64,000 nt of DNA, taken from contig LR991653.1 in the NCBI GenBank assembly GCA_905171695.1, forward strand, positions 1,146,150 through 1,210,149, in the 5' to 3' direction. Of this stretch, positions 1-64,000 are shown in pieces. The notes beneath the pieces were generated by a model. That model was not told the origin of the DNA. It was given only the letters and a program-made list of their open reading frames with translations, and searched no databases. The translations under genes and the position numbers were made by a program. This DNA comes from Candidatus Methanoperedenaceae archaeon GB37 (lineage in GTDB: Archaea; Halobacteriota; Methanosarcinia; Methanosarcinales; EX4572-44). Numbering within the stretch: the first letter of the stretch is position 1; each line of letters opens with the position of its first letter.

Positions 1-102
1 GGATGGGTCCGTGGCTGAGGATCTCTGCGGATATGGATAACAACCACTCTTTAATTCCGGATCCTTCTCCCACGTACTTTCTGATGGTTTTTGGATCTGA
101 GA

Positions 103-1112
103 TGCTGTGTTGAACAATTAGCTGGATGGGGTATATCTTCAGGTAATTGTTTCTCTGAGAATGTAAGTTTAAACACTTATGAGCATGTTGTAGAAGATGA
201 ATTTCATCTTTACTTCTTGAAACAAGGCTTCTGTAGATCTTGCTCTGCATGTCTCTCCAAATACTCTTTTAACACCAGAGAAGAAACTCTCTGTTGTCCA
301 TCTGCAGCCATACCTGTATTTATCTTTCCATCTTTCATGACCTAACTCTTTGAGTTCTCTTACTCTCTTAGCTCTGGATGGAGAGCCTCTTGACTTAGTT
401 GAAGAGTTACTTCTTATCTTGATCACTGGTTCTACATTATTTTCAGCAAGATAATTGAAATTCTCTCTGCTATCATAACCTCCATCACCATATACCCTAG
501 TTATCTCTCCACCTCTTCCTTTAATTTGCTTTACCAGAGGTTTTAACATCTTTCCATCACCTGTTCTTTCATCTGTTATCTTTAAGGCTAAGAGTTTCCT
601 TGTTTTAACGTCTATAGCAATATGAACCTTAATCCAACCCTTTCTCGTCTTTCCATTTATGTCTGATCCACTCTCCTCTATTCGTTATCTTCATACCAGA
701 CGAATCTATTGCAACTACAAGATCTTCTCCAAGATTACTAGAGAGTTCAAAGTCTAGTTTCCTCAACCTCTTACAAACAGTGGAATAATCAGCTACCTTT
801 AACTCAGGTATATATTCTGATAATTTCCTCAAAAATCCTTCCATTTGTCTTAATGGAAGGAAAGCTACATGCAAGAAAGCTAGAAAACACATAAAGGTTC
901 GAGGAAACCTGAAAGGTCTGCCAACCTTCCCCTCATTCATCCTATTTAATTCTTCATCCCAGTTCTCAAGGAAATCCAATGAGATATAGAGTTCTCCCCT
1001 CCGCACAAGTTTTTCATTATATTCCTTCCAATTTCTCTTACTCTGCATCCCAATCATCCCTCCTGCAAATGAGAAATACAGGAAGGAAACTTAAGAGTTA
1101 TTCAACACAGCA
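103..1112 (-). mobile_element. IS5-family (IS903-like) insertion sequence, 1010 bp, with intact ends
   Basis: 15-bp terminal inverted repeats TGCTGTGTTGAACAA (103-117) and TTATTCAACACAGCA (1098-1112), one mismatch. Perfect 9-bp target duplication GATCTGAGA at 94-102 and 1113-1121; 9-bp TSDs are typical of the IS903 group. Confidence 0.9.
169..1057 (-). pseudogene. IS5/IS903-group DDE transposase, +1 frameshift near 651
   Basis: ORFs 629-1057 (NWKEYNEKLVRRG...AIDSSG) and 169-549 (VYGDGGYD...RWTTESFF) join into one ~295-aa frame (WKTRKGWIKVHIAIDVKT) if one A is removed at TGGAAAGACG. Confidence 0.85.
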
Positions 1113-1249
1113 GATCTGAGACAAAAATTTATTAACTATTGGATTATAAATCGCTACATAGCAGGAAAAACTGAAAAGGAAGTTGTGAGATGGCTCTCAC
1201 CATAAGAATTAAACAAATAAATCAGAAACAGGAAAATAAAAGCTGTAAT

Positions 1250-1780
1250 TCTAAGAAAGCTGCTCTTCATCAAACCACTCTACGCAGGAAAAGAGCGTAC
1301 CACAGGCAGCAGATGAAGTAGGAATCAGCAAGGTTACTGTGCTGAGGAAGAGTTTAAAAAAAAACTTGGTGAAGTGTTAGGTTCTCACGAAGACTGTATC
1401 ATTGGATTTCTGGATGAAACTTCACCTCAGCTTAATGCAAGCAGCCAGAGGCTGTGGTCTTTTAACAAGCCAGTCGTAAAGAAGAACACAACAGGGCTTA
1501 AAACGAATACCTTGGTTTCTACGCAATAAACGGGAACACTCGAAAAAGGAGAATGTATACGAATTTTTGGAGAAGGTAAGGGAAGAGAATCCTGGTAAGG
1601 CAAATAAAACAAGGAAGACTGCTAATAGGCTAAAGATCATTCCGGTGTTTCTTCCACATCATTCTCCTGGCTTAAATCCAATAGAACTCATAAGGAAGAG
1701 TATAAAGTGAGAACTCTCTTCTTTGCTGACAAAACTCTGAACGAGCTGAAAAACATAATATTAGAGAGAGTTTTAACAGG
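1250..1780 (+). pseudogene. IS630-family transposase remnant
   Basis: Fragments read across frames: SVPQAADEVGISKVT (HTH), IIGFLDETSPQ...RLWSFNKP, VFLPHHSPGLNPIE (LPPYSPDLNPIE-like). Multiple stops and frameshifts. Confidence 0.75.
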
Positions 1781-1859
1781 TCCAGCAAGAAGCTGAGTTA
1801 TACGAGGAGGTGGATCAGCAAATTCTTCTGGTTAATTTATTATGTCGGATACTATAAAT

Positions 1860-2159
1860 CAAGAGGCTACGATGCTACAATGAAGAGAGCAGTTAGAAGT
1901 AAAGCCTTTAATCTCTATGGATAACCTCCACAATGTTGCTTACTCTGTAAGCAACTCTTGTTTACACAGTAAACAAGACAAAAGAACAAGCAGGAAGAGA
2001 GCTCTAATCGAGAGAAGATTTGCTGTTATAAAGAAAGTCTTCAATTCAGCACATGTAATGGTAACAATAGTTGCAAGAACATTGGTCAAGGTGTTGTCTT
2101 CATGTTTCTACTTCAATTTTTATCAGCTCAATGCGTTGAAGAGGAAGGAGGTTATTTAG
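1860..2159 (+). pseudogene. IS5-family transposase C-terminal remnant
   Basis: RGYDATMKRAVR fragment, then SRKRALIERRFAVIKKVFNSAHVMVT, resembling the DDE Glu region of Methanosarcinales IS5 transposases. Confidence 0.6.
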
Positions 2160-2397
2160 TGATAACTACCCCAAATCATGTAAAATAAAGGAAAAAGACG
2201 AAAAAATAAAAGATGTAAAAGGGAAGAATGAGCTTTTCTGGCGAAACAATTCCACATTTGGTTAAGTTGGGTTGGAAATGTGGTGTAAATCAAAGATCAT
2301 GGGTTTTTGTGGTTGGTGTCGTCGCTCTTGGTGGTTATGATAAAGATTATCAAGTAGTAGGGGTGTTACTGCGACTTAGTCCTGGTTGTGGTTGTAA

Positions 2398-3837
2398 ATG
2401 GCTTTCAGTGATCTTCGTGAGTTTATGGCTCTTCTTGAGGAGCGTGGTCTGTTGAAGCGTGTTAGTGTTGAGGTTGATCCTTTTCTTGAGATTACTGAGA
2501 TTGTGGATCGGCTTGTGAAGAGTGGTGGTTGCGCTGTTCTCTTTGAGAATGTGAAGGGTTATGATCTTCCTGTGCTTGCGAATCTCTTCGGGAGTATGGA
2601 GCGTATCTGTCTTGCTCTTGGTGTTGATGATCTTGATGATGTTGGTCGTCGGATTGAAGAGTTGTTGCGGTTTGATGCTCCGGGTGGTCTTCGTGGTGGT
2701 TTAAGGATGCTTTCAAGGTTGAGAGAGTTTGCAGGGTTCAAGCCGAGGATCGTTAAAACGGGGCCGTGTAAGGAGGTTGTGCTCAGGGGTGGTGATGCGA
2801 GTCTTGATCGTTTCCCGATTCTTACGTGCTGGCCTGGTGATGGTGGTCCTTTCATAACGCTTCCGCTTGTTTTTACGAAGAACCCGAGGACTGGGCGGCA
2901 GAATGTTGGGATGTATCGGATGCAGAAGTTTGATTCGAGTACTACTGGGATGCACTGGCAGATTCATAAGCATGGTGCGCGGGACTTTGAGGATGCTGAG
3001 GAGCGGCTTGAGGTTGCGGTTGTGATTGGGGCTGATCCAGTGGTCGTCTATGCTGCAACTGCGCCTCTCCCGGAGGGCTTTGATGAGATCTTCTTTGCAG
3101 GCTTTCTCAGGGGAAAGGGTGTTGATCTTGTGAAGTGTGAGAGTGTTGACCTCTTCGTCCCTGCTGGTTCTGAGATCGTGCTTGAGGGCTATGTGGAGGT
3201 TGGAGAGACGCGGATGGAGGGTCCTTTTGGAGATCACACGGGTTATTATTCGCTCCCTGACATTTACCCGGTCTTCCATATTACGTGTATCACTCATCGG
3301 AGAAGTCCGATATATCATGCCACTGTCGTTGGGCGTCCACCGATGGAGGATGCGTATCTTGGCAAGGCGACGGAACGCATATTCCTCCCTATCTTACGTG
3401 CTCACTTCCCTGAGATCGTGGATATGAATCTGCCTGTTGAGGGTGTCTTTCATAACCTTGCGATCGTCTCGATCGATAAGCGGTATCCGGGTCATGCGAG
3501 GAAGGTGATGCTGGGACTATGGGGCTTGGGTCAGATGAGTTTCACGAAGGTCTTGATCGTGGTGGATCGTGATGTTAATGTGCACGATATTAGCGAGGTG
3601 CTCTGGGCGGTCACCACAAGGATCGATCCAGCGAGGGATGTGATCCTGATCCCGAACACTCCGACCGACACACTCGATCATGCGTCTTCGATTCCGAATC
3701 TTGGTTCGAAGATGGGTATCGATGCCACGATAAAGCGAGAGGATGAGGGTTTTATGAGGGAGTGGCCTAGCGTTCTCACTATGAGAGAGGATATAAAAAA
3801 AATGGTGGATGAAAAATGGGGTAATTATGGATTGTAG
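2398..3837 (+). CDS. UbiD-family prFMN-dependent decarboxylase (menaquinone-biosynthesis MqnL-like subfamily)
   Basis: 479 aa with GGPFITLP, NVGMYRMQ, EGPFGDHTGYY and GSKMGIDAT motifs. Confidence 0.9.
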   Translation: MAFSDLREFMALLEERGLLKRVSVEVDPFLEITEIVDRLVKSGGCAVLFENVKGYDLPVLANLFGSMERICLALGVDDLDDVGRRIEELLRFDAPGGLRGGLRMLSRLREFAGFKPRIVKTGPCKEVVLRGGDASLDRFPILTCWPGDGGPFITLPLVFTKNPRTGRQNVGMYRMQKFDSSTTGMHWQIHKHGARDFEDAEERLEVAVVIGADPVVVYAATAPLPEGFDEIFFAGFLRGKGVDLVKCESVDLFVPAGSEIVLEGYVEVGETRMEGPFGDHTGYYSLPDIYPVFHITCITHRRSPIYHATVVGRPPMEDAYLGKATERIFLPILRAHFPEIVDMNLPVEGVFHNLAIVSIDKRYPGHARKVMLGLWGLGQMSFTKVLIVVDRDVNVHDISEVLWAVTTRIDPARDVILIPNTPTDTLDHASSIPNLGSKMGIDATIKREDEGFMREWPSVLTMREDIKKMVDEKWGNYGL

Positions 3838-3842
3838 ACCCT

Positions 3843-4559
3843 TTATTTTTCTACCTCACCTTCTTCGAGCTGGCGCATGATCTCTTCGTATTCGAGTGGG
3901 TGTTCGGCCTTCATCTGTCTCTCTGGGATGAGTCCTGTCACCCATACCTTTGACATTGGGAAGAGATCCGGGTTGTAGTGGACGTTCCACCAGTGCCATA
4001 TGACGATGGCGAGTGTTGCAAGGAGTGCTTCATCGCTGTGTATTATGTGCATTATATGCACGAAGGATAGCGGTAGAGCATTCCAGAACGGTGGATAGAG
4101 GAGGACAGGTCCTGAGACGCACATGATCACCATGCCCCAGAGAGCGCCCCAGTAGTCGAACTTCTCCTTCCAGCTGTATCTTGCGTACTTTGGAAACTCT
4201 GCCTTTCCAAAGTAGTATTTCATGAGTTGCCAGAAGTCTTTCAGGTCTTTCAGGTCAGCATCGGGTAACACTGCCTTGGGGCCACGATCTATCACCAGGT
4301 AGTAGATGACATGGTATAGTCCTATCAAGACCATTCCAATACCTGCAGCGTGGTGGATGAGTGATCGCATCTCGTATCCACCGAGAATATCTATCACTAT
4401 TGGTGCCCACCACTGGTCGTTGTACTTTATGGGCATTCCTGTTATCACAAGGAGAGAGAACGTGATCATTATCCCCAGGTGCTGGAGCACCTGGTTTACT
4501 GTGAAACGCTTGAAGTACCTCTCCTTCTCAACATTGGGATTGTTCTCTTTCTGTGACAT
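3843..4559 (-). CDS. Cytochrome b/b6-domain membrane protein (FdnI/formate dehydrogenase gamma-like)
   Basis: 238 aa, four hydrophobic segments, His ligand candidates (QH, HH, HIIHS, HWW) and the RYSWKEKFDYW motif. Confidence 0.8.
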   Translation of the reverse strand: MSQKENNPNVEKERYFKRFTVNQVLQHLGIMITFSLLVITGMPIKYNDQWWAPIVIDILGGYEMRSLIHHAAGIGMVLIGLYHVIYYLVIDRGPKAVLPDADLKDLKDFWQLMKYYFGKAEFPKYARYSWKEKFDYWGALWGMVIMCVSGPVLLYPPFWNALPLSFVHIMHIIHSDEALLATLAIVIWHWWNVHYNPDLFPMSKVWVTGLIPERQMKAEHPLEYEEIMRQLEEGEVEK

Positions 4560-4573
4560 CTTACTTCATCTCC

Positions 4574-5542
4574 TTAAAAGTGTCTCTTCAGTTTGATTCG
4601 CGTGAGAAGGTCCAGCAGGACGAAGATTATCAGTACGATTGCAACTGTGCATGTTAGAATGATGAAGAAGATCTCGATATAGAACGCCAGATTGATCGGA
4701 CCAAGATAATATGCGCGCTCCTTTATATCAAGCTTTGACTTATCAAAGACAAGGTCGGGCTTCTGTGCGTGCTGGTTGTAATGCGTCATGCCCATCCATA
4801 CCCTGGCACCAGGTTTCACGCCCTTGTGGCATCCTTCCTTCCCACACGTACCACCAAGATTAGATTTTGATATGGATGATGTCGGGTCGTCCTCACTCTT
4901 GACCGCGTGAGTGCCATGACAGTCAAGACACGTTGCAGCCTTCAATTGTCCAAATTTGAAGGCTTTCCAGTGATACGAATCCTCGTATGTCTCAAGGACT
5001 TCTGTATCCACGCCGTACTTCTCCATCATCTCATGATTGGCGTGGCATCTTACGCACATCTCAAGCTGCTTTGGTCGGTACGTCGGCGAGGCAGGATCTG
5101 ATACCGCTATAACACCATGCCCGCCCCCGTGGCAATCACGGCACTCTGGAGCATCAGGTTTCTCGGGTGTTACCCGATGCACGCTTGATTCGTAATCATC
5201 ACCGACCTCTTCGTGGCACTTTGAGCAGAATTCTGGAGCTTCAGTCCTTGTCGGTGCGCCAACAAAGTTGCCAGACATCACGTCTTTCGTGATCAGACTA
5301 CCGTTTGTGAGATGAACGCCACCATGACAGTCCATACAGTCAACACCATTTACATAATGGACACTCTCTCTAATCTCTGTAACCGCCTCTCTATGGCATG
5401 AGTAACATTCGGAAGAGTCTCCCCCTGCCATGACTCCGATTGGCAGCATGATAGTTAAAGCGAGCATGAGTTGGAGTACGATCATAACCCTGACCACTTC
5501 TCTGCTTCTTCCTCTCTTCAGCCTCTCAAGTTCGAACTTCAA
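4574..5542 (-). CDS. Membrane-anchored multiheme c-type cytochrome (6 CxxCH + 1 CX4CH)
   Basis: CYSCH, CMDCH, CSKCH, CRDCH, CVRCH, CLDCH and CGKEGCH. N-terminal signal/TM segment and C-terminal TM helix. Confidence 0.9.
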   Translation of the reverse strand: MKFELERLKRGRSREVVRVMIVLQLMLALTIMLPIGVMAGGDSSECYSCHREAVTEIRESVHYVNGVDCMDCHGGVHLTNGSLITKDVMSGNFVGAPTRTEAPEFCSKCHEEVGDDYESSVHRVTPEKPDAPECRDCHGGGHGVIAVSDPASPTYRPKQLEMCVRCHANHEMMEKYGVDTEVLETYEDSYHWKAFKFGQLKAATCLDCHGTHAVKSEDDPTSSISKSNLGGTCGKEGCHKGVKPGARVWMGMTHYNQHAQKPDLVFDKSKLDIKERAYYLGPINLAFYIEIFFIILTCTVAIVLIIFVLLDLLTRIKLKRHF

Positions 5543-5754
5543 TATATATCACCTACATTTGATAATATGTACAATTGCTTACGCATCAATTTGTTTGACC
5601 ATACACTACTATGGGTCGTAATTAGAGTCAGTCGCTATAAAAAGTTTGTTCTTTTGTTCTGAACGATAGAAAAGACTATAACTCTACCAGTGCATTCAGG
5701 GATGTGAGAGTCGATAGCAAGGTCTTCTGTATAAAAGTGTTCTTGTTGATTGGA

Positions 5755-7521
5755 ATGGTGAGAGAGCTTAGAACTCCGATTGTATCTGTGATGGGGCATG
5801 TTGATCATGGCAAGACGACCCTGCTTGACAGGATCAGGGGTACTGCTGTTGCTGCAAGAGAGGCTGGGCTGATAACCCAGCACATCGGGGCTACAGAGAT
5901 TCCCATCGAGGTTATCCAGAGGATCTGTGGTAAGGATGCGACCGGAAAGATTACGCTCCCGGGGCTTCTCTTCATCGATACACCTGGACATCGTGCGTTC
6001 ACTACGCTGCGCTCCCGGGGTGGGGCGCTCGCGGATATTGCCGTTCTGATCGTTGACATAAACGAGGGTTTCAAGCCTCAGACGATTGAATCGCTCAATA
6101 TACTGCGGGATCAGAAGACGCCTTTTCTTGTGGCAGCAAACAAGATTGATCGTTTGCATGGGTGGGTTGTGAGAGAGGATGTGGGCTTTCATGAGGCGTA
6201 CAGTCTGCAGGCAGAGCATGTGAGGCAGATGCTTGATACGATGATCTATGAATTGATAGGAAAGCTCTACGAACACGGGTTCAGTGCTGAGCGCTACGAT
6301 CGGATCAAGGACTTCCAGAAGAATATAGCGGTGGTGCCGATCAGTGCAAAGACAGGTGAGGGGCTGCCAGATCTTCTGATGGTACTGCTTGGGCTTTCAC
6401 AGCGATTCCTCGAGAGAGATCTCTCCTACAGCACCACACGCCCTGGTGTTGGAACCATACTTGAGGTGAAAGAAGAGGTAGGGCTTGGAACAACACTTGA
6501 CATTATACTCTACGATGGGAGGATAGAGGTTGGAGACAGTATAGCGGTCGGAGGCATGGAGGGTGTCATAACCTCGAAGGTGCGTGCTCTCCTTAAGCCA
6601 GCACCTCTCTCTGAGATTCGTTCAGAAGAGGGTTTTCTACATGTAAAGAAGGTGATCGCTGCTGCTGGTGTGAAGATTGTTGCACCGAATATGGAGGGGG
6701 CGGTTGCAGGTGCGCCGCTTCGGGTGATCGACTCTGAGACGGAGTATAATGTGGTAGAAGAGATGCAGCAGGATATGAAGAGCGTGCTGATAGAGACTGA
6801 GAGTACAGGCGTCACCATAAAGGCAGATACTCTTGGCTCGCTTGAGGCAATTGTGAACGAGCTTAAAAGGGATAACATACCAATCAGACGAGCAAATATC
6901 GGTGATATAACCAAAAAAGATGTTATAGAGACCAACACTTTAAAGAACTATTTTTACAGGGTTATTATTGGATTTAATGTGAAATTGCTGCCTGATGCGA
7001 AGGAAGAACTCGAAGAGAGCGATGTGAAACTATTCATTGGTAATGTAATATACAGGTTGATCGAAGACTACGGGTCATGGGTGGAGGAAGAGAGAGATCA
7101 TGCATATAAGAAGCAGGGCGAGGTTATAGTGAGACCCGGACGGTTCAAAATACTACCACACTGCATCTTTCGCCAGAGTAAGCCAGCAGTTGTCGGAGTG
7201 CAGGTTCTTGGGGGGGTGATCAAAACAAGGCTCGGTCTGATAAAGGAGGACGGGAAGAACGTGGGCGTGATAAAAGGGCTGCAGGACGCGGGAGAGAATA
7301 TAAGCGAGGCACGGTACGGAGACGAGGTTGCAGTGGCAATCGATGGACCTGTCGTGGGCAGACAGATCAAAGAGAACGAGATCTTATACGTCGACATACC
7401 AGAGCACCACTCGAAGATAATCGAGTTCGACCTTAAAGATAAGCTCTCACCAGATGAATATGAGACATTCGAAGCTTTTCTTGCGATAAAGAGACGAAAC
7501 AATCCTTTCTGGGGAAAATAA
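5755..7521 (+). CDS. infB: Translation initiation factor IF-2 (aIF5B)
   Basis: GHVDHGKTT, DTPGH and NKID GTPase motifs. Start taken at ATG 5755 (MVRELRTPIV). Confidence 0.97.
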   Translation: MVRELRTPIVSVMGHVDHGKTTLLDRIRGTAVAAREAGLITQHIGATEIPIEVIQRICGKDATGKITLPGLLFIDTPGHRAFTTLRSRGGALADIAVLIVDINEGFKPQTIESLNILRDQKTPFLVAANKIDRLHGWVVREDVGFHEAYSLQAEHVRQMLDTMIYELIGKLYEHGFSAERYDRIKDFQKNIAVVPISAKTGEGLPDLLMVLLGLSQRFLERDLSYSTTRPGVGTILEVKEEVGLGTTLDIILYDGRIEVGDSIAVGGMEGVITSKVRALLKPAPLSEIRSEEGFLHVKKVIAAAGVKIVAPNMEGAVAGAPLRVIDSETEYNVVEEMQQDMKSVLIETESTGVTIKADTLGSLEAIVNELKRDNIPIRRANIGDITKKDVIETNTLKNYFYRVIIGFNVKLLPDAKEELEESDVKLFIGNVIYRLIEDYGSWVEEERDHAYKKQGEVIVRPGRFKILPHCIFRQSKPAVVGVQVLGGVIKTRLGLIKEDGKNVGVIKGLQDAGENISEARYGDEVAVAIDGPVVGRQIKENEILYVDIPEHHSKIIEFDLKDKLSPDEYETFEAFLAIKRRNNPFWGK

Positions 7522-7537
7522 GAGTCAGTGATCTGAT

Positions 7538-8473
7538 ATGGATCTTTTCGGCAGGAAGAGAGATAGAACTATAGCCCAACTTGAGGAGACGATTGCAAGA
7601 CTGAGAGATGAGAACGAGATACTGAAAGAGCGTTTTGAGAGGATGGCTGAACGTGAGAAGCGCGCGCTTGCAGCAAGACAAGAGGCTCACGAAGAAGTGA
7701 AAAGACTGAAAGAAAAGCTTCAAAGCTGGAAAAGAATGGTAGAGAGAGAAGATGCGAGCAATACAGGTGGCATCAGTCTCAGGCGATACACTGTGAGCAA
7801 GGCAAAGCTCTTCGAAATCCTGAGGGTGGTCGCAAGCATTCGCGCAGAGAGAGAGACACTCCAAACAATCTACCTCCAGCCACACGCACTCCCCCCAGAA
7901 TCACTCCTCCACGAATACCCACAACTCGAAAAAACGGTGAAGACCCTTGCCACAGAGACCGGTTGCGCCATCTTCCACGACCATAACCACATAATCCACT
8001 TACTTATAATCCCTCCATTCCCAATCACACACCCAATCCACCAAGAGTCCACAGAATTCGACACAGAACCACTCTCCAGACTATTCGATAACACTCACCC
8101 CTTCCTCGTTGTAATCGCACACGCAGGAGACAGTTTTGTGATGCTCGCAACCCCAAACGAGGTTCTATTGGAGAGAGAGGTGCACTCAAGCATAAAATCA
8201 AAACATACCAAGGGCGGATGGAGCCAGCGCAGATTCGAACGACTCCGCGAAGAAGAGATCAGACACCACGTAGGGAAGATAAGAGACGTAATCAGAACGA
8301 TGCTTGAAGAAAAACCCAGGTACATCGTAGCATCAGGCGACAAACGCATCCTAAAAGAGCTCTTCACAGAAGAGAAGAACGTAATACTGTATCGAAAACT
8401 CGATTCGACAATAGAGTACGTACCAGAAAAGATACTGCGAGAAGTGCTCACAACCACAATATGCATATACTGA
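7538..8473 (+). CDS. Vms1/ANKZF1-like (VLRF1) release-factor-family peptidyl-tRNA hydrolase with N-terminal coiled coil
   Basis: KHTKGGWSQRRFERLR catalytic-loop motif; charged coiled-coil N-terminus. Confidence 0.75.
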   Translation: MDLFGRKRDRTIAQLEETIARLRDENEILKERFERMAEREKRALAARQEAHEEVKRLKEKLQSWKRMVEREDASNTGGISLRRYTVSKAKLFEILRVVASIRAERETLQTIYLQPHALPPESLLHEYPQLEKTVKTLATETGCAIFHDHNHIIHLLIIPPFPITHPIHQESTEFDTEPLSRLFDNTHPFLVVIAHAGDSFVMLATPNEVLLEREVHSSIKSKHTKGGWSQRRFERLREEEIRHHVGKIRDVIRTMLEEKPRYIVASGDKRILKELFTEEKNVILYRKLDSTIEYVPEKILREVLTTTICIY

Positions 8474-8502
8474 CCATATTCGAAAAAAGAATTTTCAAAG
8501 TT

Positions 8503-10416
8503 TTATATGAATAGTGTGAAGAGTGCGTAGGCTGTAGCAACCATTATGATTGAGTGTTTCAATCCATCGCGTGCGCCTGTGCCCATCATCTGTCCTGCGA
8601 TGATCCCTGAGAAGAAGCCTTGTATTACTGCTGCGTGCATGAAGAGTGTGGTGTACTCTTCGACCTGTGCACCCATTGAGAACCTGCCAGCACCTGCGAG
8701 CGTGGCTCCTGAAGAGGTATCTGGCATCTGTGGAAAGAACATCTTTGCAAATACATAAAGTACCAGTAAGAAGACGCCAAACGATATGTAAATCACGATC
8801 AGGTGTGATATCAGGATGGTGAACTTCTCACGCCTCAGCTTCTCTGAAAGCTCGGCGTAGTTTGCAGCTACTCGGAGCGTCTCTCTGACGTCGCCTGAGG
8901 ACTCGCTGGCTTTGGTTATCAGTCTGATGATTCGTGATATGGCAACCGTTCTTACGCGCTGCTCAAACTTTACCAGTGCATTGCCGAGGTCATGCTTCCA
9001 GACGATGTCCTTATGTATGAGTTTCACCTCTGTGCTCAGTATTCCGAGGTTGAGTTCACTCAGTGTTTTGATTGCAGCGGCAAGTGGCATTCCAACGTCA
9101 GTTGTCACAGCGAGTCTTCTTAAGAACTCTGGCACTGAGCTCTCGATCTCTCGTATGCGCTTCGTCTGCATCTCGTAGAAGAAGAGGAATGGTGTTAAGA
9201 GCATTAGTGTGCTGATTATGATAAGATCGTCAAGAGTGTCGAGTCTTGGCTTCTCTTGGTGGAGTGTGGAGGCGGCGTAGATAGTTACTGCAGGTATCGT
9301 GAGATAGAAGGTCTTTGCAGGGTTTGAAAAGAATATCTTAAGTGGTTTCTTTCTTGCCTGAATGATACTTGTCCAGCGCAGGGATCTGAGCATTCGTCGT
9401 ACTCTTCTCTCCTCATTCTCTCTGGGAGGTGCTGTCTTCACATCATCATAGTGCATGAGCTTCTTGTAAGCTGAGTATGTCTTAACGAGTCTGGCATCGC
9501 TCTCAAGCGTGATCACACTCAAGAGGATGCTGAATGCGATAGCACTCAAAGGTATCACCGCGTATACTACAAGCTTGAGTGTGAGCGAGCTCCCGGGTCC
9601 CATAAGCCCCATTACTATCAAGATTGTTATGAGGAATAATGGTCCTGCCACAAATGCTGTGATGTATGTCTCTGCAAGCATGCCAAGCGTCTCCAGGTGC
9701 AGTCGCTGATCTGCTGCCGCAGTCTTCTGGTAGTGATCCACCATTCTCCCAAGAAATGCTTCAAGACTTCCACCAGTCTCCACTATATTCACGAGATTCT
9801 CAAGAAAGTCTCCAAACTTGTCTGAGCGTGTCTCGATTGCAGCGTTCTTGAGAGCGGTGACAAGATCTTCGCCTCCAGCCTCAACCTTCATCACTATATA
9901 TGCAAACTCCTCTGCACACTCCCCATACACATCTGTGTGCTGGGAGAGCGACTTGAGTATCTTGGCAAGCCCAATCCCGCCTTCACTCAACGCGTGCATG
10001 TATGCGACCGCGTGCGGAAGAGTGGCATCTATCACGCTCTTTCTGATCTCTGCAACAAGCCTTGGATACGTGGTTACACCATAGTATGTCACAGCCCCAG
10101 TTGCGAGTGTGAGTAAGAATATTACTGTTGTTATGAATATCTGCTCACCGTATCCACTGAAGATGGTGTGGCTAAGCCCGATCTTCAGTGAGAGCCTTGC
10201 GTATACCGTACTCCACAGAGGTCTCATAAGATAGGCAGAGAGAGCACTCAGAAGACCCGTGATCACTGCTAAGAGATATGCACCGCTCACGTATGCATCC
10301 CATGGGACGCCTGTGTGTGCCTGGCGGATAGCTGCCCTTATCTTAGAGTAGTTATCCTTCCTGGCTCGCACATACCTTCCGAATATTACAAACCCAAGTC
10401 TATGAAGTTGGTTCAT
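8503..10416 (-). CDS. Type II secretion/type IV pilus membrane platform protein (FlaJ/TadC-like, two T2SSF domains)
   Basis: 637 aa multi-TM protein with two repeats of the 'L..A..YM.ALS..G' / 'FLR.LA.....G' pattern; directly downstream of the secretion ATPase. Confidence 0.85.
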   Translation of the reverse strand: MNQLHRLGFVIFGRYVRARKDNYSKIRAAIRQAHTGVPWDAYVSGAYLLAVITGLLSALSAYLMRPLWSTVYARLSLKIGLSHTIFSGYGEQIFITTVIFLLTLATGAVTYYGVTTYPRLVAEIRKSVIDATLPHAVAYMHALSEGGIGLAKILKSLSQHTDVYGECAEEFAYIVMKVEAGGEDLVTALKNAAIETRSDKFGDFLENLVNIVETGGSLEAFLGRMVDHYQKTAAADQRLHLETLGMLAETYITAFVAGPLFLITILIVMGLMGPGSSLTLKLVVYAVIPLSAIAFSILLSVITLESDARLVKTYSAYKKLMHYDDVKTAPPRENEERRVRRMLRSLRWTSIIQARKKPLKIFFSNPAKTFYLTIPAVTIYAASTLHQEKPRLDTLDDLIIISTLMLLTPFLFFYEMQTKRIREIESSVPEFLRRLAVTTDVGMPLAAAIKTLSELNLGILSTEVKLIHKDIVWKHDLGNALVKFEQRVRTVAISRIIRLITKASESSGDVRETLRVAANYAELSEKLRREKFTILISHLIVIYISFGVFLLVLYVFAKMFFPQMPDTSSGATLAGAGRFSMGAQVEEYTTLFMHAAVIQGFFSGIIAGQMMGTGARDGLKHSIIMVATAYALFTLFI

Positions 10417-12112
10417 GGTTTTCTGCCACTTCTTCTCCTATGGCCTGCATCGTCTTCTGAGGATCTACATAATAGCTCTGGATGAGCGAGATTATGTCGT
10501 ATTCATCCATATCCTCTTCCACCATGTGGTTCAGGAGCTTCTTTCGGTTCTCGAGTTCCAATCTAAGCCTCTCTTCGTCCCAGTTGAGTTTGAACATAAT
10601 ATCTTCAAGAATGAAGGATCTGCCGTTCTGGATGAATGTATCGGTCTTAGGATCCCACTCGTACAGATCATTGAAGAGCAGGTCCTGCGTTCGTTGGTCC
10701 ATTCCTGTGAACTCGACCAGTGTCTCAAGGCGGCGTACTCGTCTCCCTCCCACCTGTAAAAGCCTCTGGATACAGAGGATATCAAGCGCCTGGATCATCA
10801 CATGAGGCACGTTTATCGGCTCGCCTTCAAGTCGGCTGATGATGGTGTTCACCGATTCAGCATGGATCGTTGAGTATGTGGTATGCCCGGTGTTCATCGC
10901 TTGGAAGAGCGTCAGTGCTTCAGGTCCCCGAATCTCTCCCACGATGATGTACTCCGGGCGCTGGCGCAGTGCTCCTCTCAGGAGTTCGTACATGTCAATC
11001 TCGTTTGCGTTTCCTTCTCTCTGCGACTCCCGTGTGAGCGTGCCTATCCAGTTTGCGTGGTGAAGTACGAGTTCCTGTGTGTCCTCGATCGATACGATCT
11101 TTGCAAGTGGTGGTATGAAGAGTGAGATTGCATTGAGTGTAGACGTCTTCCCTGCTGCCGTTGCACCTGCAATGATGATGTTCTTCCCGTTCTCGACTGC
11201 AAGCCAGAGGTATGCAAGTATCTCGGCTGTGTATGTTCCGCTCTTGATCAGGTCTGCCGGGGTGAATGCGTGCTCTCTGAACTTTCGTATGGTAAAAGAA
11301 CTTCCTCTGAAGGTCACTTCTCTACCAAGCGATGCGTTCAAGCGTGATCCGTCTGGGAGTGTGCTGTTTATCAGTGGCTCCCCTATAGATATGTGCTTTC
11401 CGCATAGCTGTGAAAGCTTCATCACGAACGAGTTGAGCCTCTCCTCGGTGAAGGATATGTTCGTCTTGATATTCTGATATTTTCTATGGTACAAGAAGAT
11501 CGGAATATCTGCACCGTCACATGATATGTCCTCGATCATCGCGTCTCTCATCAGTGGATCGATCCTCTCATATCCAATGTAGTCTCTCTTGAGGTAGTAC
11601 AGGATCTTGTGGAGTGCTGGCTGCTCGACGTCGATAGAGTATCCTTCGATCAGCTCAAGTGTCTTTCTCTCCAGCACCTCGCTCTTCACCGCATCTGAAT
11701 CGTCATGGAGGATGCTTGTGTCATAGGGCGTGAGCGTGTCAAGCAGGTTCTCATAGACCGTCTCAAGCAGGATGCGCTCTGATGGTGCAAGCTCTGGCTC
11801 CACCACATAATAGAGGTACTCTTTTCTCTCGTCGTTGTAGAGTATTGAGACCAGTGCGTAGGGCTCATTGACCCAGTATCGCTCCTCCTCCCGGTAGCCT
11901 GAAAGCCCGTTGAACGTTACAAGTGGTCCGAATCTCTCTGGAGTGTACGGTTCAAGCACGACTCTTCTTCGTAGGAGTAGCTGAAGGTACTGTTTCAGGT
12001 CTGTATACTCTTCTCCAATCCAGCTTTTAAATCCACCCACCTTCTCTCTTACTGTGCGTTCTTCACCAACTCTCTCTTCTTCTCTCTTCCTTTTCACCAG
12101 TTGTGAACTCAT
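10400..12112 (-). CDS. Type II/IV secretion ATPase (FlaI/PilB/VirB11 family)
   Basis: Walker A GATAAGKT, LRQRPEYIIVGEIRG, NTGH...STIHA. Confidence 0.93.
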   Translation of the reverse strand: MSSQLVKRKREEERVGEERTVREKVGGFKSWIGEEYTDLKQYLQLLLRRRVVLEPYTPERFGPLVTFNGLSGYREEERYWVNEPYALVSILYNDERKEYLYYVVEPELAPSERILLETVYENLLDTLTPYDTSILHDDSDAVKSEVLERKTLELIEGYSIDVEQPALHKILYYLKRDYIGYERIDPLMRDAMIEDISCDGADIPIFLYHRKYQNIKTNISFTEERLNSFVMKLSQLCGKHISIGEPLINSTLPDGSRLNASLGREVTFRGSSFTIRKFREHAFTPADLIKSGTYTAEILAYLWLAVENGKNIIIAGATAAGKTSTLNAISLFIPPLAKIVSIEDTQELVLHHANWIGTLTRESQREGNANEIDMYELLRGALRQRPEYIIVGEIRGPEALTLFQAMNTGHTTYSTIHAESVNTIISRLEGEPINVPHVMIQALDILCIQRLLQVGGRRVRRLETLVEFTGMDQRTQDLLFNDLYEWDPKTDTFIQNGRSFILEDIMFKLNWDEERLRLELENRKKLLNHMVEEDMDEYDIISLIQSYYVDPQKTMQAIGEEVAENHEPTS

Positions 12113-12136
12113 ATTTTTTTTACCTGCGCGTTATCT

Positions 12137-13135
12137 GTGATGAAGGGCTTTCATTCTGCCATCCAGCAGAACAATACAATACTAGAATATAATACTATTA
12201 TAATTATAACTGAGTATAAACTTTTCGCCAAAAATACATTAAAAATTTATAATACAAAAAACATAGTATATCACGGTGATAACATCAAACCCGCAAAGAT
12301 CCCTACATGCATAGAATCACTCGACACCATCCTCCACGGCGGACTACCGAGAGGGTCGCTCACACTACTGCTCGAAGACGGTGGAGCAGGCGGATTCGAA
12401 TTCGCAATCACAACAGCAGCACGGACGCTGCAAAAAAACACCAGAACGCCGGGCGAAGACTCAATAGTTCCAGAAAAAGTCTGCTACATCACATTCACCC
12501 GGTCAAAAGAGGACATAATGAACGAAATAGCCCTATCCTTCCAAAAACACCACGCAACAATCGAAGAAAAGATGAAACAAAGCCGCATAGAATTCAAAGA
12601 ATTCTCAGAAGCCTACTTTGCCAGTTCCTTCATACCCACCAGATGGAGAAACAGATCAAAAAGAGAGCCATCCCTCAGATCACTCAAATGGAGCGAAGAA
12701 GAAGAGAACCTGATCGAAGCACTGATAGAATACCTTGATAAGAACGCAGACTCAAGCCTCATAATCATCGACTCGCTAACAGCACTCGTACAATACTCTC
12801 TCCAACACATGAAATGGAACGACCTCATACTCTTCCTCTACGGAATTCAAAGAGCCTCAAAAGACTGGAAAGGACTCATCTACACACTACTGAACAGAAA
12901 CATCTGCAACAGAAGAAAGCAGGAAGAGATCGCAGACTGCACAGACGGAGTAATCGTCTTCAAATGGAACGACCCCGGAGGATCAACACAGAGAGAACGC
13001 ATAATGCAGATCGAGAAACTCAGAGGAGTGCTCCCAACACTGTACCATGAGAATATCGCCAACTTCGAGATACAGATAACACCACAGAAAGGCTTCGAGA
13101 TATCCAACATAAAGAGAGTCAGAGGCAGAGTATGA
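12137..13135 (+). CDS. KaiC/RAD55-like ATPase-fold protein with degenerate Walker A; start uncertain
   Basis: IPTCIESLDTILHGGLPRGS, then EDGGAGGFEF where GxxGxGKT is expected; IIIDSLT and IEKLRG motifs. No in-frame ATG/GTG near the homology start (~12284). Confidence 0.75.
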   Translation: MMKGFHSAIQQNNTILEYNTIIIITEYKLFAKNTLKIYNTKNIVYHGDNIKPAKIPTCIESLDTILHGGLPRGSLTLLLEDGGAGGFEFAITTAARTLQKNTRTPGEDSIVPEKVCYITFTRSKEDIMNEIALSFQKHHATIEEKMKQSRIEFKEFSEAYFASSFIPTRWRNRSKREPSLRSLKWSEEEENLIEALIEYLDKNADSSLIIIDSLTALVQYSLQHMKWNDLILFLYGIQRASKDWKGLIYTLLNRNICNRRKQEEIADCTDGVIVFKWNDPGGSTQRERIMQIEKLRGVLPTLYHENIANFEIQITPQKGFEISNIKRVRGRV

Positions 13136-13830
13136 AACTCATAAGCACAGGCATACCAGGACTTGACGAGATGCTTGGAGGAGGCATACCCAAAGGGCAC
13201 ATCACAGTGATCATAGGACCGCCAGGCACAGGCAAATCAACACTCGCCCTCCAGTTCATTCACACAGGACTGAAGAAGAACGAGAACTGCACCTACCTAA
13301 GCCTCGAGGAAGACGAAGAAGACCTGATCAGAACAGCAGCAAGCTTCCAATGGAACCTAAAACCCTACACCGAGAATGGAAAACTCGCACTCACAAGATT
13401 CAGCGCACACAACATCAAAGCAACCATAGACAGAGTCGAAAACGACCTACAAAAGATACTCGAAACCTTCAAACCAGAACGATTCGCAATGGACCCGATC
13501 ACACTATACGAGATGATACACGACACAGACCAAGAACGCCGCACCTGCCTATTCCACTTCACCCAGATGATAAAGAACATCAAAACAACAGCAATCCTCA
13601 CATCCGAGATCAACCCAAGAAACCCCAACTACTCCAGATACGGACTCCTCGAATACGTAGCAGACGGAGTCATACTCCTCAAATACATAAGACCAGAAAA
13701 TTCAAAAACCACTGTAACAGCCATCGAAATACTGAAAATGAGACGCATAAGCCACTCAAAAGAAACCAGACCCTACACCATAACACAGAACGGAATCAAC
13801 GTCCACTCCGAAAGCGAAGTATTCGTATAA
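13132..13830 (+). CDS. KaiC-domain (RAD55-like) ATPase
   Basis: STGIPGLDEMLGGGIP, Walker A GPPGTGKS, ILKMRR. ATGA overlap with the upstream gene. Confidence 0.9.
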   Translation: MKLISTGIPGLDEMLGGGIPKGHITVIIGPPGTGKSTLALQFIHTGLKKNENCTYLSLEEDEEDLIRTAASFQWNLKPYTENGKLALTRFSAHNIKATIDRVENDLQKILETFKPERFAMDPITLYEMIHDTDQERRTCLFHFTQMIKNIKTTAILTSEINPRNPNYSRYGLLEYVADGVILLKYIRPENSKTTVTAIEILKMRRISHSKETRPYTITQNGINVHSESEVFV

Positions 13831-14109
13831 CTATTTTATATGACATTCTTATATGACATTCCGCCCGCTCGGCATTGGAACAAAGCTCTCGGATGGTCTT
13901 GTACAATATGTTACATATGTTCTTTGTCCATTGTGTTTTTTTAGGGATATCTGCTTTAGCGGAATTGCTAAATGGGGTTGCTTTTTTCTCGTTTATGACG
14001 TTTATTTTTTCTGTTATCATAAAGTCGCCTTTTTTAACTTTCACTCGTCTCATGGTTAGGATATTCATAGATATCCTTTTGTGCTTTGTGGTTGTGGTGT
14101 AGAATATGA

Positions 14110-14230
14110 CTTTAGATTTTAGAGTGGGATAGAAAAAGAGGGAGATTGTCAAGCAGAGGTTGAGAAAACTCCCTGAGTATGTTAGAGATGCTGTAAGCAA
14201 TCTTAACATTGAGAAGAAAGCTGGAAGGTG
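14110..14230 (+). pseudogene. Possible ISNCY-type transposase 5' remnant
   Basis: EIVKQRLRKLPEYVRDAVSNLNIEKKAGR resembles the N-terminus of archaeal ISNCY transposases, from recall only. Confidence 0.35.
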
Positions 14231-14470
14231 AGCTACAAGACGATAGAGAGACTCTACTTCGGATGAAGAAGTTAAGACGGTTTTACACAATCACTCTGTT
14301 TTGTTGTTAAGAGAATAAGGAATATCTAAAGATCTCTCAGGAGACAGAACCAGTTACAGTATCACAGTAATAAAAACACTACAAGAACAAGCCCAATAAG
14401 AAAAGTGAACTACCAGCCCCTGAAGGGGCTGGTGTCCTTCCCCACCCTATATGTTTCGTGTTCCACATGT

Positions 14471-15011
14471 TCACATTGCAAAGTCGGATAGTGATGTCTG
14501 TCCTTCTTTGATTGTTTTCTGTTTCAAGCTGAAGTGCTCGTAGTCATCATCTTGCCAGTGTTTCTTTTGCTGTCGTTCGATATAGAACTGAACCATGTCG
14601 CTCGTAACGCGTCCCACTGATTCGTAGAAGTAACCGTCTGACCAGAAATGGTCTCCCCAGAGTTTTTTTGGAAACATCATTCCAACACTGTCTTCGAACA
14701 ACGTAGGATGAATATCCTTTCAGTTGTTCTGCGAGCTTGGCAGCACTATAGTTCTTGCAATCAATAACGAATACATGCATATGATCAGGTCCAAACTCTA
14801 TTGCACCTATTCGAACTTTGAGCATCCGGGCTTTGTCCCAAATAGCCGTTCGTACCACATTCTGAATCTCTTCTGATAAAAACACATCTCACCTGTATTT
14901 CGGCGTGCCTTGATTACTACGTAATCAAGGGTTGCTTACGAAGTAAGCAACCAACTGAAGGTGAAAGTTCGATCCGCCGAAACTGTGTCGAGCTGCCGCT
15001 AATCGAGTCAT
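14471..15011 (-). pseudogene. tnpA: Y1 HUH transposase TnpA, inactivated three ways
   Basis: MTRLAAARHSFGGSNFHLQ[45-bp insert]TPKYR*DVF...PDHMHVF (HUH)...frameshift in the A7 run...FWSDGYFYESVG (catalytic Tyr region). Confidence 0.88.
14908..14952. repeat. 45-bp twin-hairpin insertion within tnpA
   Basis: CCTTGATTAC-TAC-GTAATCAAGG followed by (G)GTTGCTTAC-GAA-GTAAGCAACC. Removing it restores CTT CAG TTC ACG CCG (LQFTP); no target duplication. Confidence 0.85.
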
Positions 15012-15201
15012 CCTATAGACCTCCAAAGATTTTTAAAATCCTACGCTAATACTATAACTCCCCTTGCGGGGAGCGCCGAAAATTTAGCACATAACGGTCA
15101 AGCAGACCCAATAATATGGCTTTCACTCTGTTACTAGAACCCCAATGCGACTAAACATTTCGGCATCCTGATTCATCCAGAGCCTGAAGGCTCTGGCGTT
15201 C

Positions 15202-15651
15202 TCAGTACCTTTGCAAGTAAACAGAATATAAGAGATAACCAGCCAAACCAGAAACAATACCCGAAAACCCACAAGATCGTATGGGCGCTGATGCAAGATA
15301 AATTGTTGATAAAGAACAGAGTACTGGTAGTACAGTAAAAAATAGAGCCATATTGATGTAGAATTTCTTTCTATTAGTCCTGAAGAAGAGTATCAAGTAA
15401 ATTAGAAGGAAATAATTAAGTAAATTCCATCTTAAGTGATGCCATAAATCTGTATGGACAAAGTTGGAGAGGTATATGCTGATCCAGGTGGGATTGGACG
15501 TCTGGAGGATGAGAACTCTCTCAAGCTCTGGATGAAAATGAACCATGATGTAAACGATGATCAAGAACAGAGGTACTATGAAATAAAAGATAAACCAGTC
15601 AAGCTTCTTATCATCCTTTAAGCAACCAAAATCAAGGTAATTTTCTTTCAT
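15202..15651 (-). pseudogene. Rhomboid-like intramembrane protease, C-terminally truncated at the IS605 end
   Basis: Multi-TM; FVH...HLRWN and CGFSGIVSG (GxSG) motifs. Reading frame stops at the 15177-15196 IS hairpin before the catalytic His helix. Confidence 0.6.
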
Positions 15652-15659
15652 TTCTCCAC

Positions 15660-15845
15660 CACCCTCACCCACTCATGCCCTTTTATCTTATCAATCCACT
15701 CCATGATCTCCCTATCTGCTTTGATTGCTTCGACAACTTCAATTATTGTTTTTAAGTTCTTATTCTCTAAATCTTTTAATTCTTTCTCTTCTTCTGGTTT
15801 TAGATTTCCTTCCAACTACACCTTCCAGTACAGCCGCGCCCAGCG
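15660..15845 (-). repeat. Diverged second copy of the methyltransferase 3' end (matches 16548-16733)
   Basis: ~185 bp, roughly 85% identical by eye. Reads RWARLYWKV*LEGNLKPEEEKELKDLENKNLKTIIEVVEAIKADREIMEWIDKIKGHEWVRVVEK. Confidence 0.9.
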
Positions 15846-15870
15846 TGGTGATCGATGCTTTTCCATTATT

Positions 15871-16300
15871 TCATTCAAATCCAAGCTCTTCTGGCGTTAC
15901 TGCTCTAATGCTCTCTATTCTCTCGAAATGCTTCGTATTCCTTGTTACAACCTCTTCAATCCCAACAGAGATGGCGGATGCTGCAATCAGACAATCGTTA
16001 AGCTCTATCTCTCCACCACTTTTTACCAGAGACGAATAAATTCTGCCACATTCAACTGCAATCGCCTTGTTAACATCTATCAGAATCACAGGAGTGAGGA
16101 GATCAAGCGTCTTTTTTAAAGCATCCCTTCTCGGTGACAGGTAAGCTCCCACACTAAGCTCGGCAACGGTGATCACAGAGGCAAATCCGGTATTCACCCC
16201 CTGAAGGGATTTGAGGAAAGATTCAGATGCAGATACCACATCTCTCCACATCTCTCTTGAGACAGTCCACAAAGATGGATGTATCCACAAATAACCTCAT
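15871..16300 (-). pseudogene. vapC: VapC/PIN toxin frameshifted by a 10-bp tandem duplication
   Basis: True start MRLFVDTSIFVDCL at 16300. CACATCTCTC x2 at 16237-16256; removing one copy gives a 139-aa PIN protein ending with VVTRNTKHF. Confidence 0.88.
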
Positions 16301-16524
16301 TCTATCCAGTCCAGTCGTTTAGAACCTCTCAACCCTCTAACAAACTCAGCACTATCTACATCATATCCCCAGGCACCAGAAGAAGCCTCCACCACATCTT
16401 CTCCAAGCTCCTTTAACCTCTCCTCCCTCACCATATCAAGTATCGAATGAAGCTCCCTCTCCAGGGCAAGTAGCTTTCTCTCCAAATTCACAGCAGATAT
16501 CATAATTTCATCTTTGCCTTTCAT
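16297..16524 (-). CDS. Putative VapB-type antitoxin
   Basis: 75 aa upstream of the PIN gene with ATGA overlaps on both sides; C-terminal GAWG...FVRGLR pattern seen in archaeal antitoxins. Confidence 0.65.
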   Translation of the reverse strand: MKGKDEIMISAVNLERKLLALERELHSILDMVREERLKELGEDVVEASSGAWGYDVDSAEFVRGLRGSKRLDWIE

Positions 16525-19500
16525 CTAAATATAATCATCCCTTCAATCACCCTCACCCACTCATGCCCTTTAATCCTCTCCACCCACTCCATGATCTCCC
16601 TATCTGCTTTGATTGCCTTGACAACTTCAATTATTGTTTTTAAGTTCTCATTCTCTAAATCTTTTAATTCTTTCTCTTCTTCTGGTTTTAGATTTTCTTT
16701 AAGCTGCGCCTTCCAGTAAAGCTTACTCCAGCGATCGTAATTTATGGGCTTGAGGTGTTTTGAGACCGCCTCTAACAGGTATTCCCTCGGTTCTGGATAC
16801 TTCTGGATACAAGCCGTCTTCTGCGAATTTCTCGTTGAAGTAGAGTTCGTAAACCAGGCTATCTGCAATCTGGCGGTCAAAGAATTCTATTGTGTCTTTG
16901 AGCTTGTTTCTGCGTTCCTCGGTGGCGTTGAGGAAGAGGAGGTAGTTACAGAGTATTGATACAGTGCTAATTACTTTTTCGTCAATTTCCTTAAAATTCG
17001 GAAGTGGAAAGTCTCTGACGTGCTTCGGATAGACATGAGAGTATGAACCTTGTAAACTCCCCGTTGCATACACATTCCCATAAAAGAAAGACATAAGCTT
17101 TGAGTTGAGAATACATAAAATAAATTCTGGCGTATAATTGTGGCACTCAATTATATCATATCCTTTAAATTTCGTTTTATCTTCTGGTTTGAGATTTTTG
17201 TAGTCTGTCGCCAATATTAGACCATCATCGCAATACATCTTTAAACGATCAATTGATCCAAACACGCTCTCATTTGCACCAGATATTTTCCTCACAACTA
17301 TTTTAGGTGATTCAAAAAGTTCAGGAACTCGTGGACCATACATAATCTGAGGAATATAATCAAGTTTAAGACCGCGATATCTTATTTCAAACCTTGACAA
17401 ATCTTTCCCTTCAAAAAACTTCTTTGGGTTTTCTTTCGGCTCTTTTGTAAGAAGATATTCCTCTCCAAACTCTCCTTTTTTCTTGCTCGATATTTGAGCA
17501 CCATAATTCACATAATAAATGTTCCCCAATTTAACTCCCGTTTTATTCATCTTTTCTATTATCTCCATCGTTGTGCTATCAGATTCGTATCTAAACTGTG
17601 ATTGGTGTAAACCATACCAAACCTTTTGTTGAACCTTATTTATCGTTTTTATCTCACCTTTTTCATCAACAAACTGTATCTTTATCTCATTCTCTTGGTC
17701 TACAGGAGTTGCAAGCTTCAGAACAAAAACAACACTTTGCCTCGATACACCCACAAATAAGTTTTGTTCACCACCGATTAATAAGTGTGTCATCGTGGTA
17801 TTTTCCAAGATATATCTCCTAATTTCTGTTGCGTATTTTTCTCTACAGATCGGATTTGGCAAAACATAAGAGAGATACCCTCCTATTTTTATTATCTTCG
17901 TTGCTTGGAGAATAAAGGGCATGTATATATCCCAGTGGGATTTTAATCCACATTTGTCTGAGTAAAGCATTGGTAAAATCTCTCTGGAGGTTTTATTAGA
18001 CTTTTCCATTTCCCAAGCACTGACATACGGCGGATTCCCCACCACCACATCAAACCCACCCTTCTCCAGAAACACCTCTGGGAACTCAAAAATCCAGTGG
18101 AATGTCTTTATCTTCTTCAAATCCTCTAAATCAATCCCATGCTCCTCTGCAAACTTCTCATCAAGCTTTTTGTTGAATAACTCGGTAATATCCTTCAAAA
18201 GTTTATTCAGCTTAACAGCATACCTTGAATTTAGCGAGGCTACAAGCACCTGAATGAGCTTCTCTTTCGTTCTCAAAACCTTCTCAAACTCGCTCCACCT
18301 TATCTTCTTTGATGAGAGAATGCGGTTCATCTCCTGGATCTCTTTAACAAGATCCCCCTCAATCTTCAGCGATCTGGAAATCTCTGGTAGGTATTTCCTG
18401 AGCTCCTCATCAACCTTTATTCTTTCCTGAATATACTCAATCTCGTGATCCTCAAATTCAAAGTCGAGGGTCACCTGCGGTCTTTCCTTCTTCCCTCTCG
18501 GAACATCAACATAACCTATAAGCGAGTTCCCATCTCTCAGATTGAAATGCACATTCGGAAATCGTATGAAAACACCCGCATTGACGTTGAAGTGTCTTGC
18601 CAGAGTTAAGAAAAGCCTCGCTCTCGCAACCTTCAACGCTGAGGGATTAATATCAACTCCATAGATGTTCCTTGAGAGGATTATGAAGAACTTGACACAT
18701 ACCTCAAACAACCCTTCCTTTTCAGGAATCTCAAGCAGGTTCAACGGCTTGATTTTACCATCCTCATCAGCGACAAGAATCTCAAGCTTCTTAATCCCCA
18801 CCTCCTCAGCCTTATCTCTCAGCTTCCTGTAAATATCAACCAGCACGTTTATGGCACCCTCTAAAAAGTGGGCTGAGCCTACTGCAGGATCAAGGATCTT
18901 TATTTTCGTAAGCAATTCAAAGAGCTTAAGCAATTCTTTTTTCTCTCCAGCGTTTATTATCTCATCTATACTCTTGTAACTTTTCCCGGATTCTTCATTT
19001 ATCCTGTCAACTAAATAAGGCTCAATTGTGTTCCTGCAGATGTAAGATGTGATCTCCTCTGGGGTGTAGAAGGCTCCGAGCTTCTTTCTCTCCATGTAGG
19101 TGATGAGCTTTTCATAAATCGATCCGAGGACGTATTCATCAATATCGCCATCAACCCAGTCTCTACTCTCAAAGAGATTGAGCAAAGGCACATCAAAATT
19201 AATATCTTCCTCGGAAATCATCCTCCTCCTGCCTTTAGGCGTTAAATTGACGAGCTCCTTTGTAATTCCTTCCCGATAGAAGCATTTGTCAGGAATAGTA
19301 ATTGCGAGATCGTCTTCCCCATTAAGAAAGACTGCCGGACCTATAACGACGCATTTACCGATCTCCTCATCCTCTGCAAAAGGTTCATCCGAGTAACCAC
19401 TTATCTGTCTGAAGAAATGCTTTAAAAATCCATAATAACTCTCGAATCCCCCAGTTAGTTTTTTCTGCTTCAGCTCCTTAAACTTTGTGATAAAATAATG

Positions 19501-20085
19501 CCTGTCATTGTTGAAAAAGCCCTTCTCCTGCAGATACCACAGTGTCAGCATCTGCATCATAAAGTTGTCAACAAATTCCTCTCTCCGCGCCTCTTCAGGG
19601 ATGCCTTTAACATTCTTAAGTAAAAACTCCCTGCATTTCTTGTAAAGAACATAAAACTCCTCTATTACATCCGACCTGCTTAACAAAGCCGATATATTCT
19701 CGCTCTTGGGCTCCTCTAAAGCTTTTTTCAGCTTTTTGAGGAAAGGATCGTTGATTTTGGCTATCGTCTTTCTTATCTGCTTGTTTGCTCTGTAATCTTT
19801 GACGACAAGCTCATCATTTCTATAAATTATAATCCCAATCCTCCCAACGTAACTGCCAAGGGGTTTGTAATTCATCAGCTCAGAAAGCTCTGCTTTCTTA
19901 TCAGTTTCAGCAAAAAGGAAGCCTTCAAACAGGTTGATATCTTCATCTTTTACGAAAATGTAGTCTTTGTCCTCTTTAGGAATATAGATAAGGTAGTTTT
20001 TCCCAGAAATTTCTATCCCCTCTTCCTCATACTTCTTAAGCCTCTTATCAATCTCTTTTTTCAGCTCTTCAGGCTTAACAACCAT
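16521..20085 (-). pseudogene. Eco57I/TaqI-like N6-adenine DNA methyltransferase with C-terminal TRD; tail frameshifted by a 10-bp duplication
   Basis: GAFYTPEEI, LDPAVGSAHF (motif I), DIN, GNPPY (motif IV). TTCTGGATAC x2 at 16791-16810; removing one copy gives a single 1184-aa frame ending at 16521. Confidence 0.88.
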
Positions 20086-23000
20086 AGAACCACCCTAAAT
20101 GCTTCTTTTCAACTCTTAGCGATCTAATATCGGCAATTCCCCACATTAAAAACTGGCTGTAGAGTGTATTAACAACTCCTCTAACATCTCTGATCTTCAC
20201 ATGATTGTTTTTATCAACCTCGATCAAATTCCTATCAACCAGCAGCGATTTCATCTCCCGTGAATACTGATAGTAGGGTAGTAGCTGCAGCACGTTAAGA
20301 ACTGACTTGTAGTTTTCAAGCTCCCTCGCCCTCTCCCTCTCTAAAATTAAAGCATTGTACAGGTTGTAAAGGAATCCCTTTTGCTCAGGTTGATACTCCC
20401 TCTTTAACTTTTTCACTTCTTTTTCAACCTCTTTTTCAATCTCCTTCAGCTTCTCGGCTGCAACATCAAGCTTTACAGGATTAATCTCTTTGTTCTTTTC
20501 GTCTACGAGCTCAAGAAAGACGAGAGGTGATTCATACCTCAATCCTCCATCACCAATGCTTATTATCTTCTTATCTATCCTTCCAAAATCTCCACGATAG
20601 AACTCATAAATGCTGTAGATCTTTCCACTGCCCGATTTGATGTAGGTGTAGTATGGCCCATCATCGAGATTCCTAACCTCTTCAAAGTCCTCCCTTGTTA
20701 TGCCAAGCTCGTACTGTATAATGTTAAGGAGCTTATACTCATCAATCTGTTCCTGCGGTATGCCGCCCTCAAACCACTTGAACTCCTCAGAAATACTAAA
20801 CTCTTCAAGATCGGTCATAGAGAGCTCTGCAATGCTTTTTATCCTTTCACCAAATGTTTCAACGCTTATCTCCTCCTCAGGGCTCAGTATCTTGGATTCC
20901 TTACCCACAACAAGCGTTATATCCTCAATCTTCTGTTTGAGCTTGTTCAAAATCCCCACAAGAACTTCTATCTCTCCCGAAGGAGTGAAGTTAAGGACGT
21001 AAACGTCCTTCTCATTCCCTATTCTGTTAACCCTTCCAACCCTCTGGACGATTACCATCGGATTCCATGGCAAATCAAAGTTAATAACAGCGTCAGCATC
21101 CTGCAGATTGACCCCCTCACTCAAAGCATCAGTTGAGATTAGAATTTCAATTTCTCCGTACTTTCTTACTTCCTCTTCTCCACTATTTGCTTTTGGAGCG
21201 AATCTCTTTATGAGGTTGATCTTTGTTGTCGTGTCGGTTTCGCCTGTAACAAGTGCTATCTTTATCCTGTCTGTCCTCTTATCCTTAAGCCACGGGTGCA
21301 GATCAACTTCTCTTTCAATCCACTCCCTAAGATTGTGGTAGATATAGTAGGCAGTGTCTTTGTATTGTGTAAAAACGATGAACTTCTTCCCGTTAAGTGT
21401 CGGGATAGCTGAAAGCTTCTCAGATTTGTATCTTGGGTTTGTGATGAACTGCTTTAGGACTTCGAGCTTTGGGTCGTTCTCATAGCAGAAGATTTTTGAT
21501 TCAACAATCTCATCTTCCTCCTTTGGAATTATCCCAAACACCTTGAAGTCATCGTTTTCCCTGACTTTAAGCCTGTCAAGAGTCTCAAAAATTTCATCCA
21601 TCAGCTTTAAATCCTGCTCAAGATTGTGAAGGGCTATTTTCAGCCCCATCCTGATTTTTTCGATTGGTGTAAATGCTTGAAGGGCATATTCTTCAAGATA
21701 TTCAGTTAACAACTTGACGACCTTATCAAACCAGGTTTCCTCCTCTTCAGCTTCTGCATTGAATTCCTGAGACACTTCTTCAAGATCTTTTTTGATCTTG
21801 GCCTCTTCTAATGCCTTAATAATCAGCTCTTTCAATTCCTCTTCACTCATTATTTTGTCAACGGATCCCTTAAACAGGGTGTAGAAGATCTTCTCTTTCG
21901 CGTATATTTTTCTGAGAGTCGTTTCAAACGGGAATATCCCGCTTTCTAACCTCTTACCCAGCAAAAGCCTGAAAAGGTCGGAAATCTCTATTACCCTGTA
22001 ACTTTCTTCCTCTTCGTCCTCTTTGAACACGATATACCTTACACCGTATAGCTTCGTGTGCTCAAAATTGATTCTGTCAATGTTTCTGGATATACGCTTT
22101 ATCAACTCATTAAACCCGCCTTTGTAGAAGGGAGAGTAATCGAGGCTGTAGGGTTTGGGATCTTTGAAAATGAGTTTTTTACCATCGACCTTCAGGTCCT
22201 TGAACTGGTCCAGGATGTACTTTCTCGTTCTCAGAACCATTACTTCATCCAGAACTTTTCTTTTAATCTCCGTGGCAACTCTTTTAAGCTCTTTTTTAAT
22301 CCCTTCATCTCCCTTCTCCTCATATTCACTTTTAAGCTTCTTGTATTGTCTTACCAGCTCGTCAATCGGGATGTTTTTCATTCTGAAAGTGATAAGGGTG
22401 TCATCCGTGAATATTCTGATCAGGTTGTAGAGGTCGTCTATCGTGTTGTTCAGGGGTGTGGCTGTAAGAAGCATGAACTTATTTGGAAAGTTGTTTGATT
22501 TTTTCTGCAAGGCTCTTGCTGCATTCCATCGGTTTGTATTTTTGTTTCTGTATTTATGAGCCTCATCGATGACAAAGAGATCATATTCTTCAGATATTCC
22601 TTTTAATTCCTCGCTTATAATTCCTTTTTTCAGATCTGCTCTGTAATTCTGAAAGAGCCCAAGCGAAAGAAAGGCTATCTTCCCAAGGAATTTTTCTCCA
22701 TTCTCATCATAAATTTCGTATATTTTGTGGTTGTAATCCCCTTTCACCATTCTTTTGAAGTTGTCCCTGAAGAAGAACTCCGTGTTTATCTTCACCCTCT
22801 CTCCCCTCTCCAGTCTTGCCAGTGTTCTCTCATCAGCTCTACCTACAAGCAGATCCTCCCACTGGGAAATGATGGATGGGGGCAGAATCAGCATTACAGC
22901 AGGGTATTCTTTCCCTTTTGGCAGCCAGTAAGGATGTTTTCCGTTTAAAAACTCCTGAATAATTGCTCCAGCCATAAAACTCTTTCCTAATCCCACAGAA

Positions 23001-23821
23001 TCTGCCAGAATAGCTCCATTATAGTAATTCAGGATATTGATAGCATTTATGACCCCAACAAGCTGAAATTCCATCAGTATGTCTTTTTCTATGAGGTTCA
23101 GAACTCGGCCTTCGGTCCACCTATAAACGAGATACTTGAAGAGCGTCTGGGGATCTATCAGTTCTCCAACCTTTGGATACGGGCTCTCGGGCAAAACCCC
23201 AGAGATATTGATAACCTTCAAGAGATCCTCTCTGAACTCAACCGCCTCATCCCACAGATCATCAAACCACTGATTTAGATAAAGCACCTCCTCTCTTGAT
23301 GTCAGAAGAACATTGAGCTCCTTGTTTTTTGTGATCCCCTCTGCTGTAAAGTTGGATGATCCAACAACAGCAAGGCCAGGAGAGCTGTATCTCTCCTCAG
23401 GGTTGGTTAAGAATACGTACAGCTTTGCATGCAACCTCGATTTATCAAATAGCCTGACATCAATCGTATTATTCGCAATAAAATCCTTTAAATCCCCCAA
23501 TCGCTTTATCTGTTCCTCATTAAGGTCTCTTTTCTGAAGATCCTCAATCATTCTTTGCTTGAAGACCTCTCTTAAGCTATATCCTGCCACAAGCTCTTCT
23601 TTCGTGGGATAGGTCGTCTCATTCCCCATTACAATCTTCAAGAAGGGCAGGCTTTCATAGTCATCTGGAAAGTCCTCCTTCACCAGCGAAAAGCCGCTTA
23701 AAAAGAAGTAACCTATCGCAAACTTTGCCTCCTTTGACCTCCTGATCTGATCTCTTATAACCTTTACAAGCTCCCGATCCGGGGTGTTGTCTATTATGCC
23801 TGGAGCAAGAGGGTTATTCAT
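20075..23821 (-). CDS. PLD-nuclease plus SNF2-like superfamily-2 helicase fusion
   Basis: RLHAKLY...VGSSNFT (PLD HxK..GSxN), ADSVGLGKS, IDEAHKY, LLTATPLNN, SEGVNLQ, QRVGRVNR. Start taken at ATG 23821 behind AGGTGTGA. Confidence 0.9.
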   Translation of the reverse strand: MNNPLAPGIIDNTPDRELVKVIRDQIRRSKEAKFAIGYFFLSGFSLVKEDFPDDYESLPFLKIVMGNETTYPTKEELVAGYSLREVFKQRMIEDLQKRDLNEEQIKRLGDLKDFIANNTIDVRLFDKSRLHAKLYVFLTNPEERYSSPGLAVVGSSNFTAEGITKNKELNVLLTSREEVLYLNQWFDDLWDEAVEFREDLLKVINISGVLPESPYPKVGELIDPQTLFKYLVYRWTEGRVLNLIEKDILMEFQLVGVINAINILNYYNGAILADSVGLGKSFMAGAIIQEFLNGKHPYWLPKGKEYPAVMLILPPSIISQWEDLLVGRADERTLARLERGERVKINTEFFFRDNFKRMVKGDYNHKIYEIYDENGEKFLGKIAFLSLGLFQNYRADLKKGIISEELKGISEEYDLFVIDEAHKYRNKNTNRWNAARALQKKSNNFPNKFMLLTATPLNNTIDDLYNLIRIFTDDTLITFRMKNIPIDELVRQYKKLKSEYEEKGDEGIKKELKRVATEIKRKVLDEVMVLRTRKYILDQFKDLKVDGKKLIFKDPKPYSLDYSPFYKGGFNELIKRISRNIDRINFEHTKLYGVRYIVFKEDEEEESYRVIEISDLFRLLLGKRLESGIFPFETTLRKIYAKEKIFYTLFKGSVDKIMSEEELKELIIKALEEAKIKKDLEEVSQEFNAEAEEEETWFDKVVKLLTEYLEEYALQAFTPIEKIRMGLKIALHNLEQDLKLMDEIFETLDRLKVRENDDFKVFGIIPKEEDEIVESKIFCYENDPKLEVLKQFITNPRYKSEKLSAIPTLNGKKFIVFTQYKDTAYYIYHNLREWIEREVDLHPWLKDKRTDRIKIALVTGETDTTTKINLIKRFAPKANSGEEEVRKYGEIEILISTDALSEGVNLQDADAVINFDLPWNPMVIVQRVGRVNRIGNEKDVYVLNFTPSGEIEVLVGILNKLKQKIEDITLVVGKESKILSPEEEISVETFGERIKSIAELSMTDLEEFSISEEFKWFEGGIPQEQIDEYKLLNIIQYELGITREDFEEVRNLDDGPYYTYIKSGSGKIYSIYEFYRGDFGRIDKKIISIGDGGLRYESPLVFLELVDEKNKEINPVKLDVAAEKLKEIEKEVEKEVKKLKREYQPEQKGFLYNLYNALILERERARELENYKSVLNVLQLLPYYQYSREMKSLLVDRNLIEVDKNNHVKIRDVRGVVNTLYSQFLMWGIADIRSLRVEKKHLGWFYGC

Positions 23822-23896
23822 ATTCACACCTTTCTCTCCCACTACCATCTCTCTAACTAAATGCCCGCTCCATTTCTTCTTGTTTGTAATAAATTC

Positions 23897-25418
23897 CTAA
23901 ATTCCCATACTTTTAGGCACCATGATACTAAACTTCTCAAAAATCTTCCTTTGCTGCTTGGTTAATTCCTGAACTATAATCTCATCCTCATACACCTTAC
24001 ACTTCAGATTCCTTAAGGTGAGTAGAACCTCCTCCACAGTGTAATCTCTCCCTAATTCTCTCTTCAGCAGTGAATAAACAACAAGTGAAGCGAACTGCAG
24101 AAACAGGTAGCCCCTCAGCGTCTCTTCCTTATGCACTCTCAGAGGAAGCAGGTTCAGATCATCCTTTGGAAAGCCAAACAGCTTTTCTGCAATCTGTCTT
24201 GTGTAATACAAAGATATTACATTCTCTCTATCCGGTTCAGAAGAGGAAATGAGAATCATTATCCCTTTCTTCATCAAAATGTATTCCATCTCCTCTTCTT
24301 CATCCTCTTCAATCTCATCCATTACCTTAAGCAGAGTTCTTCTTATCTCTCTTCCCTTTCTTTCAGGATCAAGTACAACATAAGCATAGACTCTTTTACC
24401 AAATAACTCAACTTCTCTTTGCTTTACAAACAGTACTCTTCTTCCATACCTTACAGCATTCCTGTAACTCTCTAACTCTCTGGATTCCTCAAGAATAGGC
24501 CTCTTGTACAGCTTCCTTAAAGCCGGCAATCTTATCAGGAACTGTATTTCCTCATTGTAAAGCTCCTTTATATTCTCTTCAGAGAAGAATCCTGCATCAA
24601 GAATGAGAAAGTATCTTGATACACCATACTTCTTTAACTCCTCCACAGTTGCCTTGAGGGTTGACACATCAACAATATTACCTGCAATATACCTGAAAAA
24701 CAAAGGAAGTGATGTACTCCTGTCAATAACAAGCAACAACTTGATTTGTTTGTCTATTTCCTCGTTATGCCATCCCCATGATGATCTTGGAATATTTATC
24801 TGGTTTGGAAGAGCAGTTGTATCAATTACTATTCCTTCTGAGGGTGTTATCTGTCTGATGTATTCTTTGAAGAATTCCCTCTGGATGCTTTCATCACCAA
24901 TCTCCTCAAGAAACTCACTTATTCTTTGTGAACTTATATCAACATCAAAGAACTTCCTGACTATGTTGCCCTCATACCACATCCTTGCATACCTCATTGC
25001 AGATGGATAACACAATCGGTAGAAGATGAGTGCAAGAAACATCTCTTTTTTAAGGTTCTCAAAGAATGTTACTCTATTAATGAACTGGTTGAGGAAATAA
25101 GTATCACCAAAATCTAGAATTAACTTCTCTCTCCTCTCTCTACTCTTTTTCTTGAATATTTTCTTCTCCTTGTCAACAACAACTCCCAGATACTTTGTTT
25201 TCTGCCTCGGCTTCTTCTTTTCAGGATCCCAGTAAGATGTTACCTCGTAAGCATATTCTTTGTTCCCGAACTTCTTGTATCTGATGAAGCTCATAATGGT
25301 CAATTAGGCATTATAATATATAAATATTTTCCGTAATACAATACTTGCTTTTTCCTGGAAAAAGAGAGCTTATGGGGAGAGTTTACTTTTCTAGTGCCTA
25401 ATTATTTGGGAATATTGG
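23897..25418 (-). mobile_element. IS1634-family element with apparently intact 465-aa transposase (CDS 23897-25294)
   Basis: VIDTT, LILDAGFFS, RQIAEKLF and GYLFLQF DDE-type motifs. Imperfect ends CTAAATTCCCA / TGGGAATATTGG flanked by a candidate 6-bp duplication AAATTC (23891-23896, 25419-25424). Confidence 0.8.
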
Positions 25419-25439
25419 AAATTCGCTTTTTGTTTGGTT

Positions 25440-25680
25440 TTGGCAGTGTATGTGAAATCGTCTATCTTTTTCACTTTTAACCATCGTATCTAGTGGGTTT
25501 TTTTTTATTTTTCTCAAGTCTTTCATTCCAACGTGAGTATAGATCTCTGTTGTTTTTGAGTTTTTGCGACCGAGCAACTCCTGAATAACTCCTGAATGTA
25601 TCATCAGATCAACTCCGCTTTTGAGTTAATGGGAGTGGCGAATGAGTGCCTCATGGAATGAACTGTAATCTTTCTCCTTG
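25440..25680 (-). pseudogene. Tyrosine recombinase C-terminal remnant (XerD/IntI-like)
   Basis: ITVHSMRHSFAT, then IQELLGRKNSKTTEIYTHV...NPLD. The His of LGH is replaced by Arg; frameshifts include an 11-bp duplication at 25576-25597. Confidence 0.85.
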
Positions 25681-25686
25681 TCTCTG

Positions 25687-25820
25687 CTTTTTCATGTATT
25701 CTTTCCAGTTAAACTCTGCGAAGTCTTCGTAGCTATTGAATTGGCTGGTTATACTGTCTTTGTGGAATGGTACTCGTAGTTTACGGCTTATTTTGTCTCA
25801 TTTATCTATTTCGTCCTTTG
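25687..25820 (-). repeat. 134-bp diverged copy of an internal GH65 segment (26737-26870)
   Basis: Ungapped match, about 16 mismatches in 134 nt, mostly transitions; offset exactly 1050 bp. Confidence 0.9.
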
Positions 25821-26061
25821 CCACTGCAAAGAGATCAGGATTTGAAAGTTTCTTATGTGTGCTTGATTTGTCGGGGATGATGATTTCGTGGGTCATGTAT
25901 AGCTTTCTGTAACCACTGATTTATAGGATAGGCGTTTACATTTTATCCCTTTTTTAGCCCTTATATCTGGTGCGACGGGTTTGGGGGTGGATCGTGATCG
26001 CTTGATAGGATTCTTCGTGATTCAGTGATCAGAAGAGCGGTTATGGGGGGACTGTGTGGTA

Positions 26062-28503
26062 TCAGTGGGTGTGTTGTCGGATGTTTTCGTCTCGGTCTCG
26101 TTCTTCGGGTTTTAATAGTCGGAATTCGATGGTTCCGCCTGGTGTGAGGCTTCGTATATCTGCTCGGTAGGCGATGGTTATGGGGGTGGTGTTGGAGTGG
26201 GAACTGGTTACTTTGAGGAGGTCGTGGTTTATCTCGACTGTGAGTTTGTGGTGTCGGTAGCGCATCTGGAATTTGAGTCTGTGTAGCTGGTCTGGGAGGA
26301 CGGGGTTGAAGTGGAGGGTGTTTGTACGCATCTCAAGTCCGGTGTAGCAGCCTTGGATGAGGTCGATTGTTCCTGCCATTGCACCTGCGTGGATGCCTTC
26401 GTGGGTTGTTCCGCTCTCGCTCTCTCCAAGGTCGCTTTTGAGGGATCTGTTGAAGAGGTGCCATGATCGTCTTCGGTCTGTGCGTGACAGGACCCATGAG
26501 TGCACCACTGTGCTGAGGGTTGAGCCGTGAGAGGTTCGCTTGAGGTAGTATTGGATGTTTTGAGGTATCTGTTCTGGGTTGAAGGGGTATCCGAGGTGTT
26601 CGAAGAGTGTTACGAGTTCGTCTGCTGAGAAGAGGTAGAATAGCATCAGTACGTCTGCTTGCTTGGATGCTTTGTATCGGTTGATTGTATCGCCTTCTGC
26701 TTCAAGGATGCGGTCGAGGCGCCGGATATCACCGTACTTTTCCATGTATCCTTTCCAGTTAAACTCTATGAGGTCTTCGTAGCCATCGAACTGGCTGATT
26801 ATACCGTCTTTGTGGAACGGTACTCGTAGTTTACGGCTTATTTCATCCAATTTGTCTATTTCGTCCTTTGTTAGTCCTATTCTTTCACATACTTGCTGGA
26901 TTCGTTCTTCAGGAAAGATTCTGAGCACTTCTATTGCCCGTGTGAGTACCCAGGATGCCATCACGTTTGTGTATGCATTGTTGTTGAGCCCTTCACCAGT
27001 ATCGTCTTCGGGAGGGGCTGTGTGGAACTCGTCTGGGCCCACCACACCATGGATCTCGTAGCGATCAATCTCCTGGTTGTATTGTGCGATGCTTGCGAAG
27101 AGGCGGGCAATCTCAAGTATCATCTCTGCTCCATAGTAGTACATGAATTCGTGGTCTTCTGTTGCCTGATAGTAGTGCCAGATATTGTATGCGATTGCTG
27201 CATTGATGTGGCGCTGACGATGCGTGTTATCTGTAACCCAGCGTCCTGATCTTGGGTTGAGGTGTAGTCTCTGGGCTTCTTCTCTCCCGTTGCTTGCGCT
27301 CTGCCATGGGAACATTGCTCCCTTGTACCCGTTCTCTCTTGCTGCCAGTCGGGCTTCTGGGAGTCGGCGGTATCGGTAGAGGAGGAGGGAGCGTGTGAGC
27401 ATGGGTGTGTGCAGATTGAGTAGTGGGAATATGAAGAGTTCATCCCAGAAGATGTGCCCCCTGTATGCTTCTCCATGCCAGCCGCGTGCTGGGAATCCGA
27501 CGTCAAGATCGATCGAGTGATGTGTGATTGTCTGGAGCAGGTGGAAGAGGTGGAGTCGGAGCTTCAGGTTTGCCAGGGGCTCGTCTGTTTCAAGCTCGAT
27601 ATCAAAGTCTTCCCAGAGGTGTTTCCATGTTAGACGATGCTCCTGGAAGAGTTCGTCGAAGCGGTCGAGACGCTTGATCTTATTTCCTGCTTCCAGCAGA
27701 GGCTCTGAGATTGCAGGGTCAAGTGAGGTGTAGAGGGTTATGATCTTCTCGACACGGATGCTCTCGCCCATCTCAAGGTCGAGTGTGAACTCCTCTTCGA
27801 TCTCTCTCTTTGATGATGTGGTTCTGGCTTCTGGTGTTACGTCCTCTCCGTTTCGGTAGATCTTGGTGCGTGCGGCGATTCCAACCACTATGTGGGATTG
27901 GTTTGTCCTGCAGCCGAGGAGTATCGCCTCTCCAATCGCTCTCTTCTCAAGTATCTCAATGTGCTGCTTGTTGAGACCACGGTATCGTTCCACTCCATTG
28001 TTCTTAACACTGCCATCGATTGCTGAGCGGACATGGAGTCTGCCAGACCAGTTCACTGCCCTGATCTCAAGAGAGAGTCCTGCTACGTGCTGGTCTGCCA
28101 TGCTCACGAATCGCTGCTCGAAGGTCTCGGTTACACGACCGCTCTGGTCGCTAAAGGATACTCTGCGACTTAGAAGACCTGCTTTAAGGTCGAGCTTCTG
28201 GCGATACGATCTGATCTCAACCTCGTCGATCCGAAACCATCTCTCATCATTGATCTTAAATGTCAGTGGAAGCCAGTTGGGAAGGTTTACAAGGTCTTCA
28301 TTCTCAACCTCGAGTCCACTGATCCATGACTTCAATCGGTTATATCCGCCTGCAAGATATGTGCCAGGATAGTGTATTCCATCGTCACTGGAGTCTGGCG
28401 TGGCTGCGCGTGTCATGAAGTACCCGTTGCCAAGGGCAGAGAGCACTTCACGAACCCTTTCCTCATCGGGTCGGTATGAGTCATAAAGAAGAGACCATTC
28501 CAT
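26062..28503 (-). CDS. Glycoside hydrolase family 65 phosphorylase (trehalose/trehalose-6-phosphate/kojibiose phosphorylase-like)
   Basis: LGNGY, YRGHIFWDE, VVGPDEFH (catalytic Glu), KQADVLML and HGSTLS motifs. Confidence 0.93.
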   Translation of the reverse strand: MEWSLLYDSYRPDEERVREVLSALGNGYFMTRAATPDSSDDGIHYPGTYLAGGYNRLKSWISGLEVENEDLVNLPNWLPLTFKINDERWFRIDEVEIRSYRQKLDLKAGLLSRRVSFSDQSGRVTETFEQRFVSMADQHVAGLSLEIRAVNWSGRLHVRSAIDGSVKNNGVERYRGLNKQHIEILEKRAIGEAILLGCRTNQSHIVVGIAARTKIYRNGEDVTPEARTTSSKREIEEEFTLDLEMGESIRVEKIITLYTSLDPAISEPLLEAGNKIKRLDRFDELFQEHRLTWKHLWEDFDIELETDEPLANLKLRLHLFHLLQTITHHSIDLDVGFPARGWHGEAYRGHIFWDELFIFPLLNLHTPMLTRSLLLYRYRRLPEARLAARENGYKGAMFPWQSASNGREEAQRLHLNPRSGRWVTDNTHRQRHINAAIAYNIWHYYQATEDHEFMYYYGAEMILEIARLFASIAQYNQEIDRYEIHGVVGPDEFHTAPPEDDTGEGLNNNAYTNVMASWVLTRAIEVLRIFPEERIQQVCERIGLTKDEIDKLDEISRKLRVPFHKDGIISQFDGYEDLIEFNWKGYMEKYGDIRRLDRILEAEGDTINRYKASKQADVLMLFYLFSADELVTLFEHLGYPFNPEQIPQNIQYYLKRTSHGSTLSTVVHSWVLSRTDRRRSWHLFNRSLKSDLGESESGTTHEGIHAGAMAGTIDLIQGCYTGLEMRTNTLHFNPVLPDQLHRLKFQMRYRHHKLTVEINHDLLKVTSSHSNTTPITIAYRADIRSLTPGGTIEFRLLKPEERDRDENIRQHTH

Positions 28504-28505
28504 CG

Positions 28506-30023
28506 TTAGCAGCACCTCATGAGGGCTTCGAGAAACGCTCCAACATCGGCTTGATCCAGCCTATAGTCTGCCAGGGTTTCATCCCTCTCGCCAACGAGGA
28601 TTGCACAGCCAACGCCTTTAACCGCTCTAAAGGCGTCTTCGTCCGTTAGATCGTCACCAATATATACCGGAAAAAGATCCTTCTCAGTGTCGAACTCGTT
28701 CAACTCGTTCATTATCATCTCAACCACTCTTCCTTTGTTCCAGTCAATATCTGGCTGCAGTTCAAAGACCTTCTTAGCGTATGAGATGCGCAAACCATCT
28801 TCTCTTGCCAGTTCAACCTCTCTTTTCACACGGGGGATCATCTTCTCATCTGCTCTGCGATAATGGACTGCGATCGAGTACTTTTTTCGCTCAACGAGAA
28901 CGCCTTCGATTGATGAGAGTGTTTTATGCAGTCTCTCTTCTGCGCGATCGAGGAGGGGAAGCAACCTCTCTGCCTCCCTCTTCTCCCACACAACCCCTTC
29001 AGGGGTGAGGAGGTGGAATCCGTGGCTTCCAGCATAGTATACTCCTTTTATTCCAACCATCTTCTGAATCTCACTCAGGTCTCGACCGCTTATGATCGAG
29101 ACCACGCACTTCGCTGCAAGCATCGTAACCCGCTTGCGCATCTCTTCTGAGAGTCGTGCATCCTCTGGTCGTTCAGCGATCGGCGTGAGAGTTCCATCAT
29201 AGTCAAGAAAGACGAGGAGAGTCTTTCCAGCCGCGTCTCTAATGATCTCATCTATCTGTTGGAGTGCAGATGACAGTTTTTTCACGAGTTTCACACCTGA
29301 GAGATCGGTCACCACAAGATCAGCGCCCTCTCTTAAAAGCGCTTCTCTAACCAACTCCCCATCCTCCTCCCTTGCCTCCCTTGCTACGGCAATGATCATA
29401 CCAAAGCCCCCTCTACGTCCAGCCCTGATCCCAGAGATGGCATCCTCCACAATGATTGCGCGTGCAGGCTCAACACCAAGCTCCCAGGTGGCTTCAAGGA
29501 AGATATCAGGAGCAGGCTTACCAGGAATACCTTTAGTCTCAAGATCCCTGCCATCAACGATAACATCAAAGAGACCCGTAACCCCTGCAGAATCGAGTAC
29601 CTGAGAAGCGTTCCTGCTCGCAGAGATGAGTGCCACCCCAGCGCCCATCGCTTTAAGCCTCGCTATAAACTCGATCGTATCTCCAAAGGGCTCAACACCC
29701 CGCTGGCTGATTCGCTCCATGAATAGGAGATTCTTGCGGTTTCCAAGACCACATACAGTATCAAACCCTGGATCATCGTCCGGATTCCCCTCTTCAAGCA
29801 CTATGCCTCTTGAGAGAAGAAAACTCTGAACCCCAGAGTAACGCTCTCTGCCATCCACATACCTCCTGTAATCATCCATTGTGAACGGCTTGAGACCTCT
29901 CCCTTCAAGGAACTGGTTGAAGACCTCCTCCCAGACGGCTGCATGGAGACTGGCAGTATCTGTGACAACGCCATCCATGTCAAAGATTGCAGCATCAAAC
30001 CCATCCATCATGATCGTCTCCAT
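28506..30023 (-). CDS. HAD beta-phosphoglucomutase-like domain fused to trehalose-6-phosphate phosphatase (OtsB-like)
   Basis: Domain 1: FDMDGVVTDT, GKPAPDIF, VEDAISG. Domain 2: FLDYDGTLTPI, YAGSHG, WNKG, YIGDDLTDEDAF. Confidence 0.9.
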   Translation of the reverse strand: METIMMDGFDAAIFDMDGVVTDTASLHAAVWEEVFNQFLEGRGLKPFTMDDYRRYVDGRERYSGVQSFLLSRGIVLEEGNPDDDPGFDTVCGLGNRKNLLFMERISQRGVEPFGDTIEFIARLKAMGAGVALISASRNASQVLDSAGVTGLFDVIVDGRDLETKGIPGKPAPDIFLEATWELGVEPARAIIVEDAISGIRAGRRGGFGMIIAVAREAREEDGELVREALLREGADLVVTDLSGVKLVKKLSSALQQIDEIIRDAAGKTLLVFLDYDGTLTPIAERPEDARLSEEMRKRVTMLAAKCVVSIISGRDLSEIQKMVGIKGVYYAGSHGFHLLTPEGVVWEKREAERLLPLLDRAEERLHKTLSSIEGVLVERKKYSIAVHYRRADEKMIPRVKREVELAREDGLRISYAKKVFELQPDIDWNKGRVVEMIMNELNEFDTEKDLFPVYIGDDLTDEDAFRAVKGVGCAILVGERDETLADYRLDQADVGAFLEALMRCC

Positions 30024-30050
30024 CAAAACACACCCCCACACCCCAGTGCC

Positions 30051-30593
30051 TCACTCTCCAAGTCCAAGCAGCGTTACCACGATCACAATGGATATCCCAA
30101 GCCCCACCATCCTCACGATATGAACCAGCATGCTCTGGCGCGCAAGCCTCCCAGAGTACACCCCAAGTGCTGCAAGGGTCAGCACGCTGAGCACTATCGA
30201 TGTCTCAAGCTTGTGAGTCTCCATAAGTATGAACGGCGAGATGGGCACAAGCGAACCGAGAAAACTCGCACCACCATGTGTGATCGAATCGAACCAGATC
30301 TTCTGCCGCGCCGCAACCTCAAGATGAGTCCCTTTAAGACTTCGAAGCAGCGGCTTCGAAAGCATTGCAAGCTTCCCATGCTCGATGGCACTCTCTGCAA
30401 GATAAGAACCCACGCCATTGGTGAGAGCAAGAGCAACAGCACCGCCAAGACCTGCCTGAACAACAAACTGATCATCGACCGTTGCACCCGATGCACCGAT
30501 CACCACACCAAGAACTGCAAGAAGCCCGTCAACCGAGCCAAGAATGACGTAGCGCCCCCTCTCATACATCCCATACCACAACTCCAACCTCAA
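30051..30593 (-). CDS. VIT1/CCC1-family membrane transporter
   Basis: ILGSVDGLLAVLG, GSYLAESA, GSLVPISPF; hydrophobic helices. Confidence 0.85.
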   Translation of the reverse strand: MRLELWYGMYERGRYVILGSVDGLLAVLGVVIGASGATVDDQFVVQAGLGGAVALALTNGVGSYLAESAIEHGKLAMLSKPLLRSLKGTHLEVAARQKIWFDSITHGGASFLGSLVPISPFILMETHKLETSIVLSVLTLAALGVYSGRLARQSMLVHIVRMVGLGISIVIVVTLLGLGE

Positions 30594-30920
30594 CCAATAT
30601 AAATCTTAACCCTCCCAAACTCAAGCTACCCATAAAATGTTGACCCAAGCAAAGACCGTTTCACCCAAGCGATATACTAAGCGATATAACAACCATAGAT
30701 GTATCTACTTGAATAAGAAACTATGGCAGAAGGCACGTATAAGGAGACTATACCCATATCACTACCACACAATCGAAGTCGAGATCACTCCACTGGACGT
30801 GTGAAAACTCTTGCTCACTTTAGCTATCACTGGCGTGGCTCTGCTTTTGCTCGCTATAACTCTTAAGACGACCCGTATCCTTGGGGCTTGGACTTGCAGG
30901 TCTGCCTTTTCTTGTGGCTT

Positions 30921-32519
30921 TTACTTGGATGTAGCCTGTGACTCTTGAACGCATTCGGCAACGAATTCAATAAAATCGTTTTTTATTTTTTCTTTATGTT
31001 TTGTCAAAATGGATGGTGCAAATAAGCGTAGATTAAAAGTCCTGGGATCTAAACTTTCTGTCGGTGCAGAAGGGATTGTACTGATAGGTACGGCACGTCC
31101 ACCATCCTGACAGATCAATGTATCATTGATTACTCTTTTCTCTCTTTCGGTTTGCTCAGCATCTTTTACAAAGGTTGGGACGTAAATAAATATCCTTGGT
31201 CTCAAAACTTCTTTTTGCGGTATGAGTCCCTTTATATTATTATCGATAGATTCCCAAAATTCTTGTTCTTTTTTCACTTTCAGATAGTAACCTAAAGCTA
31301 AGATGCTGCTTGCGAATTTACCAATTTCAGGATGTTCTTTCGAGTTTAAAGGAAAAGAGCATATTTCGGAATAGAGGTTTGTCGTTAGTAAAGACTCGAT
31401 AAGATTTATAATATCCTCTTTACCTGAAACTCTCAGCAAAAACAGCAATTCGTGGTCTGTAAGTTTTAACAAATTACGTATTATCAGATTGCCTTCCTGA
31501 GTTTTGTCTAGTTGAAAATCATCAATTAAGTAATATAATGCGTGACATATCATTTCATCTGCTGCTACTCTATCTATTTGTTCGTAGACTTCAGCGTACA
31601 TGTTTTTTCTTGCATTGATAATTTTAATACAATCTCCTATTGCATCTTTTGTATAGGCAAGCGAGAGGCGGTCATAAACTTTTTGTTTCTCATCTGTATA
31701 TCTGCATATCGTAGCAGATCGTGCATAGTCCAGTGGGTTTTCAATACTTGCTTTACCTACATGATAAGAATCTCTTGCTAAATAATCTATTCTATCAGCG
31801 TCAACCGCAGAATCAAAAAGATCTGTTAGATATATTAGCTGCCTATTAATTCCTTCATCGCAACCTAATAATTGTCCGATAAACTCATGATCTACTTCTA
31901 TGCTGTCCAACGCTCTTCGTATTGCAGAACTCTTATTATTTAATTCATCGCATATCAAAAGCTTATCCAGCTTCCGATAGTCTCCTCTCCCCTTTTTTGG
32001 AGAGATATAAGATTTTATTAATTCTAAAGAATGTCCACAGGGGCCGTGGCCAGCATCATGAAGCATGCCTGCTACTTTAGCGGATAAAATAGTTTCATCA
32101 TTTAAACTTCTGTCGGAATTTTGTAAATGGTTGCAAAATTCGCCGATTAAATATGATACTCCCAACGAATGTTCTAAACGCGAATGTAATGCACCTGGAT
32201 AAGCCATATAAGAAAAAGAAAGTTGTTTTATATAAGCCATTCTCTGAATATAAGCCATAGAATATATGTAGGATAATTTAGGCTCTAAATCTATTTGTGA
32301 ATAGATGGGTAGCTTTATTTTAGTTGTTTTTGTTGGTTCGAAGTTGGCCAAGGATTTTTCGTATCTGCTAACAAATGAATCCGAGAGATTTTTTAAGTCA
32401 TCTTTTGAAAATTCTCCTGTTGGTATTTTTGATAATTCTTTAATTTTAGATTGAACATATTGGTCATGTGCTTTTGCAGCTAGTTCTTCAAGTTTCTTGC
32501 CGATTTTATACTCTTTCAT
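30921..32519 (-). CDS. HD-superfamily phosphohydrolase, dNTP-triphosphohydrolase (SAMHD1/dGTPase)-like
   Basis: RMAYIKQL, SRLEHSLGV, LHDAGHGP, DADRIDYLARD. Visibly AT-rich compared with flanking genes. Confidence 0.85.
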   Translation of the reverse strand: MKEYKIGKKLEELAAKAHDQYVQSKIKELSKIPTGEFSKDDLKNLSDSFVSRYEKSLANFEPTKTTKIKLPIYSQIDLEPKLSYIYSMAYIQRMAYIKQLSFSYMAYPGALHSRLEHSLGVSYLIGEFCNHLQNSDRSLNDETILSAKVAGMLHDAGHGPCGHSLELIKSYISPKKGRGDYRKLDKLLICDELNNKSSAIRRALDSIEVDHEFIGQLLGCDEGINRQLIYLTDLFDSAVDADRIDYLARDSYHVGKASIENPLDYARSATICRYTDEKQKVYDRLSLAYTKDAIGDCIKIINARKNMYAEVYEQIDRVAADEMICHALYYLIDDFQLDKTQEGNLIIRNLLKLTDHELLFLLRVSGKEDIINLIESLLTTNLYSEICSFPLNSKEHPEIGKFASSILALGYYLKVKKEQEFWESIDNNIKGLIPQKEVLRPRIFIYVPTFVKDAEQTEREKRVINDTLICQDGGRAVPISTIPSAPTESLDPRTFNLRLFAPSILTKHKEKIKNDFIEFVAECVQESQATSK

Positions 32520-32548
32520 GTCTTCCTCTTATGATTCGATGCTAATAT

Positions 32549-33424
32549 TTATTGTAGCCAATCTTCTTTTTTCAGCAAATTAAGAATACATTCTATTTTC
32601 TTTGATTGTAATCTATAGATATTTTGAGGATTTTCGCACAAAATTTTTCTTATTTCTGAATCTCTTATAGTATTTTTATTGTCATTTCTCTTTTTAAGCT
32701 TTTTTACATCTATGTTACTTTTCACTTTTATTACAGGAATTGTTCTGCGGTTAAGAGGTAACAGAATATTATTGTAGGCTAAGAATCCAGCATCAGCCAT
32801 AATAACCTTTATTTTCCCATTTTGAGTTTCCAGATTTGATATTACTATCTCTTCCCAGATTTCCTTCTTTGGTTCGTTCTTCAACAACCGAGAAATTCGT
32901 GAGATTTATCAGAGTGTGCAGACAATATAGCCGACTTCAGAACCTCTAAGAGAATCATGGCAGAATTCTGCATCAAAAAATCCATCCTTTATCTTCTTCC
33001 CTTTCCTAAGCCTGTTTAAATCCACTATTGTTACAACCGTGGTCTCCAGTCCATAGATCTCGTCTGCTTCTTCTTTAACATTCCTTTTTATTATATTGTC
33101 TATCCTTACTTTTGTCCTGTGTGATTTCTTCCTGAAATCTTCTCAATCTTAGAATGATTTAAGCACTTTAAGCTTTAAAATGTCTCTCAACTCCATGTGG
33201 TCTCTCAGAAATGCGTAAAAGAGAATCAGAGATAACCCAAAGAAGAACCTCATAATCTCAACAATATAATATTCTATGATATAGTCGTCACACGTCTCTT
33301 TCGTCTTGAACATCCCTCTTGCCCTCTCCACAACAACCTCAGCAAACTCTAAAGCTACAAACCAAAATTCATCTTCTTCCATCTCTCCACTCTTGATCCT
33401 CTCCACCACACTTCTCAAAATCAT
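32549..33424 (-). pseudogene. Degenerate DDE (IS4/IS5-superfamily) transposase, copy 1
   Basis: Fragments include IKVIMADAGFLAY. 32686-33317 is the inverted near-identical partner of 53073-53714. Confidence 0.7.
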
Positions 33425-33638
33425 GAAAACTAATTAAATAAATCTGTTTTTAAATTTTTCCATTTTTAACACTTAATTCTTGATTTGAATTGTTTCCCTT
33501 GTTATTTTTGAATCACACTTTGCTGGAAATTAGAGATAACAATATGGAAATGTTTTAGTGCTTATCTAAACTTATTATGGATTCAGATGAAAGAGACCCT
33601 AAAACTATATTCCAGGACTATAATACTCTTCTTACACT

Positions 33639-34247
33639 GTGAGGAAGAAGCGTCTTGAGATCCTGCTTGAACGGGTAAGTGGTTTTGTATCGGCTGACCC
33701 TGTGAGAGAGCAGTACAAGACTCCTGCGGTCGTTGCTGCCGAGCTTCTCTTTTCTGCGTATATGAGGGGCGATATCGAGGATCGTATCGTCTTCGACCTT
33801 GGTTGTGGTACTGGTATTCTGGGGATCGGAGCTGAGCTTCTTGGTGCGCGGTCTGTGGTCGGTGTTGATTGTGATATTGAGGCGTTGAGGGTGGCGCGTG
33901 AGAACGCATCTCAGATGGGGTGTTCGAATATCAGTTTCGTCTCCTGTGATGTTGACCGGTTCTGTGGTCTTGGCGAGACCGTGGTTATGAATCCACCGTT
34001 TGGAGCGCAGGTTAGGGGTGGTGATCGCCCGTTCCTTGACTGTGCGGCTCGGGTTGGTGGTGTCATCTATTCGATTCATAATAAGGGCAGTAGTGATTTC
34101 GTGCAAAAGTATATCTCACCTTCTATCGTAACAGATGTGAAACTTGTGAAGTTCGCGATACCGCGCACATTTCGATTTCATAGAGATGATGTGAAGATGA
34201 TCGAGGTTGAGTTGTGTCGGATAGTGGTCTGTGATCGTCACAGGTGA
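33639..34247 (+). CDS. METTL5-family RNA N6-adenine methyltransferase
   Basis: EQYKTP, DLGCGTGILG, MNPPFG, FIxVD-like C-terminus. Confidence 0.9.
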   Translation: MRKKRLEILLERVSGFVSADPVREQYKTPAVVAAELLFSAYMRGDIEDRIVFDLGCGTGILGIGAELLGARSVVGVDCDIEALRVARENASQMGCSNISFVSCDVDRFCGLGETVVMNPPFGAQVRGGDRPFLDCAARVGGVIYSIHNKGSSDFVQKYISPSIVTDVKLVKFAIPRTFRFHRDDVKMIEVELCRIVVCDRHR

Positions 34248-34284
34248 TCAGATTTACAGATTTGTGGCTGGAGAGTGTTCTTAA

Positions 34285-34980
34285 TTGAGGATAAGTAGAA
34301 AGAGAATTACACAGCAGAAGAGCGGGAAGACCGTTGAGGGTAAACGCGTAAAGGAGAGGCATGGCAGGCCCAGATCGAAGGAAGGAGAGAGGGGGAAGGA
34401 TGTAGTCGAGGGTGAGCTTGTGGATCTGGGATTTGTGTTGCCTGGCGAGTTTGTAGGCACGAATGAAGAGTTTATCAGTGGTGAGCAGACCTTTGAGAGT
34501 GGTGGTAATATATATGCTGCAGTCACGGGTAATGCAAAGGTTGAGAGGTCAAAGAGAACGATCATGGTCAAGCCAGAGGTAAATATCTTGAACTACATCA
34601 ATGAGGGGGACATTGTGATCGGTCGGGTCGGAAGTATCAAAAGCATGGTGGCACTGGTGGATGTCGTGCATATAAAGGGCCGGGGTGAGCGTGAGATTGT
34701 CAACCTCGAACCTGCTGCAATCCACATCTCGAACATAAAGGATACGTATGTGAGGGAGATCTCAGAGGAGTTATGCCCGCTTGACATCGTGAAGGCGCGT
34801 GTGATAGATGTTACGAATATGCGGCTCACGATCGCTGATAGAGAGCTTGGAGTGATGAAGGCATTCTGCTCAGTATGCAGACAACCATTGAAGAAGAACG
34901 CCACCGGACTCCACTGTCTTTCATGCGGTAATAAAGAGTCACGCAAGACCTCGACAGAGTATGGAACAGGCATAATATAG
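34285..34980 (+). CDS. csl4: Exosome complex RNA-binding protein Csl4
   Basis: VLPGEFVG, S1 domain, Zn ribbon CSVC...CLSCG, ESRKTS. Start uncertain. Confidence 0.9.
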   Translation: MRISRKRITQQKSGKTVEGKRVKERHGRPRSKEGERGKDVVEGELVDLGFVLPGEFVGTNEEFISGEQTFESGGNIYAAVTGNAKVERSKRTIMVKPEVNILNYINEGDIVIGRVGSIKSMVALVDVVHIKGRGEREIVNLEPAAIHISNIKDTYVREISEELCPLDIVKARVIDVTNMRLTIADRELGVMKAFCSVCRQPLKKNATGLHCLSCGNKESRKTSTEYGTGII

Positions 34981-34996
34981 GAGGTTAGAGAGACAG

Positions 34997-35290
34997 ATGG
35001 ATATACGAGTCCTCAGTAAGAGAGAGAACGAACTTGAGCTTAGAATCGCTGGCGAGACCCATAGCCTCATGAATCTGCTCAAGGTTGAACTTCTCAATGA
35101 CGAGCAGATCGATGTTGCAACGTATGATATCAAACACACCACCATAGGTGACCCAGTGCTCTTCGTGAGAACGGTCTCGGATCGCGATCCGATCGACGCG
35201 GTGATCGAAGCATCCAAGCGGATCGATGCCCTCTGCGAGGATTTTAAAGAGGCATTTGAGAGGGTTGAACCCCCCGGGGATGAAGGGTGA
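34997..35290 (+). CDS. rpoL: DNA-directed RNA polymerase subunit Rpo11 (L)
   Basis: GETHSLMNLLK, ATYDIKH; conserved position after csl4. Confidence 0.92.
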   Translation: MDIRVLSKRENELELRIAGETHSLMNLLKVELLNDEQIDVATYDIKHTTIGDPVLFVRTVSDRDPIDAVIEASKRIDALCEDFKEAFERVEPPGDEG

Positions 35291-35314
35291 AGGGTGAAGA
35301 GAGACATTCATCCC

Positions 35315-35854
35315 TTAAGGGTTCAGTGCAGCAAGATACGTGTTATAGGCATCTAGTGTGTGCAGAACAAGGACGATTCTCTCTGGCTTCGTGTAGGTAT
35401 CGAGGTGCTCTGTAATCGTTTTTATGGCTATTGGCGCGGCTCTTTCGAGTGGATACCCATATGTACCCGTGCTGATTGAAGGAAAAGCGATCGAGCCTAT
35501 CCTGTACTCTCTTGCAAGCGAGAGGCTCTCGCTGTACGACTCTCTGAGAAGCTCTGCCTCTCCCTTCTCTCCGCCGTGCCAGATCGGACCCACCGTGTGA
35601 ATCACGTACCGTGCCCTCAGGTCTCCACCGCCTGTTATCACTGCTTTGCCTGTGGGGCATCCACCACGGGTCTTCCTGATCTTCTCGCACTCTCGGGCGA
35701 GGCTTGGTCCTGCTGCGCGATGTATCGCGCCGTCAACGCCACCGCCTCCTGAGAGGGTGTTATTTGCAGCGTTCACGATCGCCTCGACGTCAATTTCTGT
35801 GATATCTCCCACGATCAACTTGAGGGTGCCGTGCTTGAATCGCTTTTGATACAT
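35315..35854 (-). CDS. Macro domain protein (O-acetyl-ADP-ribose deacetylase-like)
   Basis: GDIT, AIVNAAN..L.GGGGVDGAIH, HTVGP, FPSISTG.YGYP. Start at ATG 35854. Confidence 0.92.
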   Translation of the reverse strand: MYQKRFKHGTLKLIVGDITEIDVEAIVNAANNTLSGGGGVDGAIHRAAGPSLARECEKIRKTRGGCPTGKAVITGGGDLRARYVIHTVGPIWHGGEKGEAELLRESYSESLSLAREYRIGSIAFPSISTGTYGYPLERAAPIAIKTITEHLDTYTKPERIVLVLHTLDAYNTYLAALNP

Positions 35855-35856
35855 AT

Positions 35857-37578
35857 TTATCTGTGTGCAAAGTATGCTGTAACTATTCCGTCTTTCATTG
35901 AGTCGATTCGTACAAATCCGTATCGTTCGAACTGTACCACTCGTCCGATGGACTCTGCTATTCCAGGTTCTCCTATCCCGCTCTCTCTTCCCTTTACCGT
36001 GAGTACTTCGACCCTGATTCCGTCTGGTGGTGCCCAGTGGATTATGCGACATTTTTTTTCACGGATGATATCTATTTCTCCTTTTGTATACTCTGCCTCG
36101 ATCACTTTATTTATTTTAGTTATTCTGATGTTATATAGGTCTTTTAACCTCAGTAATTCGTTGTTTTTCAGTTTTTCCGCGTCTTCACGGCTTATCATGA
36201 CCTCGTTCTTCACTGGTATGGTTCGGTGTCCGCGTCTTGTCTCTGGTGGGTGGAGGAGTGGTTTTGCCACAGTGGGTGGTGCGTCTTTGATCCTGACTCG
36301 CACAGGATTGGGTGTGAAGAAGTATCGTCTCGCGGTCCTGTCGACTATCTTTCGGTTCTCTCCGTAGATATTCTCCATGCTAAGCTCGATATCTGTCTCG
36401 TTCACTCCGAGTCCGATGAAGAATCTGCGCAGCGCTTCTCTCTGAATGCCACGTCTGCGGAGTGATCGTATGGTCGGGAGACGGGGGTCATCCCACCCGG
36501 TGTATCTGCCTCTTCTGATCGCTGCGCCAATCTCGCTCGTGCTCAGTCTTCCGAACTCATGTATCTTCACCCTCCCCCAGTGAAGAGTTCTCGGGTACTC
36601 CCAGTTGAAGTACCTGTAGATGTATCGCTGGCGATTCTCACTGTCGATCAGGTCTTTTCCGCGGATTATGTGTGTGATCTTCAGCAGATGGTCTTCGACT
36701 GCTGATTCGAAGTCGAGGAGGGGCCAGACTCTGTAGCGGTCACCTATCTCTGGCCGGGGGTGTGGCGTATCAACGATTCGGAAGGCAACCCAGTCCCTGA
36801 TTGCAGGATTGCGGTGTCCCATATCGGTCTTCACTCGCAGAACAGCCCTTCCAGCCTCAACTGCTCCACCAAGCATCTCTCTCCACCGATCAAGATTCTC
36901 TCCAGTGCTCTCTTCCCTGTGTGGACATGGCTCCCCCTTATCCCTATACTCTTTGAACTCACTCTGAGAACAGGAGCACACGTAACCACCGCCCTTCTCG
37001 ATCAACTCTCTTGCATGATCATAATAGATCTCGAGACGGTCTGAGGCAATGATCACCTCGTCTGGCTCTGCACCGAGCCATCTGCAGTCCTCGAGGTACC
37101 ACGTGTAGGCATCAGGGAGCGGGGGCTTCGTCTTGGGATCGGTGTCATCGAACCTGAGTATGAACCTGCCATTGTACCGCCTCACATACTCTGAGTTGAC
37201 GATTATGCCGCGGGCACTCCCGAGCGTGGGTGGACCGTTCGGGTTGGGTGCAAAGCGCATCGTCACACCACCCTCTGCGCCAGCGAGAGGCGGCAAGCCC
37301 TTCTCAGGCTCTCTCTTCTCACCGAGTTCTTCGAGGAGTTCAGGCGCGATCGTGGCAAGCTCGCTCTCCCACTCTCTATACCCGGTCTTCGAGACCTCGT
37401 CCACCACGATCGCAACCAGCTCTGCGACGATCTTTGCATCTGAGCGAAGCCATGGGTGTGAGCCCATCAATCGTCCCATAACAGAGCCTATAGCGGGCGG
37501 CTTGGCATACTTCAACGCATTGAATAGTGCATACTTTCTTGCAAGCAGAAGCACCTCTCTCTCGTCAAACTCGCTCAT
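35857..37578 (-). CDS. gltX: Glutamyl-tRNA synthetase (archaeal type)
   Basis: RFAPNPNGPPTLGS, RFDDTDP, THIIRGKD, LSTS, QFERYGFVR. Confidence 0.96.
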   Translation of the reverse strand: MSEFDEREVLLLARKYALFNALKYAKPPAIGSVMGRLMGSHPWLRSDAKIVAELVAIVVDEVSKTGYREWESELATIAPELLEELGEKREPEKGLPPLAGAEGGVTMRFAPNPNGPPTLGSARGIIVNSEYVRRYNGRFILRFDDTDPKTKPPLPDAYTWYLEDCRWLGAEPDEVIIASDRLEIYYDHARELIEKGGGYVCSCSQSEFKEYRDKGEPCPHREESTGENLDRWREMLGGAVEAGRAVLRVKTDMGHRNPAIRDWVAFRIVDTPHPRPEIGDRYRVWPLLDFESAVEDHLLKITHIIRGKDLIDSENRQRYIYRYFNWEYPRTLHWGRVKIHEFGRLSTSEIGAAIRRGRYTGWDDPRLPTIRSLRRRGIQREALRRFFIGLGVNETDIELSMENIYGENRKIVDRTARRYFFTPNPVRVRIKDAPPTVAKPLLHPPETRRGHRTIPVKNEVMISREDAEKLKNNELLRLKDLYNIRITKINKVIEAEYTKGEIDIIREKKCRIIHWAPPDGIRVEVLTVKGRESGIGEPGIAESIGRVVQFERYGFVRIDSMKDGIVTAYFAHR

Positions 37579-37629
37579 ACCATTCCAAGCCTAGCAAAAA
37601 GCTATCCATCTGGCAATCATTAGCCATTC

Positions 37630-38199
37630 TTACCTGCTGATCAGCTCGATTGTGTCACAGATCTTCTTTATAGTGGCTCTCGCAGTCTCCATCCCAAGAG
37701 TGTCATCTGCCGCTTCCCGTTGGACCGTGCCACCGAAGTGACTGTTATCACCGACCACTATCATGCCATGTATATGCATCCACGCATGAATGGTCTGAAT
37801 GGTCGTCTCCTGACCACCATTACGTGAACCACCCACAGCAGCAGCGCCGCCAACCTTATTCTTAAGTGCAAAACCTGCTCTTCGCAACGGGAGCGTACGA
37901 TCAAAGAAAGCCTTCAACTGCGCCGTGAGAGTACCAAAGTAGACAGGGCTGACAACGAAGAAGCCATCCGCTTCCTCAAGGAGATCATAGATTCCTACCA
38001 TGTCATCCGTAATAGAACACCCCTTCTCGTCCCGACACGTGCCACAATCACTACACGGCGCAACATCGAGACCCGCGGGGTCAATCCTCTCAACCTCAAA
38101 ACCACGCTCTTCTGCCAGGGCAAGACACGTCTCAACGATCCTTGCACTGTTCCCATCCTCATTCGGACTGCCAGAGATACCAACGATCTTCAAATTCAC
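37630..38199 (-). CDS. Iron-sulfur flavoprotein (Isf)/flavodoxin family
   Basis: GISGSP, CSDCGTC...C cluster motif, SPVYFG, GGSRNGGQE. Start taken at GTG 38199. Confidence 0.9.
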   Translation of the reverse strand: MNLKIVGISGSPNEDGNSARIVETCLALAEERGFEVERIDPAGLDVAPCSDCGTCRDEKGCSITDDMVGIYDLLEEADGFFVVSPVYFGTLTAQLKAFFDRTLPLRRAGFALKNKVGGAAAVGGSRNGGQETTIQTIHAWMHIHGMIVVGDNSHFGGTVQREAADDTLGMETARATIKKICDTIELISR

Positions 38200-38273
38200 A
38201 TCACTCCAGAAAGATCGATACTCAAGAGAGAAGAGAGATCGTCTGGCATCGTTTAATACCTTTACGATCTCTA

Positions 38274-39920
38274 CTAAGGAGAGTGAACGATCCATGGTAT
38301 GGCGATCATCAGGAAGAATGATGAGAATATCGTTACCGCAAAGAGCGTCACGATCTTACGGGATAACTCTTCAGAGCGAGCTCTGTCTTTCAGACGTAGG
38401 TTGAATATGCTGCCGAGTGCGTCTTTGAAGACGTGTCCGCCGTCGAGCGGGACTGCTGGCAGACAGTTGAAGAGCCCGACATAGAAGTTGATCCATGCAA
38501 TCCAGAGAGTGGCGCTGATAATCCAGAATATCGCGTCTCCGAACGGTTCTGCTGCTCCGATCGGTTCATAGAAGTTGACAAGGATCTTGTGACTTGGGAA
38601 GCCTTCACCCCCAAGACCCATTATCGGGAGTGTGAATATGATGAACCAGCCTTCGATTCCTCTGAGTTTGGATGGGATCCTCTGGAGTGCTTGGAGGTAT
38701 TCGCTTGCAGGGAACTCGCCGATGGTGGCTCCGTTGAAGAGAAGACCTCTGCCTATCCGGGGCGAGATTCCCAGGAAACCCTTTTGAGATCCGTCAGGGT
38801 GTGCACCCAGAGTTATATTGAAGACCTGGGTACGGTTGGAGGTCGTATTGAATACCTCAACTTGAACGGTCTGACCTGCGCGAGTATCCTCCATAAAACT
38901 GGCAAAATCGGCAAAAGACCCAATTCTTCTCTCATCGATTCTCTTTAGAACCATATTCTCGGTGAGTCCAGCTGACTCGGCAGCAGAACCTCTAACAACA
39001 CTATCGATCAGAAGACCGCTCTCCTTCCCTTCATCACTCCTCTCAGCAGGCATGCTTATATTCCTTGCACTGCCATCGTCGAGCACTCGAAGCGTTATCT
39101 CTGAATCAGGATCCACCCCACTCGCTTTGAGGATGAACTCGCCTGCAGACTTGATTCTCTCACCGTTAACATGTGTGATTGCCATGCCAGGCTCAAGCCC
39201 GACAGCATCGGCAGGAGTACCGTCTTCAACACCGACTACCATCACCCTCTCAGATGGTGCGACAAGACCGAGTGCAGCAAAGAAGATCATGAATGCGATA
39301 AAGGCTGTTACGAAATTAGACATCACACCCGCTGAGAGTATGCGCATACGTTCAGCCTTGCTCGCAACCTTCCCGCCACCAGTCCCTGACTTGCCCATGA
39401 GTTCTTCTTCGTCAGGCTCTGCAAAACCGCCAATCGGTATCGGTGCCAGCAGAATGCCCATCGATTTGACTCGAACACCCTCTACCTTGCAGAGGACGGC
39501 GTGCGAGAACTCGTGAACGATGAGAGTGACTGCGAGACCCAGGAGACCCCATGTAAGCGGTATGAACTCGCTCAAGCCAGGTATCAGAAAGATGTTTCTC
39601 GGTTCGTTGAACTTCCCAGGTTCCGGGATCGTTCCACTCTGAAGTTGTGTAATGAGTACATAATCCGCGAGCACGACGATCGCAAGCATTGAAAGCATGC
39701 CGATGAACATCACAGGTATGCCAATACTTGCGAAGGCTCTCCAGAACAACTTTGCTCTCCCGAGAAGGTCGAGAAACCCCTGACCACGCATTGTCCGTAC
39801 CATCAGGACAGGACCCCACGCTGTGATGTTATACCTCTCAAGAATACCTCTTCTACTTAGAAAAGCGACAAGAGCCCAGTAGAGGACGAAGAGATAGATG
39901 TAGAGAGAGATATGCTTCAA
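38274..39920 (-). CDS. Site-2 protease (M50) with PDZ domains
   Basis: HEFSH, AGVMSN, NCLPAVPLDGGH, two PDZ-like segments. Confidence 0.92.
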   Translation of the reverse strand: MKHISLYIYLFVLYWALVAFLSRRGILERYNITAWGPVLMVRTMRGQGFLDLLGRAKLFWRAFASIGIPVMFIGMLSMLAIVVLADYVLITQLQSGTIPEPGKFNEPRNIFLIPGLSEFIPLTWGLLGLAVTLIVHEFSHAVLCKVEGVRVKSMGILLAPIPIGGFAEPDEEELMGKSGTGGGKVASKAERMRILSAGVMSNFVTAFIAFMIFFAALGLVAPSERVMVVGVEDGTPADAVGLEPGMAITHVNGERIKSAGEFILKASGVDPDSEITLRVLDDGSARNISMPAERSDEGKESGLLIDSVVRGSAAESAGLTENMVLKRIDERRIGSFADFASFMEDTRAGQTVQVEVFNTTSNRTQVFNITLGAHPDGSQKGFLGISPRIGRGLLFNGATIGEFPASEYLQALQRIPSKLRGIEGWFIIFTLPIMGLGGEGFPSHKILVNFYEPIGAAEPFGDAIFWIISATLWIAWINFYVGLFNCLPAVPLDGGHVFKDALGSIFNLRLKDRARSEELSRKIVTLFAVTIFSSFFLMIAIPWIVHSP

Positions 39921-40032
39921 AACTCAACCACCAGAGAGGATGAAACAGAGATTGATACCCATTACACGCACGATTCATATACACTGAACCACGTATATAT
40001 AACCACTGACAGCAAAATCTGGATCGTTAGAT

Positions 40033-41544
40033 ATGCGATCGGTAATCATTGACGGATACGTGGACGAACCAGCATGTCTCGGCGTTCCACCCTACACATC
40101 CCCCTACCCAAGATACATCGCAGGAGCCATGATCGACGCTGGAGCAAAACCAAGAGACGTGCACTACTACACAATCGACCAGCTCCGAGCCGAACCCGGG
40201 ATCATAGGTATAATGGATCGAGCAGACCTGATCGTCGTCGTCGCTGGACTAACAGTCCCAGGCCGCTACTTGAACGCAAAACCCATAACCATCCGTGAAG
40301 TAGGAGACTTTATAGCACGCTACAATGAAAAAATCCTCGTCGGAGGACCCATACGCCTGAGCCACGAATCAGTGCTGAGAAGTGAGTATGTTGCAGAGAA
40401 AGACCTTGAAGCACGAGTCTTTGACCGCCTCACCGAGAAGAGCGAGACAGATCGCTGGCGCAGAACAAGTGAAGTCAAACGATGGAGCGTGAAAGGCGCG
40501 CAGATAATACAGAGACACCCACACTTCCCACACATCATGTGTGAGATCGAGACGTACCGCGGGTGCCCAAGAGAGAGACACTGCTCCTTCTGCACAGAAC
40601 CACTCTACCCGCACTCCTCACGAGAGATCCATGACGTGGTGGACGAAGTCAGAGCACTCTACGAGTCCGGTGCAAGATACTTCAGAATCGGAAGACAACC
40701 CGACCTCTTCAGCTACAAGAGAATCGAAACCAACAGCGGATTCAAACCAGACCCCACCGCAATAGAGAAGCTCTACAGAGGCATCAGAAGAGCCGCACCA
40801 GAACTCAAGGTGCTTCACATGGACAACCTCAATCCTGCAACCATAATAGAATACCCAGACGAATCAAGAGAGATCGCAAAGACCATCATCAAATACCACA
40901 CTCCAGGCGACGTGGCAGCAATGGGCGTTGAGAGCAGCGACCCGAGAGTGATCCGCGAGAACAACCTCCAAGTATACCCGGAAGACGTGATAAAAGCCGT
41001 TGAACTGATAAACGAAGTAGGATCCATCCGGGGTGAAAACGGACTACCAGAACTCCTACCAGGGATAAACCTTCTCTACGGCTTGAAAGGCGAGAGCAAG
41101 AGAACATATCAACACAACCTCGAACTACTCCAGCGAATACACGAGAAAGGTCTTCTACTCCGCCGAATAAACATCAGAAAGGCAATGAGATTCAAAGAGA
41201 CCCCACTCGGAGAGACCAAGGTCCACATCGAGAAGAAGCTCTTTTACCACCACAGAGAGACAATCAAACGAAGAATCGAAGTCCCGATGCTAAAAGAGAT
41301 AGCACCCAAAGGAACCATAATAAAAGAGATCCTAACCGAAGCACACCATGGCAGATTCACACTCGGACGCCAAATAGCATCCTACCCACTCCTGATAAAG
41401 ATAGAAGGGATACTGAAACTCGGGATCTTCGTGGACGCAGCAGTGACAGGGCACAGCCATCGCTCACTAACAGCCATACCGGTGGGGAGGATGCGAAATA
41501 TTGAAGTAGGATCAGAGCCAACTCACCGTCTCTCAGGATACTGA
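40033..41544 (+). CDS. Archaeal radical SAM protein (CX5CX2C) with C-terminal TRAM-like region
   Basis: DGYVDEPACLGVPPY, EIETYRGCPRERHCSFC, GRQIASYP. The last ~21 codons lie inside the rps8e-associated repeat. Confidence 0.85.
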   Translation: MRSVIIDGYVDEPACLGVPPYTSPYPRYIAGAMIDAGAKPRDVHYYTIDQLRAEPGIIGIMDRADLIVVVAGLTVPGRYLNAKPITIREVGDFIARYNEKILVGGPIRLSHESVLRSEYVAEKDLEARVFDRLTEKSETDRWRRTSEVKRWSVKGAQIIQRHPHFPHIMCEIETYRGCPRERHCSFCTEPLYPHSSREIHDVVDEVRALYESGARYFRIGRQPDLFSYKRIETNSGFKPDPTAIEKLYRGIRRAAPELKVLHMDNLNPATIIEYPDESREIAKTIIKYHTPGDVAAMGVESSDPRVIRENNLQVYPEDVIKAVELINEVGSIRGENGLPELLPGINLLYGLKGESKRTYQHNLELLQRIHEKGLLLRRINIRKAMRFKETPLGETKVHIEKKLFYHHRETIKRRIEVPMLKEIAPKGTIIKEILTEAHHGRFTLGRQIASYPLLIKIEGILKLGIFVDAAVTGHSHRSLTAIPVGRMRNIEVGSEPTHRLSGY

Positions 41545-41733
41545 AGATGAAGTGGCAGGGAATCTCTAGGCGTAAATCGACTGGTGGTCGATTGAGAAGG
41601 GCGCGTGGTGGTAAGAAGAAGTACAGGCTCCTTCGGGCAAAGATGGTGAATGTGGTGGATCGAGAGAGTGGGGTTGTCACGAGGGCAGAGATCGAGACTG
41701 TTGTGGAGAACTTGGCAAACCAGCACTATGTGA
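41477..41733 (+). repeat. Left copy of the rps8e upstream region and 5' end, with a 93-bp in-frame deletion
   Basis: Matches 44769-45118. The deletion lies between two GGCGCGTGG 9-mers (44892-44900 and 44985-44993 in the intact copy). Confidence 0.95.
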
Positions 41734-42902
41734 TGAGGAAAGGACTTGTTTTTGGTATTTTAGTAATGCTTTTCGTGGCAATGATGGCTTCTGTCGTGGC
41801 AGTTGTTGCAGATGAAGGTGAGCTTTTAGTTTCGATAAAGGGATATTCTCCATCTTTAAGCCCTGATTGGAACAAAGTGGCTTATCTTGATTCATTGGAT
41901 GATGGTGATGATTCATGGATAGAACAACTTTGGGTAATGAATATAGATGAGAGTGATTTGAAGAAATTGGATGAATGGGAACATGCTTTTGGCACAATCA
42001 CAGTCACAATAGAGGGATGGAATCCCGATGGACAGAAACTCCTTTATTCTGTTTATAATCGTGAAGATGACACAGGAAATCTCTGGGTTGTAAATTCAGA
42101 TGGAACTGGAAAGAAAAAAATAGCTGAATATGCTTCAAAACACTCTCCTGTATCACGTTGGAGTCCTGATGGAAGTAAAATAGCTTTTGAGAGCGGATAT
42201 TATGGAGAAGGTATTCTTGTTGTAAATTCTGATGGCAGTAATAAGACTCTCATAACTAGAGATGGTAGTCTGAGATATTGGACTCCTGATGGGAAAAAGA
42301 TAATTTTTTTAAAATATGATGAACATAATCACGTTTTTAACTTCTGGGAAATAGATTTAGATAGTGGCATTTCAAAGAACATATATAGTGGGGAATTCGG
42401 AATAATTAGTCCTGATAGAAGTAAGATAGCATCCCAGAACTTTCACGGTGGCAGTGGCATTTGGATTTCCGATATAGATGGAAGCAATCTAAAAGAATTA
42501 TCATATTACACTCCATCTCTGTATCCCTGCTGGAGCCCAGATAGTAAGAGAATAGCATTTATCGATGAGGGGATACATCACGGTATTTGGGTAATAAATT
42601 CGGATGGAAGCAATGAGAAAAAAGTGAAAGAAATGTCGTATGAAGATCTTACGCAAAAATTACAATCAGTTGGAGTAACAAATATCTTATTATGGAGCAA
42701 AGACGGAAGCAAGATAGCTTACGCAATGCGTGAGAATGAGACTACTAACATTTACACGATAAACGTAGACAAATCATTTTATGCAAAACCATCAGCAGGT
42801 GAAACGCCAACAGAAAAGCAACCAATGATACCTGACTTTGAAGCAGTATTTACAATCGCAGGATTGTTAGCAGTGACATATCTTATGAGAAGGAGGAAGT
42901 AA
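41733..42902 (+). CDS. TolB-like/PD40 beta-propeller surface protein with signal peptide and PGF-CTERM-like anchor; in frame with the S8e remnant from 41547
   Basis: MRKGLVFGILVMLF signal peptide, repeated WSPDGSKIAF, C-terminal PMIPDFEAVFTIAGLLAVTYLMRRRK. Confidence 0.88.
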   Translation: MRKGLVFGILVMLFVAMMASVVAVVADEGELLVSIKGYSPSLSPDWNKVAYLDSLDDGDDSWIEQLWVMNIDESDLKKLDEWEHAFGTITVTIEGWNPDGQKLLYSVYNREDDTGNLWVVNSDGTGKKKIAEYASKHSPVSRWSPDGSKIAFESGYYGEGILVVNSDGSNKTLITRDGSLRYWTPDGKKIIFLKYDEHNHVFNFWEIDLDSGISKNIYSGEFGIISPDRSKIASQNFHGGSGIWISDIDGSNLKELSYYTPSLYPCWSPDSKRIAFIDEGIHHGIWVINSDGSNEKKVKEMSYEDLTQKLQSVGVTNILLWSKDGSKIAYAMRENETTNIYTINVDKSFYAKPSAGETPTEKQPMIPDFEAVFTIAGLLAVTYLMRRRK

Positions 42903-42910
42903 AACAACGT

Positions 42911-42954
42911 GGATGCCCCACAATTCATTGCGGTGTGGCGTGGTCGGGGCTTTT
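42911..42954 (+). repeat. Inter-cassette hairpin repeat R1
   Basis: GGATGCCCCACAA-TTCA-TTGCGGTGTGGCGTGGTCGGGGCTTTT, 9 nt after the beta-propeller stop. Confidence 0.9.
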
Positions 42955-43184
42955 TATATGAAGAAGTTTTAAATATTACTATGTGGTGAATAACCATGGA
43001 TAAAAAAACTGGACCAGTGGCATGCCGAGAAGCTGAAGCATTGGGATTACTTGGCAAGTTGAAATACTGAGCAAGGCAACGAGTAAAGGAAGAGAGAGGA
43101 GAGGTGATGAATGGCTCTTTTAATGGTGTTTTTGGGGCTTTGGGTTCGAAGTGTAGTGATGGAAGGTAAGGAGAGAAGTAAAAA

Positions 43185-43406
43185 ATGAAATTCCAAGTTG
43201 TGATTGAAGAAGATTTAGAGGACGGAGGATATATTGTGCATTGTCCAGCTCTTAAAGGGTGTTGGTCACAAGGAGATACGATAGAAGAAGCGTTAGATAA
43301 CATAAAAGAGGCGATTGTCGGGTATTTAAAAACATTGAACGAGAGAGCGATGCGCGATGCTAAAAGTACAGATAAAGCTCTGATCAAAGAAGTGGCAGTG
43401 GTATAA
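43185..43406 (+). CDS. hicB: HicB-family antitoxin
   Basis: GGYIVHCPALKGCWSQGDTIEEALDNIKEAI. Confidence 0.9.
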   Translation: MKFQVVIEEDLEDGGYIVHCPALKGCWSQGDTIEEALDNIKEAIVGYLKTLNERAMRDAKSTDKALIKEVAVV

Positions 43407-43409
43407 ATT

Positions 43410-43655
43410 GTGGATAAACTTCCTCGATGGTCAGGCAAAAAGATTATCAGCGTATTTAAAAAAGACGGCTGGACTGTGGATCGCATCGAGGGAAGCCATT
43501 ATATTCTGGTAAAGGAGGGAACAGAGAAAATCTTGGTTGTACCAGTGCATGGAAATGAGCCAATAAAAGTTGGACTCCTAAAAGGGCTGATAAAAGATGC
43601 TGGACTTACAAATGAGGAGTTTTTAAGGCTTTGTTATAATAAGAGAATGGGATAG
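43410..43655 (+). CDS. hicA: HicA-family toxin (intact)
   Basis: LPRWSGKKII..F..DGW...RIEGSHYIL...VVPVH...GLLKGLIKDAGL. Confidence 0.9.
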   Translation: MDKLPRWSGKKIISVFKKDGWTVDRIEGSHYILVKEGTEKILVVPVHGNEPIKVGLLKGLIKDAGLTNEEFLRLCYNKRMG

Positions 43656-43663
43656 ATGTACTG

Positions 43664-43708
43664 GGATGCCCCGCAATTCACTGCAGGGGCGGGGTGGTCG
43701 GGGCTTTT
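43664..43708 (+). repeat. Inter-cassette hairpin repeat R2
   Basis: GGATGCCCCGCAA-TTCA-CTGCAGGGGCGGGGTGGTCGGGGCTTTT, 9 nt after the hicA stop. Confidence 0.9.
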
Positions 43709-43727
43709 AAGAATGTAGGAGGGAGAT

Positions 43728-43869
43728 ATGACATCAGGATTTGGTCAATGCCCAAAATGCGGAAATATGTCGTTAGTTGTAGTAGGGGAAGATCGAGATG
43801 AAAAAAGGAAATCTACGACGCGTATATGTCAAATGCGCTGCCTGCGGGTTTAGACGAGAACTTTATTGA
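43728..43869 (+). pseudogene. Small zinc-ribbon protein, +1 frameshift in an A6 run
   Basis: AGGAGGGAG RBS. Corrected frame MTSGFGQCPKCGNMSLVVVGEDRDEKGNLRRVYVKCAACGFRRELY (46 aa, two CxxC). Confidence 0.55.
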
Positions 43870-43947
43870 TAAAGAGCCACACATAACCACAAAGTTTGGA
43901 GGAGATAGATACTTAAGTGCTTGTAGAATATACTATTGTTGGTGAAC

Positions 43948-44187
43948 ATGACTGGGTCTAAAAAAGTCCATCTCCCTGTCCTTGTGGAGAAGGATGAGGA
44001 TGGTTTTTTTGTGGTAGAATGTCCGCTTCTTCAGGGATGCTATACGCAGGGAAAAACACTGGACGAGGCGTTAAAAAACATACACGAAGTGATTGAACTA
44101 TGTCTTGAGGAGCAGAAGGAAGAAATTGTGGAACAGCTTGACTCAATCCAGGAGTTCAGTTACCACGTCGTGTCGGTAGAGATATGA
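43948..44187 (+). CDS. hicB: HicB-family antitoxin
   Basis: EKDEDGFFVVECPLLQGCYTQGKTLDEALKNI. Confidence 0.88.
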   Translation: MTGSKKVHLPVLVEKDEDGFFVVECPLLQGCYTQGKTLDEALKNIHEVIELCLEEQKEEIVEQLDSIQEFSYHVVSVEI

Positions 44188-44415
44188 GCAGATTGCCAGT
44201 TATCTCTGGAGAAAAAGCAATTTAAATGTTTTGAAAAGCTTGATTATGTAGTCGTAAGGCAAAAGGGTAGTCATATCCGCATGAGACATAAATCTGACAA
44301 GAGCAGAAAGCCGTTAACGATTCCTAAACACAAAGTGCTTGGCAAAGGACTATTAAGAAAACTGTTAAGAGATGCTGAAATAAGCGTTGACGAGTTTAAC
44401 GAGTTGTTACGATGA
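44184..44415 (+). pseudogene. hicA: HicA-family toxin, +1 frameshift at codon 13-14
   Basis: MSRLPVISGEKAI*; with one T removed the frame continues KCFEKLDYVVVRQKGSHIRM...TIPKHKVLGKGLLRKLLRDA. Confidence 0.85.
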
Positions 44416-44434
44416 GGTTCGACAAACTAACGAG

Positions 44435-44476
44435 GGATGCCCCGCAATTCATTGTGGTGTGGCGTGGTTTGGGCTT
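44435..44476 (+). repeat. Inter-cassette hairpin repeat R3
   Basis: GGATGCCCCGCAA-TTCA-TTGTGGTGTGGCGTGGTTTGGGCTT, 20 nt after the hicA stop. Confidence 0.9.
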
Positions 44477-44490
44477 GGAGAGTGATGTAA

Positions 44491-44723
44491 ATGGAACTAT
44501 TATTTGAAAGACATGATTTTGTTTTTATGAATAAAAAAATTGATTTCCCACTTATTAAAAACAAAGTTGGAGATATAGCTCCTCGAATCATCGCAGGTGC
44601 TGCAGGAGGTTTAGTTACAGGTAACCAGTTACAGGTAACCCTGTCGCGGGAATTGTAGGATTTGTAGCAGGATATATCAGTAAAGACGCTATTCGTATAT
44701 CTACAAGTAAAGTAAAGGATTAA
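44491..44723 (+). pseudogene. Small glycine-zipper-like membrane protein frameshifted by a 14-bp duplication
   Basis: AGTTACAGGTAACC x2 at 44613-44640. Corrected 72-aa frame contains IIAGAAGGLVTGNPVAGIVGFVAGYI. Confidence 0.55.
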
Positions 44724-44838
44724 TAAATCCATTCAGAAGACATTTAGGTTTTCATACAAATGATTTTGTACCGGTGGGGAGGATGCGAAATATTGAAGTA
44801 GGATCAGAGCCAACTCATCGTCTCTGAGGTTACTGAAG

Positions 44839-45228
44839 ATGAAGTGGCAGGGAATCTCTAGGCGTAAATCGACTGGTGGTCGATTGAGAAGGGCGCGTGG
44901 CAAGAGGAAGTTTGAAGCTGGGCGTGAGGCGGCTGAGACGCACGTGGGGGCGCATGTGAAGGAGGATGTGAAGAAGGTTATAAAGGCGCGTGGTGGTACG
45001 AAGAAGTGCAGGCTCCTTCGGGCAAAGATGGTTAATGTGGTGGATCGAGAGAGTGGGGTTGTTACGAGGGCAGAGATCGAGACTGTTGTGGAGAATTTGG
45101 CAAACCAGCACTATGTGAGGCGTGATATCGTGACGAAGGGTGCTGTGATCAAGACCAGTGCGGGGATTGCTCGTGTCACAAGTAAGCCTGGCCAGGATGG
45201 TATAGTGAATGCAGTATTGATAGAATGA
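44839..45228 (+). CDS. rps8e: 30S ribosomal protein S8e (intact copy)
   Basis: RRKSTGGRL...[39 protein letters not shown]. Confidence 0.96.
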
Positions 45229-45271
45229 TATTTGATCACGATAGGTTTAAAACTGAGAGGCATCTTACATA

Positions 45272-46204
45272 GTGGTGAGGATGTCTTTCTCGTTGCGCCA
45301 TGTGATCTCGATCAAGGATTTTAGGAGGGAGGATATTGATGAGATCTTCGAGCTTGCAGAACGGCTTGAACCGGTTGCGAGCGGTATGCCGTGCAGGCTG
45401 CTTGGGGGTAAGCTGCTTGCTCTTCTTTTCTATGAGCCGAGTACGCGCACCCGTCTCTCGTTCGATGCTGCGGTGAAGAGGCTTGGTGGAACATCCATCA
45501 ATCTTGGCTCTGTTGAGGCGAGTTCTGTTGCGAAGGGCGAGACTCTTGCAGACACGATCCGTGTTGTCAGTGGGTATGCTGATGCCATTGTGCTTCGGCA
45601 TCCAATGGAGGGAGCGGCAAGGATGGCGTCTGAGTATTCGCGTGTTCCTGTGATAAATGCGGGTGATGGTGTTGGGCATCATCCTACTCAGACTCTGCTC
45701 GATCTTTACACGATCAAGCGTGAGAAGAGGCTTCACGATATCAGTGTTGCGCTTGTTGGGGATCTACGGTATGGGCGTACTGTTCACTCTCTTGCATATG
45801 CCCTTGCACTCTATGGTGCAAGGATCTATCTCGTCTCACCGCCACAGCTACGGATGCCAGAGCACATAAAATCTGATCTCTTAGAGAGTAACATAGTCGT
45901 TGAGGAGACGAGCAGGCTTGAAGACGTTCTTACAAGTGTGGATGTCCTCTATATGACGCGTATTCAGAGAGAGCGTTTTGCAGAGCCGAGCGAGTACGTG
46001 GCCGTTGCTGGAAGCTATCGGCTCACAAGCGAGATGCTCTCGGATGTTAGGGATGACCTTATAATCATGCATCCTCTGCCTCGAGTCGGTGAGATCGATT
46101 CGAGTGTGGACAGAACACCCTATGCGCGTTACTTCAAGCAGTCGTTCTATGGCGTTCCTGTGCGCATGGCTCTTCTTGTGAAGCTCCTTGAAGGGAGGGT
46201 GTGA
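45272..46204 (+). CDS. pyrB: Aspartate carbamoyltransferase catalytic subunit
   Basis: [28 protein letters not shown]. Confidence 0.97.
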
Positions 46205-46665
46205 CGTTGAAGAATGGTCTTTTGATCCGTTCGATTGAACACGGGACTGTGATCGACCATATCACTGCTGGTCAGGCGCTCTCAGTGATGCGGATAATCG
46301 GGATAAAGAGTGGTACGAGTGCTGTTGTGAGCGTTGCCATGAACGTGCCAAGCAGAGCGATGGGTCTCAAGGATATCGTGAAGATCGAGGGGCGTGAGCT
46401 TGATAGTCGCGAGGTTGATAAGATCTCCCTGATATCGCCAGATGCCACCATCAACATCATCAGAGACTATGCTGTAGTCTCAAAGTACACGGTGGAACTC
46501 CCGAGTGAGATACGTGGTATTGTGAGGTGCAGGAACCCCAACTGTATCACCAACAGCGATGAGCCTGTAGCATCCGATTTCACAGTCACAAAGAACCCTG
46601 TGACTCTCCGTTGCAGGTACTGTGATCACATAATCGTGAGTGACATAGCAGAACAACTTATATAA
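46201..46665 (+). CDS. pyrI: Aspartate carbamoyltransferase regulatory subunit
   Basis: [22 protein letters not shown]...CRYC. Confidence 0.96.
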
Positions 46666-46694
46666 ACGAGGGGTCAAGTGGGAGATGTGGGTAT

Positions 46695-47075
46695 ATGAGA
46701 ATGGAAGATTTCGAGGTCAGAAAGGTCCTCCTCCTCCTGAAGAATATGGTCTATGAGAGCACAAGCCCACTTGAAACCCTGCGATTTGCCAAGTATTATC
46801 GGAAGAAAGGGCTTGACGTGGTGGTGGTACTCTGGGGTCCGATGGGCGTTCTCCTCGGAAAGGCAGGGAAGAAGCATGGTGCGCCAAAGTACGATGAGAA
46901 GGTGGAGGAGTGCATAGAACTCGGGGTTGAGTTCAAATGTTGCAGGCTTGGCTCTGATATCATAGGGGTGGAAGAGTCTGAGTTGATCGAGGGTATTACA
47001 ATGATCGAGGCGCACGAAGTGGCAGAGCTCTTCCTCAGATATACTCAACCAGGTCACATGATAATAAGCCTTTAA
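46695..47075 (+). CDS. DsrE/F-like protein
   Basis: 126 aa; V.V..WGP.GV.L and FKCC motifs typical of DsrE-fold proteins. Confidence 0.65.
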   Translation: MRMEDFEVRKVLLLLKNMVYESTSPLETLRFAKYYRKKGLDVVVVLWGPMGVLLGKAGKKHGAPKYDEKVEECIELGVEFKCCRLGSDIIGVEESELIEGITMIEAHEVAELFLRYTQPGHMIISL

Positions 47076-47093
47076 GCCCACTTGGACTTGAGC

Positions 47094-48290
47094 ATGAAGT
47101 ACGATGTGGTGGTGGTTGGCGCAGGACCAATCGGTGCCATTGCCGCACGAAAAAGCGCAGAAGACGGATCACGAACGCTCATAATCGAAGAACACAGAAG
47201 TATCGGTTCGCCAGTCCAGTGCACAGGATTGATCAGTCGAGAGGCACTGAGAGAGTCCGGGTTGAAGCCCGAGACCTCCTTTATCTACCAGAGGATCAGG
47301 GGCGCAAACGTCTACTCACCCTCCGGACGATCTATCAGAGTCGATGGCGGGCGGACGAGGGCGTATGTGATCGATAGAAAGATCTTCGATCGCACGCTGG
47401 TAACCCGCGCGCTTGACGCTGGCTCCGAGATCATGCTCTCAACAAGAGCAACAGCACTTACAAATACCGAAGATGGGGCAGTCTTAACTGTAGAACACGG
47501 CGGTATCAGAGAGAATATAACTGCAAAGGTTGTTATAGGCGCAGACGGAGCTAAGAGCAACATTTCACGGCTATGTGGACTTGGCAGAGTTAAGAGAACG
47601 TTAACCTGCATCCAGATAGAGGGACAATATGAGACATGCGATCCGGGTTTTGTTGAGATATTTCTTGGAAATCGATTCGCACCAGGATTCTTCGCATGGG
47701 CAGTTCCGACAACCGAGACCATCGCACGCATAGGCCTCTGCACAGAACCAGAGAAGACCCCACCACACGAGCATCTAAGAAGACTCTTGCGAGAACACCC
47801 GATAGTATCAAAAAGATACAAAGGATCATGCACCAGCCTCACACTCGGGAGCATACCAATAGGAGCACTGAGAGAAACCAGTGCAGATGGAGTACTCATC
47901 GCAGGCGACGCTGCAGGGCAGGTGAAACCCACGACAGGGGGCGGAATCTACCCTGGTGCCATCTGTGCCAAGATCGCAGGGAGAGTGGCAGCCAGAGGCG
48001 ATCCAAGAAGAGAATCACTCAGAGAGTACGACAGAATGTGGCAGGAACGAATCGGAAGAGAACTCAAGATTGGGATGCAGATCCACAATGCAATCGGAAA
48101 GCTCAGCGACGAACGACTGGACGAGTTCATACACCTCTTAAGCGACGAGAAGATAATGACTCTTGTAAGAGAATACGGCGAGATGGATCACCCCTCAATA
48201 CTCTTCGGGAAGATCGCATCCCACCTGAAGAAGAGAGATCTCTTCATCTTCACAGGACGGCTGCTGAAAGACCTTATAAGAAGCAGGTGA
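47094..48290 (+). CDS. Geranylgeranyl reductase family (DGGGPL reductase-like)
   Basis: VVGAGPIG, PVQCTG, IGADG, AGDAAGQVKPTTGGGI. Confidence 0.9.
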   Translation: MKYDVVVVGAGPIGAIAARKSAEDGSRTLIIEEHRSIGSPVQCTGLISREALRESGLKPETSFIYQRIRGANVYSPSGRSIRVDGGRTRAYVIDRKIFDRTLVTRALDAGSEIMLSTRATALTNTEDGAVLTVEHGGIRENITAKVVIGADGAKSNISRLCGLGRVKRTLTCIQIEGQYETCDPGFVEIFLGNRFAPGFFAWAVPTTETIARIGLCTEPEKTPPHEHLRRLLREHPIVSKRYKGSCTSLTLGSIPIGALRETSADGVLIAGDAAGQVKPTTGGGIYPGAICAKIAGRVAARGDPRRESLREYDRMWQERIGRELKIGMQIHNAIGKLSDERLDEFIHLLSDEKIMTLVREYGEMDHPSILFGKIASHLKKRDLFIFTGRLLKDLIRSR

Positions 48291-48456
48291 AGAGGTTGAG
48301 AAAAAGAGTTTATGAACGGTTAAAAAGAAGATGAAACATATTATGGTAGTTATTCACCCCAACCACACCCACAACAATCACATCCCCAGCCATCCACGCA
48401 TAACCCAGCACGAGCGTTATGACTGCGATCTCTGGAGTGTGTTCATTTGATATCTA

Positions 48457-48867
48457 TTATATTAGCTTCAAACTTTTCTTCGACTTTACTTTCTCATGTA
48501 ACTTTGCATCCGTAGTTAAAAGTGGCGCTTTCTCTCTTTCTGAAGCGGCTATGAAGAGGGAATCGTAGATCGTGATCTTATCCGTGATCGCGATTTCAAA
48601 AGCATCTTCGATTACTTCCTGTGAACTTATGACCCTGCACACACCAAGAATAAAATCTACACTACTTTTCAGTGCTTTTGATGCAACCTCCTTTGATTCA
48701 TTGAAGAATATCACCCTCTTCCAGGCAACGTTTGCCACTTCGGCGATCGCAAGATCAACTGTTATCAATTCGTAATTCTCTGCAACTTTTTCAGCTCTAT
48801 CAGAAGATTCTTCTCTGAAGAATATCGCCGCGATAACACCTGAATCGAGGATTACCCTATCTGGCAT
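48457..48867 (-). CDS. vapC: VapC/PIN toxin (intact)
   Basis: VILDSGVI, EVAN, IYDSLFIA, LLTTD. Confidence 0.9.
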   Translation of the reverse strand: MPDRVILDSGVIAAIFFREESSDRAEKVAENYELITVDLAIAEVANVAWKRVIFFNESKEVASKALKSSVDFILGVCRVISSQEVIEDAFEIAITDKITIYDSLFIAASEREKAPLLTTDAKLHEKVKSKKSLKLI

Positions 48868-49084
48868 CTCTATCCTCTCTAATCAGTTCAGAAGCACTCA
48901 CATCTGCTTTCATATCTTTTCTTATCTTCTTTGCCTCTGCGAGTAATCTTTCTTTACGTTTATTTTTGACCAGTTCCTCCACTACCTTTCTTATCTCCTC
49001 CTGCCAGTTTATATCTCTCATCTCTTCCATCATCTTGCGTAATTCTACCGGAACCCTTATGCTGTATACAGTTTTTGTAGACAT
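48857..49084 (-). CDS. vapB: VapB-type (RHH/CcdA-like) antitoxin
   Basis: VYSIRVP.EL..MME...INWQEEIR...LIREDRD; overlaps vapC. Confidence 0.85.
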   Translation of the reverse strand: MSTKTVYSIRVPVELRKMMEEMRDINWQEEIRKVVEELVKNKRKERLLAEAKKIRKDMKADVSASELIREDRDAR

Positions 49085-49245
49085 AATTGTATGTTTACTT
49101 TAACCGTGTATAAATGTTCTTCTGCAGATTAAACCCAAATGTGCCAGCCACATTTTCAGAAGACGAAAATCTACTCCAACGGCGGAAGCGTTATTTACTA
49201 CCGCTGAAGCAGTTTCACCAAAGCCCCATCACTGAATTATTTCTC

Positions 49246-49654
49246 TTATCCCATTAGCCAGTTCTCTATTTCCAGACCCTTTATCCTTCTAAAGTGTTTT
49301 TCATTGTCTATTGCAAGAACCATGCCTTTAACCAGACAGGACGCTGCTATAAGTATGTCGACATCCTCTATCAGTTCTCCTCTCTTCATCAACTCAGCAT
49401 AGATCTCTGAAGCTCTCTCAATAATATCTTTATCCAGCATTATTATCTTGCTTTTATCCACTAATCCTTTAAAATCCCTTATTTTCTCCTCGTTTCCTAT
49501 GTATTTCAGCCCCTGAAGTATTTCATAATAGGTGAGTATACTGAAGGCAGAGCGCATCAAATTCGTCTAAGTATGCTTCTACTTTAGCGATGACATCCCA
49601 GTTTCCTCTTAGAAAAGCTATGAGTGTGCTCGTATCTAAAAGAGACTTTTTCAT
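49246..49654 (-). pseudogene. vapC: VapC/PIN toxin, +1 frameshift near 49555
   Basis: MKKSLLDTSTLIAFLRG in one frame; SILTYYEIL...DILIAA...DNEKHF in the next. Confidence 0.85.
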
Positions 49655-49863
49655 AGTTTTAGTGCCCCACCAAAAAGATTCCTTCTTTTTACTGCCTCCT
49701 GAAATATTTTCTCTTCTTCCTCGCTCAGATCCTTCAGGATTCCTGCATATTTCAAAATATCTCGCCTCTTCTTTATCTCTATCTCAACTTCCTCCCCCTC
49801 TTTCAAATCCAGTTTCTCAAGCGGCTTCAGCACATTATCCTCATACACAGCTTTTATGATCAT
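49651..49863 (-). CDS. DUF104/AF2212-like antitoxin
   Basis: MIIKAVYEDNVLKPLEKLDLKEGEEVEI. Confidence 0.88.
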   Translation of the reverse strand: MIIKAVYEDNVLKPLEKLDLKEGEEVEIEIKKRRDILKYAGILKDLSEEEEKIFQEAVKRRNLFGGALKL

Positions 49864-50091
49864 GGAAGACACCTGTAGTTAATTGGTGATTGAAGGTTAA
49901 AAAGATGTCTACTTACCCACCACCTTCCACCCAATCCAACCCGCCATAACCCCGTTCCCTGCAGGCTTTTCCAAAAGCCCACACGGCAAAAAGCCCATCT
50001 GCGATAGGGGGCTGTCGCTTTTTGAGCGAGCCTTTCCCACCAGCGCCATCTTTTTAATCTACAATCACAAATTTATCCATGGGTGTCGGGT

Positions 50092-50280
50092 ATGATCATA
50101 AAGGCTGTGTATGAGAACAATGTCCTGAAGCCACTTGAGAAACTGGTTTTGAAAGAGGGTGAGGAAGTTGAGATTGAAGTGAAAAAGAGTCCTATTGATA
50201 GGTTGGAAAGTGTGATAAAGATCTCAAAGAGAGGATGGGTTGACGAACTCATAGAAAACCCGGATCTGGAGCCAATCTAA
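50092..50280 (+). CDS. DUF104/AF2212-like antitoxin (second, divergent copy)
   Basis: MIIKAVYENNVLKPLEKLVLKEGEEVEI. Confidence 0.88.
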   Translation: MIIKAVYENNVLKPLEKLVLKEGEEVEIEVKKSPIDRLESVIKISKRGWVDELIENPDLEPI

Positions 50281-50348
50281 TGCTAAACAAGATTGAACCC
50301 AGTACAACTGTCTTTATTGATACCAATATATTCCTTTGGTTTCCATGA
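50280..50348 (+). pseudogene. 22-codon VapC/PIN stub
   Basis: MLNKIEPSTTVFIDTNIFLWFP*. TAATG overlap with the antitoxin; its stop overlaps the glycosyltransferase ATG. Confidence 0.7.
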
Positions 50349-51305
50349 AAGTCTCGGTCGTGGTTTGTACATACACCATTGAGCTATTTCAGGACACATT
50401 AGCGTGCATAGGCTCACTTGTTAATCAAGATTACGTAGATAAAGAGATGCTTCTCGTCATGGATCGAGATGAGAAGTTGTATCAGATGTTTCTCGACACC
50501 ATTCCTGATTCTGTGAAAATATTAATTAATGAACGTCCAGGGCTTTCAGAAGCTCGGAACCTCGGGATAAAGAACGCAGAGGGGGATGTTATCGTGTTTA
50601 TAGATGATGATGCAGTTGCAGAAAAGAGTTATCTCTCAAATCTCACCAAAAACTACGAAGATGAAGATGTTGTTGGCGTTGGTGGGAAGATCTTGCCAAA
50701 GAGGAGACCGAGTTATCCAGAGGAGCTTTACTGGATCGGAGGGTTCACATATAAAGGATTTCCAGAAGAAAGATCTGAGGTTAGGAATGTGCTTGGATGC
50801 AATATGTCCTTCAGAAGAGAGGTCTTTGATAAAGTTGGTCTCTTCGACACAGAACTTGGCAGAGTTGGAAGAAAGCTTGTGACAGCAGAAGAGACCGAGT
50901 TCAGCATAAGGGTCTTGAACGCTCTACCAGACTCGAAGATCATCTACGATCCATCAGCCATCGTTTATCATAAAGTGCATGAGTATCGAGAAAATCTCAG
51001 ATACATGCTCTCTCAGATACATGCTCAGAAGAGGATACCATGAAAGCATCTCAAAGGCACAGATCAAGAGAGAGCACACCAAAGATTCCAATGATAAAAC
51101 ACTTGCAACAGAGGACAAATACCTTAGTTATCTGATTAAAAATGCAATTCCTGAGCGATTGAAGAGAGCATCGATGGGAGAAAGAGTCGCATCCAACCTG
51201 AAAGAGGTATTTATGTTGATTTCGGTGATCGGAAGTGTCGGAATCGGGTTTGTAGTAGGGAATCTAACTGTAAATACCAGAACACCCAAAACACAAGCCC
51301 AATAG
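50345..51305 (+). pseudogene. GT2 glycosyltransferase (AglG-like) frameshifted by a 16-bp duplication
   Basis: VSVVVCTY, GLSEARN, FIDDD, GCNMSFR, AEETE. TCTCAGATACATGCTC x2 at 50995-51026; removing one copy gives 314 aa. Confidence 0.88.
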
Positions 51306-51313
51306 TTGCTGAC

Positions 51314-51601
51314 ATGCGTTATCTACCCTTTAAGTCATCTTCGATCCCAAATATAATCGCAAATGTGCATGAGGATCATCTGGTCTTTGGAGAGGTGAGC
51401 AGGGTGTTAAAAGAAGACGGCACTGCAATCATAAGCGTTCCATTTACGGACGGGGTTAAACATTCTCCTTTACTTATGAATCTTCTGCACAGATTTACGC
51501 GGTTCTGGAGAATTATCCCGAAAGGATGGTTTGTGCTCAAGGACTTCATACCTGGCTGGATGTGCTGGAGGCTTGAGGAGAGACTGCCTATAGATGAGTA
51601 A
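51314..51601 (+). pseudogene. Class I SAM methyltransferase C-terminal fragment
   Basis: LPF..SS...EH-like segment and EVSRVLKEDGTAIISVP; no motif I present. Confidence 0.5.
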
Positions 51602-51677
51602 AAATAGGGATGGTGCAGTGGTGAAAGCGAGGAAGAAGGCAAGGACATATGAATTTTTAGAGGAGTTGACCGATCAA

Positions 51678-51890
51678 ATGAAGTAGAGGATCAGGGTCAC
51701 GAAGCAATTTGAGAATGGCTTCGCAAGATCAGAGAAGACGCTCAAAAAGCGAATAATCAAGCGAATTGATATGCTAAAGACCGATCCCTCTTCATCTAAA
51801 GCCTTGCATCGTGGTTTAAAGGGTAGATACAGTCGGAGAATCGGTGATTACAGGGCGACAAGCGAAATTTTTATACACTATGCTGTATGA
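51678..51890 (+). pseudogene. relE: RelE/ParE-family toxin, stop at codon 3 and truncated
   Basis: MK*RIRVTKQF...LHRGLKGRYSRRIGDYR. Confidence 0.75.
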
Positions 51891-51899
51891 GGTGATAAT

Positions 51900-52133
51900 A
51901 TGAAAACATTAAGCTACATAATCTTGCTCAGAAGAGAACCTGAGGGCGGTTATACAGTGATAGTTCCATCTCTCCCTGGCTGTGTAACCTAGGGGGACAC
52001 AATAGAAGAAGCGATAGAGATGGCAAAAGAAGCTATTGAGCTATACATAGAGAGCTTAAAGGAGCATGGCGAAGAGATACCAACAGAAGAAGGGACTTTG
52101 GAATATACTTTAACGGTAGGGGCTTATGCCTAA
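51900..52133 (+). pseudogene. hicB: HicB antitoxin with in-frame TAG at codon 31
   Basis: EPEGGYTVIVPSLPGCVT*GDTIEEAIEMAKEAI. Confidence 0.85.
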
Positions 52134-52354
52134 ACTCCTTTCTCTTACCTCCCAGAAAATTATCAAGGTGCTTGAAAAGAAGGGATTTGTTTGTATAGAT
52201 AGGATTAAGGGAAGCCATCATATTTTACTACCACCCGGAAATGAAAAGAAGAGTTGTTGTTCCTTTTCATAAAAGGGATTTACCAAAGGGAACGTTGCTT
52301 GAAATTTTAAAACAGGCAGGTATAAATAAGGAGGAGTTAAGAGAGTTACTATGA
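52126..52354 (+). pseudogene. hicA: HicA toxin, +1 frameshift
   Basis: MPKL....KIIKVLEKKGF...RIKGSHHI, then after the shift VVVPFHKRDLPKGTLLEILKQAGI. Confidence 0.85.
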
Positions 52355-52360
52355 TGAAAA

Positions 52361-52462
52361 ACTTCGCCTAACGCAGCGTATACACGGCGGGCTAACGCCC
52401 TTGCCCTTCAGGACATCCCGACTTCGTCGGGATGTCGTATATGCTGGAGACGATACACGCAA
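52361..52462 (+). repeat. attC-like imperfect palindrome downstream of the hicBA unit
   Basis: GCCTAAC (RYYYAAC) at 52366-52372; CAGCGTATAC/GTATATGCTG arm pair; perfect 11-bp hairpin GACATCCCGAC-TTC-GTCGGGATGTC (52412-52436). The right core reads GATACAC rather than GTTRRRY. Confidence 0.5.
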
Positions 52463-52828
52463 TAAACGAAGATAAGAGGAGAGTAACATCGATTGCACTG
52501 TGAAATGTGAAATGCTATTCATAGAAAGAAAGAAAGTTTATGAACGGATGGATGGTTGATAATGCAAGATGCAGTAGAGGTTATGTGGTTGAAGATCGCA
52601 TAAAAGAAAAGGGTTTGAGAAAGATGCGTGGAGATATGCTAAAGAATTGGTTATGCGTGTTATGATATGGGGTTAAGATGAGGATTATGCAGATGTAAAA
52701 GGAGGTGTTTTTGGATATGTTAAACTATAAAATGCAGTTATCCATAAAATCCCACCAGAAGCTCTATCATAATGCATGGCGAACGTGAGCAATTTATAAA
52801 TTGGGGAGATGAATTAGAGATATGACAA

Positions 52829-53072
52829 GTGGATGAAATTAAAGAAATCTTCAAAGATAACCGATTTGCACTCTCATTAACTCTTATCGCATTTACAATC
52901 TGGTTATCCTCAGTTCCACAGGCGAGAACCAATTTATTTGCAGAAGGGATAGGTGATCTCGGTCTCATTACAATTCTACCAGTAACCTATTTTATAGCGT
53001 TTTCGCTGCTCACAATCTCTTTTCTTATTGCTTTGAAGTCTGAGAAAAAGAATGAGATGTTGCTGTTTTTGC
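52829..53072 (+). pseudogene. N-terminal fragment of a multi-pass membrane protein interrupted by IS debris
   Basis: Two hydrophobic helices (…GDLGLITILPVTYFIAFSLL…); the frame runs into the IS copy at 53073. Confidence 0.45.
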
Positions 53073-54050
53073 AGGGATGTTCAAGACGAAAGAGACGTGT
53101 GACGAGTGTGACGACTATATCATAGAATATTATATTGTTGAGATTATGAGGTTCTTCTTTGGACTCTCTTCGATTCTCTTTTACGCATTTCTGAGAGACC
53201 ACGGGGAGTTGAGATACATTTTAAACCTTAAAAGTGCTTAAATCATTCTCAGATTACGAAGATTTCAGGAAGAAATCACACAGGACAAAAGTAAGGATAG
53301 ACAATATAATAAAAAGGAATGTTAAAGAAAAAGCAGACGAGATCTATGGACTGGAGACCACAGTTGTAACAGTGGATTTAAACAGGCTGAGGAAAGGGAA
53401 AAAGATGATAAAGGATGGATTTTTTGATGCAGAATTCTGCCATGATTCTCTTAGAGGTTCTGAAGTCGGCTATATTGTCTGCACACTCTGATAAATCTCA
53501 CGAATTTCTCGGTTGTTGAAGAACGAACCAAAGAAGGAAATCTGGGAAGAGATAGTAATATCAAATCTGAGAACTCAAAATGGGAAAATAAAGGTTATCA
53601 TGGCTGATGCTGGATTCTTAGCCTACAATAATATTCTGTTACCTCTTAACCTCAGAACAATTCCTCTAATAAAAGTGAAAAGTAACATAGATGTAAAAAA
53701 GCTTAAAAAGAGAATTGAAAATCATCCAGCAAACCTATTCTGGCTTGACAGCAAATACAACAAGAATCTATCAAGCTTACTTAAAGATTTCAGTTACGCA
53801 ATAAAACAAACAGTGGAAGGGATTAACAAATACGAAAAATTCACTGAAACAAGAAGCAGAATAGAATCTTTCTTCAAAATAGCATAAGGCAATATTTAGT
53901 TTGAAAGACTCGCATCTCTATTACCGCAAACATGCGATTACAGAAATAAAAACGATCTCCTATGCTACACAATTGTTCTGTCAGTTCTACTTGAAGAATA
54001 GAATAAACATGGAAAGATTTATTGAAAGAATCAAGAGAAGAAAACTCTAA
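53073..54050 (+). pseudogene. Degenerate DDE transposase, copy 2
   Basis: IKVIMADAGF and RSRIESFFK. 53073-53714 is an inverted near-identical match to 32686-33317 plus a private 9-bp duplication at 53097-53114. Confidence 0.72.
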
Positions 54051-54115
54051 TACTAATTACACTTTACTCGAATTCTTTAATTTCTATGATGAACCGTCCC
54101 AGTGGTCATTTAATT

Positions 54116-54700
54116 TTACAGAGAAACTGGAAAAAAAGAGACCCTAATATCTTTATTCTCTGTTTTAGTGTTGCATGAAATCTTTTGGGTGGATTTCATG
54201 CTCCGAAAGGTTTGATGCTCAAGTTCCAGGTCTATGTTTTTCAGTGCATCTATAGAGCCAGGGAGCTCTATCAACGATAAATTCTGGTTTCTTCTCACGC
54301 ACTTCTCTGAAGGACCTTGTAACAAGATAATTTCTGTTTGTATAAATTCTCATCATGATTAACTCGTTTTTCTCAACATCTACCGCAGAATAAGCATAGT
54401 ACGTATTTTTATCTTGCTTTAACAACTCTTTCGTCTAACGCTATCAGATATCTTCTCTTCTTCTCCGATACAAGCAAGCAATCTCTCTTCAAACTTCCCT
54501 GTTCCAAAGAGAGGTTTTAGAGACCGGACGAAGCCAGAGAGAGAACTCTAGCAGTCCTCCCGAGAGAAGACGTCTGAATACAGGTTACAATACCGGGAAT
54601 CTCAACATAGAAAAGGCACCTTATTCCTCTCAAACACCTTCAACTCTTCAACAATCTCCCTTACCCTCAGCATAAATAAAAGATAGTCTCTTGTATTTAT
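54116..54700 (-). pseudogene. IS6-family transposase remnant
   Basis: YLIALDERVVK, YAYSAVDVEKNEL...RNYL, PEFIVDRAPWL. Confidence 0.7.
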
Positions 54701-54874
54701 AATTTTATGTGGACGGATCCATCCCGTTTTACAGCAGAGCTTATATAGTAGGAGGTAGGGTCTTCATAGTTGTTGATCGAGGCTGATCGGTCTTTTAGTC
54801 CCTCGCTTCTTCGTTTCAGATTAAATATCTAAAAAGAGTTTCTGCGTAGTAGAAAGGTGTGAAGGTGTGCTGGT

Positions 54875-57319
54875 ATGGGTGGAGAGGCTTCGAAGGTTGT
54901 ACCTGTCTTGATTGAAGAAGAGATGAAGCGCTCTTACATCGACTATGCTATGAGCGTTATTATTGGGAGAGCCCTCCCGGATGTGCGAGATGGGTTGAAG
55001 CCTGTGCATCGCCGCATTCTCTATGCTATGTATGAGCAGGGTATGACCTCTGATAGGCCGTATAAGAAGTCGGCGAGGATTGTGGGTGATGTGCTTGGTA
55101 AGTATCATCCGCATGGCGATATGGCGGTTTATGATAGTATTGTGCGGATGGTTCAGGACTTCTCTATGCGTTATCCGCTTCTTGATGGGCAGGGTAATTT
55201 TGGGTCGGTTGATGGTGATAGTGCGGCAGCCATGCGGTACACTGAGGTGCGTCTTGCAGGGATTGCAGATGAGATGCTTGCCGACATAGAGAAGGAGACC
55301 TGTGATTTTACGCCGAATTATGATGGTAGTCTTGAAGAACCCAGTATATTGCCTGCCAGGCTTCCAAATCTCCTTGTCAACGGTTCTACTGGTATTGCGG
55401 TTGGGATGGCAACCAATATGCCGCCGCACAATCTTGGGGAGGTGGTGGATGTTCTTCTTCTCTTGATCGAGAAGCCTGATGTCTCACTGAGAGAGTTGAT
55501 GGATGAGATTAAAGGTCCTGATTTTCCAACTGGAGCGATGATCGTTGGACGGGAAGGGATCGTGAGTGCCTACGCGACTGGTAGGGGGAGTGTGAGGATA
55601 CGCGGGGTTGCTGAGATTGAGGAGGATGGTGGGCGGCAGAGGATTGTGGTCTCGGAGTTGCCGTATCAGGTGAACAAGGCAAGGCTTGTGGAGCAGATTG
55701 CAGATCTTGTCCGAGAGAGGAAGATCGTTGGAGTGAGTGATCTTCGGGATGAATCGGATAAGGATGGGATTCGGGTGGTGATCGAGGTTTCAAGGCATGC
55801 AGAGCCACGTGTTATTCTCAACCAGCTATACCTTCACACGCCGCTCGAGACGAGCTTTGGGATAATCAACCTTGCGATCGTTGATGGGACGCCGAAGGTT
55901 CTCAACCTGAAGGAGATCCTCACCTATCACATCGAGCATCGTAAGGAGATCATCAGGCGACGGAGTAGTTATGACCTTCAGATGGCTCTGGAGAGAGCGC
56001 ATATACTCGAAGGCTTGAAGATAGCGCTTGAGAGTATTGATGGGGTCATACGTATCATTCGCTCGTCAAGGACGCCTGATCTTGCAAGAAGAGGTCTTAT
56101 CGAAGAGTACAGTCTGACAGAGACCCAGGCAAAGGCGATCCTTGAGATGCGATTGCAGAGGCTCACTGCTCTTGAACGGGAGAAGATAGATCATGAGCAT
56201 GAAGAACTGCTCCTGAGAATAGCACGGCTCAGAGAGATTCTGGAGAGTGAGAGAGAGGTTCTCAAGATAATACGAGACGAGCTTCTCGAACTGAAGGAGA
56301 GATATGCCGATTCACGGAGAACGAGGATAATCGAGGGAGACCGTGATGTCACGATAGAGGATCTCATAGCAAGAGAGGACGTGCTGATAACGATCACCAG
56401 AAGAGGCTACATAAAGCGACAGCCAGTTGACACCTATCGACAGCAGCGTCGGGGTGGACGGGGCATCATCGGAGTGGAGACGAGAGAGGAGGACTTCGTA
56501 TGCGATCTCATGGTTGCGTCCACCCACGACCAGATACTCTTCTTCACTGACCGGGGTCGAGTGCACTGGTTACGGGTTTATGAGATTCCGGAGGGCAGTC
56601 GTCAGTCCAGAGGTAAAGCGATCATCAACCTCATTGGAATAGGATCTGATGAGAAGATAACAGCGGCAATACCAATAAAAAGATTTGAAGATAATAATTA
56701 TCTTTTAATGTCGACAAAAAATGGAATAATTAAGAAAACAAGTCTTTCTGAGTTTAAAAGACCGAGAAAAGGTGGTATAAAAGCTATAAATCTCGATGAA
56801 AATGATCGGCTTGTCTCTGTGAAACTCACAGACGAGAGAAGAGAGATCATACTCGGAACACGCCTCGGCAAAGCCATTCGCTTCCATGAAGAACAGGTGA
56901 GAGCGATGGGACGGGCGGCACACGGAGTGATAGGAATAAAACTCTCACGCGAGGACACGGTGATAGGGATGGCGATAGTAGAGGAGGGTGCAACCCTTTT
57001 AACCATAACAGAGAACGGCTACGGCAAAAGGACAAACTTTGACGAATACCGCAGAACAAACCGCGGCGGACAAGGCGTGATCAATATCATAACAAGCCCG
57101 AGAAACGGAGAAGTGGTAGGGATCAAAACGGTCCATGAGAGAGACGAGATAATAATCACAACCGAGGCAGGGATAATCATCCGAACAGAGATAAAGACGA
57201 TCCGAATACAGGGGAGAAGTACCCAGGGTGTCCGCATCATGAACGTACAACCCGGCGACCGGGTGGTAGGAGTAGCACGCCTCTCCACATCTGTAGAGAA
57301 GATGCGCTCCGCACAATAG
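54875..57319 (+). CDS. gyrA: DNA gyrase subunit A
   Basis: [26 protein letters not shown], GyrA-box QRRGGRG. Confidence 0.97.
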
Positions 57320-57329
57320 AAGGATGGTC

Positions 57330-59321
57330 TCAGCGCGAAGCTCTCACATCCGGTTTGATTCTCTTCTTGAGTTCGGCGATCCTCTCTCTGAGTACGATCG
57401 CCCGTTCAAACTCGAGTTTATCAGCTGCTTCCATCATCTCCGCCTCGAGTTCTATGATCAGGTTTGGAATCTCTCTCCTGGGTATATGTCTTGTATCCTT
57501 CACCTCGATCTCTCTCTTTTTGATCGGTTTTATGATCGTCTTTGGAACGATTCCATGCTCTCTGTTATATGCCATCTGAATTCTTCTCCGCCGTTCTGTC
57601 TCTCTCACAGCCTCTCTTATAGAATCGGTCTCTTTATCTGCGTAGAGCACCACCTTTGAGTTCACGTTCCGTGCAGCTCTTCCTATCGTCTGTATCAGGC
57701 TTCTTGTGTCCCGCAGGAATCCTTCTTTGTCGGCATCGAGTATTCCGATGAACCCGACCTCTGGTATATCGAGTCCTTCTCGCAGGAGATTTATCCCGAC
57801 AAGAACGTCGAACCTTCCCAGTCGGAGCTCTCTTATTATCTCGGTTCGTTCGAGTGTATCGATCTCGGAATGCAGGTATCTTGTTTTTATCCCCTGTTCT
57901 GCAAGGTATTCTGCCAATTCTTCGGCAAGCCTCTTCGTGATCGTCGTAACAAGTACCCGGTCGCCACGTTCTATCGTGGCACCGATCTCCCTCTTCAGAT
58001 CGTTGATCTGACCTTTCACTGGCCGCACAAAGACCGCTGGATCAACGAGACCTGTGGGTCTTATGATCTGCTCAACCACCTGCGCCGACCTCTCTAGTTC
58101 ATACTCCCCTGGTGTCGCTGATGTGAAGATCACCGTGTTCCGCTTCATATACTCTTCGAACTCCTCGAACTTCAGGGGGCGGTTGTCGAGTGCGGTCTCC
58201 AGCCTGAAACCGTAATCGACGAGGGTCCTCTTTCTGGAGTAGTCACCATTGTACATCCCATGCAGCTGCGGGATTGTCTGGTGGCTTTCATCGATTATCA
58301 TCAAAAAATCGTCTCCAAAGTGGTCAAGGAGGGTATATGGCTTCTCTCCTCTCTTTCTCCCGTCGAAATGGAGAGAGTAATTCTCAATTCCCTTACAATA
58401 CCCTGTCTCTTCAATCATCTCGATATCATAGAGAGTTCTCTGTTTCAGTCGGTGGGCTTCGACCACTCCCAGCTTCGGAAGATTCCTCTCAAGCTCCGCT
58501 TTTATAGATGCTATCGCTTCCTTGATCCGGTCTTCAGGTATTACAAAGTGTCTTGCAGGATAGATAAAGAAATACTTCATCTTCTCTATGACCTCACCCG
58601 TGTTTCTGTCAATCTCAGAGATCGTCTCGATCTCATCCCCAAACATCTCCACACGTATGATATTGTTGAAGTATCCTGGGATCAGATCGATCGTATCACC
58701 CCTAACCCTGAAACGCCCTGGCATGAGTTCGATATCATTTCTCTCGAACTGTATCGAAACAAGTCTCTTCAAGAACTCAACTCTCGGCATCCTCTGCCCA
58801 ACCATTATCTCAAAACCCATCTTCCTAAAACTCTCAGGGCTTCCGATGCCATAAATACACGAGACCGATGCAACGATAATCACATCCCTTCTCGAGGATA
58901 GCGATGCGGTCGCGGCAAGCCTCATCTGATCGATCTTAGGGTTTATCTTGGCATCCTTCTCGATGTACTGATCCTTCTGCGGAATGTACGATTCTGGCTG
59001 GTAGAAGTCGTAATACGAGACGAAGTACTCAACCCTATTCTCTGGAAAGAACTCTTTGAACTCGTTATAGAGCTGAGCTGCAAGGGTCTTGTTGTGAGCG
59101 AGAACGAGCGTCGGCTTCTGGACCTCGTTTATGACATTTGCTATGGTGAACGTCTTCCCTGAACCTGTGACACCAAGGAGTGTCTGGTAGTTATAGTTCC
59201 TTCTTATGCCTTCAACCAGCTTACGTATCGCTTCTGGCTGCGAGCCCTTCGGCTTGAAGTCCGATTTTAATTTAAATTGGTATTTTTTAATAGAATTTTC
59301 ATCTTGTTCCATGATCACCAA
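57330..59321 (-). CDS. uvrB: Excinuclease ABC subunit B
   Basis: GVTGSGKT, HNKTLAAQL, YDFYQPE, IDESH, GLDIPEV, GRAARN, FERAIVLR. Confidence 0.97.
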   Translation of the reverse strand: MVIMEQDENSIKKYQFKLKSDFKPKGSQPEAIRKLVEGIRRNYNYQTLLGVTGSGKTFTIANVINEVQKPTLVLAHNKTLAAQLYNEFKEFFPENRVEYFVSYYDFYQPESYIPQKDQYIEKDAKINPKIDQMRLAATASLSSRRDVIIVASVSCIYGIGSPESFRKMGFEIMVGQRMPRVEFLKRLVSIQFERNDIELMPGRFRVRGDTIDLIPGYFNNIIRVEMFGDEIETISEIDRNTGEVIEKMKYFFIYPARHFVIPEDRIKEAIASIKAELERNLPKLGVVEAHRLKQRTLYDIEMIEETGYCKGIENYSLHFDGRKRGEKPYTLLDHFGDDFLMIIDESHQTIPQLHGMYNGDYSRKRTLVDYGFRLETALDNRPLKFEEFEEYMKRNTVIFTSATPGEYELERSAQVVEQIIRPTGLVDPAVFVRPVKGQINDLKREIGATIERGDRVLVTTITKRLAEELAEYLAEQGIKTRYLHSEIDTLERTEIIRELRLGRFDVLVGINLLREGLDIPEVGFIGILDADKEGFLRDTRSLIQTIGRAARNVNSKVVLYADKETDSIREAVRETERRRRIQMAYNREHGIVPKTIIKPIKKREIEVKDTRHIPRREIPNLIIELEAEMMEAADKLEFERAIVLRERIAELKKRIKPDVRASR

Positions 59322-59689
59322 TACACTCTTTGCATGTCAGTGTCATACATACACAGTAACAAGACTTTATCTAATTTATAGCCATCTCAACAACTCCTGA
59401 TACTTATAAACTCACCTACCCAGTCTCGTGAATAACCATACTTTCTCATACCAAATAACTCTAATGAGCCCTTTGCAAAACTTCTGTTCAAAGATATCTA
59501 TACCGCCTTCTATATTGGAATCCGTTCCAGAACCACTTATCCACCATCTTTTGCCTAATTTATTCCTTGGTCACCTTTATTTCTACCTATTTTCCCGCTA
59601 TTTCTTGAGAACTTACGCTATTACCTCTTTCATAGTCATTCCTCTAATTTTCTGCACTAATAAACTCATCTACCCAGTAACTTGAGTAG

Positions 59690-59885
59690 CCCTGTTTTCT
59701 CTCATCAAATAGATCCAATGCTACTCCTTCACAACTCTTGATCATCTCACCAAAGTCAAGAATATTGCTTAACTCTCTCTTTAAATCCTTCCAATCAAAC
59801 TCGATAGGATTTAAGTCGGGAGAATAGAGTGGAAGATAAATAAAATGGATGTCAAGTTCTTCTGCTTTAGCTGCTACAACCCCTG
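59690..59885 (-). pseudogene. IS630-family transposase C-terminal remnant
   Basis: IHFIYLPLYSPDLNPIEFDWKDLKREL. Confidence 0.8.
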
Positions 59886-59918
59886 GAGGTGAAGTTGTTT
59901 TAGGGATGAACTATAGTT

Positions 59919-61196
59919 TCAAGTGCTTCCTTCAATACTGGCGCCAAGTCTTCTCATATCTTCAAAGAAGTTTGGATATGAGATCTTGACAGACTCTGCT
60001 GTGCTGATGGTGGTGTTGCCTGCTGCAATCCCTGCAAGTGTCAGTGCCATTACGATTCGGTGATCACCCCAGCCATCGAGTTTCGCGCCATGCAGTTTCG
60101 ATCCTTTGATCGTCAAACTCTCTTCTTCCTCCTTCACAATAGCGCCCATCTTTGTAAGTTCTCTTGCCATGGCGTGGACTCGATCTGTCTCTTTGTAGCG
60201 GACGTGTTTTGCGTTTTCAATCCGGGTGGTGCCCTCTGCAAGAGCGCCGAGCACTGCAAGAGTTGGCAGCAGGTCTGGAGTCTCTCCGACATCGATCACA
60301 CACCCTGTGAGCTCGCTCTCTCTCACTCTAACAACCCCTTTATTCTTGTTCCATCTGATGTCTGCACCCATCTCTTCGAGTATCTGGATGATCAGAGAAT
60401 CGCCCTGGGCAGTTGGGTACATATTGGTGACTGTTACCTCGCCGAAGAGCGCGCCTGCTGCAAGCAGGTACGAGGCTGATGAGAAGTCACCTGGAACCTG
60501 GTACTCTGAGACATGCATATTCTGCCCGCCTTCTACCCTGAATCTCAGGTTCACGCCCTCTTCGACCGTTATCTCCACTCCTGCACGTCTTAGCATCTCA
60601 AGTGTGATCTCCACATAAGGCCGTGACTTGAGCGTGCCCCGAACCACGATCTCTGTATCCCGCTCTGCAAACGGGCATGCTATGAGGAGCCCTGTGATGA
60701 ACTGTGAACTGACCGATCCGTCAATAAACGTCTTTCCACCGCGCAGCTTGCCCCGCACAACGAGTGGCGCCATCCCATTGTTACGGGTTGAAAAAGCGTC
60801 TGCGCCAAGATCGTTGAGTGCAACGAGGAGTGGATTGTTGGGGCGCCGCCTGATCGATGCATCACCAGTCAAGACCACGGCACCACTCGCAAGGGCAGAT
60901 ACAGCGGTCATGATCCTGAGAGTGGTTCCAGAGTTACCAACGTCAACGACATTATCTGGAGTGCTTATCTCCCCCTGGGTGCCGATGACCTGAATATGAT
61001 CTTCCAACCGTTCAACCTCTGCACCAAGCATCCGAGCGACATGCATGGTGCTGCGCGTATCATCCGATATCAGCGGGTCAAGAACGCGCGTTCTTCTGGC
61101 AAGTGATGCGATAGCCACTGCTCGATGGGTATAACTCTTGGATGGCGGAGCATTAACCACACCCTCCAACCGGGAAGATGAGACTCTCACATCCAT
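59919..61196 (-). CDS. aroA: 3-phosphoshikimate 1-carboxyvinyltransferase
   Basis: PPSKSYTHRA, GNSGTTLR, SSQF, RYKETDR, DHRIVM, SYPNFF. Start taken at ATG 61196. Confidence 0.96.
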   Translation of the reverse strand: MDVRVSSSRLEGVVNAPPSKSYTHRAVAIASLARRTRVLDPLISDDTRSTMHVARMLGAEVERLEDHIQVIGTQGEISTPDNVVDVGNSGTTLRIMTAVSALASGAVVLTGDASIRRRPNNPLLVALNDLGADAFSTRNNGMAPLVVRGKLRGGKTFIDGSVSSQFITGLLIACPFAERDTEIVVRGTLKSRPYVEITLEMLRRAGVEITVEEGVNLRFRVEGGQNMHVSEYQVPGDFSSASYLLAAGALFGEVTVTNMYPTAQGDSLIIQILEEMGADIRWNKNKGVVRVRESELTGCVIDVGETPDLLPTLAVLGALAEGTTRIENAKHVRYKETDRVHAMARELTKMGAIVKEEEESLTIKGSKLHGAKLDGWGDHRIVMALTLAGIAAGNTTISTAESVKISYPNFFEDMRRLGASIEGST

Positions 61197-61391
61197 AGTC
61201 CAATAGAGATGCATCCTGCTTAATAACACTATTGTCTAAATGGCTACCTGGCTACAGGCTCTCACAGTCCTGATTCGCAAGAGCAGATCCCAAACCGGGT
61301 TTGAGTATCTTCTCGTGATGCACAGGAAGTTATAAGACTCTCTGGTCCATCTTGATCATGAATCCTAAAATTGCGAAGGATCGTTCGATAG

Positions 61392-62717
61392 ATGACGAGG
61401 CGAGTGATAATCATTGGCGGCGGGCTTGCAGGGCTCACAGCAGCATACAGCCTCACGGGATCTGGCTATGAGACACTCATCTTCGAGAAGGATTCCGTTC
61501 TGGGTGGAATGCTTGCAAGTTACAACATCAACGGATACTCGATCGAGAAGTACTATCATCACCTCTTCGAATCGGACAACGAGCTTCTCCACCTGATCGA
61601 CGAACTTGGACTCAGGGAGAGAGTTGAGTGGCTTCGAGCCACAACCGGCTACTACACTCGTGGAAGAGTCTTTCCACTCAACACACCGATCCAGCTATTG
61701 AGATACCCGGATCTCAAGGTCACAGATATGATCAGATTGGCACGATTCGTGATGCGATCAAGGAAGATAGAAGACCCGATCGCTCTCGATGAAGTCACGG
61801 CGCGAGAATGGATACTCAGATCTGCCAACCGATCCATCTTTGACAACTTCTTTGCACCACTCCTCAAGAGCAAGTTCGGAAGAGAGATGGACCGGGTCTC
61901 TGCCGCATGGTTATCAAGCCGGATCAATCTTCGCTCCAATCGCGGACTTCGCGGCGAGAGGCTCGGATACATTCGCGGAGGATTTGAAGAGCTGATAAGA
62001 GCGATCGAGAGAGAGATTAGAGAACGCGGTGGAGTGATCAGGTGCAACACAGAAGTGGACCGTATCACCATTGAAGAGGGTGAAGCGACTGGAGTTGAAA
62101 TAGGGGGGTCTTTCGTCCCTTCAGATGCTGTGATCTCCACAGTCCCACCAAGCCAAGAGAAGAAAACTCCAGCTACACCGAAGATACCTGAACTCGAGAA
62201 CGGGACAGGCACCCACCCAACTGGCAGTGGTATCAGGTACCAGGGGAGTCTATGCCTCCTGATAGGACTTGAAGAGCGATTGATGAAAGAGACATACTGG
62301 CTCAACATAAGACCGGAGACGCCATTCGGAGCGGTGATAGAGCACACAAACCTCATACCACCTGAAGAGTACAGCGGCGATCACCTCGTATACCTCGCCA
62401 CATACCTTCAGGAGGCCGATGAGAGCCTCATGACCGCGCGAGAAGAAGAGGTGGCAGAACTCTACATAACCGCCCTTGAGAAACTCTTCCCAACATTTAA
62501 TAGAGAGAAGGTGCTCTGGTGGAGACTTGCAAGAGAGAGGTGCACAGCACCAATCTATGAAACAGGATATCGAAAGAGAATCCTCCCATATAAGACCCCG
62601 ATCAAGAACCTATACCTTGCAGGGATCTTCTCACACCCAAACTACCCTGAGCGCAGCATGAACGGGTCAATAAGAGCAGGAATTGCCTGTGCAGGTGAGA
62701 TCATCAAAGCAGTCTGA
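61392..62717 (+). CDS. FAD-dependent oxidoreductase (protoporphyrinogen oxidase/amine oxidase-like)
   Basis: IIGGGLAGLTAA, GGML, EKYYHH, ERSMNG. Confidence 0.8.
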   Translation: MTRRVIIIGGGLAGLTAAYSLTGSGYETLIFEKDSVLGGMLASYNINGYSIEKYYHHLFESDNELLHLIDELGLRERVEWLRATTGYYTRGRVFPLNTPIQLLRYPDLKVTDMIRLARFVMRSRKIEDPIALDEVTAREWILRSANRSIFDNFFAPLLKSKFGREMDRVSAAWLSSRINLRSNRGLRGERLGYIRGGFEELIRAIEREIRERGGVIRCNTEVDRITIEEGEATGVEIGGSFVPSDAVISTVPPSQEKKTPATPKIPELENGTGTHPTGSGIRYQGSLCLLIGLEERLMKETYWLNIRPETPFGAVIEHTNLIPPEEYSGDHLVYLATYLQEADESLMTAREEEVAELYITALEKLFPTFNREKVLWWRLARERCTAPIYETGYRKRILPYKTPIKNLYLAGIFSHPNYPERSMNGSIRAGIACAGEIIKAV

Positions 62718-62793
62718 GTCAATTCACAGTTCGGAGATCAATATCCCTCTCGTGGGGTTAAGTTTATTTCATGTAAATATAATACTTTACTCT

Positions 62794-63109
62794 TGGCGGG
62801 ATAGCCTGGGCAATTCGACGTTGCCTGTAACCCGAAACCGTCGATATGCGGGGGGCGAAGCCAATGGAAGATATCCTGCTCCTCTGTGCCAGCCCATGAG
62901 GATAACGGTGAAGTCTCGTCCCGTGGGGATGGTGTTGCCATGAAGGGCCGCTGGAGAGTGGTTCTTCATGGCTTAATCATGGAGAACGGTTCAGGCCCGG
63001 AAGGGAGCAGACCAGCCATGAACAACCATCGCTCATGGGGCTGCGGGATGGAGAAGTCCTCTGGACCACTGGGCAGTGGAGGGGATAGCGACCTGCGGCA
63101 CTCCCGCCA
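62794..63109 (+). ncRNA. ffs: Archaeal signal recognition particle (7S) RNA
   Basis: Helix-8 signature CAGGCCCGGAAGGGAGCAG at 62992-63010; 5' TGGCGGGA pairs with 3' TCCCGCCA; TGTAA Alu-domain motif; 316 nt; AT-rich promoter-like sequence upstream. Confidence 0.92.
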
Positions 63110-63166
63110 CAATCTAAAGAGTGTGATCAGTTAATCGGTTGTTAAATCTGAGCTGATTTTATTGGA

Positions 63167-63988
63167 ATGAGTCTCATGCTGGACGTTGGTATTGTTGGCT
63201 GCGGTGCCATCGGAACGATACTTGCTAGGTTTATAACAGAAGATGCCAGCGGGCTCAGGCTCGTATCGATATCTGACAGGCACATCGAGAAGTCGGAGAG
63301 GCTTGCCTCAACCCTCACCCCCCAACCCCTGATAGAGAGCGTCTCGCAGATGGCTGAGCATACAGATGTCATCGTCGAGTCCGCCTCAGTCTCAGCAGTT
63401 CCTGAAGTAGCAAGAACAGCGCTCTCACACGGCTCTCAGGTTATGATAATGAGTGTTGGAGCTCTCGCAGACCCAGAGCTCAGAAGTGAACTGGTGGAGC
63501 TTGCCAAGAAGAACAATACCAAGATACATGTTCCATCAGGTGCAATAATTGGAATCGACGGCATCAAAGCAGCTAAGATCATTGGGATGAAGAGAGTGGT
63601 TTTGAAGACCAGAAAACACCCAGAAAGCCTCAAAGACGCACCATACATCAAAGAAAAGAGAATAAACCTCGATTCTCTCACCGAAGAAACCCTTATATTC
63701 ACAGGAACAGCAAGAGAAGCCACCACCGCCTTCCCAACAAATATCAACGTTGCAGCCACCCTCAGCCTATCAGGCATAGGACCTGAGAAGACGAGTGTGG
63801 AGATATACGCAGACCCACATCTAACCAGAAACGTTCACGAGATAGAGGTTGAAGGCAGTTTCGGCAGGTTCACAACAAGAGTTGAGAACGTGCCATCTTC
63901 AGAGAATCCACGAACAAGCTACCTCGCAGCCCTCTCAGCCATAGCAACCCTCAAAAAGATGACAGAACCATTACAGATAGGCACCTGA
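63167..63988 (+). CDS. nadX: L-aspartate dehydrogenase
   Basis: VGCGAIG, ESAS, MSVGAL, PSGAIIGID, FPTNINVAA, NPRTSYLAA. Confidence 0.93.
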   Translation: MSLMLDVGIVGCGAIGTILARFITEDASGLRLVSISDRHIEKSERLASTLTPQPLIESVSQMAEHTDVIVESASVSAVPEVARTALSHGSQVMIMSVGALADPELRSELVELAKKNNTKIHVPSGAIIGIDGIKAAKIIGMKRVVLKTRKHPESLKDAPYIKEKRINLDSLTEETLIFTGTAREATTAFPTNINVAATLSLSGIGPEKTSVEIYADPHLTRNVHEIEVEGSFGRFTTRVENVPSSENPRTSYLAALSAIATLKKMTEPLQIGT

Positions 63989-64000
63989 AGGATGACCAAT

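What the first reader, a model, noticed from the sequence alone, without database searches (positions are those of the whole stretch)
2200..64000. Kilobase-scale sawtooth G+T versus A+C strand skew, largely independent of gene orientation
Seen, from hand counts of + strand G+T in single 60-nt lines: 70% (2401) vs 32% (13501), both + genes; 77% (26161) vs 32% (30421), both - genes; 62% (45481) vs 32% (47761) in one + operon; 67% (55141) vs 30% (57001) within gyrA, returning to 63% at 57481. The 5' ends of + genes can be AC-rich (38% at 12301, 35% at 40081), so a simple 5'-to-3' transcription-unit gradient does not explain everything. Each core block starts GT-rich and drifts to AC-rich, with abrupt resets at accessory islands and convergent gene ends (~2.2, 8.5, 26, 33.6, 41.5/44.8, 54.8, 57.3, 59.9 kb). 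Known: deamination of exposed ssDNA (C>T, A>G) makes the lagging-strand template GT-rich, and an AC-to-GT jump marks a bidirectional initiation site. Inference: replication, or another strand-exposing process, starts repeatedly at sites a few kb apart, possibly recombination- or R-loop-dependent, and those sites are also insertion hotspots.
Basis: partly seen in the sequence, partly recalled or inferred. Interest (0 to 1): 0.75.

Follow-up and report, generated by a model that had tools for sequence, protein, structure and literature searches.

The report
Kilobase sawtooth of strand composition
In this ethane-oxidising archaeon and its closest relatives, silent codon positions swing from about 90% G+T to about 10% G+T every 2-6 kb, resetting abruptly at some gene-cluster borders; this mutational footprint is finer and stronger than any replication or transcription skew I could find described, and points to an unidentified strand-exposing DNA process.

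Summary
All eleven hand counts are exact. In 500-nt windows, + strand G+T runs from 0.31 to 0.70. At third codon positions it runs from about 0.9 to about 0.1.

The axis is pure transitions: C/T and A/G shift together, while purine content and GC3 stay constant.

Core DNA (GC about 0.5) forms 2-6 kb blocks that fall roughly linearly from keto-rich to amino-rich, then jump up within tens of bases. Low-GC islands are flat.

The trait is limited to the GoM-Arc1 clade (Ethanoperedens, Argoarchaeum). Methanoperedens, Methanothrix, Methanospirillum and bacteria lack it.

The sawtooth is antisymmetric under reverse complement, so orientation independence is partly automatic. On the coding strand, keto content falls 5' to 3' in 27 of 29 inferred transcription units.

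Every jump lies at a gene border. About a third of convergent, divergent and spaced tandem junctions carry one, including a pair of overlapping stop codons. Islands are not needed.

Polarised substitutions show the bias is ongoing and changes when gene order changes.

Best reading (0.45): a DNA-tracking process starts at discrete intergenic sites and ends at variable points, like human N-domains shrunk about 300-fold. Replication itself is not shown.

The parts
2257..5612 (.). Block A (UbiD +, hyp238 -, multihaem cytochrome -). Third-position G+T on the + strand falls from about 0.89 to about 0.4-0.5. It spans a convergent junction (3837/3843) with no reset.
5612..8492 (.). Block B (aIF5B +, VLRF1-like release factor +), 0.74 to 0.25. 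The left border is weak (+0.17) at a divergent promoter gap. The right border (+0.43) lies in the 29-nt gap between convergent stop codons.
8492..13819 (.). Block C (T2SSF -, T2SSE/FlaI-like ATPase -, KaiC-like 1 and 2 +), 0.64 to 0.08. There is a downward step at 12159, at the 24-nt divergent gap. The KaiC genes are amino-rich from their 5' end. The block ends at the KaiC2 stop codon.
13820..25303 (-). Island 1. GC is 0.35-0.45 and keto content is flat (third positions 0.41-0.49, apart from the small first gene hyp164 at 0.62). It carries small ORFs, a type IIG/DrmMI-like methyltransferase (16723-20085), an HKD+Snf2 helicase-nuclease (20075-23848) and an IS4-type DDE transposase (23897-25303).
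25304..30794 (.). Block D. It comprises non-coding keto-rich DNA holding a decayed GH65 fragment (25687-25820, 88% identical to 26737-26870), then GH65 -, beta-PGM/trehalose-phosphatase - and VIT1 -. The fitted third-position G+T falls from 0.97 to 0.20. The block ends 200 nt upstream of the VIT1 start.
30795..33442 (-). Island 2 (GC 0.29-0.41): an HD-domain protein and two small ORFs. Positions 32678-33317 are repeated in inverted orientation at 53073-53722.
33443..36022 (.). Block E (methyltransferase +, Rrp4-like +, macro-domain -), 0.74 to about 0.45. The left border lies 196 nt upstream of the start codon. There is no reset at the convergent junction.
35857..38233 (-). Block F (GluRS -, FMN reductase -), 0.72 to 0.37. 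Its borders lie at the GluRS 3' end and at the overlap between the M50 stop and the FMN reductase start.
38233..41481 (.). Block G (M50 peptidase -, radical SAM +), 0.63 to 0.15. There is a downward step at the divergent gap near 39.9-40.0 kb. The block ends 63 nt before the radical SAM stop codon, which is 66 nt upstream of the S8e start.
41477..41733 (+). Left copy of a direct repeat. It holds the last 68 nt of the radical SAM gene plus the 5' part of S8e, with an internal deletion. It is fused to a beta-propeller/PGF-CTERM ORF. The repeat marks the original rSAM|S8e border.
41734..44768 (+). Island 3 (GC 0.36-0.43), lying between the two S8e repeat copies.
44769..48412 (+). Block H (right repeat copy, then S8e, PyrB, PyrI, DsrE-like, geranylgeranyl reductase, all +), 0.84 to 0.26 across one operon-like cluster.
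48413..54685 (.). Island 4 (GC 0.33-0.44, flat): a PIN toxin, a GT2 glycosyltransferase and small ORFs. A close strain (L168) shares only 54201 onwards.
54686..57352 (+). Block I (GyrA), 0.89 to 0.28. The border lies 189 nt upstream of the ATG. The gradient is linear in six slices: 0.81, 0.74, 0.66, 0.53, 0.47, 0.30.
57352..59846 (-). Block J (UvrB), with low amplitude: 0.56 to 0.44. The border at the 10-nt convergent gap with GyrA is weak (+0.22).
59846..62750 (.). Block K (EPSP synthase -, amine-oxidase-type flavoprotein +), 0.56 to 0.35. There is no reset at the divergent gap.
62794..64000 (+). Block L: archaeal SRP RNA (62794-63109), then aspartate dehydrogenase, whose third-position G+T falls from 0.45 to 0.27.

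Best explanation
What it is. The skew is a strand-asymmetric transition bias (C>T together with A>G on one strand). Its sign and strength are set by position between discrete borders, not by the gene.

Proposed mechanism. A DNA-tracking process that exposes one strand starts at a subset (about one third) of the gaps between transcription units. It moves away in both directions and stops at variable points. The strand that runs 5'->3' away from a border becomes keto-rich (G+T). The same strand becomes amino-rich (A+C) as it approaches the next border. Averaged over many events, this gives a near-linear fall from about 0.85-0.9 to about 0.1-0.25 at silent sites, whatever the block length, with an abrupt upward jump at each border.

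Simplest physical form. DNA synthesis (replication-like, primed by R-loops or recombination, or long strand-displacement repair tracts) starts at these sites about every 3 kb in a slow-growing 37-50 C archaeon. The displaced or lagging-template strand stays single-stranded long enough for cytosine and adenine to deaminate. This is the logic of human skew N-domains at roughly 1/300 of their size and with several times their amplitude.

Shown here:
- the transition signature;
- its concentration at synonymous sites;
- the block geometry and its scaling with length;
- the sharpness of the borders and their lack of dependence on gene orientation;
- restriction to one lineage;
- ongoing, context-dependent substitution bias.

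Inferred, not shown: that single-stranded exposure and deamination cause the bias; that the borders are start sites rather than stop sites; and that the process is DNA synthesis.
For: 1. Signature. At fourfold sites G/(G+A) goes 0.20->0.80 and T/(T+C) goes 0.18->0.79. Purine fraction (0.45-0.54) and GC3 (0.45-0.49) stay flat. The result is the same for + and - genes.

2. Mutational, not coding. The order of strength is third position > first and second positions. Non-coding flanks and a GH65 pseudogene fragment share the skew. GyrA amino-acid composition follows the gradient, which is absent in Methanoperedens.

3. Substitution rates match the composition. On the L081 branch, in the 5' half of gyrA, C>T is 0.28 against T>C 0.07, and A>G is 0.26 against G>A 0.04. 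These rates predict about 0.8 keto, and 0.64-0.78 is observed.

4. Two-ended geometry. Of the 11 core segments from the segmentation, 8 start at 0.63-0.97 and end at 0.15-0.38 over lengths of 2.3-5.7 kb. The mean drop per transcription unit is about constant (0.29-0.44), while slope goes from -0.31 per kb in short units to -0.12 per kb in long ones. The 6.3-kb uvrACB cluster has a slope of only -0.06 per kb.

5. Sharp borders. Change-points resolve to +/-10-30 nt, for example 2257 [2254-2266] and L084 9696 [9680-9702] on overlapping stop codons.

6. Borders ignore gene orientation. Significant upward jumps occur at 3 of 9 convergent, 4 of 11 divergent, 6 of 14 spaced tandem and only 3 of 38 tight operon junctions. 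Over all junctions there are 27 upward against 5 downward jumps. All 13 jumps of 0.4 or more are upward.

7. Context dependence. The 5' slice of gyrA has third-position keto content of 0.81, 0.78, 0.67 and 0.40 in four lineages with different upstream neighbours, yet all converge to 0.18-0.30 at the 3' end. After a change of neighbours, the L085 gyrA 5' half shows 42 keto>amino against 1 amino>keto changes. After UvrB left the uvrACB cluster, its 5' third shows 8 amino>keto against 0 in the reverse direction.

8. The same N shape, with upward jumps at initiation zones and a linear fall between them, is established for human replication domains (PMC3320577).
Against: - Borders about 3 kb apart would imply several hundred start sites in a 1.9-Mb archaeal chromosome. 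Known archaea use one to a few origins.
- No ORB-like repeat, shared motif, hairpin or Cdc6 gene was found at the borders. Some borders lie inside overlapping coding sequence with no AT-rich stretch.
- Significant downward steps occur at five junctions, including the divergent promoters at 12159 and about 39.9 kb, and need an extra assumption.
- One four-gene cluster (L170 HMGL-SAICAR) is flat and amino-rich over 4 kb.
- Every border is also a transcription-unit border, so a transcription-linked cause is not excluded.
- The sign is uncertain. If the bias came from G.T misincorporation into newly made DNA rather than from deamination of exposed templates, replication-fork borders would be convergence points or barriers. 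Repair tracts copied outward from border nicks or breaks would also fit.
- The evidence covers 64 kb plus about 120 kb from relatives. There are no transcript maps and no replication data.
Confidence: 0.45

Rival explanations
1. Mutagenesis linked to transcription units. The non-template strand is exposed near the 5' end (bubbles, R-loops, negative supercoiling behind the polymerase), so the coding strand becomes keto-rich there. A second process, polar along the transcript, loads the template strand toward the 3' end. Candidates are antisense or read-through transcripts, repair synthesis on the template strand, or conversion by 3'-primed cDNA.
For: - Coding-strand keto content at third positions falls 5'->3' in 27 of 29 inferred units (p = 1.6e-6). 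It is below 0.5 at the 3' end in 28 of 30 units and above 0.5 at the 5' end in 23 of 30.
- The gradient runs on across genes inside operon-like clusters, with only 3 of 38 tight junctions resetting.
- Keto-rich domains begin 66-320 nt upstream of start codons, consistent with promoters or 5' UTRs. A conserved TATA-like element lies just inside the gyrA domain in two species.
- In a very slow-growing organism, transcription may account for most single-stranded DNA time.
- Mammalian transcribed regions have a known G+T excess on the coding strand (from memory: Green et al. 2003).
Against: - At 3' ends the template strand is the keto-rich one, which is the opposite of non-template exposure.
- At overlapping convergent stop codons (L084 9696) the sign flips within about 20 nt, from 0.10 to 0.83. 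Continuity of polymerase flux then requires a start site there that outweighs sense transcription.
- Two divergent promoters show downward steps and five show none.
- KaiC1/2, the radical SAM gene and L170 HMGL-SAICAR are amino-rich from their 5' ends. UbiD and the L085 CBS genes stay keto-rich to their 3' ends.
- Relative position within the unit explains only 31% of the variance, against a ceiling of about 82%.
- The near-equal amplitude of the positive and negative halves is not expected from two unrelated processes.
- No trace of such a gradient appears in 346 Methanothrix genes, where the slope is +0.0015 per kb.
Confidence: 0.28
2. Same geometry, different event. The borders are hotspots of nicks or double-strand breaks (topoisomerase or gyrase action at unit ends, mobile-element activity). 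Alternatively they are fork barriers. The bias would then come from error-prone resynthesis, in which G.T mispairs make the newly copied strand keto-rich, over kilobase-long resection or repair tracts.
For: - The geometry fits as well as the best explanation does.
- Islands, partial gene duplications and a transposase sit at the strongest borders, as expected if breaks recur there.
- The genome is heavily rearranged among relatives: gyrA has a different neighbourhood in each of the four lineages compared.
Against: - If deamination of 3' tails left by 5'->3' resection were the cause, the sign would be the reverse of what is seen (my derivation). The model works only under the misincorporation assumption.
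- Nothing marks the sites.
- The extreme equilibrium composition needs these events to dominate all mutation.
Confidence: 0.12
3. Selection on mRNA or codon usage, for example messages that are GU-rich at the 5' end and AC-rich at the 3' end.
For: The pattern can be phrased per transcript.
Against: - Untranslated flanks and a pseudogene fragment share the skew.
- Whole genes sit at either extreme regardless of strand.
- There is no reset at start codons inside operons.
- Amino-acid composition is dragged along.
- Silent-site substitution rates alone predict the observed composition.
- Selection strong enough to push fourfold sites to 0.1 or 0.9 is implausible in a slow-growing syntroph.
Confidence: 0.04
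4. The accessory islands or a horizontal-transfer mosaic create the pattern. Either each block comes from a differently skewed donor, or replication starting inside an island skews its flanks.
For: The largest jumps in the window flank the four low-GC islands.
Against: - Maximal jumps occur without any island: L084 9696, L170 Ble-like|PAC2 and L170 Pus10|UvrA.
- The rSAM|S8e jump predates its island.
- Gradients run smoothly inside single conserved genes, and orthologues re-equilibrate to their context.
Confidence: 0.03
5. Sequencing or assembly artefact.
For: None found.
Against: - Reading frames are intact and the differences are synonymous.
- The same pattern appears in independent assemblies from different projects and samples (L001, L002, L081-L085, L168-L171). 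It is absent from 77 control loci that were fetched in the same way.
Confidence: 0.01

Closest known systems
Human skew N-domains (Touchon/Huvet/Arneodo-Thermes-Hyrien; PMC3320577, PMC2764438)
   Same: The same variable is involved (TA skew plus GC skew, which together are keto minus amino). The same N or sawtooth shape appears: abrupt upward jumps at borders, a linear decrease with a sign change in between, and profiles that superimpose after length is rescaled.
   Different: The blocks here are about 3 kb, against about 1 Mb in humans. The amplitude here is about +/-0.5-0.66 in GC and TA skew at fourfold sites, far above the few percent I recall for humans. The host is a prokaryote with a 1.9-Mb chromosome. 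Borders resolve to tens of bases at gene boundaries rather than to broad zones. No replication data exist here.
Replichore (leading/lagging) skew of bacteria and some archaea
   Same: Both show a G+T excess on one strand, attributed to deamination of exposed template, with a sign switch at origins.
   Different: Replichore skew has one or a few switches per chromosome and is step-like, not graded. It is weak in archaea (PMC12999951). In this window the mean G+T is 0.501, so there is no replichore-scale offset.
Transcription-associated strand asymmetry (E. coli C>T on the non-transcribed strand; mammalian G+T excess on the coding strand; 5'-end-localised asymmetry in human genes). Cited from memory.
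   Same: The transitions involved are the same. The effect is strongest near 5' ends and is bounded by transcription units.
   Different: Known cases keep one sign along the transcript and are weak. Here the sign reverses, and the template strand becomes the keto-rich one at 3' ends. Whole genes can carry the 'wrong' sign.
Vertebrate mitochondrial DNA gradient (time spent single-stranded during strand-displacement replication), and the twin APOBEC3 gradients in HIV cDNA that reset at polypurine tracts. Cited from memory.
   Same: The extreme silent-site skews are of similar size. The gradients are linear and reset at priming sites. The cause is deamination of long-lived single strands.
   Different: Those gradients affect one strand only, so they have a single sign, and they occur in small replicons. 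Here both strands are affected symmetrically within hundreds of chromosomal blocks.

Membership tests
Replication-fork-polarity skew domains (N-domain type) | Abrupt upward jumps of TA+GC (keto) skew, separated by a monotonic, near-linear decrease that changes sign | tested here: met
   Every core segment has a negative slope. Jumps resolve to +/-10-30 nt. The six gyrA slices fall linearly.
Replication-fork-polarity skew domains (N-domain type) | The profile rescales with domain length: border values stay constant and slope goes as 1/length | tested here: met
   The drop is 0.29-0.44 for units of 0.5-5 kb. The slope is -0.31 per kb (short units), -0.12 per kb (long units) and -0.06 per kb (the 6.3-kb uvrACB cluster). 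Spearman correlation of |slope| with 1/L is 0.40, p = 0.03, so support is moderate.
Replication-fork-polarity skew domains (N-domain type) | Borders coincide with mapped replication initiation sites, and skew is proportional to measured fork polarity | not testable with these tools
   This needs OK-seq, nascent-strand sequencing or marker-frequency data from Ethane37/50 cultures.
Archaeal Orc1/Cdc6-ORB origins | Repeated origin-recognition boxes around an AT-rich unwinding element, usually next to an orc1/cdc6 gene | tested here: not met
   There is no Cdc6/Orc1 domain among 40 proteins scanned. No repeat family is shared by the borders. 11 of 17 borders have an AT-rich 30-mer, but several lie in coding overlaps without one.
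Replichore leading/lagging skew | A constant skew sign over hundreds of kb, switching only at origin and terminus | tested here: not met
   There are about 12 sign changes in 64 kb, and the window mean G+T is 0.501.
Transcription-associated strand asymmetry | The coding (non-template) strand is enriched in G+T throughout the transcribed region, so the sign is set by gene orientation | tested here: not met
   Gene strand explains 2% of the variance. The coding strand is amino-rich at 28 of 30 unit 3' ends, and throughout KaiC1/2, the radical SAM gene and L170 HMGL-SAICAR.
Transcription-associated strand asymmetry | Domains are bounded by transcription start and end sites | tested here: inconclusive
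   All borders lie at gene boundaries, and tight operon junctions rarely reset. However, the units are inferred from spacing only. No transcript maps are available.
Deamination-type mutational signature | C>T and A>G are coupled on the same strand, while transversion axes (purine fraction, GC3) are unaffected | tested here: met
   (fourfold sites). (polarised rates 4-6.5: 1). Neighbour dependence is modest and shows no obvious APOBEC-like 5'-T preference (confounded by coding constraints).

The most novel reading that the evidence does not exclude
GoM-Arc1 archaea copy, or continually re-copy, their chromosome from several hundred discrete initiation sites spaced about 3 kb apart. The mode would leave one strand single-stranded for long periods (strand-displacement, R-loop-primed or recombination-primed synthesis). 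If so, a prokaryote carries a eukaryote-like, or mitochondrion-like, distributed replication programme that can be read directly from its sequence.
Probability: 0.25. Interest if true: 0.95.

Novelty: new variant of a known kind. Interest (0 to 1): 0.8.

Why it matters
The amplitude is about as large as composition can record. Silent sites swing between roughly 10% and 90% keto bases, and protein composition is dragged along. The pattern recurs every few kilobases and is confined to one small clade of alkane-oxidising archaea.

I found no description of it. It is absent from the paper that reports the closed Ethanoperedens genome, from a 2026 survey of archaeal skews, and from four further full-text searches.

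Whatever the process is, it dominates mutation in these genomes. It is position-specific to tens of bases, and it is re-set within the divergence time of congeneric species when gene order changes.

If it is DNA synthesis from many start sites, it would change the picture of archaeal replication. It would also give a sequence-only map of initiation sites in an organism that cannot be grown in pure culture.

If it is transcription-linked, it reveals an unknown process that mutates the template strand toward 3' ends.

There are practical consequences too. Codon-usage, horizontal-transfer and phylogenetic methods that assume stationary, strand-symmetric composition will be misled in this clade.

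Tried and rejected
1. Metagenome scan with aIF5B to collect more relatives. A universal GTPase motif swamped the patterns, and no hit exceeded 60% identity. The scan was wasted.

2. Polarising SNPs among four near-identical strains L081-L084. There were only about 45 polarised changes. The trend was in the expected direction in amino-rich zones (11 keto>amino against 7), but the test has no power.

3. Polarising window against L168 with distant outgroups. This was informative only as evidence of re-equilibration after rearrangement. Parsimony bias toward the common base is a caveat.

4. Neighbour-base context at fourfold sites, to look for an enzyme-like motif. C followed by G is the most depleted. 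There is no 5'-T preference. The result is confounded by coding constraints and was not pursued.

5. Border motifs, AT-richness and hairpins. No shared motif emerged. Folding z-scores at borders (-0.20) are no lower than at random positions (-0.51).

6. tRNA genes as integration sites: none in the window. Rfam found only SRP RNA.

7. Global models. Gene strand gives R2 = 0.02, distance from unit start 0.23 and relative position 0.31. All fall well short of the noise ceiling of about 0.82.

8. The idea that islands cause the jumps was rejected.

9. The idea that this is a faint universal pattern amplified in one clade: no gradient is detectable in Methanothrix (346 genes), Methanoperedens-like loci, Methanospirillum or bacteria.

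10. Exact look-up of the window's own GyrA returned nothing on record.

Full report
**Source of the window**

The window is archaeal: it carries an archaeal SRP RNA at 62794-63109. Its GyrA is 72% identical to that of Ca. Argoarchaeum ethanivorans and of a GoM-Arc1 MAG, which were the best hits in a scan of species-representative genomes. In the protein collection, the window's own GyrA cluster lies on a contig of 1,922,745 bp. The paper describing Ca. Ethanoperedens thermophilum reports a closed GoM-Arc1 genome of 1.92 Mb with 46.5% GC, grown at 37-50 C. That paper does not contain the word 'skew'. The window has 45.2% GC. I infer that the window comes from that organism or a near-identical strain.

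**Gene content**

Pfam scans give an ordinary gene set. It includes UbiD, a multihaem cytochrome, aIF5B, an archaellum/pilus-type ATPase and membrane protein, two KaiC-like ATPases, GH65 and trehalose-phosphatase, GluRS, an M50 protease, ribosomal protein S8e, PyrBI, GyrA, UvrB and EPSP synthase. These core genes are interrupted by four low-GC stretches carrying accessory genes.

**Checking the observation**

At 500 nt the + strand G+T fraction runs from 0.306 to 0.700. Its sd is 0.064, against 0.022 in base shuffles. GC skew and TA skew move together, each reaching about +/-0.4.

The stretches with GC near 0.50 form descending ramps. The stretches with GC 0.30-0.42 (13.8-25.3, 30.8-33.4, 41.7-44.8 and 48.4-54.7 kb) are flat near 0.5.

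The opposite is found.
- Third-position G+T is 0.78 in UbiD (0.88 in its first third) and 0.14 in KaiC2 (0.08 in its last third).
- Fourfold sites give 0.81 against 0.10.
- First and second positions move only a little, in the same direction.

A dynamic-programming fit of straight segments to third-position data yields 14 segments. It removes 7.8 of the 8.8 units of sum of squares above binomial noise. Core segments have slopes of -0.02 to -0.27 per kb. Eight of the eleven core segments start at 0.63-0.97 and end at 0.15-0.38, although their lengths range from 2.3 to 5.7 kb. Shuffling synonymous codons within genes removes most of the within-gene slope: -0.208 per kb observed against -0.054 +/- 0.024, with 0 of 200 shuffles as extreme.

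**Nature of the bias**

I grouped fourfold sites by local state. G/(G+A) rises from 0.20 to 0.80 and T/(T+C) from 0.18 to 0.79. Purine fraction and GC3 stay constant, and the table is the same for genes on either strand.

This is a single axis of coupled transitions: C<->T with A<->G on one strand. It is what deamination of cytosine and adenine on that strand would produce. G.T mispairing into a newly made strand would produce it as well.

Three observations argue against selection on coding.
- The skew extends 66-320 nt upstream of start codons (66-216 nt for the starts checked within the window), and 60-120 nt past stop codons.
- It is shared by a decayed GH65 fragment in non-coding DNA.
- It drags amino-acid composition with it. 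In GyrA, residues with keto-rich codons minus residues with amino-rich codons go from +0.11 (N-terminal slices) to -0.01 (C-terminal). In Methanoperedens the trend is the reverse.

**Restriction to one lineage**

The sd of G+T in 500-nt windows:

| Locus | sd |
|---|---|
| Window | 0.064 |
| Argoarchaeum locus (L001) | 0.061 |
| GoM-Arc1-GOS locus (L002) | 0.061 |
| L081 (closer relative, GyrA 85% identical) | 0.081 |
| L085 (closer relative, GyrA 83% identical) | 0.063 |
| Ca. Methanoperedens nitroreducens (L086) | 0.027 |
| Another relative at 67% identity (L087) | 0.031 |
| 75 other loci around gyrA (Methanothrix, Methanospirillum, bacteria) | 0.016-0.048 |

The within-gene third-position slope averages -0.152 per kb in 55 GoM-Arc1 genes. 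85% of these slopes are negative, and the half-difference test gives p = 2e-9. In 346 Methanothrix-group genes the slope is +0.0015 per kb, and it is not significant in any other group. So this is not a universal faint pattern that is merely easier to see here.

**A symmetry that matters for interpretation**

A ramp from keto-rich to amino-rich is its own reverse complement. Read on the other strand in the other direction, it is again keto-rich to amino-rich.

The same data can be described as a 5'->3' decline on the coding strand. I grouped co-oriented genes less than 100 nt apart into 30 putative transcription units, from the window and four relatives.
- The coding-strand third-position keto fraction falls 5'->3' in 27 of the 29 units longer than 0.5 kb (p = 1.6e-6).
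- The mean falls from 0.64 at the start to 0.30 at the end.
- The 3' end is below 0.5 in 28 of 30 units, and the 5' end is above 0.5 in 23 of 30.

The unit is not the whole story. The share of variance explained by each model:

| Model | R2 |
|---|---|
| Gene strand | 0.02 |
| Distance from unit start | 0.23 |
| Relative position within the unit | 0.31 |
| Free offset per unit plus a common slope | 0.64 |
| Noise ceiling | about 0.82 |

KaiC1/2, the radical SAM gene and a four-gene cluster in L170 are amino-rich from their first codon. UbiD and the CBS genes of L085 stay keto-rich to their last codon.

**Where the resets are**

Likelihood change-points are sharp, with support intervals of +/-10-30 nt, and all lie at gene boundaries:
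- 2257, 141 nt upstream of UbiD;
- 8492, in a 29-nt gap between convergent stop codons;
- 13819, at the KaiC2 stop;
- 30794, 200 nt upstream of VIT1;
- 33443;
- 38233, where the M50 stop overlaps the FMN reductase start;
- 41481, 66 nt upstream of S8e and inside the 3' end of the preceding gene;
- 54686, 189 nt upstream of GyrA.

All 12 internal breakpoints of the segmentation that I compared with the gene map fall within about 130 nt of a gene end.

The most telling case is in a relative (L084). Two convergent genes overlap by four bases at their stop codons. There the third-position keto fraction jumps from 0.10 to 0.83, with the change-point at 9696 [9680-9702].

**Junction statistics**

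I scored every gene junction in about 180 kb of GoM-Arc1 sequence. Results for junctions between core genes:

| Junction type | Significant upward jumps | Significant downward steps | Total |
|---|---|---|---|
| Convergent | 3 | 0 | 9 |
| Divergent | 4 | 2 | 11 |
| Tandem, gap of 60 nt or more | 6 | 0 | 14 |
| Tight operon (gap under 60 nt) | 3 | 3 | 38 |

Over all junctions there are 27 significant upward jumps against 5 downward. All 13 jumps of 0.4 or more are upward. Borders are thus a subset, roughly one third, of the gaps between transcription units, and they are chosen without regard to the orientation of the flanking genes.

**Islands**

The biggest jumps in the window do flank the islands, but the islands are not the cause.

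The 3-kb island at 41.7-44.8 kb lies between two copies of one segment (41477-41733 and 44769-45118). The copies are 96-98% identical. The segment holds the last 68 nt of the radical SAM gene plus the 5' part of S8e. The amino-to-keto jump sits at the start of the left copy. The original rSAM|S8e junction therefore already carried the jump, and the island landed about 250 nt inside the keto-rich domain.

The keto-rich non-coding DNA at 25.3-26.1 kb contains a decayed copy of part of GH65. Maximal jumps also occur far from any low-GC DNA: L084 9696, and in L170 Ble-like|PAC2 (+0.61) and Pus10|UvrA (+0.59).

Islands probably accumulate at borders because borders are the gaps between units, where insertions are tolerated. 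Their flat composition and low GC3 (0.2-0.35) suggest recent arrival. A recurrent-break explanation for both features remains possible.

**Scaling**

The drop across a unit is roughly constant (0.31, 0.29 and 0.44 for units of 0.5-1.5, 1.5-2.5 and 2.5-5 kb). The slope weakens from -0.31 to -0.12 per kb over the same classes. The 6.3-kb uvrA-uvrC-uvrB cluster of L170 falls only from 0.67 to 0.33, which is -0.06 per kb.

A process with a fixed decay length from one end would not behave this way. A process that interpolates between two ends would.

**Dynamics**

GyrA was compared in four lineages, in six equal slices at third positions:

| Lineage | Slice values | What lies upstream |
|---|---|---|
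| Window | 0.81 0.74 0.66 0.53 0.47 0.30 | island |
| L081 | 0.78 0.76 0.64 0.46 0.31 0.19 | 600-nt spacer |
| L085 | 0.67 0.58 0.48 0.37 0.28 0.19 | CoaBC in tandem |
| Argoarchaeum | 0.40 0.38 0.27 0.26 0.22 0.18 | gyrB in the same cluster |
| Methanoperedens | flat | - |

L081 and L085 are sisters, so the window can serve as outgroup to polarise synonymous changes.
- On the L081 branch, in the 5' half, C>T occurs at 0.28 per C against T>C at 0.07 per T. A>G is 0.26 against G>A at 0.04. These rates predict the observed composition.
- On the L085 branch, the same 5' half shows 42 keto>amino changes against 1 in the reverse direction. The bias at the same codons reversed after the neighbourhood changed.

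A strain 96-97% identical to the window (L168) gives a second case. In relatives, UvrB is the last gene of uvrACB and is amino-rich. In the window lineage UvrB stands alone next to gyrA. Polarised differences between the window and L168 are 8:0 amino>keto in the UvrB 5' third and 13:0 in the gyrA 3' third. Both fit re-equilibration to the new position, with the caveat that parsimony using distant outgroups favours the common base.

**Mechanism**

Any tracking process that exposes one strand gives upward jumps where it starts, in either direction, and declines where it ends.

For mRNA transcription, polymerase flux must be continuous across a junction that has no promoter. The flip at overlapping convergent stop codons would then need a start site there stronger than the sense transcription of both genes. 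More generally, at 3' ends the template strand is the keto-rich one. This is the opposite of the classical non-template exposure. Downward steps or no change at 7 of 11 divergent promoters point the same way.

The near-perfect antisymmetry (extremes about 0.9 and about 0.1), the length scaling and the indifference to orientation are natural for two converging copies of the same DNA-level process that start at the two borders. This is exactly the accepted reading of human skew N-domains: upward jumps at initiation zones, and a linear fall of fork polarity between them (PMC3320577).

I therefore rank a DNA-level, two-ended tracking process first, with confidence 0.45. DNA synthesis from many start sites is its simplest form. 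About 0.25 is my probability for replication proper.

What speaks against it:
- the unprecedented density of start sites for an archaeon;
- the absence of any origin-like sequence feature;
- the downward steps;
- the fact that all borders are also transcription-unit borders.

A transcription-linked two-component mechanism stays at about 0.28. Repair tracts from recurrent nicks or breaks, or borders acting as fork barriers under a misincorporation sign, are at about 0.12. The amplitude is comparable to vertebrate mitochondrial DNA. This suggests long-lived single strands or missing repair of uracil and hypoxanthine. Neither could be tested in a 64-kb window.

**Novelty**

I searched the held literature six times. 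The topics were strand asymmetry with archaea and sawtooth, keto skew, transcription-unit gradients, origin-independent replication, N-domains, and the clade's own genome papers. None returned a description of this pattern. The Ethanoperedens genome paper and a 2026 survey of archaeal skews do not mention it.

It belongs to a known kind, strand compositional asymmetry caused by strand-biased transitions, and it has a known shape, the N-domain. Its scale, amplitude, host and border sharpness are new.

**Limits**

- Transcription units were inferred from gene spacing only.
- Gene calls are longest-ORF calls checked by Pfam.
- The comparative set is about 120 kb from six relatives.
- Polarisation rests on two genes.
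- No experimental data on transcription, replication or single-stranded DNA are available for these uncultured consortia members.

Noticed in passing
window 41477-41733 and 44769-45118: Direct repeat, 96-98% identical, of the radical-SAM 3' end plus the 5' part of ribosomal protein S8e. It brackets a 3-kb low-GC island. The left copy has an internal deletion of about 81 nt. It is fused in frame to a beta-propeller protein with a PGF-CTERM anchor (41547-42902). This looks like integration by recombination with an element carrying a copy of the target.
   Followed up: partly
window 25687-25820 vs 26737-26870: An 88%-identical fragment of the GH65 gene lies in the non-coding gap between the IS4-type transposase and the GH65 3' end. 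It appears to be a partial duplication of a core gene at an island edge.
   Followed up: no
window 32678-33317 vs 53073-53722: A segment of about 640 bp is present in inverted orientation in two different islands 20 kb apart (89-98% identical). It covers small ORFs on both sides. Recombination between the copies would invert the 33-53 kb segment. Such an inversion would leave the sawtooth unchanged, because the sawtooth is reverse-complement symmetric.
   Followed up: no
window 16723-23848 (- strand): Defence-type gene pair inside island 1. One gene is a 1257-aa HKD(PLD)+Snf2 helicase-nuclease (PADLOC candidate C3a139, E = 7e-158). The other is a 1120-aa type IIG / DrmMI-like methyltransferase. 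An IS4-family DDE transposase follows at 23897-25303.
   Followed up: partly
window 42911-42952, 43664-43705, 44435-44476: Three copies of a 42-nt G+C-rich element spaced about 760 nt apart within island 3. This suggests three tandem paralogous small-gene units. The spacing is too wide for CRISPR.
   Followed up: no
window ~59377 (UvrB/EPSPS gap); L168 3695-4710: A strain 96-97% identical to the window carries an extra low-GC insert of about 1 kb (293-aa ORF, GC3 0.31) exactly in this 597-nt gap. The gap is one of the weak border sites. The two strains also differ completely to the left of window position 54201.
   Followed up: partly
window 54875-59321; L001, L081, L085, L170, L171: Gene order around gyrA and uvrB differs in every GoM-Arc1 genome examined. 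gyrB-gyrA are adjacent only in Argoarchaeum. uvrB is the last gene of uvrA-uvrC-uvrB in L170, and follows uvrC in L171, but stands alone beside gyrA in the window. This points to frequent rearrangement in the clade.
   Followed up: partly
whole window: Purine content tracks the coding strand: about 0.55-0.64 on the + strand over + genes and 0.37-0.45 over - genes. This purine loading is independent of the keto sawtooth.
   Followed up: no
window 15655-15845 vs 16543-16733: A 191-nt direct repeat (88% identical) inside island 1, just upstream of the methyltransferase gene.
   Followed up: no
L170 16067-16537: A dCMP/cytidine-deaminase-fold gene (PF00383, plus a MafB19-like deaminase hit) lies in a core gene cluster of the L081-type relative. 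It is probably ordinary nucleotide metabolism. It may still deserve a look, given the deamination-type signature of the clade.
   Followed up: no

Follow-up and report, generated by a model that had tools for sequence, protein, structure and literature searches.

What generates the short, exact, head-to-tail duplications scattered over this stretch of archaeal DNA, and why do several of them interrupt genes? An earlier note had listed seven such duplications in the window, by which we mean the whole 64-kb stretch analysed here. All seven are exact at their coordinates, by sequence check and by TRF, and none turned out to be an artefact; the list was nevertheless incomplete, as four 9-bp duplications (at 4236, 28693, 29366 and 37787) had been overlooked. 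The window strain (X1) was compared with a sister strain (X3) and with two other populations (X4 and X5), using contigs from independent metagenomes, together with Logan contigs rebuilt from the source run. The scope is one 64-kb window and one sister strain, and the counts are therefore small. All features are collected in Table 1.

Table 1. Position, strand and setting of the tandem duplications and resident IS elements, in window coordinates.
Feature	Coordinates	Strand	Setting
IS-A, IS5-family (IS903-like)	103..1112	-	inverted repeats TGCTGTGTTGAA..; 9-bp target duplication GATCTGAGA
CAATA, single in window, tandem in X3	1524..1528	.	5-bp duplication private to X3
9-bp duplication, GTCTTTCAG x2 (+3 nt of third copy)	4236..4256	.	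in frame; ORF 3843-4559, minus strand
CTGCGCG, single in window, tandem in X3	12124..12130	.	7-bp duplication private to X3; intergenic
13-bp duplication, TTATATGACATTC x2	13836..13861	.	intergenic
10-bp duplication (+1 nt)	16236..16256	-	vapC; frameshift at about codon 17
10-bp duplication	16791..16810	-	Type IIG/DrmMI-like N6-MTase; frameshift at residue ~1092
IS-B, IS1634-family	23891..25423	-	intact 468-aa transposase
11-bp duplication	25576..25597	-	tyrosine recombinase C-terminal relic (..HSMRHSFAT..IQELLG..TTEIYTHV)
TTCTTATGTGTGCTTG, single in window, exact 16-bp tandem in X3	25850..25865	.	no microhomology
9-bp duplication, NEL-NEF	28693..28711	-	in frame; trehalose-phosphatase domain, intact 511-aa gene
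9-bp duplication, ARE-ARE	29366..29384	-	in frame; variable linker of the same 511-aa gene
9-bp duplication	37787..37804	-	in frame; gene with FMN-reductase domain
14-bp duplication, AGTTACAGGTAACC x2	44613..44640	+	truncates 60-aa glycine-rich small ORF
16-bp duplication	50995..51026	+	GT2 glycosyltransferase; frameshift
9-bp duplication	53097..53114	.	about 25 nt inside left end of degenerate high-copy IS remnant

The window contains 11 head-to-tail, two-copy duplications with a unit of at least 9 bp and copies that are 100% identical, whereas dinucleotide shuffles predict 0.30 (maximum of 3 in 200 shuffles). For units of at least 10 bp the figures are six and 0.08, and a third-order Markov null gives the same picture of enrichment. 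Within the window, the count against shuffled expectation, which the earlier note had proposed for the whole genome, is well above random. Against natural DNA the excess is smaller: unrelated archaeal and bacterial loci hold 19 duplications per 198 kb, and E. coli holds 1 per 150 kb (about 0.4 per 64 kb). The clear excess consists of frame-breaking duplications of 10 bp or more. Some excess was also present in the natural DNA of other thermophile MAGs, and lineage specificity is uncertain. Unit lengths form a continuous spectrum (5, about 6, 7, 9, 10, 11, 13, 14 and 16 bp), with the excess spanning 6 to 16 bp; no tandem duplication above 16 bp was found in the window when lengths of 17 to 700 bp were looked at. 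The most frequent length, 9 bp, is likewise the most frequent in unrelated genomes, as tolerance of in-frame changes predicts.

Where the duplications survive bears on what they do to genes. Their supposed confinement to accessory or intergenic DNA was not borne out: the four overlooked duplications are 9-bp, in-frame and lie in intact genes, so the apparent confinement reflects selection and not targeting. Every duplication within an intact gene is 9 bp long, and all those that are not a multiple of three are in pseudogenes, accessory genes or spacers; surviving frame-breakers occur only in vapC, the MTase tail, GT2, the small ORF, the recombinase relic, the IS remnant and spacers. The earlier statements on reading frames hold, since removing one copy yields open vapC, MTase and GT2 frames and an open 60-aa small protein. 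One-copy vapC encodes MRLFVDTSIFVD..., a canonical VapC N-terminus, and its PIN match (2-117/120) scores 49.4 bits; the two-copy form reaches 38.1 bits. In the MTase the frame shifts past the TaqI_C domain, and the replacement is limited to the ~92 C-terminal residues that follow the specificity domain; a single copy gives a 1187-codon open frame and a 1184-aa product, to which homologues align up to residue 1178-1184, otherwise up to ~1091-1095. Two-copy GT2 is split into 235 aa and a 108-aa fragment, and the restored frame has 322 codons and, read from its first start codon, encodes 317 aa. The recombinase relic carries stop codons too. The 13-bp duplication begins 5 bp past a KaiC-like stop, and the border of a repeat element, at 13871, is 10 bp away.

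The duplications are derived, and they have arisen repeatedly and independently in the two sister strains, at lengths from 5-6 to 16 bp. Each strain has events of its own: 9 bp (28693) and 16 bp (GT2) in the window strain, and 5, 7, about 6 (TCAGAT, at ~25600) and 16 bp in its sister. Exact tandem duplications account for most indels of at least 5 bp between the two (6/9). The remaining three comprise a 27-bp indel that has 5 nt of microhomology, a ~7-bp gap and a complex change of 9 bp; no microhomology-free deletion was seen among these nine. A derived two-copy state could be assigned to GT2, vapC and 28693, to the MTase through its homologues and to the IS copy, whose paralogue near 33290 has a single copy, as had been claimed; this polarisation leaves out 4236, 13836, 25576, 29366, 37787 and 44613. 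Single-copy alleles of GT2 and vapC do exist in other populations, which agrees with their derived status and with the one-copy restoration proposed for them. At GT2 a clean 16-bp deletion relative to the window is found in X3, X4 and X5, and at vapC the two sister strains have two copies and X4 and X5 a clean 10-bp deletion. The 28693 duplication is missing from the sister strain and from outgroup contigs L018 and L019 (~86% identical) and is therefore derived in the window strain only. Both sister strains have two copies in the MTase and share the duplications at 25576, 37787, 29366 (one sister copy is substituted at 29374) and 4236 (the gap letters of the sister contig are all accounted for at other sites). 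Further afield, the 13-bp duplication is two-copy in X1, X3, X4 and X5, and the 14-bp one has two exact copies in X3, X4, X5 and X6 (four studies). The alleles follow a consistent strain phylogeny.

We give almost no credence to an artefact of assembly, polishing or library preparation, a reading already largely refuted by such comparisons. It is true that the probable source genome was obtained from PacBio long reads (PMC7175092) and that each strain-private event rests on one sample. However, six of the seven listed duplications reappear, with zero differences and at 27-41x depth, in independently built contigs from the source run, runs of other studies again contain the 13- and 14-bp duplications, and the vapC duplication occurs in two cultures while missing elsewhere; the coherent allele phylogeny points the same way.

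The same alleles might be viewed as selected, reversible off-switches, in which precise loss of one copy turns vapC, the MTase and GT2 back on, as in phase variation. One-copy loss does restore each gene exactly, the affected kinds of genes phase-vary in bacteria, and for GT2 and vapC both alleles are found in nature. We nevertheless regard this as very improbable, because the alleles track strain phylogeny like simple mutations, the 13- and 14-bp duplications are two-copy in every sampled population, dead DNA and spacers are equally rich in duplications, and the MTase duplication alters only a tail beyond the specificity domain. In a neighbouring vapC, the inactivating frameshift is of another kind. 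No allele mixture was detected within any sample at contig level, including X1 and X3, whose contigs cannot show minority alleles. Nor did we find a hypermutable multi-copy tract of simple repeats, but just two copies of complex 10-16-bp units.

The junctions speak to how the copies were made. The absence of microhomology, another claim of the earlier note, is borne out: six of its seven duplications have no extra periodic base at the junction and one (16236-16256) has 1 nt, and over 14 events the extra periodicity is 0 nt in ten, 1 nt in three and 3 nt in one (4236). Six-base flanks agree with unit ends at 28/132 positions (21%), which equals chance, so that decayed microhomology is absent as well. 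One of the 14 events is bounded by direct repeats that reach at least about 3 nt, so that the set does not classify as microhomology-mediated, and no common motif or target-site consensus was found among the duplicated units and their flanks. Replication slippage or unprocessed Okazaki flaps could still have acted through arms that have decayed or are too short to see; this route is reported to be dominant across life, archaea included (bioRxiv 10.64898/2026.02.28.708716), flap-based models predict a bias toward duplication, and the 3 nt at 4236 would fit. Yet the youngest events, those private to one strain, carry 0-1 nt each and none has 3 nt or more, and decay of arms cannot be invoked for them. 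In published within-species variable loci, moreover, about 50% of duplications carry >3 bp of microhomology, against 1/14 with at least 3 nt here (binomial P about 0.001, by our own arithmetic). We consider this route highly unlikely.

Mobile elements are the other obvious source. Depth indicates about 20 copies of IS-A, and the element varies between strains, its site being empty in the sister strain, with one copy of the 9-mer. For IS-B, the claimed intact IS1634-family transposase was confirmed; we found no canonical target duplication around it on searching flanking repeats up to 600 bp, and an 8-bp “duplication” at 23890 is a portion of its terminal inverted repeat. As one of two options, the earlier note took the duplications for insert-free footprints of transposition, produced when an element inserts and is then excised, or when transposition aborts after staggered cleavage, leaving two target copies and no insert. 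Target-site duplications and excision footprints are likewise exact short direct copies made by 5′-staggered fill-in with no need of microhomology. Moreover, active elements are at hand, the 9 bp made by IS-A matches the commonest duplication length, and a fixed 5′-stagger polarity fits duplications outnumbering deletions. Three duplications (13836, 25576 and 53097) lie no more than ~155 bp from an IS border, and the ends of IS-B have an offset 10/11 direct repeat close by. Target duplications are about 9-13 bp in the IS4/IS5 families, and two IS1634-family members, IS1549 and IS1634 itself, make variable ones of 8-514 bp, although the family norm is 5-6 bp (PMC2266710).

Against this, the recent events measure 5, ~6, 7, 9, 16 and 16 bp, which no single IS fits. 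Among resident elements, a target duplication can be measured cleanly for IS-A alone, at 9 bp, so a comparison with resident lengths gives no match for the 5-16 bp continuum, of which only the 9-bp class could fit, and that class is commonest in unrelated genomes too. Unlike target-site duplications, those in the window have no insert and no single characteristic length, and nothing in the window exceeds 16 bp. Neither an IS-occupied allele nor a loose end was seen at the junctions in the truncated contig layouts shown from X3-X6, from which rare alleles drop out. The same mutation class also arises in S. acidocaldarius, and we know of no active IS elements in the strain concerned. Nor, as is well established, do DDE transposases cleave a target without strand transfer. 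With a single 9-bp resident length, no canonical target duplication for IS-B and no occupied allele seen in those layouts, transposase footprints are unsupported, and we judge them unlikely. The other half of that earlier proposal, fill-in of staggered nicks or breaks, is still the simplest chemistry.

We hypothesize, as the probable explanation, that the duplications are heritable mutations of one class, microhomology-free short tandem duplications made by IS-independent break or replication repair and sorted by purifying selection. The process could start from nicks on opposite strands, 5-16 bp apart and placed so as to leave 5′ overhangs, or from a staggered double-strand break equivalent to them. 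Both 3′ ends would be extended to the end of the template, so that each end carries the inter-nick segment, and the filled-in ends would be rejoined without annealing; gene conversion among genome copies would then fix the allele. The ceiling of about 16 bp would be set by the longest inter-nick stretch that melts at growth temperature. The scheme is inferred, and the sequence points to no particular nuclease, polymerase or ligase. As a counter-point, randomly opposed nicks should yield 3′-overhang breaks, and hence microhomology-free deletions, about equally often, but such deletions were not seen among the nine indels. To our knowledge, Ku-type end joining is absent from most archaea, which counts against the proposed joining.

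A stronger version of the repair explanation, possible but doubtful, credits this lineage (probably GoM-Arc1 / ‘Ca. Ethanoperedens’) with a pathway either dedicated to, or unusually active in, converting breaks with a 5′ stagger of at most ~16 bp into exact duplications with no annealing. The breaks might come from a variable-stagger IS1634-type transposase or from another resident nuclease. If it exists, such a pathway would be the main source of indels of at least 5 bp and of recent pseudogenes, and the alleles created by it could revert precisely.

Fill-in of staggered or paired nicks is known to produce duplications in eukaryotes, with paired nickases in plants and by Pol alpha-primase fill-in in C. 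elegans. By analogy, the chemistry proposed here would be the same, as ends filled before joining give a short exact duplication of the inter-nick segment; the eukaryotic players, however, are Ku/Lig4, Pol theta and CST-Pol alpha, which are not known in this archaeon. Loss of HELQ is another eukaryotic case (PMC8654963). The closest precedent is archaeal: our duplications look like the “>5 bp tandem duplication” class of spontaneous Sulfolobus mutations. In wild-type S. acidocaldarius, such duplications made up 13/163 spontaneous pyrE mutations and deletions >5 bp 3/163 (PMC7785828 Table 6), and the duplications are independent of accessory polymerases (Grogan laboratory; PMC7785828, PMC3139894). 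In both cases short duplications regularly inactivate genes of a thermophilic archaeon, a likeness drawn from class and counts; those were laboratory mutants of one reporter gene in a crenarchaeon, whereas the present ones are natural alleles that have become fixed in an uncultured euryarchaeon.

A survey separating non-microhomology tandem duplications (NMTD) from microhomology-mediated ones (MTD) (Wei et al. 2026, bioRxiv 10.64898/2026.02.28.708716) attributes 50-60% of the perfect duplications in reference genomes from every kingdom to NMTD, and reports that recent events, de novo or within-species variable, are mostly microhomology-mediated, with only 13-30% lacking arms. Our duplications resemble NMTD in being exact, head-to-tail, two-copy and without flanking arms, but differ from those recent events in that essentially all recent strain-private ones lack arms. 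If the pattern is genome-wide, short duplications of recent origin would be shown to arise without microhomology in one archaeon at least, against its claimed dominance in all domains, and a class of archaeal mutation known mainly from Sulfolobus reporter-gene spectra could be viewed in natural populations. The finding reveals neither new mobile-element activity nor a new regulatory switch. The duplications are, rather, a recognisable cause of recent pseudogenes among the defence, toxin-antitoxin and glycosyltransferase genes of alkane-oxidising archaea, and annotators can repair such pseudogenes by collapsing one copy. In dead DNA, the ~640-bp stretch at 25424-26061 holds three duplications when both strains are combined.

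The short exact tandem duplications of this window are real, were correctly observed and belong to a known class of mutation; they are not a new element or system. All seven listed in the earlier note are present and exact as described there. Logan contigs rebuilt from the source run (X1) show zero differences from the window over six of the seven sites, at a depth of 27–41x, and an artefact is excluded for the duplication set. The suspected excess over a shuffled expectation was borne out within the window: an exhaustive scan found 11 exact two-copy tandem repeats with a unit of at least 9 bp, against 0.30 expected from dinucleotide-preserving shuffles, and 6 against 0.08 for units of at least 10 bp. 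The original list was thus not complete; the four additions, of 9 bp each, are all in frame within open genes (two in a beta-phosphoglucomutase/trehalose-phosphatase fusion, one in an FMN reductase). A third-order Markov null had the same outcome, the excess is distributed across 6–16 bp without a peak at any single length, and the window has no tandem repeats of period 17–700 bp. Comparison loci from unrelated archaea and bacteria carry 19 such duplications per 198 kb, chiefly of 9 or 12 bp, and 150 kb of E. coli K-12 carry one. The excess over natural DNA is therefore smaller than that over shuffles, and the distinctive component is the six frame-breaking duplications of 10–16 bp. Repeats of 8 bp were dropped as evidence on individual inspection: the one at 23890 belongs to the inverted repeat of the IS1634-family element IS-B, taking out one copy at 24465 disrupts an intact transposase, and the one at 54854 is not a duplication in the sister strain X3.

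Tandem duplications and neighbouring structures, in window coordinates (X1, the window strain's own run; X3, sister strain; X4–X6, other populations)
Feature	Position	Size	Context	Occurrence
Duplication, added	4236	9 bp	open gene	X1 and X3
Duplication	13836	13 bp		two copies in every population examined (X3–X5)
Duplication	16237	10 bp	vapC	X1 and X3; lacking in X4 and X5
Duplication	16791	10 bp	MTase	X1 and X3
Duplication	25576	11 bp	tyrosine recombinase catalytic C-terminal relic, also with stop codons	X1 and X3
Duplication, added	28693	9 bp	open gene	lacking in X3 and two ~86% identical JGI contigs
Duplication, added	29366	9 bp	open gene	X1 and X3
Duplication, added	37787	9 bp	open gene	X1 and X3
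Duplication	44613	14 bp	small ORF	two copies in every population examined (X3–X6)
Duplication	50995	16 bp	GT2	lacking in X3, X4 and X5 as a clean 16-bp deletion
Duplication	53097	9 bp	IS-C
CAATA		5 bp		duplicated in X3, single in window
CTGCGCG		7 bp		duplicated in X3, single in window
TCAGAT		about 6 bp, complex		duplicated in X3, single in window
TTCTTATGTGTGCTTG		16 bp		duplicated in X3, single in window
IS-A	103–1112		IS903-like, IS5 family	site empty in X3
IS-B	23891–25423		IS1634 family
IS-C	53073–54749		remnant mosaic
Further remnant mosaic	32678–33573
Defence island	14355–23920		vapBC, Type IIG-like MTase, HKD+SNF2 helicase
Direct repeat	15655–15845, 16543–16733	191 nt	88% identical, brackets vapBC cassette
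Junk stretch	25424–26061	~640 bp	between IS-B and GH65
GH65 gene fragment	25687–25820, matching 26737–26870	134 nt	88% identical
S8e promoter and 5′ part	41477–41733, 44769–45118		96–98% identical
Third PIN gene	48457–48867		intact
Second vapC (PIN)	49246–49700		split over two frames by a small frameshift, not a tandem duplication

The window is archaeal (SRP RNA at 62794–63109), has a GC content of 45% and intersperses core genes, IF2, GluRS, GyrA, UvrB, PyrBI and S8e among others, with mobile and defence DNA. A PLD(HKD)+SNF2 helicase (PADLOC C3a139, E 7e-158) adjoins a Type IIG/DrmMI-like N6-methyltransferase (MTase), and vapBC pairs, a GT2 glycosyltransferase, an IS5-family and an IS1634-family element and several degenerate high-copy remnants are also present. 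As had been claimed, the one-copy form restores the frame in MTase, GT2, vapC and the small ORF. The MTase then has 1187 codons, and homologue alignments reach residue 1178–1184 instead of ending at ~1091–1095, exactly at the duplication site; the search of genome contigs used to polarise this duplication returned only distant homologues from unrelated taxa. Since the duplication lies 3′ of the TaqI_C specificity domain, methylation may not be lost. GT2 with one copy removed has 317 aa, VapC starts MRLFVDTSIFVD with PIN coverage of 2–117 of 120, and the small ORF encodes a 60-aa glycine-rich protein. Nothing was found to back an operator reading of the palindrome in the 14-bp unit (GTTAC-AG-GTAAC). 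All duplications with a length not divisible by three fall in pseudogenes, dispensable genes or spacers, and those inside intact genes are all of 9 bp, the pattern expected of purifying selection acting on an untargeted process.

Strains were compared through contig layouts; exact-protein look-ups matched the source run only. The differing distribution over strains indicates that the duplication set covers a range of ages. The outgroups for the duplication at 28693 are two of the four loci from a GH65 metagenome scan, in which the linker around 29366 is too variable for polarising. Reversible switching would be possible in principle, but no mixture of alleles was seen at contig level and the oldest duplications have been stable. 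Metagenomes of marine sediment and hydrothermal vents, sampled in many studies, contain the window DNA as well. Judged by run metadata (ERR3841957) and by what is described of the Ethane37 and Ethane50 cultures (two strains at 98% ANI, PacBio data; PMC7175092), the source is probably 'Ca. Ethanoperedens thermophilum'.

Four exact duplications are private to X3, at sites that are single-copy in the window, with no microhomology wherever their flanks are readable. Six of the nine visible X1/X3 indels of at least 5 bp are exact tandem duplications; the other three comprise a 27-bp indel that has 5 nt of microhomology, a 9-bp change of complex type and a ~7-bp gap. X3 shows one gap of ~7 letters in 44.0–44.8 kb and ~5 gap letters in 41.7–44.0 kb. 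The dead stretch next to IS-B holds three duplications when both strains are taken together. At 7772, the X3 sequence is longer by 27 bases, in frame and bounded by a repeat of 5 nt (TCAGT); either X3 gained them by insertion or the window strain lost them in a classical microhomology deletion, and the repeat arms contrast with the arm-less duplications.

The reported lack of microhomology agrees with both junction measures. Of the 11 cases, seven show no extra periodicity, three show 1 nt and one shows 3 nt, and unit ends match the six outer bases per side at 21% identity, the chance level. A 2026 preprint names two kinds of duplication, MTD and NMTD, and finds arm-less ones to be 50–60% of perfect duplications in reference genomes, 25–30% of within-species variable loci and 13% of de novo events (bioRxiv 10.64898/2026.02.28.708716). 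Here, essentially every recent event lacks arms, a departure from that general pattern: microhomology of at least 3 nt occurs in 1 of 14 events, against about 50% expected (binomial P about 0.001). If a 5′-staggered break were filled in and its ends then rejoined directly, an exact duplication without shared bases would result. We lean towards such fill-in and direct-rejoining chemistry, whatever the source of the nick; its weak points are that no matching microhomology-free deletions were seen and that it would require an end-joining activity.

The alternative advanced in the earlier note, that the duplications are insert-free footprints of transposition, was not supported and remains a poor explanation. 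IS-A is bounded by clear inverted repeats and flanked by a target duplication of 9 bp, GATCTGAGA; its empty site in X3 implies recent transposition, so an active 9-bp-duplicating element exists and a footprint origin stays compatible with the 9-bp class. IS-A has about 20 copies by depth; in the window copy, a frameshift at the KGWIK motif divides the transposase. IS-B lacks a canonical flanking repeat up to 600 bp, its sole flank match (10/11) being offset 4 and 2 nt from its ends; the usual target duplication of the family is 5–6 bp, and only IS1549 and IS1634 give 8–514 bp (PMC2266710). The target duplication of IS-C is unmeasurable because it is a mosaic of remnants without terminal inverted repeats. 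Against these lengths, the duplications run continuously from 5 to 16 bp, with none longer, and their units share no motif. Neither an occupied allele nor a loose end turned up at a junction in the contig layouts shown. The same mutation class, moreover, is known from wild-type S. acidocaldarius, in which tandem duplications >5 bp make up 8% of spontaneous pyrE mutations and number 13 against 3 deletions >5 bp (PMC7785828), the same bias of duplication over deletion as in the window lineage.

Several neighbouring structures deserve mention. Both remnant mosaics are degenerate and without terminal inverted repeats, and their transposase-like frame (MADAGF, RSRIESFFK) is broken; depth over them changes stepwise, from about 300x to 1600x, where unique DNA has ~35x. 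The junk stretch contains the tyrosine-recombinase relic, and the JGI contigs L020 and L021 lose synteny at 26020, where they run on into sequence resembling 54146–54720. The S8e copies, the first with a 93-bp deletion bounded by the 9-nt repeat GGCGCGTGG, lie on either side of a ~3-kb insert. This insert contains the 14-bp duplication and encodes a PGF-CTERM beta-propeller protein that has the S8e fragment as its N-terminus. One copy of the 191-nt repeat is the MTase gene 3′ end, and its segments reach a depth of ~1100x against ~14x for vapC in complex metagenomes, which indicates a widespread module. The repeat element starting at 13871 has a further genomic copy, ahead of which stands ATTTTATATGACA, identical to the 13 nt that open the 13-bp duplication region (13833–13871); the duplicated unit may be a variable outer end of the element or a preferred target. 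X1 and X3 differ by ~0.2% in the defence island against ~1.1–2.5% in the flanking core DNA, which suggests a recent exchange or sweep of the island that took along two 10-bp duplications.

Follow-up and report, generated by a model that had tools for sequence, protein, structure and literature searches.

Ca. Ethanoperedens thermophilum, an archaeon that oxidises ethane, carries a second copy, 350 bp long, of the 5' region of rps8e. This copy, comprising a promoter-like block, a ribosome-binding site (Shine-Dalgarno), the ATG and the first codons, lies 3 kb upstream of the real gene, where it runs in frame into a gene for a beta-propeller protein. We put the probability at roughly 60% that the locus is a chimeric gene produced, in a variable cassette region upstream of rps8e, by illegitimate recombination that relied on microhomology, rather than by site-specific integration. 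The chimera itself is a real and fairly ordinary recombination product, and we reject the idea that it marks a new kind of integration site. The features on which the argument turns, within a window of 64,000 nucleotides (the whole stretch of DNA analysed), are as follows.

40033..41544, + strand: radical SAM gene, 503 aa (Pfam Radical_SAM)
41477..41733, + strand: left repeat, 70 nt of rps8e upstream sequence plus S8e codons 1-62, with an internal 93-bp deletion
41494..41522, + strand: copy of the rps8e upstream block, GAAATATTGAAGTAGGATCAGAGCCAACT, identical to 44786-44814; putative TATA/BRE-to-TSS region
41547..42902, + strand: chimeric ORF, 451 aa; S8e 1-62 (with the deletion), signal peptide, PD40 beta-propeller, PGF-CTERM anchor
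41733..42902, + strand: native propeller cassette gene, 389 aa, beginning where its homologues start
42911..42952, + strand: hairpin motif 1 (GGATGCCCCACAATTCATTGCGG..GGTCGGGGCTT), 8 nt past the propeller stop
43185..43655, + strand: hicB1 (43185-43406) and hicA1 (43410-43655); Pfam HicB_lk_antitox, HicA_toxin
43664..43705, + strand: hairpin motif 2
43948..44415, + strand: hicB2 (43948-44187) and hicA2 (44184-44415); Pfam HicB_lk_antitox, HicA_toxin
44435..44476, + strand: hairpin motif 3
44527..44724, + strand: cassette 4, with an ORF for a small membrane protein with a glycine zipper, broken by a 13-nt tandem duplication
44769..45118, + strand: right repeat, the 70 nt upstream of rps8e plus codons 1-93 of the functional gene
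44839..45228, + strand: rps8e, intact, 129 aa

A sequence-only reading of this DNA had described 41477-41733 and 44769-45118 as direct repeats, and a repeat search and pairwise alignment agree, at 96-98% identity (41477-41608 with 44769-44900, 98%; 41597-41733 with 44982-45118, 96%). The alignment also bears out the loss it had proposed of 93 bp from the left copy, which appears as a single gap bounded by two GGCGCGTGG 9-mers (right-copy positions 44892-44900 and 44985-44993). The duplicated segment occurs at two sites in the entire 1.92-Mb genome, the left and right repeats, and rps8e, which matches Pfam Ribosomal_S8e at 127.9 bits over the full-length model, is the sole full-length S8e copy genome-wide. 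To these observations we add that the final 22 codons of the radical SAM gene (41477-41544) fall inside the left repeat, and that the tail of this protein beyond ..TAIPV has no homology to the tails of its orthologues, two of which, from sister species, end ..TAMPVEKDDHRKNDL and ..TAIPIEKQHNNHP. Between the repeats, the insert (41734-44768) has a GC content of 0.34-0.44, compared with ~0.50-0.55 in its flanks and 0.465 in the whole genome.

The left repeat ends at ATG 41733, in frame with the propeller gene, and the frame from the S8e start through the propeller to the PGF-CTERM anchor is indeed open from 41547 to 42902 as had been claimed, with Pfam matches to Ribosomal_S8e (residues 17-76), PD40 and PGF-CTERM (431-450). 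The closest homologues of the propeller, 70-79% identical and found in ANME-1/Methanophagales-type contigs, open with M..K.LVFG at the position of 41733; because they start at the Met matching this codon, the native 5' region of the propeller gene must have been replaced. There is no Shine-Dalgarno ahead of ATG 41733, and the propeller has neither a ribosome-binding site nor a promoter of its own. In the annotation of strain GB50 the chimeric ORF is a 451-aa 'TolB', but this Prokka label is a misnomer: similarity to bacterial TolB (Tol-Pal) is at the level of PD40 repeats only (partial matches to PDB TolB chains, E 4e-7 to 8e-6), the protein carries an archaeal PGF-CTERM anchor, and there are no tol/pal neighbours. 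The anchor matches PF18204 at 29.6-34.8 bits, above the cut-off, and the genome encodes archaeosortase A (TIGR04125, 230 bits, C1:775537-776301) together with six further PGF-CTERM matches. With a PGF motif, a TM helix, a basic tail and ArtA in the genome, the propeller is a predicted substrate of the PGF-CTERM/archaeosortase A pathway.

The insert is a fragment of a cassette array, in which the propeller, two hicBA pairs and the small membrane ORF are punctuated by a 42-nt hairpin motif. Both pairs consist of adjacent HicB_lk_antitox and HicA_toxin genes, as expected of HicAB type II toxin-antitoxin systems (E-values: HicB1 9e-11, HicA1 1e-18, HicB2 4e-10 and, reading through a frameshift, HicA2 9e-16). 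The frameshift, one extra T near 44221, is present in this strain, hicA2 being intact in strain E50; cassette 4, after which there is no hairpin motif, has an intact ORF in contig L097. The motif is conserved and widespread among ANME-type archaea, and the same kind of motif lies 3' of the propeller homologues in other contigs. Neighbouring cassettes vary between strains at or near it: contigs L096, L100 and L098/99 carry different cassettes upstream of the same hicBA array, and their homology to the window restarts at the hairpin motif or in the PGF-CTERM tail. As the homology of L096 and L100 resumes at or inside motif 1, cassettes are exchangeable at the repeat. The three local motif copies show no stronger folding than shuffled sequence does (z -0.9 to +1.0).

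The new junctions are all at microhomologies of 6-9 nt, which indicates illegitimate recombination. Where the radical SAM gene meets the repeat, ACCGGTGG can be set against ..GCCAGTAG.. of the orthologues, and where the repeat meets the propeller, ATGTGA against CATGATGA/CATGGTGA of the homologues, these two cases being deduced from orthologues and homologues 70-84% identical rather than from the true parental sequences; the third, at the internal deletion of the left copy, is formed by the 9-mers themselves. An event of this kind would have placed the 350-bp copy, with its 93 codons, after the 3' end of the radical SAM gene and ahead of the start codon of a PD40-propeller/PGF-CTERM cassette gene that had no promoter. 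The copy could be a templated patch laid down by serial template switching; alternatively, a 3-kb fragment of a foreign array could have been captured between two breaks, either staggered or on sister chromosomes. The loss of 93 bp between the two 9-mers would belong to the same class of event.

What the propeller would have gained is most easily seen upstream of the S8e ATG. The block from -54 to -26, with GAAATATTGAAGTAGGATCA..CCAACT, is conserved across the genus, being kept in a sister species (genome G001) where a different gene, MoeA, lies upstream; the block at 41494-41522 is a putative copy of the rps8e promoter. Promoter capture by the propeller is thus structurally sound. The earlier proposal that the propeller had captured a ribosomal-protein promoter and ribosome-binding site holds insofar as a promoter-like block and an RBS lie inside the repeat and the propeller has neither of its own, but strong expression at a ribosomal level is not supported. 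In published RNA-seq (three replicates; Table S3, PMC7175092), raw reads were 151.5/111/88 for the fusion gene (1356 nt), 77.5/55/77 for the radical SAM gene (1512 nt) and 218/175.5/155 for rps8e (390 nt). The read density of the fusion gene is therefore about twice that of the radical SAM gene and about one-fifth that of rps8e, where these are per-gene counts blind to transcript starts and reads inside the repeat are ambiguous between the left and right copies. A density some 5-fold below that of rps8e despite an identical promoter-like block counts against our preferred explanation. Under that explanation, transcription would start from the copied S8e promoter, with a contribution from transcripts that read through from the radical SAM gene, and translation would start at the S8e ATG and pass into the propeller without a change of frame. 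The 62 basic S8e residues might then be merely an over-long n-region before the signal-peptide core, to be removed by signal peptidase, and the mature propeller would be anchored via archaeosortase A.

The strongest alternative, possible though we consider it unlikely, is that the fusion ORF arose by accident and is either not expressed or without function, the propeller being a decaying passenger whose frame is open through youth. The proposal that the frame had been kept by selection finds no support, since propeller pN/pS is 0.8-1.1 across all three strain pairs and the S8e fragment of the left copy gathers changes at otherwise invariant residues (e.g. G5E); purifying selection on the chimeric gene is not detectable in these comparisons, and a pN/pS of ~1 is also the value expected of a decaying non-functional gene. 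The modest transcript level fits an accident too, as do the passengers nearby that are already broken in this strain (the hicA2 frameshift and the cassette 4 duplication) and our own estimate of ~25 substitutions on the tree, at which a lack of stops is unsurprising. On the other hand, the fusion gene is transcribed more than the gene upstream of it, 451-452 open codons are kept in all three sequence variants (those of this genome, of strain E50 and of L093, a contig from a JGI metagenome) even with one 3-nt in-frame indel, the PGF-CTERM sorting machinery is present, and surface proteins are often near or above a pN/pS of 1 for adaptive reasons.

Comparison of the strains suggests that the chimera is young. 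In the right 134 nt of the left repeat, E37 (the present genome) and E50 are identical, whereas their right copies differ there at nine sites, five unique to one strain and four to the other; pS is 0.010 for the propeller, while the radical SAM gene and S8e reach 0.083 and 0.075, respectively. On this evidence the island and left repeat coalesce later than the flanking core genes, a comparison that rests mainly on the 0-versus-9 contrast and the pS of the two immediate flanks, the E37-E50 divergence landscape being patchy. Being younger than their flanks, they are likely therefore to have spread between strains by recombination, and in the reading we prefer this would have been homologous recombination after the strains diverged.

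The same pattern gives some encouragement to a less probable idea, that the island is mobile by homology alone: a 3-kb circle would be excised by RadA-mediated recombination between the S8e repeats and re-integrated Campbell-style at the 5' region of rps8e in cells that do not have the island, the repeat serving as an integrase-free attachment site at which viable crossovers, those that keep S8e intact, fall only to the left of the 93-bp deletion. Low E37-E50 divergence does set in close to where the left repeat starts, within ~20 nt of its left edge: differences in the radical SAM gene are last dense at 41425-41466, and there are just 2 in the next 257 nt; right of the deletion the left copies are mutually identical and the right copies strain-specific; the left copy of L093 has right-copy-type bases, which indicates that the copies exchange sequence; and the E50 assembly contig stops ~48 nt short of the right repeat. 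However, neither a circular junction nor an island-free allele has been observed, the origin of the first copy is left unexplained, the right copies differ at 2 sites in the part that would derive from the circle, and plain double-crossover import of a chromosomal segment yields a similar pattern. More doubtful again is an extension of this idea, in which the rps8e segment would be a 'homology att site' for islands drawn from a hairpin-punctuated cassette pool common to ANME-1, ANME-2 and GoM-Arc1 archaea. Such islands would hop between strains via host recombination at the S8e copies, with crossovers confined by rps8e viability to the left of the 93-bp deletion, and their first promoter-less cassette would be put under a ribosomal-protein promoter much as integron Pc serves its array.

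Site-specific integration at rps8e with the duplication as the att repeat, which was the model of the sequence-only reading, is very unlikely. In its favour are the direct repeats around a low-GC insert of foreign-looking genes and the nearest propeller homologues in another order, Methanophagales. Yet that reading had itself recorded no integrase within the island, and Pfam scans of all island ORFs reveal no recombinase, integrase or transposase domain; nor is one adjacent, as the only Phage_integrase matches above cut-off in the genome, at C1:1118682 and C1:696185, lie more than 68 kb away. Rather than short repeats with an identical core of tens of bp, the repeats here span 257 and 350 bp, are 96-98% identical and differ by the internal 93-bp indel; they start at a codon within the upstream gene and stop exactly at the start codon of the cargo, with microhomology at the junctions. 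At the two sites elsewhere in the genome that carry the hairpin motif there is no comparable flanking duplication, and a short contig, L102, keeps the 73 nt left of the right repeat beside quite different DNA. As relatives at genus, family and order level do not share the gene order around either rps8e or the radical SAM gene, no empty rps8e site was found among them. Nor was the ancestral state before the event found, and the sole metagenome match to the junction between radical SAM gene and repeat likewise bears the island.

An assembly artefact, in which rps8e reads had been collapsed or joined into a chimeric left copy, can be dismissed: the 'complete' E50 genome was made by mapping reads onto the E37 reference and so is not independent, but the published genomes were built from PacBio long reads, which far exceed 350 bp in the closed genome, and besides the latter and LR991654.1 (GB50) the architecture is carried by a second E50 assembly contig and an unrelated short-read JGI contig (Ga0164310_10063156), which span radical SAM gene, left repeat and propeller with variants of their own.

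The locus thus lets one follow in a natural case, nucleotide by nucleotide, how a syntrophic and uncultured archaeon may wire a horizontally acquired surface-protein gene into expression by borrowing the promoter, RBS and start of an essential ribosomal gene while leaving that gene intact, and how such an islet can sweep between strains via recombination. It also carries a warning for annotation, as the first 62 residues of the public 451-aa 'TolB' are S8e. A lead of wider scope is the 42-nt hairpin motif, which is conserved and bounds exchangeable cassettes across ANME-type archaea.

Several known systems invite comparison. As at the ends of IS200/IS605 elements, a hairpin, here of 8 bp and between conserved flanks, marks the 3' edge of a mobile unit, there is no target-site duplication, and Y1_Tnp pseudogenes occur in the vicinity, at a distance of 1.1 kb from one copy of the motif in this genome and, in contig L096, 1.25 kb upstream of its first copy. 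However, only one kind of hairpin was seen, on the 3' side, with no matching left-end hairpin identified; the five Y1_Tnp matches, at four genomic loci and several with internal stops, include none in the island, which has no intact tnpA beside it; and peel-and-paste transposition does not account for the 350-bp S8e duplication. Integron cassette arrays and CALINs, which have been reported in Archaea (bioRxiv 10.1101/2022.02.06.479319), share with the insert small co-oriented cassettes, frequent TA pairs, a short structured repeat after each cassette, a promoter at the head, and strain-variable neighbouring cassettes with breakpoints at or within the repeat. The insert nevertheless does not qualify as either: there is no IntI or other tyrosine recombinase near the array, the 42-nt motif is strongly conserved in sequence, appears by eye to be without the RYYYAAC/GTTRRRY cores of attC and folds weakly here, no better than shuffled sequence, and the hicBA cassettes seem to be expressed on their own and more strongly. 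Campbell-type insertion-duplication likewise leaves an insert flanked by host direct repeats of a few hundred bp, one gene truncated and one whole, with no need of an integrase, but here no circular form or plasmid with an rps8e segment is known, and the left boundary lies in the upstream gene and the right at the start codon of the cargo. Finally, in chimeric genes formed by segmental duplication and recombination of the MMBIR/FoSTeS type, the donor is not, as here, an archaeal essential ribosomal gene nor the recipient a secreted PGF-CTERM protein in a cassette array, and the pathway in our case is one that we infer; the product is nonetheless alike, a 5'-end copy of a few hundred bp, placed some kb away with junctions at 6-9-nt microhomologies, that donates promoter, RBS and N-terminal codons to another ORF and leaves its source gene intact.

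The left copy of the duplicated segment (41477-41733) and the right copy (44769-45118), which is the start of the functional rps8e, appear in a repeat search as two direct repeats, 41477-41608 against 44769-44900 at 98% identity and 41597-41733 against 44982-45118 at 96%. Pairwise alignment gives the left copy one 93-bp gap relative to the right, edged by GGCGCGTGG 9-mers at right-copy positions 44892-44900 and 44985-44993, and it thereby bears out both the direct repeats and the loss between 9-mers that the sequence-only reading had described. The left copy holds the final 22 codons of a radical SAM gene, a 2-nt gap and S8e codons 1-62, and it ends at the ATG (41733) of a PD40 propeller gene; the continuous 451-aa S8e-propeller frame that had been proposed is indeed open from the S8e ATG at 41547 and matches three domains. 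No third copy of the repeat segment occurs in the 1,922,745-bp single-contig genome. The 3,035 bp separating the copies have a GC content of 0.34-0.44, with about 0.50-0.55 in the flanks and 0.465 in the whole genome.

Features of the locus (E37, this genome, probably that of culture Ethane37; E50, the second strain; C1, the whole genome sequence)
40033-41544: radical SAM gene, 3' end inside the left repeat
41547-42902: fusion ORF, 451 aa, with Ribosomal_S8e, PD40 and PGF-CTERM matches
41733-42902: cassette 1, propeller gene
Cassette 2: hicB1/hicA1
Listed between cassettes 2 and 3: 41-aa zinc-ribbon-like ORF
Cassette 3: hicB2/hicA2, hicA2 frameshifted in E37 and intact in E50
Cassette 4: small glycine-zipper ORF, broken in E37 and E50, intact in contig L097
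Including the right copy: rps8e, intact, 129 aa
42911-42952, 43664-43705 and 44435-44476: copies of a 42-nt hairpin motif
C1:571153-571195 and C1:1600195-1600237: the two motif copies elsewhere in the genome

The closest database entry to the fusion protein is 'Protein TolB [Candidatus Methanoperedenaceae archaeon GB50]' (451 aa, 98% identity). According to the genome paper, the closed PacBio genome of Ca. Ethanoperedens thermophilum (GoM-Arc1) comes from culture Ethane37 (E37), and Ethane50 (E50) is represented by a consensus made on the Ethane37 reference (ANI 98%, 1.92 Mb, GC 46.5%) as well as by a partial de novo assembly. LR991654.1 has the same locus structure at 98.1% identity over 13.4 kb, in the order radical SAM gene, left repeat with the 93-bp deletion, propeller, hicBA, hicBA, right repeat, rps8e; CAJIMI010000033.1, a contig of a second assembly, spans the left repeat and stops about 48 nt short of the right one. 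The radical SAM gene, left repeat, propeller, motif and hicBA1 also follow one another on a JGI metagenome contig of 2,294 bp, which comes from an unrelated short-read assembly, has substitutions of its own and keeps the fusion ORF open for 452 aa. Because the structure recurs in all three, misassembly of the left copy can for practical purposes be excluded.

A domain scan of the island ORFs found no recombinase or transposase domain, and the closest tyrosine-recombinase matches lie at least 68 kb away, so the earlier statement that no integrase lies inside the island stands. Identification of the propeller as TolB was rejected, as the similarity is confined to the PD40 repeats of TolB propellers and is accompanied by an archaeal anchor. 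In E37, hicA2 (44184-44415) carries one extra T near 44221 (ATTTAAATG) that frameshifts the toxin; the E50 gene is intact at 76 aa. The break in cassette 4 is a 13-nt tandem duplication (GTTACAGGTAACC twice, 44610-44640) that is absent from L097.

Each of cassettes 1-3 is followed, 8-20 nt 3' of its end, by the 42-nt repeat GGATGCCCCRCAATTCAYTG..GGTYKGGGCTT, which is also found 3' of the stop codons of propeller homologues in other contigs and usually lies directly 3' of toxin-antitoxin or other small cassettes. At its centre stands an 8-bp covarying hairpin (CCCCGCAA/TTGCGGGG, CACCCGAT/ATCGGGTG, CCCCCGAAT/ATTCGAGGG), and its 20-nt core is present in 33 MAG contigs, 26 of them archaeal (ANME-1, ANME-2 and related), the few bacterial matches being close to chance expectation. 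At the retrieved loci L043 and L045-L100, from ANME-1, ANME-2 and GoM-Arc1, it ends small cassettes in the layout GGATGC, 8-bp covarying hairpin, GTGGCRYGGNYGGGGCTT; adjacent cassettes vary from strain to strain, the breakpoints falling at the motif or within it, and one subclass has about 150 nt of conserved sequence on the upstream side. A strong local hairpin was rejected for the window copies, which fold no better than shuffled sequence, the perfect covarying 8-bp stem being that of the consensus from other genomes. A peptide gene (GCPAIHCG..) was likewise rejected: an in-frame ATG exists at four loci, and is missing from the copies here and from the class with long conserved upstream sequence. 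Rfam gave no match for the island and four motif loci, and a search of viral contigs found no motif. The other two genomic motif loci have no comparable flanking duplications; nearby direct repeats across the genome are many, mostly paralogues or IS elements, and proved uninformative. An orphan PGF-CTERM tail remnant with the start of a motif (C1:363200-363311, 76% identity to 42837-42940) adjoins IS fragments.

Among contigs encoding an identical HicB1, two (L096 and L100) have unrelated upstream cassettes, with homology to the window restarting at or inside the first motif copy, and two (L098 and L099) have a different PGF-CTERM protein, with homology restarting in the PGF-CTERM tail (42828). 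L102 encodes the same S8e as E50; its match to the window begins only at 44696, 73 nt before the right repeat starts, and is preceded by unrelated DNA. These differences argue that this population has a variable cassette site upstream of rps8e. The unrelated part, L102:1-520 (Logan SRR21545387), is a further variant of that site and contains a reverse-strand ORF between inverted repeats of roughly 12 nt (GGCGTCGGCGAGCC / GAGCCGACGCC). L096, from a related genome, has a Y1-transposase fragment and the roughly 280-nt dispersed repeat of E37; this MITE-like element (54449-54721 and more than 50 further copies genome-wide, 82-90% identity) came to light through its match to the first 300 nt of L096. 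Two Y1 matches are near motif copies, one at a distance of 1.1 kb and the other, in L096, 1.25 kb upstream of that contig's first motif; the hairpin motif may be connected with HUH transposition.

Y1 (IS200/IS605 TnpA) matches, several with internal stops
C1:240104-240346
C1:1326984-1327229
C1:1601373-1601594
14570-14906 (window)
L096:298-585

Three new joints bound or interrupt the left copy, each at a short identity. At the first, the radical SAM orthologues of two sister species end in ..TAMPVEKDDHRKNDL and ..TAIPIEKQHNNHP, the E37 tail differs, and orthologue similarity enters the repeat by about 8 nt (ACCGGTGG vs GCCAGTAG) and then ends. The second is the 93-bp loss with its two flanking 9-mers. 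At the third, between repeat and propeller, S8e reads ..CTATGTGAGG, the chimera ..CTATGTGATGAGGAAAGG and the homologues ..GCATGATGATAAAAGG or ..GCATGGTGATAAAAGG, around a common core ATG-TGA. Short identity at all three is what illegitimate recombination at microhomology, by serial template switching or end joining, leaves behind, and not the mark of a site-specific recombinase. A truncation of the radical SAM gene was considered and rejected: orthologues in the clade are already about 492-497 aa, without the HhH tail, and only the last ~10 residues are replaced here.

Two routes to this arrangement fit equally well. In one, a cassette array would already have stood between the radical SAM gene and rps8e, and a templated 350-bp patch would have replaced the last radical SAM codons, the spacer and the 5' region of the propeller gene. 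In the other, a linear array fragment would have been captured between breaks 350 bp apart, for example in two chromosome copies of a polyploid cell; no motif follows cassette 4, where one normally would, so the right end of such a fragment looks like a random cut. The pre-event state was not found, gene order at rps8e and at the radical SAM gene differing in every relative examined (30 nearest genomes), and no remnants of the junctions of G001, a same-genus genome, exist in E37. Exact-protein look-ups with S8e and the radical SAM protein returned no island-free contig. With gene order this variable, no empty rps8e site was found. The proposal that rps8e serves as an attachment site finds no support in an island that lacks a recombinase and has its joints at microhomology.

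The left and right copies of E37 and E50 were compared four ways. Over the 134 nt right of the deletion the two left copies are identical, whereas the right copies differ at nine sites (five changes unique to E37, four to E50), at each of which the left copy has the other strain's base. Had the duplication been passed on vertically from the split of the strains onwards, divergence of the unconstrained left copies would be expected to match or exceed that of the right copies; the 0-vs-9 split has a one-sided probability, by our own calculation, of about 0.002. Synonymous divergence between E37 and E50 is 0.010 for the propeller, about 0.088 for the radical SAM gene and about 0.079 for rps8e, and the metagenome variant gives the same ranking. 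From the 0-vs-9 contrast and the low propeller divergence we infer that the left repeat and island share a later ancestor than their flanks and were transferred between strains through homologous recombination. An unlikely alternative is Campbell-type excision and re-integration of the island through the repeat, which would give a circle junction reading ...GATTTTGT + repeat + ATGAGGAAAGG and an island-free allele in which the radical SAM gene is joined to full-length rps8e. Low divergence does start within ~20 nt of the left repeat's left edge, and two bases of right-copy type in the left copy of the metagenome variant indicate that the copies recombine with each other; however, the divergence landscape is patchy, and ordinary double-crossover import accounts for most of the pattern. 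At 41849-41873, seven E37/E50 substitutions fall within 25 nt (..SPSLSPDWNK.. to ..STYLSPDFKK..), both versions occurring in distant homologues, which suggests a small gene conversion from another propeller gene.

The anatomy of the promoter and ribosome-binding-site capture proposed earlier is supported. A 29-nt block, GAAATATTGAAGTAGGATCA.A.CCAACT, 54-26 nt upstream of the rps8e ATG, is almost identical in G001, where MoeA and not the radical SAM gene lies upstream of rps8e; the simplest reading is that this block is the core promoter and 5' leader of S8e. Both copies of the repeat contain it without any difference. Homologues of the propeller start with M(I/R/W)K.LV(F/L).. at the site equivalent to 41733 and in some cases have a basic extension of 14-18 residues; nucleotide homology to them begins at that ATG. 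Since no Shine-Dalgarno sequence or promoter of its own is left to the propeller and the S8e block lies inside the repeat, it would, on structure, be expressible only through the copied S8e signals or by read-through. Position 44830 lies 12 nt before the rps8e ATG, beside the Shine-Dalgarno sequence. There the functional copy reads T in E37 and G in E50, with A at the equivalent site in both left copies and the sister species, which means two independent changes in the real rps8e leader.

Raw reads per gene, published E50 triplicate RNA-seq (PMC7175092 Table S3)
Radical SAM gene, 1512 nt: 77.5/55/77
Fusion gene, 1356 nt: 151.5/111/88
hicB2, 240 nt: 320/369/321.5
hicA2, 231 nt: 977/851/768.5
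rps8e, 390 nt: 218/175.5/155

By these E50 raw counts, read density over the fusion gene is about twice that of the radical SAM gene, which fits an additional start within the repeat, and about one fifth of that of rps8e. The highest density of the locus by far belongs to hicB2/hicA2 (977 raw reads on 231 nt). Raw counts were used and the RPKM columns set aside: in rows FHEFKHOI_01305-01316 these are inconsistent with raw count, length and library size, in rps6e (row 00136) they are consistent, and the columns appear misaligned in part of the table (PMC7175092).

Selection for the open frame, which the sequence-only reading had entertained, is not supported. Propeller pN/pS is about 1 (1.09, 1.01 and 0.78 in three variant pairs; 0.04-0.25 in flanking core genes), the S8e fragment has changes where genuine S8e does not vary (G5E in the metagenome variant, for example), and three open frames are expected by chance at such low divergence, so the data do not demonstrate selection on the frame. 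They would fit a young gene, whether neutral, diversifying or at the onset of decay. Two points possibly favour a function for the fusion gene: the genome encodes archaeosortase A (230 bits) and has six further PGF-CTERM matches, and a 62-residue basic extension before the signal-peptide core need not prevent export.

As a recombinase-type island the locus fails on the defining features tested. It is an instance of a known event, the formation of a chimeric gene by duplication and illegitimate recombination, set here in a cassette system. In layout the cassette array resembles integron and CALIN arrays, but by the defining features tested it is not an integron; in its hairpin it resembles the ends of IS200/IS605 elements, and Y1 transposase pseudogenes lie near two motif copies.

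Follow-up and report, generated by a model that had tools for sequence, protein, structure and literature searches.

A hairpin repeat family at the 3' ends of gene cassettes in ANME archaea, repeatedly found downstream of an IS200-type transposase gene

The rps8e locus and its cassettes

The 64-kb stretch of DNA analysed here, hereafter referred to as the window, carries a 3.3 kb low-GC island within the 5' part of the rps8e gene, bracketed by two copies of a duplicated segment on the + strand that share 96–98% identity. The left copy (41477–41733), at which the GC content drops, comprises a radical-SAM 3' end and the 5' part of rps8e and has a 93-bp internal deletion; the right limit of the island is at 44768, and the right copy (44769–45118) runs on into the intact rps8e gene (44839–45228). 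A complete genome, LR991654.1, shares 98% identity with the window. An exact-protein look-up with S8e returned no match.

The genes of the island lie on the + strand and are arranged in cassettes, each but the last followed by a copy of a short repeat, here designated R. Cassette 0 (41547–42902) encodes a secreted PD40 β-propeller protein with a PGF-CTERM anchor (Pfam PD40, PGF-CTERM and Ribosomal_S8e); the first ~62 codons of its ORF are the duplicated N-terminus of ribosomal protein S8e, and the native start is probably an ATG near 41734. Proteins with PGF-CTERM turn up again as cassettes at other R loci, and the PGF-CTERM tail together with R is common to the window and contigs L038, L104 and L126. 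Cassette 1 (42953–43663) contains a 24-codon stub ORF (42996–43070), hicB1 (43185–43406) and hicA1 (43410–43655), the latter two being assigned to Pfam HicB_lk_antitox and HicA_toxin, and it is also found behind three other left contexts, in L036, in L040 and in L038/L039. Cassette 2 (43707–44434) carries a small Zn-ribbon ORF (43728–43853), hicB2 (43936–44187) and a hicA2 pseudogene (44187–44415), assigned using Pfam, the last with a +1 frameshift near 44222 relative to L034 and L037. Cassette 3 (44477–44768), which has no closing R, holds a small glycine-rich membrane ORF (44491–44658) that is disrupted by a 14-bp tandem duplication (44613–44640); in L109 this cassette is preceded by another left flank. 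The array in the window is a sedentary, decaying remnant of three cassettes, in which two HicAB modules and small ORFs stand behind the surface-protein cassette.

Three direct repeats in the window

The initial annotation had described three repeats of about 44 bp starting at 42911, 43664 and 44435, and both searches recovered them. A 23-nt core, allowing up to three mismatches, matches the 64-kb window exactly three times, at R1, R2 and R3 (0.00 matches expected in 100 shuffles), and a covariance model made from relatives likewise returned only these three copies, scoring R1 at 65.1, R3 at 62.1 and R2 at 49.7 bits, with the next match at 15 bits. A candidate degenerate fourth copy on the − strand, at about 48340–48385, reached only 9 bits and was dropped.

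The three repeats are direct copies on the + strand, spaced by 753 and 771 bp, and each closely follows a stop codon, as had been noted. R1 (42911–42952) begins 8 nt past the TAA (42900–42902) of the PD40/PGF-CTERM ORF and reads GGATG, CCCCACAA-TTCA-TTGCGGTG and TGGCGTGGTCGGGGCTT; R2 (43664–43706) begins 8 nt past the TAG (43653–43655) of hicA1 and reads GGATG, CCCCGCA-ATTCAC-TGC(A)GGGG and CGGGGTGGTCGGGGCTT; R3 (44435–44476) begins 19 nt past the TGA (44413–44415) of hicA2 and reads GGATG, CCCCGCAA-TTCA-TTGTGGTG and TGGCGTGGTTTGGGCTT. Private departures from a perfect stem, also part of the original description, were found in every copy: C·T and A·C mismatches in R1, a bulged A and a 6-nt loop in R2, and G·T and C·T in the stem of R3, the tail of which is mutated as well.

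The resemblance of the three copies might in principle be a local accident, the repeats being left over from a tandem duplication or being plain terminators with a chance likeness, and such an origin would be in keeping with the presence of only three copies in 64 kb, all of them inside 1.6 kb, and with the folding of R1–R3 taken singly, which as RNA or as DNA and on either strand is no better than that of shuffled sequences. Support for the hairpin in R1–R3 comes solely from comparison with relatives. The DNA between the repeats, however, shows no significant mutual similarity among the units of the window, and HicB1 and HicB2 share 55% identity over 40 amino acids, which bears out the earlier statement that the units are not tandem duplicates. 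Together with the strong covariation and the ~100 related loci in other archaeal orders described below, this refutes a local accident, to which we assign a negligible probability.

The R family and its hairpin

Related repeats were collected from publicly available genomes and metagenomes of ANME-1 and ANME-2, giving 29 loci in archaeal genomes and ~70 in metagenomes. At least 68 sequence variants of the module exist in these data, and 68 distinct variants were aligned. R is a strand-specific module of ~44–46 nt in total, in which GGATG is followed by a hairpin of 8–10 bp with a 4-nt loop and then by TGGCGYGGNYGGGGCTT; the 3' arm of the hairpin has a bulged base in many copies, and the tail ends in CTT(T). 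The cores found in the ANME-1 and ANME-2 orders are near-identical. GGATG is invariant in 68 of 68 aligned variants, every collection and extraction pattern having required it. No true R was found in the viral contigs searched. A bacterial look-alike has flanks in common with R, and it too is without a match in Rfam. A literature search covering the R sequence, repeats of ANME, archaeal RAYT/REP and IS200-linked cassettes found no description, and the family has apparently gone undescribed until now.

The sequence of the stem is free to vary while its pairing is kept. In a set of copies gathered with a gapped pattern that leaves the hairpin free, compensatory changes occur at six of the eight pairs, and cells in which both sides have changed number 82 against 28 expected, a value reached in none of 500 shuffles; the signal collapses in slid controls. 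RNAalifold reported no covariation for copies gathered with a different pattern, because that collection pattern itself fixed the hairpin. As judged from these alignments, the hairpin of R is under structural selection.

The position of R relative to genes is also constrained: in 42 of 50 cases an ORF of the same orientation ends no more than 400 nt upstream of the repeat, and in 21 of those 42 the distance is within 60 nt. A role at the RNA level could be read from this arrangement, R being a conserved hairpin of the 3' UTR (acting in termination, processing or stability, or as a binding site for a protein) that travels with accessory genes and is only indirectly linked to the transposase gene discussed below. 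The fixed orientation with respect to the upstream gene, the start of R 8–60 nt past stop codons, the CTT(T) tail and the inclusion of some G·U pairs in the stem covariation would all suit an RNA. Yet R lacks the design of an intrinsic terminator, because 16 G-rich nucleotides stand between the stem and the T run, and a scan of the + strand for intrinsic terminators did not call the R hairpins. No Rfam family matches R, either at the repeats of the window at gathering thresholds or at ten R loci at E ≤ 1. G·T is not clearly favoured over A·C (20 versus 14), a count that does not single out the active strand.

Cassette arrays and exchange at R

R occurs singly or in arrays, and in 26 of 27 loci with several copies these are co-oriented. 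The segments between successive copies measure 0.3–4.5 kb and are tightly packed with 1–3 forward genes, whose ORFs start 17–98 nt past one R and mostly end within ~100 nt of the next. The cargo consists of diverse accessory genes, for instance those for HicAB, TIR and surface proteins.

When contigs are compared, homology breaks at either sharp edge of R, and this holds for all three units of the window. In L036 and L040, homology to the window sets in precisely at 42911, the edge of R1. At R2, a block shared with L083/L090 starts at 43664 and one shared with L101 ends at 43706; at R3, a block shared with L109 starts at 44435, and those shared with L083 and with L061/L064/L079 end at 44478–44479. 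One and the same R is met with differing left and right flanks across loci, and the unit from R2 to R3 is present in L083/L090 at 85% identity, with both its left and its right flanks differing from those of the window.

Presence and absence of whole cassettes can be followed at a locus represented by three haplotypes: X-R-[Zn hicBA]-R-[81 aa]-R-Y in contigs L083/L090, ..hicB-R-Y, with one cassette fewer, in L053/L114, and X-R-Y in L098. Two of the three haplotypes are seen on two contigs each, and the assembly k-mers of 127–141, as given in the contig names, exceed the length of the repeat. These comparisons of contigs indicate that in ANME archaea R forms the 3' boundary of mobile gene cassettes and that gain, loss and recombination take place exactly at R, in agreement with the proposal of the initial annotation that the repeats delimit exchangeable cassettes in co-oriented arrays. 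Homologous recombination between direct repeats of 45 bp could likewise produce deletions.

The repeats are not plain terminators, the contrary possibility raised in that annotation. More generally, a function at the RNA level would by itself leave the edge-exact breaks in synteny, the presence and absence of cassettes and the one-sided placement of the transposase gene unexplained, and we consider it improbable.

A Y1 transposase linked to R

An array typically starts a short way past a gene for a Y1 (HUH) transposase of the IS200/IS605 family. In R-centred loci having tnpA, an IS200-family Y1 (HUH) tnpA gene or fragments of one lie upstream of R and co-oriented with it in 17 of 17 cases; conversely, when eight independent loci centred on tnpA were inspected, a co-oriented R was present 0.1–1.1 kb downstream in six, and upstream in none. 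Of the recombinase families, Y1_Tnp alone recurs among 150 ORFs that flank R arrays, and ORF clustering around R gave HicA, HicB and TnpA as the only recurrent neighbours. Neighbour-gene clustering at the 29 genome loci had returned no recurrent family, the link to tnpA emerging only in the larger metagenome set. A fragment of tnpA precedes the hicBA1 cassette of the window in contig L036, and a unit consisting of tnpA, an ORF and R is seen in two genomic contexts (L165 and L166), the contig ending before the right boundary. The 64-kb window itself contains no tnpA of the linked type.

In the linked transposase (Pfam PF01797), the HUH (DHVHLF) and Y (YISGQ) motifs are both intact, and full-length proteins of this subfamily, such as those of L135 and L131, measure 180–200 amino acids. 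This TnpA has hundreds of close homologues, with IS-like conserved ends and many copies truncated or frameshifted; its gene is of an ordinary IS200 type, present in multiple copies that are often degraded, and no tnpB is involved. The right-end hairpin of this IS, CCTTGTAC-TTAA-GTACGGGG followed by TATAGTGACTT, resembles R in design, both having an 8-bp stem, a T-rich 4-nt loop and a CC..GG foot. There is also a composite of ~140 nt, made up of the IS right-end hairpin, a spacer and R, that occurs both with and without tnpA, and in contig L123 GGATG plus the hairpin is fused to an IS-type tail. As delimited by the homology between its copies, which does not extend past its own hairpin to R, the IS nevertheless excludes R, and a scan of the IS left end revealed no hairpin comparable to R.

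An IS200-like element outside the array had been cited at the outset as sharing the design of R. It occupies 14412–15200 on the − strand, where a frameshifted IS200-like tnpA lies between the hairpins CCAGAGCC..GGCTCTGG (14412–14436) and CCAGCCCC..GGGGCTGG (15177–15200). The likeness holds for the hairpins, which have 8-bp stems and TTCA loops as in R; it does not extend to the enzyme, the TnpA remnant sharing 31% identity with the R-linked TnpA and belonging to a different subfamily.

The same flanking genes bear on a reading of R as an attC site of exceptional shortness, belonging either to a true integron or to some other system with a tyrosine recombinase; an attC cluster without an integrase would then be present in the window. 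The single orientation and toxin–antitoxin-rich content of the cassettes are what such a cluster would show, and a weak ...AAC upstream (in 38% of unique left flanks, against ~11% of controls), a spacer, the stem-loop, a second spacer and GTTGGGG recall the layout of attC. However, no integrase family recurs among the 150 flanking ORFs, families of the Phage_integrase type being absent from the recurrent ones; the left core is missing in most copies and its spacing is variable, and the right core is GTYGGGG rather than GTTRRRY. With 44–46 nt, R is also shorter than known attC sites, and it inverts the attC pattern in that the spacers, and not an outer stem, are conserved in sequence. An attC-like outer stem was considered and rejected, the left flank pairing with the right arm in some subfamilies only, and none was found around R1–R3 in the window. 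The main text of an IntegronFinder survey of 6718 archaeal genomes makes no mention of 'Halobacteri' or 'ANME' (PMC9668308). An attC origin is accordingly judged very improbable.

Proposed mechanism

Since R marks cassette ends and is repeatedly found downstream of an IS200-type tnpA, it may represent an integron-like capture system based on a different chemistry. TnpA is the putative catalyst at R, in view of the association of its gene with the repeat. In the mechanism proposed, the Y1 TnpA would bind the R hairpin on single-stranded DNA as it would its own IS end, cut at an edge of R at a fixed distance from the hairpin, and rejoin two R sites, whereby a cassette with one R would be freed as a circle or put into any other R. 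Such R × R recombination would formally resemble that between two attC sites, with HUH chemistry and an enzyme acting in trans. We lean towards this account, in which the R family closes ANME cassettes and Y1 TnpA recombines R with R in trans. The broader suggestion that ANME possess an active capture platform, analogous to integrons and evolutionarily unrelated to them, on which cassettes are stacked, excised and exchanged, including between ANME-1 and ANME-2, is put forward more tentatively, as a real possibility.

The principal alternative is that R is an archaeal counterpart of REP sequences, derived from IS200 ends and spread to the 3' ends of genes, where it might for example serve mRNA 3'-end stability, the shuffling of cassettes being a by-product of ordinary homologous recombination among dispersed repeats of 45 bp and no dedicated capture system. 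Single copies of R often lie between convergent genes, downstream of housekeeping genes, and in species-representative genomes most copies are single, follow housekeeping genes and have no tnpA within a few kilobases, as would be expected of REP-like elements; the conserved pentanucleotide at the 5' foot of the hairpin recalls the GTAG of REPs, R is related to IS200 hairpins, and decayed and truncated copies are common. Against this, R arrays are strictly direct, with no inverted pairs, tnpA is always on one side of R and co-oriented with it, and the enzyme is a multi-copy IS200-type TnpA rather than a single domesticated RAYT with flanking inverted repeats. The cassettes are packed as in integrons, homology breaks at both edges of R, and the number of copies per genome seems low, with at most three exact-core matches per representative MAG. 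We therefore regard a REP-like origin as unlikely, if far from negligible.

The recombination of R by TnpA that we favour retains much of what the initial annotation had envisaged as an integron analogue built by an HUH transposase. The sole recurrent recombinase is indeed an upstream, co-oriented Y1 TnpA, with a right-end hairpin of the same geometry as R; the IS proper, as its copies delimit it, ends at that hairpin, short of R. The cassette arrays found elsewhere are consistent with integron-like capture, while the single copies after housekeeping genes are more REP-like and the array of the window is decaying and has no tnpA of the linked type.

If the proposed mechanism is true, gene capture by cassettes would have been invented independently for a second time, in Archaea, with R and TnpA using single-stranded DNA and HUH chemistry as opposed to a tyrosine recombinase. 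ANME-1 genomes have recently been reported to contain hypervariable hotspots in which hicAB and defence genes abound, for which structural variants were described, and no repeat or enzyme (PMC13385816); the mechanism would provide a concrete explanation for these hotspots. It would also widen the repertoire of IS200/IS605 transposases past their own IS and REP elements, and a site of ~45 nt with an enzyme of ~180 amino acids would be a possible tool for single-strand DNA recombination. Even if R were REP-like, it would be the first family of such hairpins to be described from archaea, and in either case it offers a practical marker of cassette boundaries for ANME metagenomes.

Comparison with known systems

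Like integrons, R arrays consist of compact, co-oriented cassettes, mostly of 1–3 genes, and a hairpin site, conserved in structure and variable in sequence, closes off every cassette on its 3' side. In both, gain, loss and shuffling are precise at the sites, a recombinase gene heads the array, and the cargo is rich in toxin–antitoxin, defence and surface proteins. Unlike integrons, R arrays are headed by a Y1 HUH transposase gene that is co-directional with the cassettes, with no integrase; R measures 44–46 nt, has GGATG and a G-rich 16-mer as single-stranded flanks of conserved sequence and lacks paired RYYYAAC/GTTRRRY cores, and single copies also follow housekeeping genes.

With REP/RAYT systems, R has in common that it is a short extragenic hairpin with a conserved motif 5' of the stem, located at gene 3' ends and in convergent gaps, and that it has an evolutionary tie to IS200/IS605 Y1 transposases, processing of single-stranded DNA being presumed for both. 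REPs, in contrast, are present in many copies, form inverted pairs (BIMEs/REPINs) and lie on either side of one domesticated RAYT gene, whereas R is direct and low-copy, bounds cassettes and is linked, on one side only, to a multi-copy IS200-type tnpA. In a 2018 survey of Y1 transposases, Archaea had typical IS200 transposases (subclass 1.1) only, and the REP-associated subclasses were limited to Bacteria (PMC6006769).

The linked enzyme belongs to the TnpA family (PF01797) of IS200/IS605, and the ~140-nt composite lacking tnpA resembles a miniature derivative such as PATEs or MITEs. R differs from these in standing outside the IS as delimited by homology between copies and in being one end type that is repeated, with no matching left-end hairpin found, and the DNA between its copies is unrelated cargo instead of IS sequence. 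IS91/ISCR elements and Helitrons, finally, resemble the R system in that an HUH enzyme sits at one end, the 3' terminus is closely preceded by a hairpin, and downstream genes pile up on one side. Those elements, however, use Y2 or Rep-helicase enzymes and read through a single terminator, whereas the R system combines a small Y1 TnpA with many equivalent sites and with discrete, independently exchangeable cassettes.

The repeat family and its hairpin

On the + strand of the window, three direct copies of a repeat of about 44 nt each (R) start at 42911, 43664 and 44435 (R1, R2 and R3), which is 8, 8 and 19 nt past the stop codons of a gene encoding a PD40/PGF-CTERM surface protein, of hicA1 and of a frameshifted hicA2, respectively. 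A search with a 23-nt core gave exactly three matches in the window, where shuffled sequences predict none, and a covariance model built for R and run on the window likewise recovered R1–R3 only, bearing out the initial annotation of three such repeats after stop codons. Its view that the units between them are not tandem duplicates also holds, since the inter-R DNA is mutually unrelated and HicB1 and HicB2 are only 55% identical over 40 residues. Folded singly, R1, R2 and R3 are no more stable than shuffled sequence, and an Rfam search of the window returned no match at R; the window alone therefore does not prove a hairpin.

Scanning one genome per species for the exact core yielded 33 loci, 29 of them archaeal, mostly with one copy each. 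Because that pattern fixes the hairpin, metagenomes were scanned with the gapped pattern GGATG-N19-22-TGGCGTGGTYGGGGCT instead, giving 89 loci, in about 70 of which the gap contains a hairpin; its stem takes many different sequences (5′/3′ arms CACCCGAA/TTCGGGTG, CCCCGCTT/AAGCGGGG, CCTCGGAA/TTCCGA(C)GG, CGCCGTAT/ATACGGCG and CCGGACT/AGTCCGG, for example). In an alignment of 68 distinct R variants, pairing is found in 88% of cells and both-sided changes affect six of the eight stem pairs (82 cells against 28 expected), a covariation reached by none of 500 shuffles; sliding the partner by 1–3 columns halved the pairing. On the basis of the covariation, the shuffles and the slid-partner control, the module is defined as GGATG, a stem of 8–10 bp with a 4-nt loop (TTCA, TTTA and others) and the tail TGGCGYGGNYGGGGCTT, a bulged base two pairs from the foot of the stem being common. 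Both edges are sharp, with information content at background just 5′ of GGATG and 2 nt past GGGGC, except that AAC within 9 nt upstream is modestly enriched (38% versus about 11%). R is a structurally constrained, strand-specific site.

The R-bearing relatives are ANME-1 (Methanophagales) and ANME-2/Methanosarcinales MAGs. At ANME-2/Methanosarcinales loci (L002, L006, L009, L015, L017, L020 and L027), R is preceded by a conserved C-rich extension some 110 nt long, which on its minus strand can be read as a small ORF (..AFVEGGANFAYR..) whose substitutions are codon-like. Separately, soil-type bacterial contigs (L050, L060, L094, L108, L116, L118 and L125) share a conserved sequence, GGATGGAGCCGGGGGCGAAAAGTCGGCTGGCGTGGTCGGGGCTGCCCCC, in which both R flanks are present and the middle differs; this look-alike has no match in Rfam.

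Cassette arrays and exchange at R

Among the 50 R copies with at least 400 nt available on both sides, a co-oriented ORF ends within 400 nt upstream in 42 (within 60 nt in 21 of these) and a convergent ORF also ends downstream in 30. All copies point in the same direction in 26 of 27 multi-R loci, and the intervals between them (0.3–4.5 kb) are each occupied by one to three forward ORFs, which start 17–98 nt past one R and usually end about 100 nt or less before the next. The products have diverse accessory functions and include HicA/HicB, DUF4258 and TIR-domain proteins, surface proteins of the PGF-CTERM and beta-helix kinds, methyltransferases and an IS110 transposase; the majority of products find no match in Pfam. 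Many single copies of R stand behind housekeeping genes. They favour the main rival reading, considered rather unlikely, in which R is a REP-like element derived from IS200 ends that plays an RNA or structural role, and homologous recombination between short repeats accounts for the shuffling.

Each window unit recurs elsewhere in another context, with homology breaking exactly at the R edges. Matches begin at 42911, with nothing before, in L036 (the R of which has a different, fully compensated hairpin) and L040; they cover 43664–44478 with both flanks differing in L083/L090, end at 43706 in L101, begin at 44435 in L109 and end at 44479 in L061/L064/L079. One locus, with flanks X and Y, is found as X-R-[Zn-ribbon, hicB, hicA]-R-[81-aa ORF]-R-Y (L083, L090), as ...hicB-R-Y (L053, L114) and as X-R-Y (L098). 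These are precise presence/absence variants of cassettes, whose junction holds just one R. Assembly chimeras are unlikely because the assembler k-mers shown in the contig names (127–141) are longer than the repeat and two of the three forms each rest on two contigs. The cassettes are compact and co-oriented, and their gain, loss and shuffling are bounded by R. A purely RNA-level role of R would leave these DNA breakpoints unexplained, and is improbable.

Association with a Y1 transposase

When all ORFs in the R loci were clustered, three families recurred, namely HicB, HicA and an IS200-like transposase (Pfam Y1_Tnp) with intact HUH and Y motifs. Seventeen R-centred loci contain the transposase gene, tnpA, or fragments of it, always upstream of R and in the same orientation (17/17); were side and strand random, the probability of this would be about (1/4)^17. 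In an independent test on eight independent loci fetched around tnpA homologues, a co-oriented R, full or tail-truncated, lies 0.1–1.1 kb downstream in six (L131, L135, L136, L162, L164 and L165/L166) and none lies downstream in L132 or in L163, which has just 1 kb of downstream sequence; no R was found upstream of tnpA in any of the eight, over 3.7–10 kb. IS200-type TnpA is associated with R on one side only. L036 carries a tnpA fragment upstream of the window's own hicBA1 cassette. Y1_Tnp is the sole recurrent recombinase family among 150 ORFs flanking arrays, and no integrase recurs there; that R is an attC site served by a tyrosine recombinase is highly improbable, since the core sites fail and the integrase is missing.

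Copy-to-copy homology delimits an IS of about 0.96 kb, ending at the hairpin CCTTGTAC-TTAA-GTACGGGG followed by TATAGTGACTT. This end hairpin and R have in common the 8-bp-plus-4-nt geometry and a CC..GG foot. In one subfamily a conserved unit of about 140 nt, present with or without tnpA, comprises the IS-end hairpin, a 45-nt spacer and R, and in L123 GGATG and a hairpin are attached to an IS-type tail. A solo IS right-end hairpin, ACAGGCCCCGTATCTTAAGTACGGGGTATGTGACTT, lies at 12414–12448 of L135, within the cassette region and about 1.9 kb past the downstream end of the IS; arrays may therefore contain dispersed hairpins of the IS type as well. A second mini-element, about 45 nt long and bearing an 8-bp hairpin (AACCCTTTTAGAAAAAGCGTTTACGGAAAAAYGCTTCGCA), is inserted in the tnpA coding sequence (L088, about 2320–2365; L126, minus strand, about 2375–2415), at different points in different copies.

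The reading favoured here, with modest confidence, is that TnpA recombines R hairpins on single-stranded DNA. The enzyme would bind the R hairpin in single-stranded DNA and cut near an R edge, two R sites would then be joined, and cassettes would travel as circles with one R each. For the integron-like capture by HUH chemistry proposed in the initial annotation, R-bounded, co-oriented cassettes and a one-sided TnpA link are shown, catalysis by TnpA being deduced from association.

State of the window array

The window is archaeal, as its SRP RNA (62794–63109) indicates, and is 98% identical to the 1.92-Mb chromosome LR991654.1 over 20 kb. R1–R3 sit in a 3.3-kb low-GC island (GC about 0.40 versus 0.50) flanked by a direct duplication of the radical-SAM 3′ end and the rps8e 5′ part (41477–41733, 257 bp, and 44769–45118, 350 bp; 96–98% identity). 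In the left copy, which joins the PD40/PGF-CTERM ORF in frame, 93 bp are deleted. The duplication looks like the outcome of Campbell-type integration of a circle with an rps8e fragment, and R does not explain it.

The array is a remnant. Relative to L034 and L037, hicA2 (44187–44415) has a +1 frameshift (an extra T near 44222); the glycine-rich ORF has a 14-bp tandem duplication (44613–44640) that is shared by L034 and lacking in L037 and L041; the stems of R1, R2 and R3 all contain mismatches; and in the sister genome R2 and R3 are damaged further. The 64-kb window lacks any tnpA from the R-linked subfamily. An IS200 remnant at 14412–15200 (minus strand) has a frameshifted IS200-like tnpA between two 8-bp/TTCA hairpins, which had been tied to R; the design is indeed common to both, but this tnpA belongs to a different subfamily, 31% identical to the R-linked TnpA.

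A second low-GC island (48296–54200) holds several toxin–antitoxin pairs (PIN/VapC-type, AF2212-like), a glycosyltransferase, a HicB-like gene and transposase fragments; it is missing from the sister contig L041, where divergence begins at 48295. After the PIN gene, at about 48340–48385 (minus strand), a sequence resembles R very weakly (9 bits). Matches to L034 also drew attention to two inverted copies of a segment of about 350 bp (32964–33317 and 53073–53436), probably an IS fragment.

Comparison with known systems

No description of the R repeat or of IS200-headed cassette arrays was found in the literature. The main text of an archaeal integron survey has no occurrence of ‘Halobacteri’ or ‘ANME’ (PMC9668308). 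According to a 2018 survey of Y1 proteins, Archaea have typical IS200 transposases only, the REP-associated subclasses being confined to Bacteria (PMC6006769), and a 2026 paper described ANME-1 variable hotspots rich in hicAB, naming no repeat or enzyme (PMC13385816). R fails the defining tests of integrons and REP/RAYT systems and is probably no standard IS200/IS605 end, the copy-to-copy homology of the IS stopping at its own hairpin, although it works like a blend of all three.
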